A stretch of 63,606 bases of DNA, counting the filler, from Folioceros fuciformis (Eukaryota), in NCBI GenBank assembly GCA_049999805.1. It is 11 parts of 11 records of this genome, joined end to end, with 100 filler letters (N's around TTAATTAATTAA, not from the genome) between each part and the next. Parts side by side here need not be neighbours in the genome. Positions count along the whole stretch, not along the records: positions 5,711 to 12,914 come from JBNGIO010005050.1; positions 13,015 to 21,795 come from JBNGIO010005052.1; positions 21,896 to 27,083 come from JBNGIO010005053.1; positions 27,184 to 35,626 come from JBNGIO010005054.1; positions 35,727 to 38,942 come from JBNGIO010005055.1; positions 39,043 to 40,723 come from JBNGIO010005056.1; positions 40,824 to 49,494 come from JBNGIO010005057.1; positions 49,595 to 58,055 come from JBNGIO010005058.1; 3 more parts are not named here. One strand, given 5' to 3'. Each line of letters begins with the position of its first letter. Positions within the stretch are counted from its first letter, which is position 1. This document shows positions 1 to 63,606 of the stretch, in pieces. A model generated the notes under the pieces. It made no database searches, had not been told where the DNA came from, and saw only the letters and a program-made list of their open reading frames with translations. Both the position numbers and the translations under genes were made by a program.

Positions 1-726
1 GCAGCTAGCCAACTTGTGCCGCCATGATCAACTCAGGCATCTCCACAAGTTTTTGACTTCATCCTGAACACGTTCAATTGCAGGAGATCTGCCACGTCCT
101 CCACTAGCTGGCATGGATGAGGAAACGTGGCTCCGCACTTAGATGAATCAGGTCTGGCATATTACAGGGACGAGAATGCCAAGCCCTCCCTCTGGCCCGG
201 GCCCGGTCGCTGGTCCCGCGCCAAGACAGACAGCGTCAGTTGGTATCTGGCGTCATACAGTAGTAGGCACAAAGGTGGAAAAGACTGAAGTGGAAATTGA
301 TGTATCAGCTACTGTATTTTGTGGAGAAGCTCATGGAGGCAAGCTATAAAAGACCAAGAGTTAGGATTTTCAGCGTAGACTCATTTCCTCAGTCTAGTGG
401 GAAGGCAAGCTTGTGTGCGCTGCAAGCCCTACCTTGACGGATGTGGAAAGTTTAACTCAGTGAGCTTATGATTGCATCAATCATCAAGCTTGAGAGCTTA
501 GGCACCCAGCTTATCATTGCATCAAGAGCTATGGAGAGCCTTACTTAGAGAGTTGTGGAGATTTAGTATATCATTATATTATTATTATTATTATGGTGGG
601 CAGTAGTTAATTTTATATGTATTGTATTATGGTTGGACTGAAGAACTTCTTTATGTGAATAAAGAGAGGAATAGACAGTTATATATGTCTCCATGTCTCT
701 TGTGATAGCATCGTCTTAATATCACA
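1..726 (+). mobile_element. Probable LTR fragment (U3-R-U5)
   Basis: TATA-like CTATAAAAG at ~344-352, AATAAA at ~658, ends ...ATATCACA at 726; no PBS follows and no partner LTR is in the window. Confidence 0.3.
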
Positions 727-1204
727 TTGTACCACCTAGTAGTTGGCCATCGTCCAAGATGTCTCCTATCTTCTCTTTCGTCATGCTAGGAGCTGTTTCT
801 GTTTAAAGAAGAAGATAGTGTCGCTAGCTCAATGTAATGTGCCTTGTATGCAACATGCAACTTAAGTTTTTTGACTAATGCCTAAGCCCTAAAAGTCTAG
901 CGCATTTAAGTAGTACCCGTTTTAATACATAGCAATCGATTTCTAGTTGAGCTACATTTTCTAGAATTTGATTTGTGCAATGTATTATGTGACCATTAAA
1001 AAAACATTAAGCACTTGTGTTGATGCATTAGGAGAAACCAGCAGAAAATATTGTGATGCATCTTACTTCATTACTCCTAGCTCTTATGGCTTCCTTCCCT
1101 CCCTTGTGCTACCACTCTAGTTGAGAGGACCGCATTTTCGAAAATGCAATCTTAGAATTCTATGACTATGAACAATATTGAAGTGTTGTGTGCTGTCATT
1201 TCTA

Positions 1205-1475
1205 ACATGACCTAGTTGTATATAATTTATCTACTCTAAAACATGACTTGTTTGCGTGTTGTCCTTTTTTGGAACATGACTTGCTTTTGTATTTGTCCTT
1301 TTTGAAACGTGACTTGCTTGTGTGTGATATATCCCTTCTAAAAAGACTTGCTTGTGTGTTGTCACTTCTAATAGGACCTACTAGTGTGTTGTCCCTTCTA
1401 ATAGGACTAATTTGTGTGTTGTCCCTTCTAATAGGACCTACTTGTGTGTTGTCCCTTCTAGTAGGATTGTGTGAA
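1205..1475. repeat. Tandem repeat, 30-bp unit, ~8 diverging copies
   Basis: TTGTGTGTTGTCCCTTCTAATAGGACCTAC-type units at 30-bp spacing; explains the repetitive ORFs 1202-1495 and 1248-1550. Confidence 0.9.
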
Positions 1476-1519
1476 GAAGTGGTACTTTCCACCACCCACC
1501 ACCTTACAAGTCAAGGAAT

Positions 1520-1800
1520 TTTCAAGATGACAGCTATTTTCCAATCTTAACCTTGGGCATATCGGCTTTTTCCATGTACTTGCAAAGACAACTGTAGGTT
1601 TCCAACCCTTAGTTTTGACCTCACGTACACCGACTGTTATTTTCCAAACTTTGACATAACGGTTTTCCATCCCTCTATACCTAAGGGGCAAGATTCTCAA
1701 AATGACCGTTATTTTCCAGCCCTAGACATAATGGTATTTTCCCACGGTTGCAAAGACAACTGTAGGTTTCCAACCCTTAGTTTGGACCTCACGCACATAC
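1520..1800. repeat. Imperfect direct duplication, period ~168 bp
   Basis: GCAAAGACAACTGTAGGTTTCCAACCCTTAGTTT(T/G)GACCTCACG occurs at ~1582 and ~1750. Confidence 0.8.
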
Positions 1801-2248
1801 AAGATGCAAATTGTGTGGATGAGTAGTATTTTTCAACCCTCTCCACCTAATAGCTTAGGCCAGTCAAGGGCTTCTTAAAATGACAATTATTTTCCAACCT
1901 ATTCCTATCACCCAATCCTAGCCTTGCATGCAAGATGCCATCAACGTACAGCACGAGGTGCAGGCTCCGGAAATTGGCTGGAAAAGACAAAAGGTAACAT
2001 AACAGTGTTGCCCAATGCCTACCCGTGCGGCCCAGGGTGACAGAGTAGGCAGTAGGGAGTAGGGCCCCCCATCGCCCATTGCTTTCGCCCGCCATTTTGC
2101 ATGCCACCCCATCCTGCAGTGGCCCGAGTAGAGAGTAGCTTGGGCCCTTAACCTGGTTTGGCCTCGAACCACCTCCCGGAGCGAAGCTCCGATTCCTACC
2201 CTCCATCATTGTCCTGCTTCTCCTATTTTTGCTAGACAAGGTTCTTGC

Positions 2249-2345
2249 CTCTCTTCACCAGATTAGCTTCCTTCGTTCCCGCTCTCTTCACCAGACGAGC
2301 TTCCTTCGTTCCCACTCTCCACCAGACGAGCTTCCTTCCTTCCTG
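2249..2345. repeat. Tandem repeat, ~30-bp unit x3
   Basis: CTCTCTTCACCAGA(C/T)(G/T)AGCTTCCTTCGTTCCC repeated three times. Confidence 0.8.
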
Positions 2346-3066
2346 CTATCTTCACCACAAGCGCATCCCTCCTTCATGCTGTTCATAATTGCCTTAAGGG
2401 CACACCACTTGAGATTGTCAGGATCGCTGGTGTCATCCAAGACATTTTTGCCTTTGTCTTTTCCCTAATCTTAGAGAGAGTAGTCATAACTATTCCTAAG
2501 GGGAGGTAGGATGAGTTGTTTGAGCTGCCATTGGGCCCTCCTCCATTAATTGCAGCTGCGTTCTCCTAAGTTCGCGAGTTTGCTATGAACCTTTCCTTGT
2601 CTTTCTTCCCTGGGTGCCCTTTCACCTGGGGTGCCCTTTCACCACCACCTACGGAATCCAATCTAACATTTGTAGGGGAGGGGCTCACTTGTCCTTCGAT
2701 TTCCTTTAGGGGAGTGCTTTTCTCATTATCATCCTCCCTCCCTACATAGGGTAAGGATATCCCCTTCATAGGTTGGCCCCTGCTACGATCTCCTTAGGTA
2801 GGCTTCCTACCACTCTGCTCACAGGTGTCGTGGTCACCTGTGGAAGAAAGAGTTTGGTAATCGATCTAAATTAGTCTAGGAAAGTTTGACTTGGTTCTTT
2901 TTTGACGAGCAAACCGGTGCATAGCTCAGTCGTGTGCGCTTGCTACCGACGCATAGTTCGGTAGTNNNNNNNNNNNNNNNNNNNNNNNNNNNNNNNNNNN
3001 NNNNNNNNNNNNNNNNNNNNNNNNNNNNNNNNNNNNNNNNNNNNNNNNNNNNNNNNNNNNNNNNNT

Positions 3067-4243
3067 TTTCAGGCGGAAGTGTTATCTGGTCACGATTCAG
3101 GGCATACAAGTTTTTGCGAATTAGGTTTCTCATAGGGGAAGGAAGCTATTTTTGTTGTGTCAAATCAAATCCATACGCTAGAATGAAAGTGTCTTCAATG
3201 AATAATGTGGATAGGATATTTAGAATGTGGGAAAAGTGTGAGCTACGAGAGCAAATGAGCTTGGCCATAGTAGGGACCAAGAAGAGGGGAAAAGCAAAAC
3301 GAAAGATAGGTGACTCAACCATTCCAAGTTCATCTTCACAGGTTTCTAAAGAAAGCATTAGAAAGCCATCGGTAATGCAGGGCAGATTGTGGAACGCCTT
3401 TCAAGGCATCCCAGTAGGTGTGAAGGGAGAGGAGATGCTGATTGTTGTGACACAGGAAGTTATTCAAGGAAAGCTCTAGTTGAAAGACATGACCGCTGAA
3501 GTCGGGGAGAAGAGGAAGATCCACTTGATTCAACATGCTTTCCGAATTGTGATGAAGTGTTCCACATTCAAAGAAGCGAAAGCTATGTATCCGAAATATA
3601 CTGAGGATGGCCACCTTCTGAAGTTCCAAACAGCCTTTGCAAAAGTGGTAAGGAACATTCTGTTATTTGTTGTTTACCATGGCGCCAATAGATCTGCAAC
3701 TTCTAGTTTGTATGAGGTTACCTGTCCTTGTAGCCAAAGCCAGGTAGAGTGTCGCCGGTAGCGTGGCACACTGCAGCCGAAGTGCGCCAGTAGAACGGCG
3801 CAATCATGTCGGCATGGGCCGGAGTGCGCCACTCTATCGGAGCACTCCGGCCTAACTCTGATGAAGAGATTACTACAAAATCTTTTACACGTGGCCCATC
3901 AAAGGTTTGGGCAAAAGAAGTGTGCAGGGATGGCAGCATTGACCACAAAATGCAGGTGTACAGTCTCTTGGACAAGAAAGGAGAGGTGATATCGCAGAAT
4001 GATGATAGGCCAGCAAAGGACCTTTACGCCACCACTGTGTGGGATGAGAACGGTACTTTGCCACCCCTAACAATAGACGACCCCCACTTTTCTGTGCTAG
4101 GTGTGGGAGGCGATGACTTTGGCGATACGGATGCACAACGGCTTAAAGATTTAGATGTAGTTCTTGATTCAGAGGCGAACTAGGATGACCCTGTTTTGTG
4201 TGAGACTGTCGTCCTAAACAAGAACATGGTGTTATTTGAATAG
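3067..4243 (+). pseudogene. Spliced, disabled gene for an uncharacterised helical protein (possibly transposon-borne)
   Basis: ORFs 2934-3479 and 3480-3761 are in frame across one TAG; a phase-0 GT-AG intron at 3648-3733 (GTAAGG...TCCTTGTAG) joins them in frame to ORF 3806-4183; further TAG stops at 3791 and 4181. Confidence 0.55.
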
Positions 4244-4660
4244 GTTGTGCGCCGGTAGACCAGCGCACCACGTCCAGTAGTTGCAAAATATCAAGTTTTG
4301 TAAAGAACACTCACAATGAGTACTGAATAGTTTTTATGTTATTCACGTTTTTTGAATAAAAAAAGTATGAACGCATGTCGATGGCCTTCTTGTTCGGGAA
4401 AAGAGATAAAATGTGGATATCGAGCGTGGATCAAACCAAATTCAAAAAGCGCAAAACAGGTTTTGTGGAATACGCCCATTTTGATCAGATCTTGTTACAC
4501 ATCAAGATAAGAAGATACCTACATAGGGAGAGTACCTACATAGGGTAGATGCCTAGTGNNNNNNNNNNNNNNNNNNNNNNNNNNNNNNNNNNNNNNNNNN
4601 NNNNNNNNNNNNNNNNNNNNNNNNNNNNNNNNNNNNNNNNNNNNNNNNNNNNNNNNNNAG

Positions 4661-5610
4661 TGTGGGCAAGCGGGCATGGTATCCCTACCAGGCACCCGCT
4701 CACATGTATCGTTGCCACATCAATCCCACGGTCGTTGTAGGCTTCCCCGGAATCGCTCCCCTCTGAGCCTGGTCAGCTACATCTATCGCTCCCCTACACT
4801 AGTCAACTCTCCCAACCACGTACCTACCAATCTGGCTACACGTCCCATCAGTAGGTAGGCACCATTCCTTCACTTGGAAGGGCCCCAGTACCTCCCCTAC
4901 CGATTTCTACCTNNNNNNNNNNTCCTTCACTTGGAAGGGCCCCAGTACCTCCCCTACCGATTTCTACCTCCCTACACTCAATACCTTTTCCTCACAAGGC
5001 TCCCTACAACACCTTCCTCTACCCACAATCTAGCTGCTCGTCTCCCTACACCCAACAACCAATGAGTTTTCCTCTGAGCCTACTCTGCTCCCTTCAACTC
5101 TGTTTATCGTTCACCTACGACATTCAACCTTTCCCGCGTACCTTCAACACGTCCAATTAGTAGAAAGGCACCATTCCTTCACTTGGAAGGGCCCTAATAC
5201 CTCCCCTACCGATTTCCAACTACCTACACCCAGCACCTTTCCCCACAAGTCTCCTCACAACACCTTCTACATGATCCAACTCCACGTTTCCCTATGTTCA
5301 AGACTCCCAACCAGACATCACAAGAACCTTTGCGATCGGCAACAGAAAGGGCACTCGTAGTTTCCCTTTCGCCAGGATGTCCACGCAGGCTTACGAAAAT
5401 TGGTTCTCTATTCGTCACGAAACAATTACAGTCAAAGCACGAGGGCCTGGCTCAAGTTCTTCGTTCTACCTATATAGGATGGCAGACAGCTTCCTACCTA
5501 CCACTAGCCGCCAGCTTTAACTACGCACACCTACCAAGAGGCTAAGACCTACCAATAGTTGCTAAGGCAGTGCGTGCCAATGAAGATTAGGACTGTCGGT
5601 GCCGCCATAG
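4661..5610 (-). mobile_element. 3' part of an Athila-like LTR (minus strand)
   Basis: Reverse complement ends GGGGAGCGATTCC...CTACAACGAC...TGTGGC...TTGCCCACA, resembling the LTR terminus at 52905-52994; contains a ~45-bp internal repeat x3. Confidence 0.45.
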
Positions 5611-5710
5611 NNNNNNNNNNNNNNNNNNNNNNNNNNNNNNNNNNNNNNNNNNNNTTAATTAATTAANNNNNNNNNNNNNNNNNNNNNNNNNNNNNNNNNN
5701 NNNNNNNNNN

Positions 5711-6069
5711 AGTTATTAGTGAACTTAGGATAGTGTAGATTATCCCATATTGAACCTCGAAGTTGTGTAGCCCTAAATGTACTACTTAAATGGAGACCTC
5801 GGACCTCCATAGTAAGACAGTGGTGATGTGTATTGTTTTCATGGTTGTGATCACCAATACCACCCTCTCTTCTCTCCTCTCCTCTCCTACACTTGCACGT
5901 AGACTGGAGTCGATCCTATTGACATGTGCCTCTTCAAAAGAGACACCCAGTGACACTATTTAAGACACACTTTGTATACAATTTTGGCAGATAAACACGA
6001 AATATCTTTCTGAGCATTGCATCTCGATCATGCTAGATTAGATGCAATCCTACTGCTAGGATTTTATCA
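5711..6069 (+). mobile_element. LTR end of an element inserted into the copia at 6070
   Basis: Homology between the 6-kb copia and its sister at 39-40.6 kb stops abruptly at 6070; upstream sequence ends ...TTTTATCA. Confidence 0.5.
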
Positions 6070-8262
6070 CACAGTGGGAGACGTAGCCAGCTCTAAGTGG
6101 GATGACGAAGGAGACTACTCCTCAGAAGAACAAGAGGAGATCATTGTTGGTGACATGAATGTATCGCTGCTTGCACCAAAACCACAAGGTCAGCAGTAGC
6201 AAGTGACCACCTATTTGTCTCTGCAAGTACCAACAGCCTCACAGCAAACAGCAGCAGCCAACCTGAGGCCAATACTTCGAACACCTGTAAAGTTGTCAGC
6301 CGAGGATCCTGAGAGTTCTAAACAGACTCCTCAGCAAAGGAAAACACTCAAATCTGCTCACCTGGAGCTAAGGTCTTCAACAAGGATACGTAAGCCTCCA
6401 GATTATTAGGTACCTAAAGACTTTAGGCATCCAATGTCGCATTTGACTTACTGCCTAGCAGCATACTTGAAGGCTTTTGAGCCACAATCCTATGAAGAAG
6501 CTGTATCATGCCCTGATGCAAACTTATGGCAAAAGGCCATCGACTCTGAGCTAGGCTCATTGTATGAGAACAAGACCTGGTCCCTAACCAGCCTACCTGC
6601 ACATCGCCAGGCTGTTGGTTCCAAATGGGTCTTCAAGTTAAAGCTGCGAGCAGGCGGCAGTATTGATAAATACAAAGCAAGGGTTGTTGCGAAAGGATAC
6701 TCACAAATTCGTGGAGTGGACTATGACGATACATTCAATCCAGTTGTCAAGCTAACAACACTCAGATTTTTTGTGGCACTTGCAGCAGTGGGAGACTATG
6801 AATTGGAATAGCTAGACGTGACCACTGCATTCCTATATGGGAACCTCCAAGAGGAAACCTATATGTCAGTGCCCTCAGGAGTTGACATTCCACGTGACCT
6901 GCAAAATCCAGTATGCAAGCTGCATAAATCCTTGTATGGGCTCAAACAAAGCCCGAGAGCTTGGTATTCATGTATAGACAACTATCTCAAGTCAATTGGC
7001 TATGAAAACATCAATGCTGATAGCAATGTCTACATAAAGCGAGAAGGGAGAGAGTTTTTGGCACTTGCCATATATGTCGATGACATAATTATAATGAGTA
7101 ACTCCCTTTGGATGATAGAAGAACTGAGATAGCAGCTAAGCAAGGCATTCAAGATTATTGCTAGAGGAGCTCTGGAGTTTTGCCTTGGCATGCAGTTGTT
7201 ACGAAACCGCAAGAATGGAAGTATATTCCTACATTAGACGAAATACGCACAAGAAATCCTTGCTAGATTTGAGATGAGTAACTGCAAACCCATCTCAACA
7301 CCTATTGAGCAAAACACCAAGTATTATGCACAGGTGGGTGACATACCTGCAGAGGACGTAGAGAAGGTACAACAATATCCCTCCAAAAATGGAAGTGTTA
7401 TGCACCTGATGATAGGATCTCGTCCAGACTTGGCATTTAGCTCTAGCTTGACCTAAAGGTTTGTTTCAAACCCAAACCTGCACCATAACACTCTGATGAC
7501 AAGGCTCTACAAGTATATAGCAGCCACCTACGATTGGGGCATCATGTACAACTCGAAATCCAAAAATGCATTGCAATTAGTGGCCTACAGTGATGCCGAC
7601 TGGGCCGCCGACCCCGATAGCAAAAAGAGCGTCTCTAGCCATGTTACCTTACTTGCTAGAGGTGTTGTGGCCTAGAGTAGGAGTAGACAAACCACAATCA
7701 CACTCTCCTCGATAGAAGCCAAATACAAGAGCCTCATAGAGGCTTGCAAGGAGGTAACATGGACAGTGGGAGCTTTACAAGAATTGGGAGTAGAACAAAG
7801 TCTGCCAGTTTGCTTGTTTAGTGACAATCGAAGTTCCATCACCCTTAGCATGAACCCCAGATTCCACGCAAGAACAAAGCACATTGAAATACAGCATCAT
7901 TACATCAGGGAAGTGATTGCAGCAGGAGTGGTGGAAATTATCTATTGCCCGACAGAAGAGATGACAGCCGATATCCTCACGAAAAGTCTTGGGCGCATCA
8001 AACACTACCAGCACGTCGCCGGCCTTGGACTCTGCGCTGCAGGAGAACTCATCAAATGGAGGAGGGTGCCCGATCAACAGCTCAACGGAGCTCGGGTGCA
8101 GCTGCAAAAGGATTAGAGCGCAAGTGACTGAACGAAAGTCGAGAAGTCGGCCTGCCCTAGTTTCTGGATTTTTCGAGTCTAGGTCGTTCAAGTCTCATTA
8201 GCAAGTTTAAGCTTTTCTCTATGTCAAATAGATATAGATAAGCAAACAATAAATGATATATG

Positions 8263-8294
<32 letters not shown>

Positions 8295-8481
8295 TATATG
8301 TGTAGATAGCCCTCTCACCTAAGTGGGAGTGTTAGAGTAGGTTAAATACATTAACTTACTTACAGGTTTAGGGCTAGACAGTTGGAAACCCTAACCGTTG
8401 CCATGTCTTGGTGACATGACCGAGAACGTTGAATAACCACTTTTCTTTTCTCATGTTGTGACACCTGTCTGATCCGTCTCA
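6070..8481 (+). mobile_element. Ty1/copia retrotransposon, 3' half (RT, RNase H, PPT, short 3' LTR), decayed
   Basis: EPQSYEEA, KWVFKLK...KYKARVVAKGY, LYGLKQSPRAW, YVDDII, DADWA, RTKHIEIQHHYIRE, ADILTK; several TAG stops/frameshifts; PPT AAGTGGGAG 8321-8329; LTR TGTTAG...TCTCA ~8330-8481 (right end inferred). Confidence 0.93.
8254..8300. repeat. (TA)n microsatellite in copia 3' UTR
   Basis: Direct inspection. Confidence 0.95.
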
Positions 8482-11006
8482 AGACCAACCTGCCAGGGCA
8501 TTGACCTGGTTGAGCATGCAGGGGCAAAAGGAAGCAGAGGCACCGGTGAAGCTAACCAAGGCTGAAGTGAGTCGGCCGCAGCTGGAGAAAATTCGATAGA
8601 CCTTGAGTGCAGCCAAGGAGCACGCGGAGGAAGAAGCATGTCGAGCCCGAGAGGAGATGCAAACGCTGAAGGAGCAGCAGGAACTGCTCCTGGCTCAAGT
8701 TAGGGAGGCCCATGGAACTAACCAGGAAATGCAGCAGGAATTGTTGAGGGCCTAGGAATAGGAGGTGGCTGTAGTGGAGAAAGTGCAGAAATTGGCAGAT
8801 AGGTACAAGCGGGAACGAGACGAAGCCCGGAGCTGGGTGAAGGGAAAAGGCAAGGCTAGGTGAAGTAGCCGAATTGCGATGAAGGTAGCCGAGGAGGCTA
8901 CCGGTCGAAGAGAGACCACGCTGGTAGAGGAAAGCCCGACCAAGGTAGAGGAGGCAGCAACTGTCAAGGAGCCCGCGACCGGCAGAGCTGGAATGGCAAC
9001 CCGCACGAGGAGGGCGGGGCAGGGCGAAGCGGCCACTAGGGAGATGGAGGATCTCCTAGTGCCACTAGAGAGCAGAAGACATGCAGTTCAGAATTGCCCA
9101 CGGGAGGAGGGGGAGGGACAAGGGCCTACTGCCTACAACTGAGGACTCGTAGGGGTCCTTCTTCCAATGTTGTCAAGTGTGGGGATTGCCTCCTTACTAT
9201 TCAGAGGCAGTCCTGGAAGAACTAACGGAGGAGGAGGCACGGGCATGGGTTGAGCGAGAGCCCGTGATGGTCCTCAGCAACAGACGACTGGAGGGAGGAA
9301 GGAGCACCCCTCGACGGGGCCCACCTACGTCGCCACTGGAAAGGTCAAGCAGTAGTGGTGAGGTAGAAATCCTCTAGGAGGATTTGTCTGACCAAAGGCA
9401 AGGGAGGAGGGCTCGAGGCTAGCGGTTGAGAGGAGGAGCACGACGACCGGACGGGAGGCGAGTGCGGCGATAAGATAGGCCATAGTAATTGCATCTTAGA
9501 ATAGAATACTGTAGGATCTGGAGAAGATGCTTTTCTTGGACCTGATGCCACTCATAGTAAAGAGCGCCCACCTGTCCGCGGACTAGAATTAATGGCGGCT
9601 GTGGACTCGCCATCGTGAACAAGAGGCCTGTTGGCGCCTCACTGAAGCAGCGAGAGTTCAACATTTCCAACTCGAGGAAGCTTGGCGGCGACCGCTGCCA
9701 GATAGAGAGATCCGGGTAGGTGAGTGCGTGCGGCGTACTTGGGTGGAGGTCTATGTGACTTCTTTGCTCCACAACGAACAGTATCGTGGGCGAATCGGTG
9801 GGAAGTTCTCACCGAGTGGAAGGCAACCTTCCCCCCTACTCCTGGTAATTTGCGTTGTGTGTGGTGGTTGAGGTGAGGGACGAATCCGCCGGTTGCGGAG
9901 TGGAAGAAGGGGGTAACCGCTTCCCTTATCCCCTGAATCCTCAACTGCTCTTCAAATACAGTGGTGAGGAGTGAGTTGAGGTGAAGGTTGACTAAGTGTT
10001 GCAGTCGGGGAAGGAGACGAATTCGCCGATCGTAGAGTGGAGGGAGATTTCTCCCCTCCCTTATTTCCCGACTGTTGGGTGCAACCTGGTCTTAGTGTTG
10101 GTATGAGTGAGTGTTGAGATAAGATCGTGTGAGAAAGAGCGAAGGGAAGGAACAAGTGAATCGATACGAGAAGGAGTGAGTGACGCTGTGTCTGCAGAGA
10201 GGGAGACAAATCCACCGACTGCGGAGTGGAAGGAGTGTCCCTCCTTCCCTTATTTCCCAAACCGCTGACCGCGAACAAGTGTGCTGTGAAGACTGAGTGC
10301 TTGAGAAGAGAGTAAAGGTTGCGACGAGGTCGCTGAAGAATTCCTGGAGAGACTTGGGTGCTGGAAAACACTGTCAAGAGTCTGTGGTACGAGAAATTGC
10401 TTGAGGAATCGTGGATGCTGCTGAGAATTGGAGTGAGTTGCGAGGGGTGCTTGTGCGCCGGAGTTGGGCGTATGCTGGAAGAGCTGTGTGGGAGTGTAGC
10501 GTGAGGTGTGGACACCCGTGGAATCGGGTTGTCTAAGTGTGTAACTGTAGTGGTGTGAGGTGTTGAGTAACCCCGACTCGCTACTCTGGGAAATTTGGGT
10601 AGAAACCCGTGAGTGGAAGTCGCAATGGTACCTGTGACGTCAAGTGTCAATTAGGACTTCGGGTTGGACCCACCATGGTAGCGGAACCCACCACCGATTG
10701 TGGAAACACCAACCGGTTGTAAAGGGAACTGTGGTCGTGGAGCCCCCAACCTTGGTTGTAGAGTAGGGACCAGAGCCGTAGAGTAGGGTCTATGGTAGCT
10801 AGGCCAGCTGAGGGGTAGTGGTAGTTGATCTAGCAGGTAGTAGAACTGGTGGTAGGTAAGACCTGACCTAGGTAAGAGTCACCATTAGAAGAAACCTGTG
10901 TTACTTGGCACAAATCATTTCCTTGGGATCGAATCCCACAGCTACAATGACATAGAGGGTTTCTGTGGACCTTGCGGTGTCCTCTGACACAATATTTTCC
11001 TCCGTA
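8482..11006 (+). mobile_element. Athila-like accessory-ORF / structured-RNA / LTR-end family, copy 1 (5'-truncated)
   Basis: Coiled-coil-like ORF remnant, GLPPYYSEAVLEELTEEEARAWVER motif (9177-9377), hairpin module 9491-9655, four three-way-junction motifs 9788-10258, LTR-end block 10915-11006 near-identical to 52905-52994. Confidence 0.8.
9788..10258 (+). ncRNA. Array of four putative three-way-junction RNA motifs
   Basis: Copies at 9788-9842, 9876-9934, 10002-10074, 10201-10258; e.g. GGGA CGAA TCCGC..GCGGA GTG GAAG..CTTC CCTTA TCCC. Confidence 0.65.
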
Positions 11007-11373
11007 GGATGCTACAAGGCGTCCAATTTTTGAGCTAGTATGTTCAATATTGTTTCCATGTTGGTTTGGATACAAACCAGTGTAAAACTTGATTAGCTAT
11101 AAAAGTTATCATACTCTAGTGTGTTAATTTTCATTTGAAGCGGTGTTGAACTTTTAGCATGAGGATACCTATGTCCAAGGGTGTTAGAGTAACGCGGGCA
11201 AGTGTGAGGTGAGCATGTGTGCTGCCTAAATCGGGAAGTGGGCCTGACAGCGTAAAAGTTGGAAGAGTTGAGGAAAGAGTGATGAAAGATAAGAGTTCGG
11301 ACAGAGGATTTAAGAAAAAGGCTGGGCAACCAAAAATGAATAGTAAAGGAGGAAACGTCAAGGGTCTGGGGGG

Positions 11374-11779
11374 TGTTGAGATGTCACCCCCGCCATGCTC
11401 AAAGGAGGTTAAAACAAGTTAGTTGACGCAAGATGCAGAATCTCAAAACTAAGAGCACTATAACAAGGCTCTTAAACTCAAATAAAAAGGAGAATTACAA
11501 AAACAACACAATACAAGTGAAGAGGGAGTTAGACTACATATACTAAGTGGGTTCATCCCTTCTTTTATGGACCTATGGGTGGCACTCTCATTTCGTGCCC
11601 AATATGGGATAAATGACCCCAAACCCTACAATACTTCTTTTGCCTAACATAGCAAAGTCTAATAAGCTATATATATATATATATATTAATCATAACCTTA
11701 ATCACTCTTACCACTAATTAGTACAAACTCAATAAGCTGGATTAGCACTAATTAATCTCAACATTAATCATGCTTAACA
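11374..11779 (-). mobile_element. Solo LTR (~406 bp)
   Basis: TG...CA termini, reverse complement of 36748-37142, flanked by GGGG on both sides; splits a PPT (GTCTGGGGGG) from a TGTCG start at 11784. Confidence 0.9.
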
Positions 11780-12694
11780 GGGGTGTCGTGAAATTGTGGC
11801 AAAAATGGACTTATAGTAGAGCATCATGGTGAACGTCATAGTTTAGTGGAATTCAGTTGATTAGATAATAGGTGATTAAACTAACTCAACCTAAATTAGG
11901 TAAATGGCTAAAATACTAGCCATGGCTACTTGCCCACTAGAAGCACGTGGGCTCATACAGCCCATGGAAAACTGCTTGGAGGGGCACCACACATAAAAAC
12001 AAAACACAGCGAGGAAAAAGGTAGTTGTCGAAGTCGCTCATGAGAGGAACCACCGGACGACCTAAACCTTTTTTTGCTGTTCACTAGCCGTCTATGAAAG
12101 GAAGAGCTATGCAGATTGAGGGTGTAAGGGAGATGGTGGCATCCCGCTAGTGACTTACCAACTCTGGGCAGCCCGACGAGGGCAGTCCCTTTTTGCAGCT
12201 TTACAACACGGAGTGAGCTATGGCGCATGTGAGCAGCCTAACATCTTACTTCGACAACTACCTTTGTCATGCAATGAGGGCACGGGCGAGGAGCTCTTAG
12301 AGCGCAGCCAAGCAGCTACAGCAAGGCAGCATTTGTGGAGCACCCATCCAGACCCGTTTGTGTGAAGTCTGTCATTTTCCCTTTGCATTGCTAGGGATTT
12401 AGGGTTTGTAGGGACTCTAGGGGCGCGGCCAGACATGTGCATTCAGGCAGCAGCCTTGGAGAATCCCTCTCTTCCTTTGTAGCAGCCGTGAGTCTGGAAT
12501 GTGCATGCTCAGTGTTGTAGCAACTACCTTTCTACTCGCAGCAGCTACATGTTGATCCAAGGCTCTATAGACAGGGCTTAGGAGAGCTGGCAGCTAAGGC
12601 ACCGCCAAGAGACCACATCGAGGCAGCCCCAGCAAGTCGCTCAGCATTTGACGCACTTAAGCCTCGGGTTTGGGGTTTGAGGGTGTGGAAGTCA

Positions 12695-12915
12695 AACTTC
12701 AGGAGGACATAACGGCCGCAATTCCGCGTGTCTGCCTTAGATCTACATACCAACAGATTTGTCGTGAAGAGGCGAACATTTTGGTATGTTTTGCGCTTAC
12801 TTTTGAGCTGATTCCAGAGACTGATCTTAGATTTTCAGTGTGGATCAGATCACTGCAAGAGGAGGACATAACGGCCGCAATTCTGCTTGGCTCCCTTTGA
12901 TCTACATACCAACAN
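12695..12915. repeat. Imperfect direct repeat, period ~158 bp
   Basis: AGGAGGACATAACGGCCGCAATTC...GATCTACATACCAACA at ~12701 and ~12860; GGTATG...TTTTCAG intron-like signals lie between. Confidence 0.75.
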
Positions 12916-13095
12916 NNNNNNNNNNNNNNNNNNNNNNNNNNNNNNNNNNNNNNNNNNNTTAATTAATTAANNNNNNNNNNNNNNNNNNNNNNNNNNNNNN
13001 NNNNNNNNNNNNNNTGTGAGTAGTCTCTCCCGCAGTCCAGTCACCGTGCGTATTCACGAGGTTAGTTATGCTCACAACAGTGCACTTGGCCGCAG

Positions 13096-13449
13096 ATGGT
13101 GCCTGCGGGTACCAAGGTCTGCAACAGTAACGACACTGCCGCCGCCGCTTTCACTGCTTTGTGCAAGCTAAATGATCGCATTCACAGCTACACGGACCTG
13201 TTATGCTGCCCTGGTTGCGGAGGTGTCAGCCTGTCTGGCCCGTCCCGTCACCACTGGTGGATCATACTTGCAACCGCTGCTGTTGGTCTTGCCGTCAGTG
13301 GTGGCGCATTCTATCTGCTCTGGAAGCGGAGTTGCAAGTGCATCGCTACATCCAGCGAGCAGCACACCCGTACCAGCAGAGGGGATCCCACCGGTCTCTT
13401 CGATGAAACTCGCTTGCAGGGTGAACCTCTTCCCAACCCAAAGATATGA
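13096..13449 (+). CDS. Putative exon encoding a single transmembrane helix with a Cys-rich flank
   Basis: Preceded by acceptor-like CCGCAG; WWIILATAAVGLAVSGGAFYLLW followed by basic KR; upstream sequence lost in a gap. Confidence 0.35.
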   Translation: MVPAGTKVCNSNDTAAAAFTALCKLNDRIHSYTDLLCCPGCGGVSLSGPSRHHWWIILATAAVGLAVSGGAFYLLWKRSCKCIATSSEQHTRTSRGDPTGLFDETRLQGEPLPNPKI

Positions 13450-13797
13450 ATTGCACATCCGGCATCCTTGGGTACTGTACGAGGCCTTGAGCACCAAGTA
13501 CCTACCGTAGTCGTAGTCCTGCCTTTGGTCGCCTTGTGCCAGGATCCATCCCCATTGCCAGCCTCTACCTGCAATCCTGTGCAACACTCCACGAACAGGC
13601 ACGGATAGAGAATCCATCACCTTCTATAGCAGCTGGTGAATTGGAGACCACCTGCCCCCACATGGATGAAAGAAAATGATGTGGAGCACTGTATTTGAAC
13701 ATTTGAGGCCTTGATGTTAGGAAGCCAGCTCTGTGTGCGTGACTTCAACCCTCCAGGACACCGTCCTTGCAAGCTCAACAAATACAGGGGAATTTCC

Positions 13798-13990
13798 TGC
13801 TTAGTGGAGATAGGACCCTGTTGTATTCATTGAGAGCTTGCTTAGTGGAGCTTTGAGAGCTTGCTTAGTGGAGCTTTGAGAGCTTGCTTAGTGGAGATAG
13901 GACCCTGCTGTTGTATTCATTGAGAGCTTGGTTAGTGGAGCTTTGAGAGCTTGCTTAGTGGAGATAGGACCCTGCTGTTGTATTCATTAT
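13798..13990. repeat. Compound tandem repeat (22-bp and ~40-bp units)
   Basis: TTGAGAGCTTGCTTAGTGGAG units alternating with ATAGGACCCTGCTGTTGTATTCA. Confidence 0.9.
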
Positions 13991-14054
13991 GATGGTTGTT
14001 ATACATGTGCCCTAGGGTTATTTACCAATTCAATTTAATGGCTACACAAAGTTA

Positions 14055-17000
14055 TGTTAGTCCAAAACTCGTCTTCAACCTAGTTGTTTGTCCCGTTAGG
14101 AGATTCTCATTAGGTACCTTTTAGATGGGTTCGTGCTACCTCGTCCGACTATGGCTGGACTCGGCTTCGTTCCTGTTAGCTACACACGTAGATTGGCCAT
14201 GGCGGAGCGTGTGTCATTCTCTCCCACTTAAGCTGGCCAGGTCCTCCTGGCGGATCTGTCTGGGAGCTTAGGAAGCTTGCATCTAAGCCCGCAAGTAAGG
14301 GAAGTGATGGCAAAAGGCTGCGGGTCGCAGCATTGTCAGGTTCGCCTGTCCAGGCCACGAGGAAGTCTGTCACACAGCGAGAACGGAGCTGGCGATTGCG
14401 GCACTGGAGGATACGATGGGGCTGGTGAGGGCCAAAACTTGGCGGCTAGGCTAGGTTTTCCAAACCAAAGCAATCTGGAACGGCGGAAGTTGCCGGGGTG
14501 GGGCACTGAGCAGAGGAGCTGCCTGGAGCTGGGCTGGGCTGGGAAGAAGGGTGTGATTCTAGCTGCTGGTCGGCAGAGGGATCAGGTGGATGTGCAGGTA
14601 GGGTTGTGGCGGCGGGTGCCGGGCTGGAGATCACCGGCTTGAGCATGGAGATGTGAAATGTCCTGCAAAGACGCCAATCAGCGGGAAGGTCGAGCTGGTA
14701 TGCTATTGGGTTGATCTGCCTAGACACTATGAAGGGCCCGGCGTACCGATAGGATAGCTTATCCTGTGACTGGATTAGAGCTGGGTAGCGGTGAGGCTTC
14801 ACGCAAAGCCACACTTGTTGGCCGACACTATAGCTGACTGCCCGGCGATGCTTGTTGGCTGTTTTACAGGATCTGTCCCGGGCAGTGAGGAGTTTCTCCT
14901 TCGCCAACTTGACCTCATGCCAGATGTCCTCCGCAACCTCAGCTGCACTCCGCCACTTCCCCTGGCTGCTGGGCCACAAGCCTGGTGGTAGTGGAGTTTC
15001 TCCATAGAGTAGCTTGAACGGGGCCACCCCTGTAGCTGCGTGCTTCAACGAGTTGTAGGCATACTCTAGCACAGGGAGGAGTTCTTCCCACCTTGTATGT
15101 TTCTCATGGGTGAAGTGACGAAGCATGTCTTCCAGGACCTAGTTTTGTTTCTTTGTTTGTCCGTTTGTCTCTAGATGATATGCTAACGACATGTTTTGCT
15201 TAATGCCTAGGGTTTCCATGAATGTTCTCTAGAACCCTGAGGTGAACTTAGGATCCCGGTTAGAGACGATGTCTTCTGGAGCTCCATGCAACCTAAAGAT
15301 TTCCTGGACGAAGACTCCAGCTAGCTTGGATGTTGTGATGGTGGAGGTCACGGGAACAAAGTGGCAGACCTTGGAGAACCTATCATTGACCACCGTGATA
15401 CTGTCTTTTCCAAAACGGGTATGTGGCAGGTGAGTGATGAAATCCATAGCAATTGACCTGAATCGTCCACTTGGAATTTGTAGGGGTAATAACAGACCCG
15501 GCATCTTCTGATGGCTAGGCTTGGCTTGCTAGCAGGAGAGCACCCATTCGATGCAGTCAGCGCGCATCCCTTCCCAATGGAAGTGCTCCTTGACCTTGGC
15601 ATATGTCTTGTCAATGCCCAGGTGGCCCGAAATGGGTGAATCATGCATGTCATGCGGGATGGCCTGTTTCAACTCCGTGAGCTGTGAAGGGATGACCAGT
15701 CTCCCCTTTCGATACACAAAAGCATCCTGGAGTGAATACTGCTGGGTAAGTGCTGTAGGGACCCCTGTTTGTGCATCTATCAATAGCTGTCTATACAGTT
15801 TCGACAAGACTGGGTCATGGGGAATTCCATTTCGGACTAACTAGATTGTTTGGGTCTGGGTTCTCATGAGGGTGCAGGCACGCCGACTCAAGGCATCTGC
15901 AACCACATTAGTTGAGCCTGATACATACTAGATCTCCAAGTGGTAGTCTACCAGAGCTTCAGCCCAACGTCGCTACCGAGCATTCAAGTTGGGCTGAGAG
16001 AAGAAATGCTGCAAGGAGTGGTGATCAATATGACACACCACTTTCTGCCCCAGGAGGTAATGTTGCCATACCTTCAAGGCATGTGTAATGGCCAACATCT
16101 CCTTATCATGCACTGGATAGTTTAGTTGTGCTCCTTGCAACTTCCTGCTTTCGTAGGCAATTGCCCTTCCTTGTTGGGATAGAATTGCCCCTATGGCATA
16201 GTCTGACGCATCTGTGTGGATGGTGTATGGCATGTGAGGATCTGCCACTAGCAGTACTGGCGCCGAGCCAAGGGCCTGCTTCAGCTGCTCAAAAAGCTAC
16301 GATGACCTCGGCTCCCAACTGGATGGGTTGCGGTGGAATGCCGGAGGGCATCCGTCAGGGGAAAAGCGATCCTGCTGAATCCCTTGATAAAGCGTTTGTA
16401 GAAGCCGGCCATACCCAAGAACCCTCTGAGCTGGGTTATGTCCTGTGGCAAGGGCTAGTTCATCACTACGCTGACCTTACGTGTGTCAACCTGGATGCCC
16501 TCTGCACTTATCACAAGTCCCAGGTATTCACATTTCTCTCTCATGAAGACACTTTTTTCTCTTGCCTAACAGCCTGTTGGCCCGTAGCAAGTCCAGCACC
16601 TTCCTAACCAGCTGGAGATGTGTTTCAGGGTCAGGGGTGTAGATGAGAATGTCATCCAGGAAGACTTCAATGCCATGTCCCAGTAGGGGTCGCAACACTT
16701 CCTGCATGAGACACTGGAAGGTGGCAGGAGCATTGGTAAGACCAAATGGCATTACCCTGAATTCGAAATGTCCATGTCGAGTTCGAAAGGCTGATTTGTG
16801 TTCATCTCCTAACCTGATCCAGATCTGGTGAAAGCTAGATCTTAGATCAATCTTGGTGAATAGCTTGGCTCCATGCAGCTGGTCGAGGATCTCGTCAATC
16901 CTTGGCATCTGGTAGACGTTTCTCACTGTGGCTCGATTAAGCCCTCGATAGTCTATGCACAGTCGCCATCCTTCATCTAGCTTGGCGACTAAGAGGACTG

Positions 17001-18705
17001 GAGCACTAAAGGGGGACACAGAAGGTTGTACAAAACCCTTCTGTAAGAACTCATCAACCTGTTTTTTGATCTTTTTGTTTTCCATTGTAGATGTCCTAAA
17101 GGGCTAGATACTAACCAATTTGTGGCCTGGCAGCAGCTCAATGGCATGGTCCACGGGTCTTCGAGGAGGGAGCTCCGTGGGTTCAGCAAACACGTCCTGA
17201 TACTCCCAAAGCAGGTCCTTCATGGATTGTGGGAGCTGGTCCTCATGGACCTTGGCTTCTGCAGCTCTTGACTCCGTAGTGCCTTCTAAGGGAAGCACCT
17301 TCTTGAGCTTTGCTATGTACAAGAATCTGCCCATGGCAGTTGCTTTATTGAGAGCAGAGACAGCAAATAGCTGCTTGTCAGGGAGGTACTGTTCGCCCTG
17401 CATGACGTATGTCTGATGGTCTTGCAAGAGGTGAACAACGTTTTTCTTCCAGTCTACCTCCAGCTGATCCAAGTGACTGACTAACCATGGCTTGCCTATG
17501 ATCAGGTCATGGCAGAGCGAGGGCATCATGGTCAGCTTGAGAACCTCCTTGAACCCTCTTAGAAAGGTAAATTCTGCTTCCGTCCACTATTCTCTACTTG
17601 TCTCCTTCTCACCTAGGGCTGTGATCACTGTGGAGTCCTGACCTGTGTCCTTGACTTACAGGCCAGCTCTTTCTACAGCTGCCTTGGACACATAATGATG
17701 ACTGGCCACAGAGTCCAGCAACCCTGTGGCCCGGACTTCGGCCAACGACACCTCAAGTTTGATAGGTATGTGAGCTAACTGGCATGCAGCAACTGATCCG
17801 AGTTTACTTGCAAAAATCAAGGATGGTCACAACTAGAGTGGGTTCACTAACCTCTATGAGGGTTATGGCGTGTTCGCTCTTGACAGGGGCTGGGGATACG
17901 CCGCTCCTAGTGAACTTGCCTGTCTCCTTCAGCCAGCTTATGAAGTCCCTCCTGAAAGGGCAGGATTTCGAACCATGTCCGGATGCTGAGCAGGTAAAGC
18001 ACTTCCTGGCCTTCTTGTAGTCTTCCTTCTCTTCCTTCGTGAGGATTATGAAGGTTGGCTTTTTCTCTGTGGCGTTGGCAGACTTGCTCCACTTGGGCTT
18101 GGGAGGGCCAGTTGAGGAAAGATGCTTGTACTTGTTGGTGCCATAGTTGATGGCCGCCTTCATGGCCTCCACCAGGGTTGTGGGGTTCGTCTGGTTCACG
18201 TATGCCCTCATCTCGAACTTCAACCCATCGATGAACTTCTCAATTTTTTATTCCTCATCCAACCTAGGCATGTCAAGGGTAAGTTGTAAGAACTTGTCAC
18301 AGTACTCTTAAATTGTGCCTTGTTGGAAGATCTTCCTCAATTGCTGATATAGGTCCTTGCAGTGGTTCACTGGCAGGAACTGTTCAAGGAAGATTTGTCA
18401 GAAGACTGGCCAAGAGTAGATCGGGGACTCCATGCCGAGGTCGACTTGTTTCTCCCGTTGGTGCCACCAACGGTATGCATACCCCTTCAGTGACATGACG
18501 CAAAATTGGATCTTCTACAAGTCATCTTTGTCAGAAGCAGCAAGATACTTGTCAATTTTGTCTAACCAGTCGTGAAAGCTCTAGGCATCCTTGGCTCCTC
18601 CATCGAAGGTCTTGATTTTTTGATGGAGCTCCTTGTCCAGCTGAGGCCTGGGTTTGAACTGGTAGTGTGAAGAATGCAAGTTGCTAGGCAAAGCAGCCAA
18701 TGCAT
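14055..18705 (-). mobile_element. Ty3/gypsy chromovirus (gag-PR-RT-RH-INT-chromodomain, PPT, 3' LTR), decayed
   Basis: Zn knuckle CFTCSASGHGSKSC; RT WRLCIDYRGLN, MPFGLTNAPATFQ, FLDDIL; RNase H TDASDYAIGAIL; INT HDSPISGHLG, IAMDFIT, YAGPF; chromodomain PHRILQCRNRQLRSRCVTDFLVAWTG (~14300-14425); PPT 14217-14230; LTR starts TGACAC at 14216 (far end ~14055 inferred). Confidence 0.93.
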
Positions 18706-21700
18706 TGTACAAAACAACAATGAATAAAGAATCAATAATTACAAAGGAAAGGTTGTGTCTTATATATCACTTTAAGTGACCTTTGGATAATTAACCTAAA
18801 CTATACTAACCATGACGCTGGTTACAAATACATAACCCTAACAGGGGTTATTTCTAACACACCCCCTTAACCACGGCACTAGTTACGTGATAGACATTTA
18901 GCGCGGAGTGAGGACGGTCGATTAGGTAGAGCAACAAAGCTTCATCCGCCTGAACCATCTTGGTGTTGTCTGTTGCTAGGGCTGGAAGGTTATGTAGTCC
19001 AACCATCTTGGTGTTGTTTGTTGCTAGGGCTGGAAGGTTATGTAGTCCACTAGACCCAGAGCTTCAGCATGGAAGTTATGCTTCAGCGTGGGTAGACTTT
19101 TAGTGAGCACATCCGTAGTATTCAGCTCGGTGGGGATGTGCTCAATGCTAACCACCTTCCTCTCCACTGAGTGTCGAACAAAGTGGTGATGTATCTCGAT
19201 GTCCTTGGTCCGAGTGTGGAAGCGCGGATTCCCCACCAAGGCAATAGTGGACATATTGTCACAGTAAACCACAGTAGGGTCCTTCTGCACAAAGTTCAAA
19301 CCACCTAGGAAAGAGCGTTCCCACTCAGCCTCCTTGGCTGCATCTGTAAGGGCCTTGTATTCTGCCTCGGTTGAGGACAATGCTACTGAAACTTGTTTCT
19401 TGGAGCTTCAATTAACAGCTGCACCTGACAAGAGGAAACAATAGGCAGAGAGACTGCGGCAGTGATCGGGATCGGTGGCCCAATCTGCGTCGCAGAAACC
19501 CTGAAGGCTGACAGCTTTATCTGTTCCAGCTCGGAAGCAGAGTCCATATGTGGAGGTACCCTTGAGGTAACGCAGTATTCTTTTAACGGCTACCCAGTGC
19601 ACGTGACCAGGATCCTCAAGAAATTGTGAGACAGCAGAGACTGAATGCTGGATATCGGGTCGGGTCCAGCAGCTAATGTAGTTGAGGCACCCAACAGCAT
19701 GCCGATAAGGCACCAGGCACATAAGCTCACGGTCTGTGTCATCCTGAGGGCTCTGCACAGAGGTAAGCTTCAAACCAACACTACCAGGTGTACTCACTGG
19801 TTTGGCATCCTGTAGGTTAAAACGTCGAAGAGTCTCACCAATATATTTTGTTTGATGAAGGATAAGGGTGCGATGAGCCCTGTCGCGGATAAGCTGCACG
19901 CCGAGGACAAAGGTTAGAGCTCCGATGTCCTTCATATCATAGCGTTTATGCAGCATCCCTTTCACCCAGTCCAACAACTCCCTGTTGTTGGAGGCTAGGA
20001 TAGCGTCGTCGACATAGAGGGCTAATATAACCATGTGACCACCCTTGTTGTAGATGTACACATTAGCATCAGCCGAATTTTGGATGAACCCAATGGACTT
20101 CAAGTACTTGTCGATACACTTATACCATTCTCGGGCACTTTGCTTCAAACCGTAAATCATTTTCTTCAACTTACATACCCAGGTGGGATGTGCAGGATCC
20201 ACGAAACCCTCAGGCTATTCCATATAGATATCCTCCTCGAGGTCTCCGTATAGAAAAGCTGTAGACACATCCATCTGTTCGAGATCCCAGTCCTTGGCTG
20301 CTGCAAGGGCTAGCATCATCTAGATGGACTATGTCTTCACCACGGGGCTGAAAGTCTCGTGAAAATCCACACCAGCAACTTGAGAAAATCCCCTGGCTAC
20401 AAGACGACTTTTGTACCTGGCGATTTCTCCTTGTACGTTGAGCTTATGTTTGAAAACCCACTTACAACTGACAGCTTTACGTCCAGCGGGCAAGGGACAT
20501 AATTCCCAAGTTCCATTCTTAATATGTGAATCATACTCATCTTGGATAGAAGGGATCCAATGGTGTTTGTCCTTGCCATTCACTGCCTCCTTGTATGTAC
20601 GTGGCTCAGCAGGTGGGACAAAGCTTGTGGAGAAGGCTTCACAAAGTCGGGCTAAACGGGGCTGCCTAAAGTCTTCCGGCTGGTAGGGCCGTTCATTCCG
20701 CTGGTCTCGAGATGGGCGTGACCTGCTGGGGTATCTGCTTTCCTCAACAGGTTCAGATTGAGGAGGCAACTCTACTTCAGCGGGTTCGGGCTCGAGGTGA
20801 GTGTAAAACTGTTCATCCACCTATCACGTCCATGGCGAGAGTATCATCAAGTTGTTCAACAGATAAGTGTAAATCTGAGTTAGCTGGACTTGAAACAGTG
20901 ATAGGAGATCGGACTGAAGCTGGCGATGGTGACGGCTGTGACCCAAGCTGTTGAGGCTGCGCAGTGGGTGGTGACTGAGTGCCGGGCTGCTGAGATGTAG
21001 CTCCAGGCTGCACAAATCCACCCCCTGAACGGCCAGCAGGCATAGGAGAGGCATGAGCCAGTTCATAAAAGACATCTTGGGGATACTCAGCAGGGGAATC
21101 ATACGCATCAGTGTCTAGAGAGGCAGACGACACAGGCAAAGAGGGGAACTCAGAAGCAAGCCCATCAAAGGAAGGGGTAGGAGAGTGAAGTTCCCTAAAG
21201 CTGACGCTGCGGGCAAAAACCAGGCTCCTTGAAGTCAGGTCGTAAAGCTTGTAAGCTTTGGATTCCTCCCCATAGCCAACAAAGACAAGCGGTCGTGCTT
21301 TATCATCCAGTTTCTTACATTGTTCAGGATGGATAAGAGCATAAGCTGGGGAGCCAAAAACTCGAAGGTGAAGGAGACTGGGCTTGCGCTGCCACATCGC
21401 TTCAAAAGGTGTGCGATCAGGCAAAGTTGAAGTAAGCAACCTGTTGAGAATATATGTAGCAGTCACGACAGCCTCGGCCCAATACGCCTTGCTCAAACCA
21501 GACCATGTTAGCATACTCCTGGTCATATTAAGAAGAGTTTGATTCCTACGCTCAGCAACCCCGTTTTGTTGCTGGGTGTAAGGAATACGAAATTGACGAG
21601 TAATCCCATGTGCTGCCAAGTACTCATTGAAGGCAGAATTAACAAATTCAGTCCCATTGTCGGACCTGAGGCAGCGGAGAAGGCAGCCTGTTTGACGCTG

Positions 21701-21795
21701 GATCATAACCAGCCACTCCTGGAAGAACTGAAAAGTGTCAGACTTGCATTTCATTGGGTAAGTCCAAGAGTATCTGCTATAGTCGTCAGTAATTG
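18706..21795 (-). mobile_element. Ty1/copia (INT-RT-RH, PPT, ~154-bp 3' LTR) nested in chromovirus gag
   Basis: LRSDNGTEF, QQNGVAERRNQTL, YKSRLVARGF, LYVDD, DADWA, RTKDIEIHHHFVR; PPT TTAAGGGGGTG 18860-18870; LTR TGTTAG...TGTACA 18859-18706; 5' part lost in a gap. Confidence 0.93.
18953..19048. repeat. 48-bp tandem duplication spanning the copia pol stop codon
   Basis: AACCATCTTGGTGTTGT(C/T)TGTTGCTAGGGCTGGAAGGTTATGTAGTCC x2. Confidence 0.95.
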
Positions 21796-21895
21796 NNNNN
21801 NNNNNNNNNNNNNNNNNNNNNNNNNNNNNNNNNNNNNNNTTAATTAATTAANNNNNNNNNNNNNNNNNNNNNNNNNNNNNNNNNNNNNNNNNNNN

Positions 21896-24800
21896 TATTA
21901 TCCCCCACTTAATATGTTACTGGGTGCCCTAATACGAGTTGCCCTAAGTATTTAAATATACTTTCAACACCCCCACTCAACGAGTATTGCAGAAATCGAC
22001 ATGTGGCCATCACTTAAGCTCGCATTACTCAGCCCTCTCTCGCGCGCCTTGAGATTTGTCCATGTCCGACTTAGGTGGCTGATGGACAGACTAGAAACTT
22101 GGGTTGCCGAGCTCGAAGTCGAACGCGATTTTTCACTACAGGCTCTAGGAGACGTAGCTGTAGCAGCGGCGTGGGTTGACAGCCAGTTGTCCTTCTCAGA
22201 AAACCAATTTTTGACGTTTGAGCAGAGACACCAGCTCTCTGTTTGTCATCACAAGCACGGCTGTTCCATCACATGCACTGGAGTGAATTGGGCTCCTGCA
22301 AATTTCATCTGCAGGCGCACTGGATTGAGATTCGTGCGAGTCACAGTTTCCTGCAGCTCACCTTCCACCATCACCAACTGTTATGGTGACCTCTTGCCTC
22401 AACACCAGCTCCAATGCATAGTCAGTTATCTTCTAACCTTATGCTGTACCTGTTGCTGTCACAATTCCAGACCTGCAAGTTGACGACACACAATGACCAG
22501 GTATATACAAAACATCAACATATGCAGACCTAGACTGTAACCTAATTACTTGTCCTTGTCTATCCTTCTTCAGGCACAAGCCCTAGGCGCCAGCAGTGCT
22601 TATGATGCTGCTCCGAGGGCAATGCCTTAGTTAGGATATCAGCTGGGTTCTCAGAGGTACTGATGTAGATCAGCTGTAACTCTCCTCTTGCGACTACATC
22701 TCTAATAAAATGATGATGCACCTCTATATGTTTCGTGCGTGAATGAAAGACCGGATTGTTGGCAAGGGCTATCGCCCCTTGATTGTCACAATGTAGCCTT
22801 GTAGGTGTTGTCTGGTTCTGCCCTATGTCCCCCAGACATCGTCTATCCCAGATAGCCTCTTTGGCAGCCATTGTAAGCGTCTTGTATTGTGCTTCAGTGC
22901 TTGATAAGCATATGCTAGCATTTTTCTTGCATGACCAGGAGATTGGTCCACCAGCTAGTGTGAATACATATGCTGCGATCGACTTCCTGCCATCTGGGAT
23001 TGCTGCCCAGTCACTATCACAGAAGCCAGCAAGTTCAAGTCTTCTGCTGTCCTCAGCCTGGTAAGTAATGCAGTAATCCGCTGTATACTTCAGATACCTC
23101 ATTATTCGCTTGACCTGAATCCAGTGGTCTTTGCCAGGGCTTACTAGGAACTGAGAGATGAGATGCACAGGAAATGCAATGTCCACCCTTGTCAAGCATG
23201 TCAGGTATATCAACGTGCCTACTGCTTCTTTGTAAGGCACCTTTTGCATTTCCTGGATTTCTGCTGATGTCGCAGCTGCTTGCTCTTTTGACAACTTCAC
23301 ACCAGTTGATAGTGGAGTATTGCTGCCATGGGCTTCCATCAAATTAAACCTACTAAGCATGTCATTTACATACTTCTTCTGTGACAGTCTGATAGACCTT
23401 TTGGAACGATTTCGGATCACTTCAACTCCCAGGCACCACTTGAGTGGACCTATGTCCGTCATTTCAAACTCTGCTTTCAGGAAGTTTTTGACTGTGATTA
23501 GCAAACTAGCTGGACCAGGTGTTGCTGCAAGTACTAAGTCATCAACATACACCAGCAGTAGCAGGTAAGACCCCTTTCGTTTTAGCACGTATAGATTACA
23601 ATCAGCAGTTGCTCTGTTGAATCCACACTTAAGCAAGAAGGCATCTAATCTGTTGTGCCACGCTCTTGGCCTCTGCTTGAGCCCATAGAGTGTTTTATTT
23701 AACTTGCACACCAGATGTTCACTTCCTTTCTTCACGTACCCTTCGGGCTGCTGCATGTAGATTTCCTCCTCTAGGGTTCCATTCAAGAAGGCTGTACGGA
23801 CGTCCATCTGCTCGAGATCAAGGTCTTCATGAGCTGCCACAGCCAGGACTAGTCTGAGGGTAGGAAATTTTACCACGGGTGCAAAAGTCTCGAAGTAATC
23901 TTCTCCTGCACGTTGTGAGAATCCCCTCCCAACCAGTCTTGCCTTTAACCTTTCTACACTCCCATCTGCATTATATTTAGTCTTAAACACCCATTTATTA
24001 CTGATTGCCCTTCTGTTCTTTGGTTCCATTTTTGATCAAGGATGCATATTCATCCTCAACAGCTTTCTTCCAGCCCTTAGCATCTGGACCACTATACGCC
24101 TCTTCCATAGTTGCTGGATCAACTGGGTTCACGCTAGCTGCAGCCACTGCAAGTACCTGAGCTACTGAGAGATCATTATCAAGGTGACCTTGTTGTACAG
24201 TTGTTAGTAGGGACGTAAGCATAGACGTGTCTCCCTCATCACTTGAGTGCACATCAGCTTCTACAGAAGAGTCCCCCACTAGACATGAACTGTCTACCTG
24301 GCCGGTAGCAAAGTCTGTGTGGCTGTGTCTGCTGATCCACTGATCAGAATGATAAAATGCAGGAGCTGTACGAGTCCTGATTGATCTCCGTACGGGAGGA
24401 GTTGTAGGAACTGCTTCTGGTACATCATCCCCTGCTGGGATGGGCACAAGAACTTGAAGGGGCTTCTCCACTGAATCGTCACCAGGTATGTCAAATGAGT
24501 CCTCTTCATCGTGAGGCGTACCATGCTCAGACTGGTCAAAGACTGCAGCTTGTATTTCTTCGATACTGTCTGATGCTGAGTCTAGCGAACCATGCCCGAA
24601 TACAAATGTATTTACTATATCATCCTCTTGGGCAGGGGAAGTTTCAGGCATGGGATCCGAAGTCTCACTCTCGCCAACAGCAGCTGTAGCTTGCTTCTCC
24701 AAGAGTGCAGCCTCATTAAAGATCACGCTACGGGCATACTCAACTTGTCGAGTTGCAGGATCAAAGAGTTTATAAGCCTTAATACCATCTGTATATCCGA

Positions 24801-27083
24801 TAAAAACTCGTCTCACAGCTCGATCTGACAACTTGGCATGCTCCCTCTTCTTCTTGGGAACATGAGCATAGGCTGGAGAGCCAAATGCCCTCAAGTGTTG
24901 CACTATAGGTTTTCTGCCGCACCACAACTCATATGGCGTTCGTCCCTGCACAGAACTGGATGGCAACCTGTTGTGCAGGTAAGCTGCTGTTGTGATCGCC
25001 TCGCCCCAGTAGGCTAGCGGTAACTTGGCTTGCTTTAACAACGCTCTTGTGATGTCTTGTCCAGTTCGGTTCCACCTCTCAGCCACACCATTCTGTGAGG
25101 AACTATATGGGACAGTATACTGGGGCTATTCCAAGACTGTTGCAGTAATCATTGAATGCATTTGAATCGAATTCCCCTCCATTGTCAGTTCGAAGGCACC
25201 GAATCTTGACACCAAGCTGTCGCTCTACCAAAGCCTGGTAATGTTTGAAACACTCGAATGCTTCGCTTTTGTGCTTCAACACATAGACGTGCACATACCT
25301 ACTGTAGTCATCTACAAATGATAGAAAATACTGGCCCCCGCCAAAAGAGTCCTTTGACACTGGGCCACATATATCTGCATGAACTAACTGCAACAAACCA
25401 ATTGCTCTTGTGCCACCACCTTTAGGGAAAGATTTGACGTGATGTTTTGCAAATGTGCAGGCCTCACAAAAAGTCAACCTGCTCAGATTCTTTGGTACAC
25501 CATCAAAATACACGTCTGACTTCTCCATTGCACTTAACTTAGTAGGATTTGGGTGCCCCAATCTCATATGCCAGATTTGTGTTACCCCAATGTCTGGTAA
25601 AGATGTGCTGACACCTGCAACTTGTGCTGAAGGAGCTGATATGCTGTGTGCATCTAACAGAAACAGATCGTGGGATAAACTGCCTACTGCAACAGTTTTC
25701 CCTGCTTGCTTGATTAAGCACATAGACTTCTTAAAAATAACTTCACTGCGATTATCTGTAGTAAGTTGATGCACTAATAGCAAGTTTTTTGTTATGGTGG
25801 GGACATGGAGAACATTCCTAAGCGTGAGGATGGCACCATTTTTTAAACGTAAGTTAACCTCTCCTACTCCATGTATTTCCAATCACCTAACAACACTGTT
25901 TGTGGGGTTCTATTCTTGACATAGGTTGTAAACACAGACCTATCACAGCAAATATGGGTAGTGGCACCAAAGTCCACATACCAAGTTCCCTCACATGAGT
26001 TGACGGCATCCAAGCACACTGTTAGTACTTGGTGAACGTGGCGAAACTTCTTGGTCGGCTTCTCATCAGTGCTGCTCTCAGCTACTTCCATGACAGAGGT
26101 CAGACTCGGAGATGAACAAACCATGAGTACCGACGGCGATGTCTTCTCCTTCTTGGCAGCTACATGTGCCTCAGGTAGTGGAACACGTCTCGGCTCATTG
26201 TTTTTCTTTTTTCTACAGTCCCTCTCCCAATGGTTGGGAAGCCCACACCAATTACAGTTTCCCACTCTTTTCTTGTTTCCCGATGACTCTCCTAGTCCAC
26301 TCGGGTTTGTCCACTTGCCTTTACCAGCAATCTTGTTGCCTTGTGGCGGTCCAGGTCTCCTTGCACCCTTAGGTCTGACTGTGAAGAGAGCCTGGCTTCT
26401 GAATGGCTTGGATGACTGCCTTGTCATCTCCTCTTGGAGTAATGCTCCAACGAGTTCGTTGAACTCCAATGCTGGCACCTGGTCTTCATCAATGTTTGCT
26501 ACTACGGCCAACTGTCTGGCCATACATAGCACAGCATTCTGACTGGACACGAAGTGTGAGTAGCTTGGAGGTAAGGCCGACAAAAACCTTACACAAGCAT
26601 CCTGTTCATTTATTCGTGCACCAGTCTGCTCTAGTTTAAGTCTTGCATTTCGGAACTGTGTTACGAACTGATCAATAGGTTCTCCTTCCTGCATTTTGAG
26701 TGAATGAAATTTAGTTTGGGCTGCCATTCTGGTCATCATATCCTTGGCATGATAGACCATGGCCAGGTGATCCCACATTTCCTTAGATGTCTTGGCGTCT
26801 ATCATGCTCAAGGCCATTTGTTCACTCAAACCTATGCGAATGATGCCTTGTGCTCTCTCATCTAGTTGATCCCAGCGTCGTTGTTCAGGTGTTGCAGATT
26901 TGATTCTCCGGAGGCTGAGGACATCATCAACTGGTCGAAAAACATCTCCAGTGACATGTCCCCACAAGCCAGCCTCTCGCAAGAAACCACGCATACGCAT
27001 CACCCAGACATCATAGTTAGCACCGCTGGTAAGGCGATCTTTCTCCTTGAAATCAACCTTTACTGTTGGGAGTCGATCCTTTT
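21896..27083 (-). mobile_element. Ty1/copia, near-complete gag-pol with three frameshifts, PPT and partial 3' LTR
   Basis: Gag with CNWCGLPNHWERDC, protease WYVDFGATTH, WHMRLGH, LRTDNGGEF, RT/RNase H ORF 22560-24029; PPT 21970-21980; LTR starts at 21969. Confidence 0.95.
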
Positions 27084-27183
27084 NNNNNNNNNNNNNNNNN
27101 NNNNNNNNNNNNNNNNNNNNNNNNNNNTTAATTAATTAANNNNNNNNNNNNNNNNNNNNNNNNNNNNNNNNNNNNNNNNNNNN

Positions 27184-28452
27184 AAATTCCAACTCAACTC
27201 TTTTTCACCTGCTTTCTTCTCCTCACAGTCCGGGGCCTCTCCCAGCATCCCAAGGTTAGCTTTCCATGGCCGAGGAACCATTTCGGCTGGAACCCGATTC
27301 TGGTGAATAAGCTGCCGATTTCAGGCCTGGTTCAGATTGCTAATCCCACTTCGTCCCACCTCTTTCCTATCTTCTCCCACTACTCATACTCCTCCCGTGC
27401 AGGCAGGCTCAGCCACCAAGGGGGAAAAATTGTAAGGGAAGGCTTTGCGAGTGGCCATCCAGCAAGGAAGAGATGGCGTCCGCAAGAACTTTGAAGATCA
27501 GGCATCCTCCAAAGTTTTAGGATAGTTTAAGAGGTGGTAGATACTTGTGGTGGTAGGGTCAGCAGGTTGTAGGGCCAGCTCATTGGTGGCAGGATATGCT
27601 AGGAAAGTCTAAATAAGTGGTTGGTGACAGCCGGCTAGGCTAGTGGTCCTATGAAAATAATATTTCTCAAGCTAGAGAGAGGTGAAGTCAGAGGGAGAGA
27701 GGCTCCTATAAGATCAAGTGAGCCTGTAAGAGACAAGTTGTCACTTTGCGAGCTCTCTCAGGCCGTCCCTGCTTGGATATAGTAGTGTGTGTGCCGGCGG
27801 TGCATGTGTGCAGCGTCTGGTAAAGCTTTGAGAAGTAGTGGCCAGGATTAAGGGCGGGGTCCCTTTTAATTCTTGATTGTGCTCTCTGTGTTGTGTCCCC
27901 ATGATCTGTCATTTTTGTTTCCTCACAGGGCTGAAGTGAGTGCCGACCATGCTTGCATGGTGTCTGGTAGGATCGTGGGTGGCGGCATGCTTTTCTTTGG
28001 GGTTAGTCTAGTGACTCTTGCCGAGTAGGGGGAGTCAATAGGAAAGCATAGAAGGTAGTGGTGTCGTTGCTAGTTGTTGCTAGTGCTGGAGTGGAGTGGA
28101 GTGGAGTGGAGTGGAGTGGAGTGGAGTGGAGTGAAGTGGAGTGAAGTGTAGTTAGGGCAGTTGCAGATTTGAGAAGTTAGGGTCCTTGTAGTGATTGGAG
28201 TGAGTTTGTGGGCACCAAGAGAGGTGCAATTGACTGCTGGACAGCGAGGACTATCCCATGCCTGATCAGAGCTGGAGGGGAGCCCTCGAATCCGTCATCG
28301 AGTCGGTTGAGTCCGACCCTCTATCCAAAGCAGCTAGGAACCCCATCGCTCCTTCGTGGGAACGAAACCCAATGTCTCAACGGCAGTGGGATAAGTGTGG
28401 CCGCTAAAGGTTGAACCCATTGGCAAACAGTGCCCAGGGTTTTGCAACCACA
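27184..28452 (+). mobile_element. 3' part of a long Athila-like LTR
   Basis: Ends GTGGGAACGAAACCC...CAGTGGGATAAGTGTGGCC...TTTTGCAACCACA, the reverse complement of 40653-40723 and 61270-61380; no PBS follows. Confidence 0.65.
28087..28148. repeat. (GGAGT)n microsatellite
   Basis: Direct inspection. Confidence 0.95.
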
Positions 28453-30062
28453 GAAACCCTTACCAATGTTGTTTAGAATAGGATAGCAAATATTTGTCTT
28501 ACGTAAACCAATGCTAGGATAAATGAACCTAGCTTAGCTAGATATTTCGCAAACTAGCTTAGAAATAGCTAGATGTTTCTAGGCAAGTTGAGTCAGAACA
28601 CATGTTGGATATTTCCCAACTTGTTGTTGGTGTAACCCTGCTGCCAAACGTGGGAAAACAGCAGAACTTATGGTACACTAGCAAGGCATCATGGAAGGAG
28701 CAGCGCGGATGCAAGGGCGTGAAGCCAACTCAGCGGGATGCTGGATCGTGAAGATGGCTGGCGCTAGGCAAAAGGGGCAGCCAGGGCAGAAGTCGATAGT
28801 TGTTGAAGTTGCGCCGCACAGCGCTGTAACTTGGGGAAGGCAGCTCAAACCATGTTTTTGTGTTCTCCAGAATTGGGAGCTAGGATGAAGAACGTTTTCA
28901 GTGCCTTTGATTCTAGTGTTGTAGTTCATGGCGTAACTTACTGACTCACCAAGCTGCGTGTGTCACGCAGCTCCTTTCAAACCCAGATTGCTGCAAGTCT
29001 TTGCTGCAATCTCTTCGCTTCAACAACTATTTCAATCTGGGACAGGCATGCAAGATGTGGGAGCAAATGAGCTGGGTGGAGGCGGCCATGCAACTACAGC
29101 AAGGCATCATCACCCACGCGCCCTAATCGTGCTAGCAGCAGCAGTTCAACTGCAACAAGCTTTCCCAACCTTCTAGAGTTCATAGCGTCGTTTACAGAGG
29201 TTGGTTGCGTTCAATTCACATACTTGATTGTTTGCCTCACTGAGACAAATCCATGGGTATGATTTTTGTTCAATTTAGAGTGAAATCTAGAGACTGGATG
29301 CCTTGGAGGAGTTGGTCACTTAGGGTTAGTTGGGGAATGTTGGCTATTTGCAACCAACACTCCTCTTGTTGCAGCATAGGGGCTAGGGCTCTTGTGGATA
29401 GTGACATTTCAGGTCTTTCATTACATGTAGCTTAGCTTTTAGACCAGCTCCCTACAAGTCCTTTTTTGCAGCTGTGACTTTGGCATTTCACAGTTCTGGA
29501 CTAGTCTGGTTTTCTAACTTTAGCAGCAAGCCTGACTGCAGTACTAGCTTGCCTTCTTTTCCTCTTCCAGCCTAGCTAGCTGACTTGTTGTTTGCTGTGC
29601 ATGTTCATGAGGGAATGCAACCTAAGGAGCATGGGACTAGTTCTCGTTAAGACTGAGATCCCGTGACATCCCTGGACAAAGCACCCCACCTAGACGTGCA
29701 TACACACAACGGAGGAGGACAGCCAAGAGGCAAGAGCAAGCTCAAGAGTTTGTGGAAGTCAGCTTCGACCCCGATACTCCACCTTCAACAGCAAGGCCAG
29801 CAACTAGCGGGTCCCCATTTACAAGTTGCCTTATCTCTGAGCCTTCAACTTTGGAGGGAGAGCAGGCTCCATTTCAGGGCCAGCTACCTGAGGAGGAGAC
29901 ACAGGGAGAGTTCTTGCTAGAGTAGTCCTTGGGCCATACACCCTTGGAGCAGCCCCACTTGCCACTTGCCAGCCTTCAGTTCACTCAGGCCTTAGATTTC
30001 CTCATCCAGAACAACCATACATCAGCCAGCCACGTGCTGAGTATTCTGAAGAATCAGACGAC

Positions 30063-30512
30063 ATGGAGGGAGGAGCACCTTATAGGCATGAGAGATTTTC
30101 AGGGAGGCCAGGTACACAGCCCCTACGGGACTTCAGGTTATTTGTCAATGGCATGATCAGTCGGGTTAAGTTTAAACATGGTGCTGTGTACAGCCACCTC
30201 TACATGTGTGAACAATTGGCTGGGCATCTAGCAGACGAGGCCCTAGACTTGTATGAGGTGCACCAAGCTGAACTCACTACAACGGTGGCTACACCTAACC
30301 CCCTATTCCAAAATGCCTTGCAGCTAGCTTACCATGCTAAGCTAGCTTATGCAATTAATGCTCACCAGGTTGGTATTGCTGCTAGGAGCATAGCAGCCAC
30401 AGTGCAACCACCAACAGTGGTAAGCCTAACTATAGCAGAAATGGCTATAGCTACTGCAGGTGTGGATACTAACATCCTCACACCTAAGCATGCCAACCCA
30501 GTGGAAGACTTT
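30063..30512 (+). pseudogene. Gypsy-type gag N-terminal fragment, cut by a copia insertion
   Basis: ERFSGRPGTQPLRDF...LAGHLADEALDLYE resembles a retrotransposon capsid motif; runs into AT-rich copia LTR sequence. Confidence 0.5.
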
Positions 30513-33500
30513 TCTAATAAGGATCGTTGGACAAGAATACAAAACTTGGATAACAAACTTGGCAAATGAACGAACGATTAATTGATGATAAGTTTCTCCT
30601 TATATACAAAATTGTAAAGTCATGTCCTTTCGTAATTAGGTTTAACTAAGTCACTTTGATATACATAGCCCTAATCTAACTGGCGTATGTTTATATAACG
30701 TGTAACCCTAACGGCACGGTTACTCTCAACACCCCCCCCCGTAAACAGGAGCCACCGTTAGATCCAAGCCGTAACCCGCCGTAAGAGACCATGGCAGGAA
30801 GCCTGTCATAGTGTCTGTCACTTTGTGCCTTCGTGATTGCCATCTACCTCTTGTATCAACATCTTTGCGAGGAAGGGCATCGTGCGCGACGACAGCAAAA
30901 GAAACAAAAGAAAAAAAACAAGCTTCAAGCTGATTCTCTAGCTGTCCCTCATGCCTGGAGTGAGTATGGCACAGAGCGATTGGGTAGAATAGCTGGCTGG
31001 GAGTAGCGGCTCCTCTTTTCCATAGCTCTTAGAGAAGCTCAAAATGAGAACACATTCTTCGGGGCAGCTCAAACAATCTAAGGTCTAGAGAAGAGCCACG
31101 ATGCAGCCACTTCCTGATGATGACTGAGCAAGTTACATCTCTGGCAAAGGCAGGTGATTAGGTATGTCTCTGATGCTTCATCCACCTCCAGCTGCCTTCA
31201 TATTGTTGTGTTCCTTTTTATCCCTGCAGAGCTGACCAGCTCTCATGTTCTGCTACAACATGCTGACAGCTCTGCCTACACTACTGTTGCAAGGAAGGGC
31301 AAGGTCTTGGCCCCATGGACTCCATGTGGAAATAGTGCTTAGGCTTTGGTAGGTTCTTTGTAAGCAAGTCAGCTATGTTTTCATCAGTTGAGGAGATGTA
31401 CTCAATTTTGACCACTTTCCTTTCCTGTGAATGCCTAACAAAGTGGTGGTGGACCTCAATGTGCTTTGTGCGTGCATGAAATCGAGGGTTCCCAACCAGG
31501 GCTATTGTAGACATATTGTCACAATGGACGACAGTGGGCATTGCTGGCTTGTAACCTAACCCTTGTAGAAAGCTCCTTTCCCATTCAACCTCCTTGGCTA
31601 AATCTGTCAGAGCCTTGTACTTTGCCTCAGTAGATGATAGCGCCACTGACGTTTGCTTTTTCGAGCTCCAATTGATAGTAGCTCCAGCCATCACAAAACA
31701 ATAAGCCGAGATGCTTCGTCTGGTTTCAGGGTCAATTGCCCAATCGGCATCTGCATACCCTACAGTTACAATGCTGCCAGTCTGTCGTGAGAAGCATAGC
31801 CCATAATTAACAGTGCTCTTTAGATACCTCAGAACCCTCTTCACAGCTCCCCAGTGTGCTTTCCCCGGGTTCTCGAGAAACTGAGAAACTGAGCTTACGG
31901 CGTATTGTATGTGGGGACGAGTCCAGCAGCTTATGTAATTTAGACATCCCACAGCATGGCGGTATGGCACCTGCTGCATGGCTTTCCGTTCATCATCACT
32001 TTGAGGTGACTGATCAGAGGTGAGTTTTAACCCAGCTATTCCTGGAGTTGACATTGGTTTTGATTGATCTAAGTTGAATCTATGCAGTGTCTCATTTATA
32101 TATTCCGTTTGATGCAAGACTATAGATCTATCTCCCCTATTTCTCACCAGCTGTACACCAAGCATGAAGGTAAGCTGTCCTATATCCTTCATGTCGAACT
32201 GCTTGTGTAACATTCCTTTGACCCATTCTAAGAGCTTAGGACTATTTGACGCAAGGATGGCATCATCGACATATAGAGCCAGGATGACAAGATGCCCATC
32301 TTTAAGGTAAATGTACACATTTGCATCTCCAGGATTTTGTACAAACCCTATCGATTTCAGATACTTATCTATGCACTTATACCACTCCCTGGCGCTTTGT
32401 TTCAGGCCGTAGAGAGTTTTCTTAAGACAACATACCCAATCAGGGTGCTCAGGGTCAACGAAGCCTTCTGGCTGCTCCATGTATATATCTTCCTCTAGTT
32501 CCCCATACAGGAACGCAGTACAAACGTCCATCTGATGCAGATCCCAATCATTGGCAGCTGCAAGGGTGATGATCATCCTAATTGACTGAGTTTTCACAAC
32601 TGGACTAAAGGTCTCGGTAAAGTCATCACCAGGAATCCGTGAGAAGCCTCTCGCTACAAGTCTTGATTTATAGCGTGCGATTTCACCATCTGCATTTAGC
32701 TTGTGTTTAAATACCCACTTGCAACTTATAGTTTTCCTGCCAGCAAGAAGAGGACAGAGTTCCCACGTATCATTCTTCATAAGTGACTGGTACTCATCCT
32801 GGATAGATGGGATCCAGTGATGTTTGTTACTTCCTGTTACTGCTTGCTGGTATGTTTTTGGTTCAGCTTTAACAGAACTGTTTGCTTTGGTGGTAGGTGC
32901 TACCCTGTGACGGCGAAAGTCTATGGATTCATATGGGGTCTCCTTCCATTGATCTTGAGGTGGCCTGTGTCTCCTAGGATACCTAGTCTCTGGTTCCATG
33001 GGTCGAGGCTCCTCTAAATTTTGTGGACCAAGTTCATCTTCAAAGAAATCATCAAGATTGTCAGGGAGGTTTAGTCCATTTTCAATATCTACATCTGAAT
33101 CGGCATTGCCTGGTTGTGCTTGTCCATCATCAGCAGCCTGCAGTTGCTGTGCTACCACCTGTGGCTGTTGTGCAACTTGCTGCGGAGCAGCGTGTACTGG
33201 CGGGTTTGGAACTGGCATATTTATCTGCTGAGCCTGAATTTCGCCCCCATCAGGTGGAGATGTTGAATCATCTTGAGGGTACTCAGCTGGTACTTCATCC
33301 AGGTTGTTAGAATCTGTAAGGGCAGGGGGCTCACCTATATGTGAATGTGCAGGTAAGAGCAACTCCTTGAAGGTGACATTGCGTGCATACGTAAGTGTAT
33401 TTAAAGAGGGATCATAAAGCTTGTAGGCTTTGGCCTCTTCGCCATAGCTGACGAAAATAAGAGAGCGAGCTCTGGCCTCCAGTTTTTGTCGTTTGGCTTC

Positions 33501-35626
33501 AAGTATGAACGCATATGCAGGAGACCCAAACACTCTCAAATGTAAGAGACTTGGTTTCTTTCGCCAAATCACCTCAAACGGTGTTTTCTCGGGTACTGCA
33601 CTTGTCAAAATTCTGTTTAGAATGTATGTTGCAGTCACTATTGCTTCTACCCAGTAGGCCTTGCTGAGGCCTGCCCATTCTAACATACTTCTTGTCATGC
33701 CAAGCAGGGTCTGATTACGACGCTCTGCCACACTGTTTTGTTGTTGTGTGTAAGGCATAATGAGTTGCGGAACAATACCATGTTCAGCAAGAAGTTGATC
33801 AAACTCAGTATTCACAAATTCAGATCCGTTGTCAGAACGGAGACATTTCAACAGCTGGCCTGTTTGCCTTTCGGCCATAAGCAACCATTCACTGAAAAAG
33901 GTAAGTGTGTTTCCTGTGAAGAGGGTAGGTCCAAGAGTATCGACTGTAGTCATCTGTGATTGTGAGATAATATAAGGCTCCTCCCAATGATGGCATATGT
34001 ATTTTACCGGAAATATCAGCGTGCACGAGCTCTAAGGGTTGGGATGCCTTGTGGGCAACCTGCTTTGGAAAAGGAAGTTCCTTTTGCTTTGATATGATGT
34101 AGGCGTCACATAAGGGCAAATCCTTGAAGCATTTGGGAAGGGGGTCCCTATAGCATGTCATTTGTGACATTTTGATTAACTTATCTTTGTTTGCATGCCC
34201 CAAATGGGCATGCCACAAACTGGCCTGTGCAGCTTGAGACCTTCCTGCGAGTTGAACAATCTCTGCAGGTATACATTTCAAACTCAACTTGTACAGGTTA
34301 TCAGAGAGGAAGCCTTACGCAACCACTTGTTCTGGTACTCCTTTCATGGTAAGCTTGCAGCCAGTAGAAGTGAAGCTCAAATCAAACTGCTGCATGTTCA
34401 TCAGCTGACTTACAGATAGCAAATGCTTTGCCATGCAAGGAATGTACAACACATCATCCAACTGGAGGACTGCACCATTTTTAAGCCGAAATCAGCATGT
34501 GCCAGTTCCTTCAATTCGGAGACCAGTGTGAGTAAGCTCATCTCCTAACAAAACTTTATCTATTCTCTCTGAAGCTTTAAAATGACCAAGGAGTGCTCTG
34601 TTGTTACAGATGTGTGAAGTGGCCCCGGAGTCAAGATATCAAGAACCTGACGAGTGTTTTGGAGCTGCTGAAAGGCATACAGTCAGGACAACAGGTTGCT
34701 TTGCTGAAGAAGAGTCCTTGGCAACACAATGTGCTTCAGCCTACCTCTGAGGCTTCTCAGCACGCTTTGGGTCACCAGCCTTTATCTTCCTACATTCTCG
34801 CTCCCAGTGTCCGGGCAGTCCACACCAATTGCACGAACCACTCCTCTTCTGTGTAGATGCACCAGATTTGGACGATCCTCCAACTGTTGACGATTGCTTG
34901 CCCTTGCCTAGAGTCTTCCCTTTTGTGAATAACACTTTGTCGTTTTTGGTACATCCTGGTTGACCAGTTTTCGGCCGACTCTGCTCTTCAAACATCAAGG
35001 CCCCAACAACATCAGTGTGTTGAATTCTTGCAGGCTTCCCGGCAGCAACAGCTTTCTCTGCAGCCCGGACAGATGCTCCGTAGCCAAAGATGAAAGTTTG
35101 ATAACTGCTGGGCAAGCTTGTTAAGAGTTGTGACACAGCATCTAATTCACTGAATGTGGATCCAAGGCTTATCAGTTGTGCTCGAAGTTGTCGGTACTCG
35201 GCGATGAAGGGAGCCGCCTTCTCATTCTCTTTCAAATGCATAGAGAAAAGCTCAGCTCTAATAGCACACAAGGTTAATATGCTTTTCACTTCATACATTT
35301 GTGAAAGGGTGGTCCAAACTTCCTCTGCTTTGTCTATGTACTCAACCTCAGGTACTATCACCTCATCTAATCCAGCGATGATGAAAGCTCGGGCCACCGT
35401 GTTAAGGTTGTTCCATTTGTCTTTCTCATCCTGGGTAGCTGATGCAGGTGGTGCCTGAAGTGTTCCGCTTGCCACAGGCCAAAGATGCCGTGCCTCCAGA
35501 GCTGACTTCATCCTCACATGCCATATCTCGTACTTTGTCCCGTTGAAGCACCATCGCTCCTTAAAATCCACAGCATACGCTGGTGGAAGAGGAGCTGGTG
35601 GTGTAGGGAGCGGAAGAGGAGGTGGA
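30513..35626 (-). mobile_element. Ty1/copia, near-complete gag-pol, PPT and 3' LTR
   Basis: Gag 34741-35571 with CNWCGLPGHWEREC; WHAHLGH; 890-aa INT-RT-RH ORF 31281-33953; PPT 30732-30744; LTR starts TGTTGAG at 30731 (far end 30513 or 30567, uncertain). Confidence 0.95.
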
Positions 35627-35838
35627 NNNNNNNNNNNNNNNNNNNNNNNNNNNNNNNNNNNNNNNNNNNNTTAATTAATTAANNNNNNNNNNNNNNNNNN
35701 NNNNNNNNNNNNNNNNNNNNNNNNNNATACCGTTTCGGGTGGTTTAATTAATATAATGTATTTATGCCTAAACAGGATTATATTTTAACAGGTGTGGCCC
35801 TTTGGTGGTTCTTGGGTGTAAGAAATCACTCCACATTT

Positions 35839-35856
35839 TGGCGCCGTTGCCGGGGA
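35839..35856 (+). promoter_or_regulatory. Primer binding site, tRNA-Asp type
   Basis: TGGCGCCGTTGCCGGGGA three bases after the LTR CA end; the PBS typical of Athila elements. Confidence 0.9.
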
Positions 35857-36747
35857 GTGAAAATTGCTGTCAAGGTTTGGAGAGGACTGACCTGGATAGG
35901 GGACTGTACAAGGGAAAGTGGCAGGGTTGATGGATGTCCTGCATAGGAGCTGAAGATTTCAACTCTAGCTTTGAAGGGGGAGCTCAAGCTCAAGCAAGGA
36001 GGCAGCAGCAAATATTGGAGCGTGAGCAAAGAGCAGTGGAGAGGGAGCTGAGGCGGGCACAATCAAAGCATACACCAGCAAGGAGGAGGAGAGGGGCAAG
36101 CAACCAGCAGGCCGTGGGGGAATCAGTCATGTTGGAGCAAGACCCCCAACTTTCTGCTGTGGGGGAGGGGTCTAATTCAGGCCAACCTTACCCAAGTTTG
36201 CCCTTTAGTCTTCAACCTTGGCTTGTGCAGGTGCTTAGGAGTGCAAGAGCTGAGGGATTCAGCAGCATCAGCCAAATTCCATGGCCTGGAGCTGTTGGAT
36301 CTGGAACGGCAGGAGTGAGTGCAAGCACCATGGCGACACCAGCTGTTGCGATGTCCACCAAACAGCCGTACCCCTTGTATGGGGAGAAGAAGGGGTATGA
36401 GGACCCAGATGAATTTGTGGAGAGGTTTGAGCAGCGACCTTTGCTAACCAGGAATCAGCGGAATGCACAGCGCATCCAATTGTTCTATGGTGTGCTCCGT
36501 GGGGGGCCTGCCAAGTGGTACACGAGGGAGTACCTCAAGGCCACATTTCCAGCCACTTTTGATGTGTTGAAGAGGGCCTTTTGTGAGCGGTTGAGGGGGA
36601 TAGACGTAGAGGGCTACGCACTATCCAAGTTGGAGGTCTTGAGGAGGAGGAGGAAGGAGACCTTGCAAGCCTATGTGGAGAGGTTCCACAGCCTGCGGGA
36701 TCGCTGTGGACCTCATTCAGATTTACAGGCCATTAGGTGGTTTGCTG

Positions 36748-37142
36748 TGTTAAGCATGATTAATGTTTATATTAATTAGTGCTAATCCAGCTTATTGAGT
36801 TTGTACTAATTAGTGGTAAGAGTGATTAAGGTTATGATTAATATATATAGCTTATTAGACTTTGTTATGTTAGGCAAAAAGGTATTGTAGGGTTTGGGGT
36901 CATTTATCCCATATTGGGCACGAAATGAGAGTGCCACCCATAGGTCCATAAAAGAAGGGATGAACCCACCTAGTATTGGTAGTCTAACTCCCTCTTCACT
37001 TGTATTGTGTTGTTTTTGTAATTCTTCTTTTTATTTGAGTTTAAGAGCCTTGTTATAGTGCTCTTATTTTTGGGATTCTGCATCTTGCTTCAACTAACTT
37101 GTTTTAACCTCTTTTGAGCATGGCGGGGGTGACATCTCAACA
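36748..37142 (+). mobile_element. Solo LTR (395 bp) inside Athila-like gag
   Basis: TGTTAAG...CTCAACA; TSD TGCTG/TCCTG; removing it restores WFAGGLGSKM in frame. Confidence 0.93.
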
Positions 37143-38720
37143 TCCTGGAGGCCTAGGATCAAAGATGGGGGGCCATGTGAAGTTGTTCGCAGAAAAGGAT
37201 GTGGATAGGGCTATAAGGGCAGCTCTCAATTACGAGGAGTCTCATCCTTGGGGCAAAGGGAAATCCAAGGAAAAGGAGAGAGGAAAGGAGAAGGACAAGA
37301 GGAAGAATAGGCCTAGGAAGGGGAAGAAGAAGAGGGACTCATCCTCGGAGGAGGAATCATCTTCCGAGGAGAGTGATTCTTCAGGAGGATCAGCAAGAGC
37401 CTCCACATCTTCAGCGAAGGACAACATGGATGAGGAGTCCTCGAAGGATGAGGCTGCTAGGAAGAGAAGGAAGAAGAAGGAGCTAGAGATGGCGAGGAAA
37501 AAGAGGGAGGCCAAGAAGGCCAAGGATCTGACCAAGGCCAAGCAAGAGGTGGCCCATGCTAAGAGGGAGGTGGAGTAGGTCAAGAAAGAGGCTGAGGCTG
37601 CAGCCAAGAAGGTGGAACAGCAAGAATCCAAGATGGAGGAAATGTTGAGTAAATTTGAGAAGTTCCACCTCCATGCTCTCAAGGAGCATGAGAGGAGGAG
37701 GGCTGCAGCTAGTGGCAGGGCTAACTTGTTTTGTTCCACTTGTGGTGAGCAAGGCCATACCAAGACCCATTGCCAAGGGGCCAAGGTGCACTTGCTGGCC
37801 TATGAGGGGGAGGAGGAGGAGTGACCGATGGAGGACTCCTACCAGATGGAGGACTCCTACCAAATCCAGGATTTTTCCCAAGGTCAGCAGTACCCCAAGA
37901 TAGCCCATCCGTCGATTCTGCGAAACCCTATGGGCATGGGTGGTCGCAGCAACCAGGTGGGGAGAGTGGCTGGGCAACCAGGGGGGGTTGTCTAGTGCTA
38001 CAATTGTCGTAGATTTGGGCACTATGCTAACAGCTGTCCATCAACAACTAGGCAGGCCAATGGGGATTTCGATAGGTTGTGCCAGGACTACAAACAGCAG
38101 GGGCACGTAGAGGGCAGCGTGCTTTGCCAGAACCCTAGGAAGAGCGTGAGAATAGCTCAGCCGGTAGTGACGGGGGTGCAGCAAGCAGCACCTCAAGGGA
38201 CCATAATAGCCATGCACGTAGAAGATGCCCTCATGGCTGTTTGGGAGGAGGCTGAAGCCAAGGTTCTTAGGGGGCTGGAGGGGCTGGACAGCACCAAGGA
38301 GGGGTACTATCGGGAAGATATAGCCATGGCTGTATGTACCCGCAGTGGGAAGAGAAGAGGAAGGCACCGGGCTGCCAAGAAGAAAGGGAAGGAAGTGGAA
38401 TCAGCTGCAGGATCGGAGGAGGAGGAGAAGAGTACTTCGGATGGGGAGGAATCAGGTCAAGAGGAGGGAGACCAAGAAGGGCAGACCCCTTAAGAGGAAA
38501 AATCAGGGGCTGGAGAGGGAGCAGCTTGACCAAAGGGACCGATGGGGCTGTCCAGAAGCCGTTTGATTTCGCTAGAGCCATCATGGACCAGCCATCATGG
38601 ACCAGCAATTTGCTGTCACCTTTGGCCAGCTCCTGAAGGATAACCCTAAATATCGACAACAGGTCCGGAAGGCGTTGTGGGAGGCCCAGCCCAAAAGGAG
38701 GAAGAGGCTACCTAAATCAG

Positions 38721-38942
38721 TGTTGAGATGTCACCCAGCCCAAAAGGAGGAAGAGGCTACCTAAATCAGTGTTGAGATGTCACCCCCGCCATGCTCAAAA
38801 GAGGTTAAAACAAGTTAGTTGAAGCAAGATGCAGAATCCCAAAACTAAGAGCACTATAACAAGGCTCTTAAACTCAAATAAAAAGGAGAATTACAAAAAC
38901 AACACAATACAAGTGAAGAGGGAGTTAGACTACGTATACTAA
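38721..38942 (-). mobile_element. Third copy of the ~400-bp LTR (cut by a gap), with a 49-bp junction duplication
   Basis: TGTTGAGATGTCACCCCCGCCATGCTC matches 11374 onward; 38685-38733 is repeated at 38734-38782. Confidence 0.9.
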
Positions 38943-39042
38943 NNNNNNNNNNNNNNNNNNNNNNNNNNNNNNNNNNNNNNNNNNNNTTAATTAATTAANN
39001 NNNNNNNNNNNNNNNNNNNNNNNNNNNNNNNNNNNNNNNNNN

Positions 39043-40652
39043 AGGTTTGGGTTTGAAACAAACCTTGAGGTCAAGCCAGAGCTAAATGCCAGGTCTGGAC
39101 GAGATCCTATCATTAGGTGCATAGCGCTTCCATTTATAGAGGGATACTGTTGAACCTTCTCTGCGTCCTATACAAGTATGTCACCCACCTGTGCTTATAT
39201 ACTTGGTGTTTTGCTCGATAGGTGTTGAGATGGGTTTGCTAGATTCGAGAATCTAGCGAGGATTTCTTGTGCGTACTTCGTCTGATGTAGGAATATAGTT
39301 CCATTCTTGCGATTTGGTAACAACTACATGCCAAGCAAAACTCCACAGCTCCTCCTGCAGTAATCTTAAATGCCTTGATTAGCTGCTATCTCAGTTCTTC
39401 TATCATCCGGAGGGAGTTACTTATTATAATTATATCATCGACATATATGGCAAGTGCCAGAAACTCTCTCCATTCTCGCTTTATGTAGACAGTGCTATCA
39501 GCATTGATGTTTTCATAGCCAATTGATTTGAGATAGCTGTCTATACGTGAGTACCAAGCCCCTGGGCTCTGTTTGAGCCCATACAAGGATTTATGCAGCT
39601 TGCATACTAGATTTTGCAGGTTGCGTGGAATGTCAGCTCCTGAGAGCACTGACATATAAATTTCCTCTTGGAGGTTCCCATATAGGAATGCAGTGGTCAC
39701 GTCTAGCTGTTCCAGTTCATAGTCTCCCATTGCTGCAAGTGCCACAAACAATCTGAGTGTTGTTAGCTTGACAACTAGACTGAATGTATCGTCATAGTCC
39801 ACTCCAGGAATTTGTGAGTATCCTTTCGCAACAACCCTTGCTTTGTATCTATCAATACTGACTGCCGTCTGCTCACAGCTTTAACTTGAAGACCCATTTG
39901 GACCCAACAGCCTTGCGACGTGCAGGTAGGCTGGTTAGGGACTAGGTCTTGTTCTCATACAGTGAGCCTAGCTCAAAGTCAATGGCCTTTTGCCATAAGT
40001 TTGCATCAGGGCATGATACTGCTTCTTCATAGGATTTTGGCTCAAAAGCCTTCAAGTATGCTGCTAGGCAATAAGTCAATTGCGACTTTGGATGCCTAAA
40101 GTCTTCAGGTACCTAGTACTCTAGAGGCTTACGTATCCTTGTTGAAGACCTTAGCTCCGGGTGAGCAGACTTGAGTGCTTTTCCTTTGTTGAGGGGTTTG
40201 TTTAGAACTCCTAGGATCCTCGGCTGACAACATTTCAGGTGTTCGAAGTATTGGCCTCAGGTTGGCTGCTGTTGGTTGCTGTGAGGCTGTTGGTACTTGA
40301 GGAGACAGACAGGTGGTCACCTATTTCTGCTGACCTTTTGGTTGTGGTGCAGGTAGCGGTACATTCATGTCACCAACAATGATCTCCTCTTGTTCTTCTG
40401 AGGAGTAGTCTCCTTCGTCAACCCACTCAGAGCTGGCTACGTCTCCCACTGTGAGGTTTGGCTCAACTCCTTCGATGAACACCACATCTCTTGAGTGTGT
40501 CGTCTACTTTGTTTGTCGATTCAGCAGCTTGTAGCCCTTAATGCCTTCGGTGAGGCCCACAAAAATGCATTCCTTCAACTTAGGTTCGAACTTCTTACGA
40601 ATGTCTTTTTGGACTTGTGCATACACAGTGGAGCCAAAAACTCGCATATGAG
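39043..40652 (-). mobile_element. Ty1/copia fragment (INT C-terminus to RT), sister of 6070-8481
   Basis: MRVFGSTVYAQV...CIFVG, LYGLKQSPGAW, YVDDII; collinear with 6070-7480. Confidence 0.92.
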
Positions 40653-40723
40653 TGTGGAGGCAAAACCCCGGGCAGTGATTGCCAACGGGTTCCACCTTTA
40701 GTGGCCACACTTATCCCACTGTC
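40653..40723 (-). mobile_element. Athila-like LTR terminus inserted in copia integrase
   Basis: Reverse complement of 28382-28452; copia homology stops here. Confidence 0.75.
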
Positions 40724-40823
40724 NNNNNNNNNNNNNNNNNNNNNNNNNNNNNNNNNNNNNNNNNNNNTTAATTAATTAANNNNNNNNNNNNNNNNNNNNN
40801 NNNNNNNNNNNNNNNNNNNNNNN

Positions 40824-41040
40824 TAAGAGGAGGCCCTTGACCTGCTAGCACCCTAAGAGGAGCCCTAAGAGGAGGCCCTTGACCTGCTAGCACCCTGAGA
40901 GGAACCCTAAGAGGAGGCCCTTGACCTACTAGCAGCCTAAGAGGAACCCTAAGAGGAGGCCCTTGACCTGCTAGCACCCTGAGAGGAACCCTAAGAGGAG
41001 GCCCTTGACCTGCTAGCACCCTGAGAGGAACCCTAAGAGG
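40824..41040. repeat. Tandem repeat, 42-bp unit x~5 (runs into a gap)
   Basis: TAAGAGGAGGCCCTTGACCTGCTAGCACCCTGAGAGGAACCC. Confidence 0.95.
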
Positions 41041-41519
41041 AGAGGAGAGGAGAGGCCCTCGTTCAAACGCGGTTCAAAATGTCAAAGGAATGTGGTCATT
41101 AGTTACCAATATCATATCTAAACGAAAGAAAAACTCCCACTCCTTAGTGATAACTTGCCTTTCGTTTTACGGCGTAGTGTCCCAAAGTTAAACTACGCAA
41201 GTCTACATTTTAATGGTCGTTGCGCCTTGACCATTAAAGTGGGATGTAGGGTTTATCATGGTTTCTTTCTTGATTTTCTCTCTTGATTTTCTAAAATATA
41301 TAAATTCTCAATTTAGGGTTTTGCATGGTAGAAGTTGCACCACGTCCCACGTTACGAGGATGAGTCCATCCAAGTGGACTCCAAGAGACTAGGTCTTGTT
41401 GTGTTCGATGTGTGAAAATGTATCCATAAATAACTCTTCGCTTGTCAAACTCAGCGGATCTGATCTGCTCGCATTCGCAAGCTGGCTCAAATGGGACTTC
41501 AGAAGGGCGGACCGGGCCG

Positions 41520-43575
41520 GAGGTGGAGCCTCAGTGCCATTGCTGCCCTGCTGCTGGTGTTCATGTTTCTTGCCATGGCGGCTCATTCCGAGAATGCCCT
41601 TGGAGACGGTGGAGGCTGGAGGCAACAGGTGGGCAGCCCTTGCCTGTAGACATGGTCACTTTGTGGCTTGGGAAGTTGATAGCGCCACTTGATTTTGCGT
41701 TTGACTGCAATGGAAGGACTCTCAGTCCCTATGTGCCTTCCAGTTCTCACCAAAACGGTTTGCGATGACCTGCAGATGCGTCGTTAGGTGAGGACCTCTG
41801 GCTCAGGGACTAATCCTGGCACACCACCCTTCACCGGAACTTTGCCGTCAAATGGAATATATCCAACTTATTTGCCACCCCCACCACCCCCACCTATCAC
41901 CGGCCAGTGATTCACACACCTCGCTCAGGTCTACCGCAAATGTTGCGATCTGCATAGAAATTTTCATTTGCTCCACAATGACATAATGTCAAATGGTGGG
42001 TTAGCCTTTGGGTTCTTCCGCATTCGGCCCATCATTGTATCTGCGCGGACTTTATGCTTGACGGATTACTGTACAAACGATGACCTCCCGGAGGGAAGTA
42101 CTGTGTGCCAAATGCGCATAAGCCTGGTGTTGCTCACATTCACTTAATATTAATAAAATTTTCATAATATGGTGTGGATCTATTGAAGTATGAAAGGGGA
42201 AATTGTGCCGGCACTTTCTCCTAGAAGTATTCTATAGTATTTATTTGCGTACTAGTGCCTTTTTTGGGCACACAGGGTTATTCCTGCCAATCTTTGGAGT
42301 AGATAGAATTTTTTCACCTCCTTTTCAATGATAGAAAATATCATATTCTCATATATTTATATATTGTATGTTTGTACAACACCAACACAAACCAACGAGT
42401 AGTGGGAGCATTAAGATGTGGATAATGTGGTCAAGTGTACAACCACGCATATGTGACAATGACAATAGTGCATGGTCATACCACATAAGTGTGCTTAGAG
42501 ATAAGTGTTTCAACACGGTGGGTNNNNNNNNNNNNNNNNNNNNNNNNNNNNNNNNNNNNNNNNNNNNNNNNNNNNNNNNNNNNNNNNNNNNNNNNNNNNN
42601 NNNNNNNNNNNNNNNNNNNNNNNAGGCTTCCTCACGATAGGTATTGATTTGCATTGGAATCATGTCTCTCCATACAGAGGAAGGTGTGCTTAGAGAGGAT
42701 AACTAGTTCCTGGACGGACCAACCGTTAGCTTGCTTACCCTAAGTTTCCTTGTGCACAAGGACTTTTCTCACCAGATGTCTGTAATCTGCCACTATACCC
42801 CCCTCTTTCAGCCTGTGGGCAAGAGGGTTCCTCAATGTCCAAACCTAGTGTAGAGGACAATGGAAACAAGTCCCTTGAACAAGTTTAACAATAGCTGCAA
42901 TGCATGCAACAATGAGGAAGACAAAAACATCTAGCTTGCTCCCACCAGTTTGCCTCAATCTTCACGACATGAGGTGTGGAGGCTAGTTCACGGTAAGAAT
43001 ATGGGAAGATCGCATATAGCAATAGCTTGCCTTGAAATGTCGCAGGTTCCCCTTGCAACTCACAAGGTGACAAATTAGGCGGGGCCTGAGTGCCATTGCA
43101 GCACTGCTGCTGGTGTTCATGTTTCTCGCTATGGCGGCTCAATCCGGGAACACCCTTGAAGGTCATGGAGGCTGGAGGCAACAAGTGGGGGCCCTTACCT
43201 TCAGGTGTTGTCAATTTGCCTTCACACGTTCGATGACGAGAAAACTGGGAAGTTATCTCAGAATTTGGTCGTGCGAGTTGATAGCGCATCTGACTGCAAT
43301 GGAAGGACACTCAGTCCCTGTGTGGCTTCTAGTTCTCACCAAATCGGTTTAAGTGATGTGCAGGTGCGTCATCGCACGAGGGCCCCTCGCACGAGGACCG
43401 GCACACCACCTGTGTGAGCCGTACTTTGCCGTTCACTGGAGACTTGAGTTATCCCAAAGAAAAAGAAATTCCAGACCCACCTCCCCACGCGTGATAAATC
43501 TTAGACATCTACCCTCCAGTCTTCACAAATGTTGCAATCTGTTCAACAATTTTCTTTTGCGTGACAATGAGTGAA
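41520..43575. repeat. Two diverged copies of a ~480-bp unclassified repeat (41520-41990, 43075-43575)
   Basis: Shared blocks GTGCCATTGC..CTGCTGCTGGTGTTCATGTTTCT, GGAGGCTGGAGGCAAC, TGACTGCAATGGAAGGAC.CTCAGTCCCT, AGTTCTCACCAAA, GCACACCACC, CAAATGTTGC.ATCTG. Confidence 0.85.
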
Positions 43576-45548
43576 CGCCAAATGTAGCGAATTAGAGGAT
43601 AGTGGCAAGGTTTGAGTGGATAAAGCAATCAAGTTAAAATGGTATTTTTTATGATTGAAAAAAAAATGGAATCAAGTTTGGATAAATAAATTTTTTTATT
43701 ATTATTGGAAAAGAGATAGAAAGTCCTATCTACTCCAAAGATTGGAGGAATTACTTGGAGGGCTAGAGGTTAAAAGGTATTAGCCACTTTGAACATCATT
43801 TTAGAAAACTAACTATTATTTTCAAATTATCATGATGTGGAACAACAAGAAGCCTACACAAATGCCGAAGAAACTACTTGACCTCCAGCAGAGTTGGAAT
43901 TTCTGGAATTAAATCCAAATAAATAAGAGATAAATAGAAAAGAGAAATTAAAAAAGAAATATATGGGAATATGAATATTGTATATGTATTAAATATGTAT
44001 CAATAAATATACAATACATTTGCCGGGGGTATATGTATACAACCCGTATACGGACCAAAAAAACATTAGATGGGGCAAAGTGAAGAAGNNNNNNNNNNNN
44101 NNNNNNNNNNNNNNNNNNNNNNNNNNNNNNNNNNNNNNNNNNNNNNNNNNNNNNNNNNNNNNNNNNNNNNNNNNNNNNNNNNNNNNNNCCATGGACCATG
44201 GCGGCACGACGGCGGGGAGCAAGGCAATGGGACAGCAGCGGGGCGAGAGATGGCAACGCCAGCGAGGTTGAATTGCCCAGCAGCGAGCTAGGATAGCACC
44301 GGCCTGCAAGATGGTGGTGCAACCTGGACTAGTGGGGAATCACTAGTCGTCGCTCCTCAATCCTGCAGCAGCGGTTTGGGGCTGAGCAGATCCAGTAGTG
44401 CGGGCTGCGGATCACGCCTACATGGACAGAATCGGGACAGAGCAAATGGGAGATGGGGAGGCCGGCGAGGTTGGGGACCATGGATAGAGCGTTTGGGGAA
44501 GAGATAGCAGCGGGAGTGGGTACGGCCNNNNNNNNNNNNNNNNNNNNNNNNNNNNNNNNNNNNNNNNNNNNNNNNNNNNNNNNNNNNNNNNNNNNNNNNN
44601 NNNNNNNNNNNNNNNNNNNNNNNNNNNTTCTCCTCCTCCCTGCAATGTGGATCCAAGGAGGAACCAAGACAAAGAGATGGGGAAGGAAGGGGGAAAAGAG
44701 GAAGCAGGGACAAGAGGAGAATGGAGGAGAAGGAAGGAAGGGGGGGAGGAAGAGAGGGATGAAAGCGGTCGCAGTCCCTACCCTAGCTAGGGCACAGCCT
44801 CCACGGCCGTTTAGTTCATCATGCAATCAGCCAGCTAGACCTGATCCTGACATACCCCATATTCCCGCTCCTAGGTTCAAACAATTATTTTATTATTCTA
44901 TTATTTAATATTGATTAATGATATTTAATTATTTAATACTATATACCTTTAATTAATATTAAACCAATCACCAAACCTAGATTCAAACTTTCCCGACTCT
45001 ATGGTCCGGTACCACACCTAAACTTTTCCAAGTCTGGGATCTAACCTATACCCACTCTAATAACCAAACCAATTATTCGCTAGTCAATTACCCTAATTAG
45101 CACAAGAAACAATAGGAAAAATGACCAGAAAATAAAGGAAAATTAGGGAAAATAAGTAGAGAAAGAAAACCAAACCATACCAATATTAAACCTTTTTTAA
45201 CCAAAGCAAACCACTATCCCAAACTTTGGAGGTTCACACGAAGCCTATGTGCATATGAGCCACACTACACCTATGTGCATATGAGTCACCCTAAACCACG
45301 TCCATGTGTAAACGATAAAATGTTTAGAAGTTCCCTGTTAAGGTGTGTGATGGAGTGTTTTGTTTGGCTAAGTCCGGTGTGAAATCAGATTAGGTTGGGA
45401 GTAGGCCGTGGTATTTATGCTCAAGAGCTTCTTGGCCCATGAAGTTTTTAAGTTTTGGGTTGGTTTGACCAATAGCTGGTCCGTGGACCAAGGACGGGGG
45501 GTGCTGTTGGTTCCTTGGCCTTTGGCCTTTGAACAAGTCATAAAAGCC

Positions 45549-45555
45549 TATATAA
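45549..45555 (+). promoter_or_regulatory. TATA box
   Basis: CCTATATAAGG about 430 bp upstream of the ATG at 45987. Confidence 0.55.
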
Positions 45556-45986
45556 GGAGGGCCCCCCCATAGCTATAGAGTTAGTTTTTTATAAGCTCGA
45601 AGGTAGGACGTCTTAGGCTGTGGACTTAGGCTGAGAAGGAAGGTAGCCGAGGCCTGGCGACGATAGTGGAAGATGGGCACTCGTCGTAGAAGGGGCAATA
45701 GGTTGTGGAAGCTAGGATAGGTAGTGAAAACCAGAACAACGCGGACGAATGGAAACCCTACGTGAGGACCCGAGTGTCCAGGAGTATTTTCAAAGTGGAG
45801 AGCAACCACAACTGAAGCGGCGTCGGGGAGCGAACTCGGCAGACAAGGAGCGGGCGTACAGGCGGAGCGCAGCGAACAAAGAGGGAGCAGTGAACGTAGC
45901 GATTCCCTGACAGGCTCGAGGAAGCTCGAGGCTGTGAGGTGCAGGAAGTGGTGGCGGCACACGGGTTAACCCTAAATTAGAGATGA

Positions 45987-46460
45987 ATGGAGGGAACGGC
46001 CGCTGATCTAACCTATGTAGAACTGTGCAAGGACGCCACACATGGACCCATGGCACAGGTCGAGGTGGCGCTTTGGCCCAACATGGACCACTGGAAGGCC
46101 CGAGCACGAGGACTGGTGGAAGAACTAGGACTTGGGTTCATGACGAAACGATGGAACTACGTGAACCCAAGCCTAGTACAGGAGTGTGCACAGCAACTGC
46201 GAGGTAGGACGTCAGTGGAAGGTATCAGGGGAAGACCACAGGATTGGGATGTGGAGCTGGTAAGGGCGGTATATGGGCGAAGCCAGGAGGAGGGTGGCGG
46301 ATTTGTAATTGAGTCTCTGCGGAAGCGTAGCATGGTGGCAGCGGCAGCAGCCCTGTTTAAGTCGGGGATAGGAAGGGAGGCCAACGGCTGGCTGGCATGA
46401 GAGATGGCATCCGCTCAACTCATGGGCCTTGCCAAATGGTTCTTATGCTTCTTGCACTAT
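45987..46460 (+). pseudogene. Accessory ORF N-terminus, Transposase_32/plant-mobile-domain-like
   Basis: NPSLVQECAQQL...IRGRPQDWDVELVRAVYG resembles the LVREFY...VRG...I..YG pattern of gypsy accessory ORFs (from recall); REANGWLA*EMASAQLMGLAKWFL overlaps KEANGWLVRDMASPQLLGLARWFL at 49595. Confidence 0.6.
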
Positions 46461-46980
46461 AAGAAGCAGGACTACCAACGGAATGCTCACGCGCGCCAAG
46501 AGGACCGGACTAGAGATAGCGGCAGCCAGAGGGACAGAGGGCTCCCTAGCACCCTTAGAAAGTAGAAGACATACAATCAAGGATAGCCCACGGGAGGAGG
46601 AGGTAAGCACCTCATCTACAGCAGGAGGCCAGATTGAATTACAGCACATGGATGAGTAGTCCGCAAGAACCGACGCGGTGCAGAGGGATTTTTCCTTCCC
46701 TATTCCCCGACTCATCTATCGTGCTTGGAATTTGAGCGTGTGTGTGTGCAGGCCTGTCTTCCAGTTGAGATCCCCACGCTACTAAGAGGGTAGCGTGTGC
46801 GAGACTCTCTTACAAGGGGCCTATCACATTGTTCGGTGGCGGGAGGTGAGGGGGACGAATCCGCGAGAGCTGCGGCACGGGAGGAATTCCCCTTCCCTAT
46901 TCCCCCAGCTAACTACTGCGTTCTGAAACCCATCTCGAGGTTGAGTTGAGAGTGAGTGAGACAAGTGAGTTGAGTGAGTG

Positions 46981-49494
46981 ACCCCGGCCCCCGCCCCAGC
47001 CCTTCTACCACCCCGGTCCCTACTCAACTACCGCGGTAGTGGTCTCCACGACGCTAGTGGATTCCACTACCGTGGTGGACCCCACAACGACTGTCGTCGT
47101 TCCACTACCATGGTGGGTTCGATAACGTCCATCATCGTTCCACTACTGTGGTGGGTTCGACAATGTCCGTCGTCATTCCATCATCGCAGTCGTGGTTCCA
47201 CTACCGCCGTCGTGGTTCCACTACCGTGGTGGGTCCCACCCTAACTAATTATTTTCAGCGAAGGCGCCGCCGCGGGTTTCCACCCACAGGTTTCTACCCT
47301 GGACCTTCCAGACTCGCAAAACTGGCTTATTTCATGCTCCTCACACATGTAAGGGCTGATCCTTGAGAAACAAAGCCTTGCGGATTAGCCACACCTCCCC
47401 ACACACACATGCAACACTCCACACAAATGCAAATCACACACAAGAGCTCTGGTTCACGATTATACTCATAGGCCTGCCTCCAAGGGTCTCAATCTCTAAC
47501 AATGTCCCCAATCTCCATCGATTCTTCAGCAAATCCTTCACAATTTTTCACAATGCCTTATGGGCTTCAATAATCCCCAACAACTGCTCTCAAATACCTC
47601 AGAATCTCATAGAAATTCTCCAGCATTCGCATCCAAATCTTCAGCACTTTTCTCCAATTCTTCAGCAACTTCTCAGCCATTTTCTCTTCAGTTCTCCAAC
47701 AACATTTCCAGCTCTTTTAGCAATCTTACAGCAACTCTAGTGTCTTCCCACAGTCCTCAACAAACATTCAGGGATTCCTAAGAAATTCCCTAACAATCGC
47801 ATCCAAACCTCAGCAGTCCTTCTCACAATTTCTCGATGATTCTTCCAGCAACCTTGCAGCAATCTTCCAACATTTCCTCACGTCTCCTCACAAGCTCCCA
47901 CACTCTTCAACCATTCTCCACAAACATCCAGGAATTCTCCATAAATTCCCCAGCAACCTCGTTCCAGCTTCAGCAAACTTTCCCAACAATCTCTCAGCGA
48001 ATCTCTTCAGTTCTCCACCGTCTCTCAGCTCTCTCTTTCTCACCAGATTCAGCATGCAGCTAATGGTTCAGGGAATAAGGGAAGGAGAAAACTCTCCCTC
48101 TACTCCAGCAGCAGTGGATTCGTCCCCCTCTCCTTAGCTACGGACAAAAATCAGTCCTCACTCACTCCTTCTCAACTCACTCGAGCTCCTCAGCCTCCTT
48201 CTTCTCCTCTTCTCACTCACTCCTTCAGCCTCCTTCTCCTTCTCCTTCTCTTCTCACTCACTCCTTCAACCTCCTTCTCCTCCCCACTCACTCTCTTTTC
48301 TCAACTCCAGATTAAAAATGCAGCTAATCGTTCAGGGAATAAGGGAAGGAGAAACTCTCCCTCCACTCCAGCAGCTGTGGATTCGTCCCCCTCACTCTCA
48401 CTGCAAAACACAACTGGCCGTTCAGGGAATAAGGGAAGGAGGTGCTCCTTCCACGCTACGCAACTCGCAGATTTGTCCCCCTCACTTTTAGCTATGGAGC
48501 GAAAGCCCTCAACCACCCCTAGGAGCGTCTCGCACTAACTACCTCACCTAGACATCTCCAGTCCAACCATGGACAATGCCGGGGATCTCAACAGGGAGGA
48601 GTCTCAAAACATTTGCTGATCAGAACACCGCTGGCCGTTCCGGGAATAAGGGAAGGAGCTGCTCCTTCCACTTTGCGCAACTCGCAGATTCATCCCCTCA
48701 CTTTCAGGTGTGGAGCAAAGGTTCTCAACCCCCCCTAGGAGCGTCTCGCACTCACTGCCTCACCCAAACATCTCCAGTCCAACTACGGACAACGCAAGGG
48801 ATCTCAACCGGGAGCAGTCTTAAACATTTGCTAATTAGAGAGGCAACAACAGGCCCCCTTTGTACAGAGTTCCCAAGAGCAAGAGCCACAGCCCGTCATA
48901 AAGTCTAGTTCTAAAATAGTCAACTTTAGAAAAGATGCTCTTAATGGCAGGAGGCACCAGGTCAAGATAGCATCTTGCCAAATCTTATCCAAATACTATT
49001 TTAAGATGCAACCACTCCTAGCTTACCTTAGCGCCACTCTCTCTCCTACTATTTATTCTTCTGGCCCTCCTTCCCCTGCCACAAAATCTTCAAGCTCTCC
49101 CTCCATCTTGTTGATTAGGCAAATCCTTCCATAAACTATCCACCTCACTCCTGTTGCTGGCTGTCCTATCCTGGTTGTCCACTCTCTGCCCTCCAAGAAT
49201 GTTGGAGTGCATCTTGCCACTTTGGTTGCAATGATTGCTATTGCAGGCCTCCTGGTGCAGGTAGGGGTTTCAGCAATCTTGGGTTGCTGATTCCGCAACC
49301 GTCGCGGTTCCCCAACTGGGGTAGAGCTTCCCACTACCGGCGTTGTCTCTCCTCTACCGTCGTTGAGCTTCAACTACCTCCCTTCGGCAACCGTTGTTGG
49401 GCTTCGACTACCTCCCTTCGGTAACCGTCGTTGAGCTTCGGCTACCGCCTATAGCACTACCGCCGATTGGTCTTCCACGACGGTAGTTCAGCTT
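46981..49494 (-). mobile_element. Accessory-ORF family, copy 3 (minus strand)
   Basis: Reverse complement collinear with ~8870-10790: ORF tail, hairpin module 48825-49010, four three-way-junction motifs 48070-48698, 217-bp internal duplication, short repeats 47020-47240. Confidence 0.8.
48070..48698 (-). ncRNA. Array of four putative three-way-junction RNA motifs
   Basis: Copies at 48070-48128, 48334-48391, 48424-48481, 48641-48698; reverse complement GGGGA CGAA TCCA..TGGA GTG GAGGGAGA..TCTCCTTC CCTTA TTCCC. Confidence 0.65.
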
Positions 49495-49594
49495 NNNNNN
49501 NNNNNNNNNNNNNNNNNNNNNNNNNNNNNNNNNNNNNNTTAATTAATTAANNNNNNNNNNNNNNNNNNNNNNNNNNNNNNNNNNNNNNNNNNNN

Positions 49595-51772
49595 AGAAAG
49601 GAAGCGAACGGGTGGCTGGTGCGCGACATGGCAAGTCCCCAGCTGTTGGGATTGGCCAGGTGGTTCCTGAGCTTCTTCCAGGTATGCAAATAGGATTATC
49701 TGTCCGATCAGATCCTCCTGTTTGTGCATGAAGTAGTGAAGGGCACCAGGATCGACTGGGGAAGGATTTTATACACCCGGATGGATGAGGAGAGGCAGAA
49801 CCTGATCCAACCCACTCCTGAACCTTCTATGATTTCCCCGTTTCTAATCCACGTGTACAGTCACGCTAACCTGGTCACTGAGCTAGAAAGGCTGGCCTCG
49901 CTGCACCTGTGGAAGCCAGTTCGTGATGTGAAGTGGAAGCCCGCTGAGCCAGCAAGGGCTGCCTCCAGCAGTTGGGAAGCTGATAGTGGGAATAGCTCGT
50001 AGGAGGAAACCCTAGTCAAGCCCAGGAAGAGGGTGGCCCCACAAAAGAAGGCTCCCGCCAGGAGGAAAAGGATCAGAGGACAAAGTGTGAGCATGGGGGC
50101 TGATCAGGAGGAAGGGGGGACAACCCTAGAGCAGACAGGTCAGTAGGAGGCAGAACGAGAACCAACAATCCAGAAAATCAAGAACCGAAGGTTGGAGGAG
50201 CAAGGTCAGGGTGGGACAAGACCCGAGGAGCCACCGGATCAGGTGATGGCAGCCGACACAGTTTCCTCAAGACAGGAGAATAAGTTAGGGCACGCTTCAG
50301 CACAGGAGGGTTCCTCAAGGTGGAAGGACATTTTCAGGTGCAGGCCTCAGAAAGACAGGTTGCAAGTGGGGGACCTGGACAAGTTGTGAGAATTCCTGGG
50401 CAGACAAATCACGGCGAGAGGAATAGGCACCGGAAGGGTGCAGGAGGTGGACCTACCCGGGCTGACTACTGCGATGGTATAGGCCCACGCAGACCTCCTG
50501 GATTAGGCTGCTAGGGCCCTAACCTGGTTAAGTGTACAAGCGGAGCGAGAGGCCGAGGCTTGGGGAAAGGAGGAGAAGGCTAGTGAGCGAGAGGCTGAAG
50601 CAAGGAAGCAACTGGCAAAGTCGGAGATGGCGCGGCAACTGCTGGAGAAGAAGCAGCGGGTCCTGGACAGGGAGAAGGCTCAAGCTGAGGAAGAGGCGTG
50701 CGAGGCGAGGGCTGAAGTGCAGGCGCTGAAAGAGCAACAGGGGACCCTGCTAGCTCAGGTGAGGGAGGCTCACGAGACTAACCTGGAGATGCAATAGGAA
50801 ATGGCTAGGGCATAGGAGATGGAGATAGGCGCTATGGAGCAGGCTCAGAAGTTGGCTGACAGATACAAGAGGGAGCGGGATGAGGCCAGAGAAAGAGTGA
50901 AGGGGAAGAGCAAGGTTGGGCTACCGAGTTAGTTGGTGCCCCCGGTAGCAGAAGGGGCTACCGGTAGCCGAACCAGGGGAACGGTAGCTGAGGGGACTAC
51001 CAGTAGTCCGGTAGTTCATAGGACTACCGATAGTCAGGTAGCCGACAGGGCTACCGGTGGCCCAGCAAGGCCCAGGATAGCGGAAGAACCAACCCTGGAA
51101 ATGAAGGAGGAAGTAGTAGGGGCGCCTGCCCCTAGGCTCTCCAGGCGGGTGACCCGTACCAGGAGGATAAAGCCGGAGGAGGCAACAGCTGGGCAGGCAG
51201 AGAACCTTCAGGTACCCCAGCAAGAGGGGGAGCAGGCAACCCGAGGTAGCCCAAGGGAGGATGGGGTAAGCACCTTTGTTATGACAGAAGGTCGGATTGT
51301 GTTGCAGTATGAGGAGGAGGCCTCCTATGTGCCAGGCCTATATGTAGAAGGGGCCAAAGTTCTGAAGCTGTTTCTGTATGTACGTATGGGCACAGGAGGG
51401 ACGTGGGGCTACGTCCTACAGCTGAGGACGCGCCTGGGACTCTACCACTACAGATGGTGGGTGACAGGATTGCCCCACTACTATGCGGAGGCAGTTCTGG
51501 AGGAACTGACGGAAGAGGAGGCCCAGCGCTGGGTAGAACGGGGGCCTGTGGCTGTCCTCAGCAACCAGAGAAGGAGGAGGGGTGGTGGACCACAGCAGCG
51601 GGACCCACCTACGTTGCCAACCAGGTCCAGCAGTAGCAGAGGTGATGTGGAGATCCTCTGGGAGGATCTGCCGGACCAATGGAGGGGCAGAAGAGCGAGA
51701 GGAGGAACAGCAAGGGGTGACACACAAAGGCCAGGAGGAAGCCGCCAGCGGCGTGGAAAACGGCGACAATAA
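49595..51772 (+). pseudogene. Accessory ORF body: IDWGRIL domain, basic stretch, coiled coil, conserved C-terminal domain
   Basis: VHEVVKGTRIDWGRILY...SPFLIHVY; E/A/K/R/Q-rich 50500-50920; WWVTGLPHYYAEAVLEELTEEEAQRWVERGPVAVLSN; interrupted by TAG stops and frameshifts. Confidence 0.75.
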
Positions 51773-52055
51773 ATGCAGGCTAGAATAGGATTTTTTTAGC
51801 GTGCTTTATTTGGACCTAAGTCGCTCAGGATTTAAGAGCGCAGCTCCCCTACCTGGCAGACTTTATGGCGGAAAAATTGCCATCACCGTGTACAAGAGGC
51901 CGGTTTGGAGGCCTAAGGAATTAGCAAGCACCAGCCGAACAGTCGACCTTGCAGGGACCTAGCGATGGCCGTTGCTGGACAGGAGGTCCAGGCAAGCGAG
52001 CGCACGTAGTAACCAGGGGTGCGGGTGTAGGTGGTGGGCGCTCCGTGATCAGGTC

Positions 52056-52198
52056 CGGGGATGAATCGGGAGGAGGAGCCTCGCCGAGTGGGAGAGAAGC
52101 TCCCCAGCTATCCTCGAGGTGGTCACATGGGGTGGTGTGGGTGTCGGAGCCGAATCCGTGAGTGCGGAGTGGAAGGGACTCCTCTTCCCTTAGCTCCG
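52056..52198 (+). ncRNA. Two putative three-way-junction RNA motifs
   Basis: 52145-52198: CGGAGC CGAA TCCGT gagt GCGGA GTG GAAGGG actc CTCTTC CCTTA GCTCCG; variant at 52056-52116. Confidence 0.7.
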
Positions 52199-53559
52199 GT
52201 ACCTCACCATTTCTCAACGTTAATTGGAGCCTAGGAGGGGCCATCGCTGAGAAAGAAGACTGAAGAACCAGAGAAAGGAGAGCGCGAGCGTGCGCGTGTG
52301 TGAGAAGGAGGAGGAGCGAGTGGCCGAGTAGGGGAGGTAAGAGAGAACAAAGTCGGGGCGATCCCGGAGGCGAGGTGTGTAATGTGTGTGGGGTGCACAA
52401 GACGTGGTGTGTATGAGTGACTGGTCGCGATGAGACTGGAGAGACTGTGAAGAAACTGAATGGAGACTGCCGGGGCGTATCTAAGGTGGAAGATCACGCG
52501 GGTGGAAGGCGTCTAACAGATTGTTGCTGTTCATGTGTGCGTGCGCTTGTTTCTGAGGTGAGTGAGACGGTTTGTGGTGAACCAAGGAAGGGAAGCGCCA
52601 AAGAGGATGCGCGGGCGGGAGGTAATCAGTCGGGTAGGGATGACCCGGTGGAAGAGAAAATCCTAGAGAGCGGGAACTAAGAGAGAGAGAGAGAGAATGG
52701 GACCCACGAGAGGTAGCCCGGTGGGCAACTAAGGGTAGTCTAGGGGAAGGTAGCCCTTGGGGCGACCAGGTGGTTGAGGGGTCATCCGATGGGGAAGTAA
52801 GGGGGCTTGGTAAGGTCCGAGCACTGGACGTGTGTGCGTGGGTCAGTCGAGCTTTAAGTGCTAATTGACTTTAGAAGCTAACCTATGTAGTTTAACACAG
52901 TTCATTCCCTTGGGATCGAATCCCAGAGCTACAATGACATAGAGGGCTTGTGTGGACCTCGCGGTACCCCTGGGTACCATATTTTAACCCCACACCTATG
53001 AGTGAAGGAGAGAAGGAAAAAGAAACAATAAAAAAGGGGTAGGATCAGAGCCCCACTCCCCTTTCTCACAACCCCATCAATCACCTCTCATGAGCAGCAA
53101 TCCAAAGAGAGCCTAGCTGGCTCCACACTAAAATCACCAGATCTATGGGATGCAAAAACCCCCATTGAAGCTAGTTCCAGGTGATTAGCAAGTTAGAGAG
53201 AAAAGAAAATCCTTGGGAGATGGCTCTTCACTCCGTTCACTCACAGCCCTCCTTCTCACTGCTTCATCCAACCTCTCATACAACCTATGCCTCCTCCAAC
53301 TCACAGATGCCAGGATCCTACCTCTACATTGCTTCCTGATCATGGAAGGGAAAAAAGACAAAAAGAAGGGCAGCCGCCGAGTTCCTTCTCCCCCTTGGTA
53401 GCCTCACTGCCTTTCCACTAGCTGAGCTCACTGCACTCTTTGTTGTGGCAGCCTCACTAGCTCTCCACTATGGCAGCACTGCCACCTCCTCTCACAATCT
53501 TTTGCTTCCCGCCCATTTGCTCACAAATGGTTGCTTTCCCTAAGTTTGCAAACACCTGC

Positions 53560-53684
53560 GGACTTAGAGTGGTTGCATGTTGCATGGGAACTTAGAGTAC
53601 TTGCATGCTGGTACCTTGGAGTGCCTACATGCCACTTGGGGACTTAGACTGTCGGCATGCCATCTGGTGACTTGGAGTACTTGC
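53560..53684. repeat. Degenerate ~25-30-bp tandem repeat
   Basis: ACTT(A/G)GAGT..TTGCATG units x~5. Confidence 0.65.
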
Positions 53685-56600
53685 TGTAGGGTTATTAAAG
53701 CCCAATGTGCTTAGACTAATGTGTTTAGTCTAAGATTAGTGTCTAGTTAAGTATCATTTGTTTAGATTAGCTTAAGCTAATCTATAGGAAGCTTCTTACG
53801 TAGCTTCCTATGCGCTTCTTGTGAAGCTTCCTTGGGAGCTCTTCTAGAGGGTATAAATACTCCCTTGAGCTCTCTTGCAATGAGAAACTTTGTGTGAGAG
53901 TGTGAGACCTCTCTTTCTCCTCTCCTCCTTGCTTCCTCCTCTCCTCCTTCACCATGTCACTCCTCTAGCGATCCTTCAACTGGTATCAAAGCTCGGGTTG
54001 TGGAGCAAGAGGGTGATGGCTCTAGATGCTACGGAGACGGTGCACAAGGCCATGAGGAAGGCATCGAAGTGAGCGAGGGTTGTGTGCGGCAACCCGCCTG
54101 CCGAGGTGCAAGGGGCTCCAGCCCCGCTGAGCTGAGGCGGCGGCAGCAGCAGCGTAGAGTAGGAGCGGGGCAGCGGGAGGGCGCCACCACGCTATCTTAC
54201 AGCGCGGGGTACCTGCCTCGAGCGGGGTGTCGGGGGCAGGGGGCACCACTCCGAGGCGCTGCTAGGCCTCCCCGGCGCCAGGCCGTTCGGGCGTCGTGGG
54301 AGCGCCAGGCCCCCCCGGCTGCTGGGCCGCGAGGTGCTGGATCAATCCAAAGCAGAAGGCGGCTAGATTTCGATTGGAGGTCAGGACACGCCAGTTGTGA
54401 GCAACCGAGGTCTACAAATTGTGGATAGCCGATTCGGAACAAGGCGTGAGGATAACTATCAAAATATACATTACACTCCGACAGTTTCTGACTAGCCTTT
54501 TACTTGATTTGCATCAATTTTGAATCATGACGTCTTCAGAAAATGTCATGTTTAATATCGAGAAGTTAGATGATAATAACGTCTCGTTCTGGAAAGAACA
54601 AGTGCAGAAGTTGTAGATCAGGCGCATAAAGTTGCGTAGGTGTGAAACCTGTTAGCATGACTCAGGATGAGTGGCAGGATCTAGATGAGCTTGCTAGATC
54701 TACCATCACGCTAACATTGTCAAAGTCGGTCTACTTCAATGTAAAAGACAAGACCACAAGTTACGAGCTATGGCAAAAGTTGTGTGACCTGTATGAGAAG
54801 CAAAGTGCGGCTTCTCAGGTGTACTGGTTGCAAAAGCTGGTGGGCTCGAAGATGACGAAAGGGACGAAGATGTCCAATCATCTGAATGAGCTTAATACCA
54901 TTTTCAGCCAGCTCTCATCTCAAGGTACCTCATTCCCAGATTCTGTGAGAGCTATGTTTCTGTTGGTCACATTACCAGAGAGTTGGGACACCTTTCATAC
55001 CTCTGAGTAATTCCGCTCCCGCCAGTGGTCTCACCATTGTAAATGTAGAAGGTAGCCTATTAACAGAAGAGGTGAACAAGAAGAATATGGAACCTTCAAA
55101 ACGTTCCAATGCCCTCATGGTCAAAGGAAGGTCCATTTCAAAGGGGAAGTACGAGGAGCGAAGTCTTTCCCGTAGCCAATCTTGTAGTTGTAACAATGTT
55201 GAGTGTTACCATTGTCAGAAAAAGGGTCACATCAAAAGGGACTACGAGAAGTTCAAGAAGGACAAAGGAAAGGAGAAGAAGCAGAGTGACAACAAGGCAA
55301 GTCCAAGTATCAAGCCTGACGAGGTGAATTTTGTTGATGATGGAGATATTCTTATCTCTTCTTCCTTGGATTTTGCGCAATTGACAGCCGTGGATACTCA
55401 CTTATTCTCTAATTGGATAATTAACTCTGGAGCATCTTTCCATGTTACTCCGCATAGGGAGTGGTTTAGCACCTATGATGCTACTAGGAAAGGATATGTT
55501 CGGCTTGGAAATAACTACGCATGCGAGATTGCAAGCGTTGGTGATGTGCAGCTGAAGTTTGACACAGATCTTCATTCATAATGAAGGATGTTAGGCATGT
55601 TCCGAAGTTAACAAAAAGCATGATTAGTGCAGGGCAGTTGGATGACGCCGGCTACCACTGTTGGTTTGGGAATCATTCTTGGAAGATCTCCAAAGGTTCT
55701 CTTGTGTTAGCTCGTGGATCGAAGTGTGGCACTTTGTACTCACTTCAGGTGACCACTGTCAGGGATCATGCAATTTGTGTAACAGAACAGCCAAATGTTT
55801 CCTTGTGGCATTGTCGGTTAGAACATATGTCTCAAAACGGAATGAAGATCTTATCTCGTTTTGGTTACATCCCTACTTTTGACTTCTCCGATTTCTCCGT
55901 GTGTGAGCACTGTTTGTATGGGAAACAGATGAAATCACCACATGAAGCAAGAGGTAAACACAAAAGTAAACCTCTTGAATTGGTTCACAGTGACATTTGT
56001 GGACTTATGCCCACTGTATCATTAGACGGTACATCCTATTTTGTCACTTTCATAGATGATTTCTCATGCAAGGTGTGGGTTTATCCTTTGAGGAAAAAGG
56101 ACGATGTTCTAACAATGTTTTAAGAATTCGTCACTCTTGTGGAGAATTAGTCTAGCCTCCGACTAAAGTGTATAAGGATAGACAATTGTGGAGAGTACGT
56201 TTCGAAGGCTTTCCAGTCATTCTTTGATTCCAAGGGAATCAAGAGAGAATTGACTGCCCCGTATACTCCTCCCCAGAATGGTGTGGGTTGAATAGATGAA
56301 CAGGACCATTCAGGAGAGGATGCATAGTTTGTTGTCAAACTCTGGATTGCCTAACGGATTTTGGGCAGAAGGAGTGTCTACTGCGGTGCATCTTATTAAC
56401 AGATCTTCTAATAAGGCTGTGGATGAGCAGGTTCCAGAGGAGATGTGGTCTGGAAAGAAGTCATCTTACAAGCATCTACGAGTGTTTGGCTGCGAGGCAT
56501 ACTACCATGTTCCAAAGGAGTTTCGGAACAAGTTGGCACCCAAGTCCAGAAAAATGTATTTTTCTTGGCTATGGTGAATCTGGTGAGATGGGATACCATC

Positions 56601-57811
56601 TATGGGATCTAGAGGCCAAGAGGGTTGTTCGCAGCAATGACGTGTTCTTCAATGAGACCAATATGCACAAGAAGCCTACTCCAACTGTGGAGGTGCGAAG
56701 GGTGGTCTTCCAAGAAGATAGACTTGACTATCCCGTGCAGGTTGAACGTCGTGATGTGCAGGAACAAGTTCCTCCACTTGTAGAAGAGGAGAGAGTGCAA
56801 CCAGCTTCGGTCGAGGCGCCTGTGCTTCGTAGGTCATGAAGGATTTCAAGAGGCCATGTCAGTGACTGACAAGGACAAGTGGGAGTAGGCGATGTAGTCG
56901 TAGATGGATTCGCTCCATAAGAACCTAACTTGGGAGTTGGTTCGGTTACCTAGGGGTAAGAAACCATTGCCATGCAAATGGGTGTATAAGATGAAGGTCA
57001 TACCCCATTATAGCAAACCCAAGTACAAGGCACGATTGGTTGCTAAGGGTTTTAAGCAACAACAAGGTATTGACTTTGATGAGATTTTCTCACCAGTTGT
57101 CAAAATGACCACTTTGCGATGTGTTCTTGCTCTGGTTGCGAGGAATGACATGGAACTTGTCTAGATGGATGTGAAGTCAGCATTTCTGCATGGTGATCTC
57201 CGAGAAGAGGTATACATGCAGCAACCAGTGGGTTTCATTGAGAAGGGCATAGAGAATCTAGTGTGCAGGTTAAAGAAGAGCCTTTCTGGTTTGAGACAAG
57301 CACCCAGAGAGTGGTATTCCAAGTTCCACTCATTTATGCTTTCTCAAGGCTACAAACGTAGCGATGAGGATCATTGCTTCTATACGAAGCAAGCTAAGGA
57401 TGGAAGCTTAATCATATTGGTCCTCTACGTGGATGGTATGCTAATTGTTGTGAATAGCAGTGATGAGATTTCAGCGTTGAAGTCAAAGTTGAATGCTCGC
57501 TCGGACATGACAGACTTGGGAGAGGCCAGCCATATTCTTGGCATGCGTATTCGTCGAGACAAACATAAGCATTTGCTTTACTTGTCTCAAACTAAATACA
57601 TTAACAGGGTGCTTCAACGTTTCAACATGGAGAAGGGGAAGGTATTAAAGGTACTCAGTTGTCTCCATTTGTGAAACTTTCAAGCAAGGATTGTCCAAGC
57701 TCTTTGGAGGACAAAGCTGAAATGGAGAAGGTTTCATACTTATCAGCTGTAGGGAGTTTGATGTATGCAATGATTGCTACACATCCTAACATTGCTTTTG
57801 TAGTGGGAGTG
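53685..57811 (+). mobile_element. Ty1/copia (Tnt1/Tork-like): 5' LTR, PBS, gag-PR-INT-RT, decayed and interrupted
   Basis: LTR TGTAGG...CCTTCA 53685-53978 with TATAAATA 53852; gag from ~54528; CYHCQKKGH; WIINSGASFH; LVHSDICG; KYKARLVAKGF; LYVDGMLI; ends at VVGV where another sequence begins. Confidence 0.93.
53981..53992 (+). promoter_or_regulatory. Primer binding site, tRNA-iMet type
   Basis: TGGTATCAAAGC, one mismatch to canonical TGGTATCAGAGC, 2 bp after the LTR. Confidence 0.9.
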
Positions 57812-58055
57812 TGTGAACGAAAAAACCTTTCGGAATCCCCATTTTGAGCGACGGAATGAGCAGGTTGTGATTCTTTTTGTGAAGGGACAGGCGAATCGGC
57901 TTAGTAAGCGAGTAAGACCAGGGTGTTCATACCCAAAGTCCACCTTGGGCTTCGGGGTTTGGGGGTGTACTGGAGATCGGGACAAGGAGGAAGGAGGAAG
58001 CAGCGAGTGCCTCCCTGACCCTCGAGTCCTTGAGAACATTCAGGTAGGCCAAAGT
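57812..58055. mobile_element. Start of an unclassified insertion (TG terminus) in copia RT
   Basis: RT similarity stops at TGTGAACG; runs into a gap. Confidence 0.5.
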
Positions 58056-58155
58056 NNNNNNNNNNNNNNNNNNNNNNNNNNNNNNNNNNNNNNNNNNNNT
58101 TAATTAATTAANNNNNNNNNNNNNNNNNNNNNNNNNNNNNNNNNNNNNNNNNNNN

Positions 58156-59207
58156 TGTACTCTTAGGAGATGACTCCGGTCTTGCCATTCATGGCATAGG
58201 GATGGTGACTTTCAAATTAGACGATGGTTCTATCCTTATTCTGACGGATGTTCTCTATGTTCCACACATGGCCAAGAACCTTATCTCCATTCGGCATCTT
58301 ATGCAAGATGGTCTTTTTAAATTGGAGTTTGTCAAAGCCAGTTGTCTACTCTATCGTTCCTCTCAGCCACACAAGGTGGTTGCCAGAGGTTGTCTCCAAA
58401 GCGATCTATATATATTTTCTGGCACCCTTGTGTCTTCCTCCAGTGTTTCTGTAGTGGATTCGACTAAGGCTGCAAGTACTACAAGGCACTCGTCCTCCGG
58501 GCAAGCCTTCTTATGGCACTGTAGGCTTGGGCATCTTAACTCTGCCAAGCTTCTTGCCATGTCCACGCAGGATCTCTACCGTGACAAGCTTCCAGCCTTG
58601 GCGAAGACTTCCCCATTTTGTGAAGCCTGCGTGTTGGCTAAGCAGCGTAGTGCTCCATACTCTAGTCTTCCTGCCCACAGAGCTTCTCAGCCCTTGGAAC
58701 TAGTTCATGTGGATCTGTGTGGACCTCTTCCTGTACTCTCTTTAGGCGGAGCCCGCCATTTTATGACAATTGTTGATGATTACTCTCGTTATACCTTTGT
58801 GTATCCGCTCCGTCTCAAGAGTGACTCCTTTGCTGTGTTCCAGCCCTTTGTCTCGATGGCCGAGTTGCACACAGGGTGCAAGCTGCGGTGCATTCGTTCC
58901 GACAATGCAGGGGAACTCAACAGTGGTCTCTTCCAAGCATTCTGTGAAGATAGAGGGATTACTCGCCAGTTTACAGTCCCTTACACTTCTGCTCAGAATG
59001 GTGTTGCGAAGAAGGCCAACGGTGACCTTATGGCCATGGCTAGGGCTATGCTTGCCCAGTCCGGTCTGCCGAAGTCCTTTTGGGCTGAGGCTATCTCCAC
59101 AGCCTCTTATATAAAGAACCGGCTGCTTACGAAGGCTGTTGCTGGTCGTACTCCCTTTGAATGCTGGTTTCGCTATAAGCCTCTTATCTCTCACCTTCGG
59201 GTTTTCG
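58156..59207 (+). mobile_element. Ty1/copia protease end, GAG-pre and integrase fragment
   Basis: Open 353-aa frame: LWHCRLGH, CEAC, LVHVDLCGP, VDDYSRY, IRSDNAGE, QNGVAKK (catalytic E appears changed to K), HLRVF. Confidence 0.93.
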
Positions 59208-59327
59208 NNNNNNNNNNNNNNNNNNNNNNNNNNNNNNNNNNNNNNNNNNNNTTAATTAATTAANNNNNNNNNNNNNNNNNNNNNNNNNNNNNNNNNNNNN
59301 NNNNNNNCTGACTCACTGCTATTCTGA

Positions 59328-60720
59328 GGCAGTCTTAGAGAAACTGACGGAGGAGGAGGCACAGAGGTGGGTTGAATGGGAGCCTGTCCTCATCCTCAGT
59401 AATCAGCAACAAAGGGAGGAGAGGAATTTCCTGCAACGGGACCCACCTGCGCCGACACCAACGAGGGCCAGTAGCAACAACAGTGAGGTCGAGGTCCTGT
59501 GGGAGAACCTGCCTGACCAGCGGCGGGGCAGGAGGGCCAGTAGGGGGAGGAGCACGACGGCCAAGAGGAAGGTGCCAGCGGCAAAGAGGGAGGCGATAGT
59601 AATTAAAATCTAGACTGGTTTTTTTTTTAGATTGTTTTTGCTTGGACCTAAGCCGCTCAGAATTTAAGAGCACTGACTGACCCCTGACAAACTGTATGGC
59701 GGAATCGCCGCCCCTACCGTGTACAAGAGGCCAGTTTGAGGCCTTGGAAAAATCAGCAAGAAACCAGCCAGACATTCCGACCCTTGTGGAAGCCTAGCTA
59801 TGGCCGTTGCTAGACAGGAGGTTCAGGCAAGCGAGCGCACGTAGTGTTCTGAAGGTGTGGGTGCAGGTGGTGGATCCTCCGTAATCAAAAACTGGGAGCG
59901 AGTCAGGAGGAGAGACCTCACCGAGTGGGAGACGAACTCCCTGGCTATTCCTGTGACAGTTGCGTGGAGTGGTAAAGGTGCTGGAGGCCGAATCCGTGAG
60001 TCCGGAGTGGAAGTGGATACCCCTTCCCTTATCCTTCGGTGACCCACCATTCCTTCAAACTTCGGAGGAAAGAAAAGGCCCAGAAGGGGAGCGTTGGTGA
60101 GGGAAGTCGAGACTCATGAGTGGATTAAGAATTGAGAGTTTGTCGAGGATTATGTGTTGGTGAAGCCAACGGGTGGCCTGGGTGGCCGCCACTCTGAGAG
60201 CTGCGAGTGGATGCAGAATGCAGGTGTGGTGATGACAGGAGGAAGAAGTTTTGCAGCTGAACGATTGGGGTGACCGTATGTGAGTTGGCAGTGAGTTGAG
60301 AGTGGAGTTGGGGAACCGTAACATCGGAGCGGTGAGGGTGAGCGCCGCGTGTGTGTAGTCATGACTGACGAGCGAATAAATAGAGCGAGAGTGTGACGAG
60401 AACTAGATGTGTCTATGTGTTGTGACGGGATGCGGTGAGGTGAAGAGAAGTTTATGGGTGTGTATGTGACGGAAGCGCCGGGACGCGTGAGCGGACGTGA
60501 GGGGTGTGGCCTAGGGTTGTGAGCAGAATGTGGTAGTGGAGGTGGGCGTGCTGACCGATTGAGAGTCGGGTAGGTATGTGTAAGTTCGTGTGTGTGTGTG
60601 TGTGTGGGAACTGAGCACCTTCGATCCCTGAGAGGTGTAGTGAGTAGACGTGAGTGGATGGAGGGGTGTGTGCCGTAAGGAAGGGGTGATATCACCATAA
60701 ACCGGTGCCAGAAGCCGATT
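59328..60720 (+). mobile_element. Accessory-ORF family, copy 5 (ORF tail, hairpin module, two motifs)
   Basis: YSEAVLEKLTEEEAQRWVE; 59606-59765 collinear with 51775-51930; motifs 59894-59952 and 59982-60038; right boundary approximate. Confidence 0.8.
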
Positions 60721-61269
60721 AAAAGTTGGTTCCATTTGTGGCATAAAGCGTGTCCATTGACCTCATTACAAACAAGTGCACCACCTTTTTCCACTAGTCA
60801 CCAGGCCACCCTGGTTCGCAGTGGCATACATGATTGTAGCTACCGGACATATGACGGGGCTCCATACAACAACGATGTAACTCTAGAAATTCCTTACCCT
60901 GAAACAACGTCCAAATAATGCACAGGGACAACCATCATATACATAGCGTAATAAAAACACCAGCATTGTAGTAGTGATGTACTAGGACTCACAATTAGCT
61001 AGCCCGTGCAATCTTCATGTACTGCTTTTGTAGTAGACTTCCGCCGTCATTTCATTAAGACATGTGTATCACTAGCCACAATTCTCTTTAGGGTGGTAGC
61101 CTAGCACTATTTGAGACTTGTGCCCATACTCAAAAACATATCTAAAATATCCCAACAAGATCTACTTTATAATAGTAATGAACTAAAATAATAAGAGTGA
61201 TCAACTCACCTTCACTTAATTACGACATAACCAATAATTGTCACACATTAACTTGACGAAGAGCTCAAT

Positions 61270-61751
61270 TGTGGCGGCTAGACCTCAAGGAGTAGGACTC
61301 TCCAAGCTCCATCCTATAGTGGCCACACTTATCCCACTGTCATTAATATAGAATGGGTTTGTTCCCACCAAAGAGTGGCTGGTGTTTCCAATCTGTAGTG
61401 CATGAGATGACTTCTCTTGACTCCACAACTCCACAACTCTTACATCCGACCCAACAAACTATTTTCCACCCAACTACTGACCTGCTAGTTCTGACCTCGC
61501 GACCCCTAGTCAAGACTCGTCTAGCTGTAGACAGATCAGGTCTGTCAACTCTGACTTGACTACACAACCTCCCACTTCACACTTCTCACGTCTCATAACC
61601 AACTTCCATTCAAATCACTTCTGACCTTGCTAACTCTGTAAAAGTAGGTTAAATTATTATAGCCAGCATTATTATTAATTATATTTATTAGCATATTAAA
61701 TAGGGGCACCAGATAGGAATAGTTAGATTTCTAAAGATGCCCCTAGGGGGG
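61270..61751 (-). mobile_element. Athila-like LTR terminus (minus strand)
   Basis: Reverse complement GGTGGGAACAAACCC...GACAGTGGGATAAGTGTGGCCACTA...GCCGCCACA matches 28345-28452. Confidence 0.65.
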
Positions 61752-63606
61752 TGTGGAGGGATTTCTTGCACCCAAGAACCACCTAAGGGCCACACATCCC
61801 CCTATTGTCGCTGCAGTCCTATGGTTCGCTCCCAAGGGAGTGAATTAGTGCCAAGGAACACTACCTATCACACTTCTACCTATCAGCCGGTCCATAGACC
61901 TGTCCATACACTCACAACAAAAAGGCTAGAAGCCTCGCCTACCCCCTAAGTCAACTCGCCCAACTCACTCCTGTTCTTCAGTCCTTCAGCTCTTCAAGAT
62001 TTCCACTTCAGTCCCTTTCTCCTTCACCTCAGCTCTTCAAGATTCCCACTTCAATCCCTTCCTGGAAATTGGGACACAATGGCTTCACGCCCTGTAGCCT
62101 CCAAGCATAGTGTGGACACTAGGACTGGATAGCCCACTAGCTCACGGTCATGTTCCTCCACTTCAGACAGCCTGCCAATCATTCACCCTTGCGGATCCGG
62201 CCACACGGATCTTGACAGTCTTGGGATCTCCACGTTCCCCTAGTGGCAAGGGAAATCAGAACCTTGGTTCGATCTCAACCGGCTCAGCGCCCTAAGCCAG
62301 GAGTTCCGCACACAAGGTCCGGGGATATCACACCATAGACCCCCCTCTCTCAATGGCAAGCCTCTCCTCTTGTACCCTAACCCTCATCTCTCTCTCTGAC
62401 TTAAACCATCCTACATCCGGTTCTGACCTAAACCTAACCTAGGTCTGACCTAAGCCTAATCTAAGCCTGACCTAGACTTGATCCAGGCCTGACCAAGACC
62501 TGATCTAGGCCTGACCTAGACCTCATTCTGATCGCAGCCTAACCAAAGCCTAACTCTAACCTACCCCTGCACCTAATTGCCCATTACCCCCCTTGGACAC
62601 CGCTGGTTGCCCTCTATCCAACATTGTCAGCCTCTCCCAACTAGCAAGAATCCGGAGTGCTCCTCAACACTCTCCTCTCCTCTCTCAGATCATCCCTTTC
62701 CCTTCGATCATCTTGCAACCCTTCAAAGTCTCCATCTTCTTTCAATCCTGCCACCCCCCATCTTGACCAACCACCCCCCATGCTGCTGATCAAGAGGCCC
62801 ATGACCCGGCCTAGTTGCCCGTATAGTACCCCTGAGGAAGCAAGCTAACAGGAACAAACACAATCCTACTTCTAGAGCACCAGGATATCCGAAGAATTCT
62901 CACTGGTGCAATGAACCACCCCACAACTCAGCCTACTCCCGCTTAGCTTACTCCCTCCTTCAGCGAGGGCACCAGGAACACCACACCGGCCGACACTTCC
63001 ACTGCTTCCACTGATGCTCATTCTTTAGATCCAGAAGGTACTCCTGCAGCGTGTCCGAGAACTGCATGCATTGCATGCTGCCCCGAACCGCTGATGGTTG
63101 AAGGCGCCTCCCACCGCTGCATATGTCCCCCCCATCCGATTGCACACATCGCTACCATGGGGCCCGTATTCTTCCCTGGACACCAGCCCCTGCTTCGCAT
63201 TGCCCCGATTCAGCACCCCTCCACAGCGCTATCAAAGTCCTTTGCCATCACCTGGCTTCGGACCTGGCCGTATGCCGAGCACCTGTGCTGCCTAGATCCG
63301 CCTGCAACCACCCCTGCTAACCGATCAACCCAGCCACCTGCCTGGCTCCAACTGCGACAAGCCGCTTGTCCAGCCTCCAGCAGGCTAACTGCCTGGATCC
63401 AACTGCCAGCCCCTTACCTGGCCTGCCACCCACCTCAATCCAACATGTTCGCCAGCTCGCTGCATTCCAGCCCGCCTGGTCAGCTGGTCTGGATCCTGCG
63501 GCCTGCTGGGATGCGCGGCCTGGATCCTGATCGGACCCTGCCTACTGCCGGGCCGGGAAGGCTGCTGGCTAGGCTCTTCAGCAACCCACCACCAGCCAGC
63601 AGACCT
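61752..63606 (-). mobile_element. Long Athila-like LTR / 3' region (minus strand)
   Basis: Reverse complement ends GTGTGGCCCTTAGGTGGTTCTTGGGTGCAAGAAATCCCTCCACA, near-identical to the PBS-adjacent LTR end at 35792-35835; degenerate ~11-bp repeats at 62420-62560. Confidence 0.75.

Follow-up and report, generated by a model that had tools for sequence, protein, structure and literature searches.

Clusters of palindromic and polypurine-tract (PPT)-like repeats are already known in Sirevirus-type copia elements (Bousios et al. 2010, PMC2829016), whose repeated PPTs and palindromic boxes are the closest known counterparts of the repeats considered here. An element has on average four PPT copies in its linker, grouped behind the env-like gene; the upstream PPTs have no inverted repeat, and what the copies do is unexplained. 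The commonest variant of the PPT octamer in classic copia elements carries a G3-to-T change (PMC2829016). The boxes, located in LTRs and pre-env regions, are described there as single palindromes of 10-20 bp with a CGG-CCG core, present in 8-32 copies upstream of the TATA box or env and read as DNA. Palindrome clusters are common in the regulatory regions of transposable elements (PMC10760457), and the Arabidopsis copia element EVADE uses multiple internal PPTs (PMC7197481).

The window, that is, the whole stretch of DNA analysed, comprises 63,606 bases from 11 contigs strung together by N44-TTAATTAATTAA-N44 spacers, and holds 13 occurrences of a module of 65-75 bases that can be folded into three helices (P1, P2 and P3) around kept junction bases (Table 1). 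The sequence-only reading had listed the copies as arrayed between 9788 and 60038; since the contigs are separate, they form not one 50-kb array but five short arrays of 2-4 each on four contigs, with four copies on the plus strand of c2, one copy and a decayed copy on the plus strand and four copies on the minus strand of c8, and two copies each on c9 and c11. The 13 copies were aligned with MAFFT and combined with the structure proposed in that reading to give a covariance model (R1), which, run with filters off over both strands of all 63,606 bases, recovered every reported copy (13/13; 41.5-79.2 bits, E 1e-8 to 2e-18) and the decayed one. Nothing else scored below E 0.2 and no further full-length copy was found below E 0.3 on either strand, the other 22 of 36 rows being fragments (E 0.3-10), several of them the P3 palindrome on the opposite strand. 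As training sequences match by construction, the informative outcome is the absence of any further copy.

Table 1. Module copies and features of the carrier unit, with positions along the window.
Feature	Position	Strand	Contig and remarks
Copy A, type 1 (long P2, degenerate J31)	9776..9850	+	c2; R1 53.4 bits; minimum-energy fold is a three-way junction
Copy B, type 2	9866..9942	+	c2; 90 nt after A; R1 71.6 bits
Copy C, P1 lengthened to 8+ bp, P2 decayed	10003..10077	+	c2; R1 64.9 bits; P2 unfolded, p=1.0
Copy D	10192..10266	+	c2; R1 69.8 bits; 75% identity to C over 60 nt
Decayed copy	46638..46717	+	c8; R1 12.6 bits, E 0.26; sequence-only model 16.5 bits
Copy E, J23 altered	46841..46914	+	c8; R1 59.6 bits
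Copy K	48633..48707	-	c8; R1 59.5 bits; within 221-nt tandem duplicate with L
Copy L	48416..48490	-	c8; R1 68.5 bits
Copy M	48326..48400	-	c8; 90 nt after L; R1 79.2 bits
Copy N, GUA replacing GUG	48062..48137	-	c8; R1 71.0 bits; duplicated with M
Copy G, type 1	52047..52125	+	c9; R1 44.5 bits; contains exact octamer AGTGGGAG
Copy H, type 2, P1 CGGAGC/GCUCCG	52136..52206	+	c9; 89 nt after G; R1 68.7 bits
Copy I, type 1	59884..59962	+	c11; R1 41.5 bits
Copy J, type 2	59974..60045	+	c11; 90 nt after I; R1 56.5 bits
Orphan ORF, 279 aa stop to stop, Arg-rich C-terminal tail	50933..51772	+	c9; ends ~275 nt before copy G; from ORF listing
Conserved non-coding stretch, ORF to first motif copy	51773..52046	+	aligns with c11 59614-59883 and c2 about 9500-9775
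G/A/T-rich, C-poor spacer, many GAGTGAG-like words	52207..52870	+	similar stretch after arrays in c2, c11, c8(-); from sequence reading
Conserved terminal block of unit	52871..52985	+	also c2 10885-10998; 84% identity over 95 nt
TATA box 45549-45555, leader, ATG-started ORF 45987-46400	45549..46400	+	upstream of c8(+) copies; from sequence reading

The number of independent lineages among the 13 copies is perhaps about 6-7, because much of the set is of recent paralogous origin: tandem duplication of units spaced by about 217 and 264 nt gave rise to K/L and M/N, and G/I and H/J occupy orthologous positions in two subfamilies. The pair of a type-1 and a type-2 module, spaced by 89-90 nt, is retained in three subfamilies of ~70% identity (c2, c9 and c11) and appears to be the ancestral form. 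The module recurs at high copy number in kept position and orientation, and conservation, taken as the mean share of the 13 copies with the commonest letter per column, falls from the junctions (CGAA 0.90, GUG 0.85, CCUUA 0.85) through the stem strands (0.65-0.79) to the loops (0.35-0.41; 3 to 13 nt long), the flanks lying at 0.46-0.52. The repeated module with kept junction letters, variable stems and free loops thus emerges as originally proposed; departures from the junction letters occur in 3-4 copies (A, E, G, I), which in other respects seem well maintained. Since the non-coding sequence beside the motif is about as conserved as the motif itself, conservation alone does not set the motif apart.

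Pairing is maintained by differing stem sequences. Over 13 copies and 17 pairs, 80.1% of the 221 cells pair versus 76.0% in shuffled columns, a level reached by 1 of 500 shuffles on alignment A5 and, on alignment A1, made by MAFFT and not fitted to the structure, by 3 of 500; sliding the partners by 1-3 columns lowers pairing to 47.5-64.7%. The assertion that the stems change compensatorily survives in this respect, but covariation is modest, and weak by stricter measures: two-sided change is seen in 10 of 17 pairs versus 7.6 expected (equalled by 74/500 shuffles) and further pair types number 24 versus 22.3 expected (145/500). In P1 and P3 the 5' strand is purine and the 3' strand pyrimidine, so that pairing by itself withstands most substitutions, including most transitions; P1, with strands about 55 nt apart, occurs as GGGGGA/UUCCCU, CGGAGC/GCUCCG, CUGGAGG/CCUUCGG and, over 8 bp, CAGUCGGG/CCCGACUG. 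P2 is held by at least five different sequences, transversion-type changes included (UCCGC/GCGGA, UCCA/UGGA, CUGCG/CGUAG, UCGGUGGGA/UCUCACCGA and UCGGGAGG/CCUCGCCGA), but it is weak: its hairpin, lost in copy C, is better than shuffles at p<0.05 in just 4 of 13 copies. A structure-aware model outscores a model of sequence alone in all 13 copies, by 7.9-19.6 bits, and about 10 of the 13 adopt a three-way junction as their minimum-energy fold, that of copy H being a clean one (-29.3 kcal/mol); single-copy folding z-scores run from +0.41 to -2.03. Folding energy is lower on the sense than on the antisense strand in 12 of 13 copies (sums -318 vs -276 kcal/mol), but the earlier statement that G-U pairs fit the sense strand only was too strong, as 33 G-U versus 21 A-C cells give 80.1% pairing in sense and 74.7% in antisense. 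We consider the three-helix fold plausible, with moderate support from these predictions, and see only moderate support for the module acting as RNA.

The same data bear on the view that the modules are functionless, being part of a rapidly amplifying repeat that was duplicated in tandem, with short hairpins that arise from purine/pyrimidine runs. The recent origin of K/L and M/N, the 76% pairing of shuffled columns, the unremarkable z-scores and the mismatches present in several copies (C, D, I and J) would all fit such a piece, but it would hardly have kept module pair, spacing of 89-90 nt and junction letters across subfamilies only ~70% identical, with stable junctions where loops and flanks diverged freely, and we rate this view as rather unlikely.

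The arrays are embedded in a longer stretch of conserved non-coding sequence that belongs to a high-copy unit, plant-like and putatively a retroelement. Upstream of them, at a distance of ~270 nt and co-oriented in c2, c9, c11 and c8(+), is an orphan ORF for which searches found no Pfam family and no homologues; compared with c2, its variation by codon position is 0.138/0.223/0.391, third positions being highest, and homologous stretches are found at c11 59308-59613 and, with in-frame stops, at c2 8489-9500, the Arg-rich tail being retained in all three ORF copies. Between ORF and modules the c9-c11 mismatch is ~20%, no higher than in the ORF, and predicted hairpins show two-sided changes in 9 of 59 pairs (3 sequences only); a U-rich stretch directly after the ORF stop, accompanied in c9 by AATAAA, could mark an mRNA end before the motif, judging from these signals, which would count against action of the motif as RNA. 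The C-poor spacer has a GC skew of +0.1 to +0.25 and a summed depth of 175-985, below that of flanking bins. The terminal block comprises a T-arm-like hairpin and a second hairpin, with a stem compensatorily different in c9 and c2, and its 37-nt core occurs at these two places alone; immediately past 52985 there are 27 contig ends, and from 53059 on the depth falls. On c8(+), TATA box, ATG-started ORF and motif follow one another on one strand, the ORF running on into a stretch (46372-46659) that has its homologue in c9 at 49595-49690. In runs X1 and X2, 2432 and 2718 contig pieces align on 50900-54700, with a summed depth in the motif bin (2334/4247) similar to that of the ORF bins, and a 158-nt contig that carries another species label spans 52059-52217, from which it departs by 8 letters and 3 gaps. 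Among the runs listed as containing the stretch, none was of RNA. We take the copies to be a genuine cis-element of a putative transcription unit that is present in high copy number and associated with retrotransposons.

How, then, do the modules relate to the Sirevirus repeats? They might be a cluster of PPT copies and correspond to the several PPTs that Sirevirus-type and other env-carrying plant LTR retrotransposons have upstream of the 3' LTR. Such copies would serve reverse transcription, through additional plus-strand priming, flaps or recombination, and the hairpins would be secondary. J23 and the P3 5' strand together read AGTGG[G/A][A/G]G in 10 of 13 copies, AGTGG[G/A]AG being a one- or two-letter variant of the Sirevirus octamer, and AGTGGGAG being that octamer with the G3-to-T change (PMC2829016). 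The same AGTGGGAG is the PPT of the copia element on c2, where, 206 nt beyond the stop codon of pol, it abuts a canonical start of an LTR (8322-8337, AAGTGGGAG followed by TGTTAGAG), and the P1 5' strand (AGGGGGA, 4/13 copies) shares 7 of 8 letters with the Sirevirus octamer. In both systems, moreover, a short purine-rich word occurs about four times in non-coding sequence after an extra ORF following pol, and EVADE offers a precedent for multiple internal PPTs. However, words of the octamer class are frequent in a window so rich in purines, with 29 of 39 matches falling outside the copies. None of the 13 copies has the exact Sirevirus octamer, and a PPT requires neither a complementary pyrimidine strand nor a P2 hairpin nor conserved CGAA or CCUUA. 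Unlike the upstream Sirevirus PPTs, which have no inverted repeat, the purine word here is one hairpin strand in a 65-75-nt composite module with two more conserved junction words, and whereas the Sirevirus copies lie upstream of the 3' LTR, the arrays here are placed relative to the ORF alone. We consider this explanation unlikely.

Alternatively, the modules may act as DNA, as arrays of palindromic, enhancer-like cis-regulatory boxes whose helices are mere dyad symmetry. Precedent exists in the Sirevirus boxes, likewise dyad-symmetric repeat arrays in copia non-coding regions, and in the palindrome clusters of other regulatory regions; the type-1 P2 (TCGGTGGGA...TCTCACCGA) shares the CGG-CCG core and resembles the listed box TCGGTCYCACCGA. 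Strong RNA structure is predicted for boxes and modules alike, and for the former it has been suggested that their function conflicts with targeting by siRNA (PMC2829016, PMC10760457). The small gap between sense and antisense pairing would also suit DNA boxes, and the arrays would lie inside an LTR if the copia LTR starting at c2 8330 spans the unit. A fixed dimeric site, however, does not fit half-sites that vary while complementarity is kept, nor loops of 3 to 13 nt. The paired strands of P1 lie ~55 nt apart. No TATA box is found within c2 8330-10990 or c9 50500-52990, and the c8(+) arrays lie ~1.1 kb downstream of one, not upstream. With three nested or adjacent helices, conserved unpaired letters, only 2-4 copies per array and a location downstream of an ORF, the modules differ from the Sirevirus boxes, and a role as DNA boxes appears quite unlikely.

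Comparable architectures are known among RNAs. The hammerhead ribozyme, found in some plant non-autonomous retroelements, is a three-way junction of similar size with conserved unpaired bases, other retroelements carry ribozymes too, and the exonuclease-resistant RNAs of flavivirus 3' UTRs are small three-way junctions in tandem, whose helices vary around conserved junction bases. No Rfam family matched the module at gathering scores, nor did lax scans up to E 10 that included hammerhead, twister, pistol, HDV-like and TPP models, in agreement with the mismatch to these classes noted beforehand. By our reading, the junction words fit the hammerhead core in no rotation. A new small self-cleaving ribozyme, to which ~12 near-invariant unpaired bases within a three-helix junction and the retroelement precedents might point, is very improbable, given that even the lax scans matched no ribozyme model and that the junction letters differ in copies A, E, G and I. 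The flavivirus RNAs resemble the modules in tandem arrangement, conserved junctions, variable helices and 3' untranslated placement, but are defined by a pseudoknot with the 5' flank and differ in host and element type; their models, as far as included in Rfam release 15, gave no match.

We tentatively favour, at somewhat less than even confidence, an RNA module that binds protein in a multivalent manner. According to the predictions, the most likely fold of each copy in sense-strand RNA is a small three-helix junction, in which unpaired CGAA, GUG and CCUUA together with the closing base pairs would be the recognised, conserved part, while helices would need only to pair and loops would be free. 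Embedded in C-poor sequence that is itself expected to be unstructured, arrays of 2-4 modules could then offer, on the RNA of the element, a platform to which a protein binds multivalently. Action at the RNA level is our inference, and so is the binding of a protein, for which a host factor and the Arg-rich product encoded by the element itself are candidates. Retroviral RNA export elements, such as the constitutive transport element of simian type-D retroviruses and the Rev-response element, likewise are repeated or multivalent structured RNAs that follow an accessory or env gene towards the 3' end of the genome, although in sequence and fold they are unrelated to the modules. The Rev-response element is bound by the element-encoded, Arg-rich Rev, to which the Arg-rich ORF product might, by analogy, be a parallel. 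We propose that the arrays would serve the element in nuclear export, in stability, or in the selection of RNA for packaging or reverse transcription.

All 13 copies of the module that the sequence-only reading had reported, a 65-75-base repeat in which helices P1, P2 and P3 are joined by the junction words CGAA, GUG and CCUUA, proved to be real, and most of them are already picked up by a regular expression built on the junction words alone. When a covariance model, R1, built on the 13 copies, aligned with MAFFT, and on the structure proposed in that reading, was run unfiltered against both strands of the whole window, the copies scored 41.5-79.2 bits and the decayed copy 12.6 bits, and no further full-length copy emerged at E <0.3. 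The array that had been described across 9788-60038 is, however, not a single locus: ten N44-TTAATTAATTAA-N44 spacers divide the window into 11 contigs (c1-c11; see the table), and the copies form five arrays in four separate contigs. Since the window consists of joined contigs, distances between features in different contigs are meaningless.

The module is also uncatalogued, as had been supposed. A comparison of the whole window with Rfam 15, which takes in hammerhead, twister, pistol, hatchet, HDV-like and TPP RNAs, yielded no match at gathering threshold, and lax scans to E 10 of 45500-53500, 9760-10280 and 51780-53060 returned only unrelated families (E 0.37-8.5), all of them far under their own gathering scores. 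Hammerhead ribozymes have a conserved catalytic core within three junction strands; the words CGAA, GUG and CCUUA do not fit that core, Rfam gave no hammerhead match, and we consider it highly improbable that the module is a ribozyme. In xrRNAs a pseudoknot with the 5' flank closes the three-way junction into a ring that stalls 5'-3' exonucleases, and the Rfam scans likewise gave no xrRNA-type match for the module. Literature searches found no link between a three-way junction and a copia LTR retrotransposon, and the three motif strings occurred only in unrelated papers. The five pieces obtained from sequencing run X4, guessed to be RNA, all lie off the motif.

The conservation pattern seen in the model-guided alignment of the 13 copies is the one first described, with kept junctions, variable stems and free loops: the share of the commonest letter is 0.90 in CGAA, 0.85 in both GUG and CCUUA, 0.65-0.79 in the six stem strands, 0.46-0.52 in the flanks and 0.35-0.41 in the loops. 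Pairing was evaluated in a MAFFT alignment not fitted to the structure and, separately, in a fitted one, and in both 80.1% of 221 cells pair across the 13 copies. Sliding the partners by 1-3 columns reduced pairing in the MAFFT alignment to 47.5-64.7%. Column shuffles gave 76.0%, the observed value being reached by 3 of 500 (MAFFT) and 1 of 500 (fitted); this high baseline arises because P1 and P3 combine purine 5' strands with pyrimidine 3' strands. Of the covariation claimed for the three-way junction, pairing above the shuffled level stands, whereas the counts of compensatory events are weak: in the fitted alignment two-sided change is seen in 10 of 17 pairs, where 7.6 would be expected (equalled in 74 of 500 shuffles), and there are 24 further pair types compared with 22.3 (145 of 500). 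Variants of P2 and P1 that carry transversion-type changes are the informative cases for the fold. That the modules have no function at all appears unlikely to us.

Folding of individual copies adds to this picture. The isolated P3 hairpin is better than shuffles (p<0.05) in 12 of 13 copies, and the isolated P2 hairpin reaches p<0.05 in four and p<0.15 in ten, being lost in copy C of contig c2. With P1 fully included, minimum-energy folds show the three-helix junction in about 10 of the 13, some copies being predicted to adopt an alternative register that uses the CCUUA word; RNAalifold recovered P1 and P2 only in part from the raw MAFFT alignment, and single-copy folding z-scores range from +0.41 to -2.03. 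A structure model outscored a sequence-only model in every copy, by 7.9-19.6 bits, a gain that is supportive, not independent, as both models were trained on these copies. Taken together, the evidence for the three-helix fold is moderate. The assertion that G-U pairs fit only the sense strand was overstated: 33 G-U cells speak for it, but there are 21 A-C cells that would read as G-U on the opposite strand. Paired cells amount to 80.1% in sense and 74.7% in antisense, and the sense folding energy is lower in 12 of 13 copies (sums of -318 vs -276 kcal/mol). On these predicted energies and pairings the sense strand would be the more likely acting strand.

The arrangement of the copies recurs. 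Measured from start to start, neighbouring copies are 90, 137 and 189 nt apart in c2, 89 nt in the pair of c9, 90 nt in that of c11, and in c8 217, 90 and 263 nt on the minus strand and 203 nt on the plus strand. The first copies in c2, c9 and c11 (A, G and I) constitute a type 1, in which P2 is long and the third junction degenerate, and the type-2 partners (B, H and J) start 89-90 nt after them. Being common to these three contigs, the pair is older than the split of subfamilies that are now ~70% identical, while K/L and M/N of the c8 minus strand are recent tandem duplicates. The known copies are from a single genome, with one relative in addition: a 158-nt contig under a second species label spans the G/H pair with 8 differing letters and 3 gaps. 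A pattern scan of metagenomes, a collection almost without plant DNA, found at least 3 loci, none scoring with the covariance model. Scans of viral contigs (2 loci) and prokaryote genomes (4 loci) gave a single 25-bit match, on an IMG/VR viral contig, which was rejected as it is devoid of the helices. As the scanned collections hold nearly no plant DNA, nothing can be inferred from them on the spread of the motif.

Coordinates of contigs and features along the window
Feature	Contig	Positions	Strand
Contig	c1	1-5610	
First spacer		5611-5710	
Contig	c2	5711-12914	
Contig	c3	13015-21795	
Contig	c4	21896-27083	
Contig	c5	27184-35626	
Contig	c6	35727-38942	
Contig	c7	39043-40723	
Contig	c8	40824-49494	
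Contig	c9	49595-58055	
Contig	c10	58156-59207	
Contig	c11	59308-63606	
Open frame, 279 codons	c9	50933-51772	
Homologue of its C-terminal part	c11	59308-59613	
Homologue of its C-terminal part	c2	about 8882-9500	
Colinear upstream frame	c9	50507-50929	
Colinear upstream frame	c2	8489-8854	
ORF-to-module stretch	c9	51773-52046	
ORF-to-module stretch	c11	59614-59883	
ORF-to-module stretch	c2	about 9500-9775	
C-poor stretch	c9	52207-52870	
C-poor stretch	c2	10267-10880	
C-poor stretch	c11	60046-60700	
C-poor stretch	c8	47300-48061	minus
Terminal block	c9	52871-52985	
Terminal block	c2	10885-10998	
PPT/3'-LTR junction	c2	8322-8337	plus
PPT/3'-LTR junction	c3	18852-18867	minus
Copia 5' LTR	c9	53685-53992	
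TATA box	c8	45549-45555	plus
Tandem repeat, 23-nt and 67-nt units	c3	13830-13986	
Tandem repeats, 42/84-nt period	c8	40824-41042	

Upstream of the arrays lies an open frame, the c9 copy of which ends ~275 nt before copy G. Sequence in c11 and c2 is homologous to the C-terminal part of this frame, and colinear frames upstream of it match between c9 and c2. Mismatches between the c9 and c2 ORFs by codon position are 0.138/0.223/0.391; with the third position the most variable, at least this part of the ORF codes. The c2 copy has in-frame stops. All three ORF copies carry an Arg-rich tail with an array directly downstream. Pfam, word-index and full HMMER searches yielded no credible homologue of the protein: the first two found no family and no homologue, and of two HMMER matches the better one, a 7-fold tandem-repeat protein, was read as spurious. 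AlphaFold returned a mean pLDDT of 41.7 for residues 110-279, so that the fold is not predictable. The ~270 nt between ORF and first module equal the ORF in conservation and contain several predicted hairpins with two-sided changes, e.g. a CUAGC...GCUAG stem, in a comparison of only 3 sequences; by this folding, the stretch and the modules may form one larger structured domain.

Every array is followed by 650-800 nt of C-poor, G/A/T-rich sequence. These stretches are full of GAGTGAG/GGTGAG words similar to 5' splice sites, and the modules are the sole C-containing islands in them. In c2 and c9 the C-poor sequence gives way to a conserved terminal block of ~110 nt. Two hairpins lie in it, one resembling a tRNA T-arm (TGGGATCGAATCCCA) and one with a stem that differs in a compensatory manner, GGTACCC/GGGTACC in c9 vs GGTGTC/GACAC in c2. 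The whole unit extends 0.7-0.8 kb beyond the arrays to this block.

The source genome, judged from its sequence, is repeat-rich and plant-like, and databases cover it poorly. Long ORFs of the window encode Ty1/copia gag, integrase and reverse transcriptase, plus one gypsy-type gag; a search of 5.8 billion proteins gave a closest pol homologue with 60% identity, and the matches that bear a name are angiosperm copia elements (35-39%). An ARAGORN search found no tRNA genes. The tandem repeats in c3 (TTGAGAGCTTGCTTAGTGGAGCT...) and at the start of c8, the latter with copies 95% identical that translate through as a proline/leucine-rich frame, are further repeats of the window.

The unit is present in high copy number. 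When contigs from two DNA runs of one sample were placed on 50900-54700 at a likeness of at least 80%, 2432 and 2718 pieces were obtained; summed depth is about 2200-5400 over the ORF bins 51154-51534, the motif bin and the terminal-block bins, and 175-985 over the C-poor spacer. Depth collapses from 53059, with 27 contig ends directly behind 52985, where the match of many genomic copies breaks off. A copia 5' LTR of ~290 bp (TGTAGGG...CA) starts at 53685/6 and is far more abundant (summed depth up to 77,000-99,000). It ends before a near-canonical initiator-tRNA primer site at 53981, the only one of 5 matches to that motif in the window (5.8 expected) to adjoin an LTR end, and gag follows from 54630. 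Given this separate, far commoner LTR, the copia gag-pol downstream in c9 belongs to a different element.

In c2 a textbook polypurine tract (PPT)/3'-LTR junction, AAGTGGGAG/TGTTAGAG, lies 206 nt past the pol stop at 8116, and a similar post-pol junction, AGGGGGTG/TGTTAGAA, is found in c3. Homology of c2 to the c9 unit begins at 8489, ~150 nt past the c2 junction, and the c2 unit is devoid of the at least 900 nt present upstream in c9 and c8. With a canonical LTR start preceding the unit in c2, even its linkage to a copia element is uncertain. No LTR pairs were found in the five contigs examined. Soon after the terminal block, long purine runs ending in GGGG and followed by T(A/G) occur at 53000-53039 (c9) and 11340-11373 (c2), and from 11374 c2 continues into an LTR-like repeat with two further occurrences in c6; from their sequence, the carrier's true PPT/LTR junctions may lie at these runs. 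On the c8 plus strand, where the unit is internally deleted relative to c9, a strong TATA box (TATATAA) lies 430 nt before the ORF ATG at 45987, both on the strand of the module copies and upstream of them, with ~700 nt of AT-rich sequence ahead of the box, an arrangement that suggests the carrier's own promoter or a 5' LTR. We hold two origins of the unit to be equally plausible, neither of them with much confidence: the post-pol region (long linker) of a Sirevirus-like copia-type element, or a separate, 5'-truncated or nested element with its own promoter. The interior of a long LTR is an unlikely third.

It is then instructive to compare the arrays with repeats of copia elements. Bousios et al. 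(2010; PMC2829016) describe in Sireviruses on average four identical PPT octamers (AGGGGGAG) of unknown function after the env-like ORF, in a cluster that lies no more than about 0.5 kb upstream of the 3' LTR, and name T at position 3 as the commonest octamer variant of classic copia elements; EVADE is reported to use multiple internal PPTs (PMC7197481). Our arrays likewise follow an extra ORF, the GUG+P3 strand of the module reads AGTGG[G/A][A/G]G in 10 of 13 copies, AGGGGGA is found in 4 of 13, and the c2 copia element has as its PPT AGTGGGAG, which is present without change in copies G and I. However, AGGGGGAG itself is in none of the 13 copies and 7 times elsewhere in the window, the AGTGG[AG][AG]G class is frequent in the window (29 of 39 matches lie outside module copies), and the module differs from all these repeats by its three helices and conserved unpaired words. 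That the modules are a PPT cluster we consider unlikely.

The same paper (PMC2829016) describes palindromic boxes with a CGG-CCG core, each element having 8-32 of them, either ahead of env or in the part of the LTR that precedes the TATA box, and later work connects palindromes of this kind with siRNA production and predicted RNA structure (PMC10760457). P2 of type 1 (3 of 13 copies) has CGG...CCG and resembles one listed box. In type 2 the order is reversed (CCG...CGG). There are 2-4 modules per array, downstream of the ORF, and no TATA box occurs in the unit in c2 8330-10990 or c9 50500-52990. That the modules act as DNA palindromic boxes is quite unlikely.

Most likely the module is a cis-element that is specific to its lineage and belongs to a retroelement unit of high copy number. 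The best single reading, held tentatively and built on sequence features, is that it would serve as a multivalent protein-binding RNA junction. CTE- and RRE-like elements act by being bound specifically, either by an export factor or by a protein that the element encodes. It may be speculated, at long odds, that the arrays and the upstream ORF of this plant-type retroelement form a Rev/RRE-like pair, in which the element's own Arg-rich protein would oligomerise on tandem junctions of the element RNA and drive export, translation or packaging, or that a new class of small ribozymes has this junction as its core. If true, either would mean a new RNA family with a new partner; if the modules only reflect PPT copies or DNA palindromes, they are an ordinary lineage-specific feature of a repeat family. 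What repeated PPT-like and palindromic motifs do near the 3' ends of those plant LTR retrotransposons that carry extra ORFs has been an open question at least since 2010 (PMC2829016). The module combines the two types of motif in a single foldable unit whose unpaired bases are conserved, and would offer a concrete, testable RNA-level hypothesis for these repeats, and its covariance model would serve as a handle for finding such modules in other large plant genomes.
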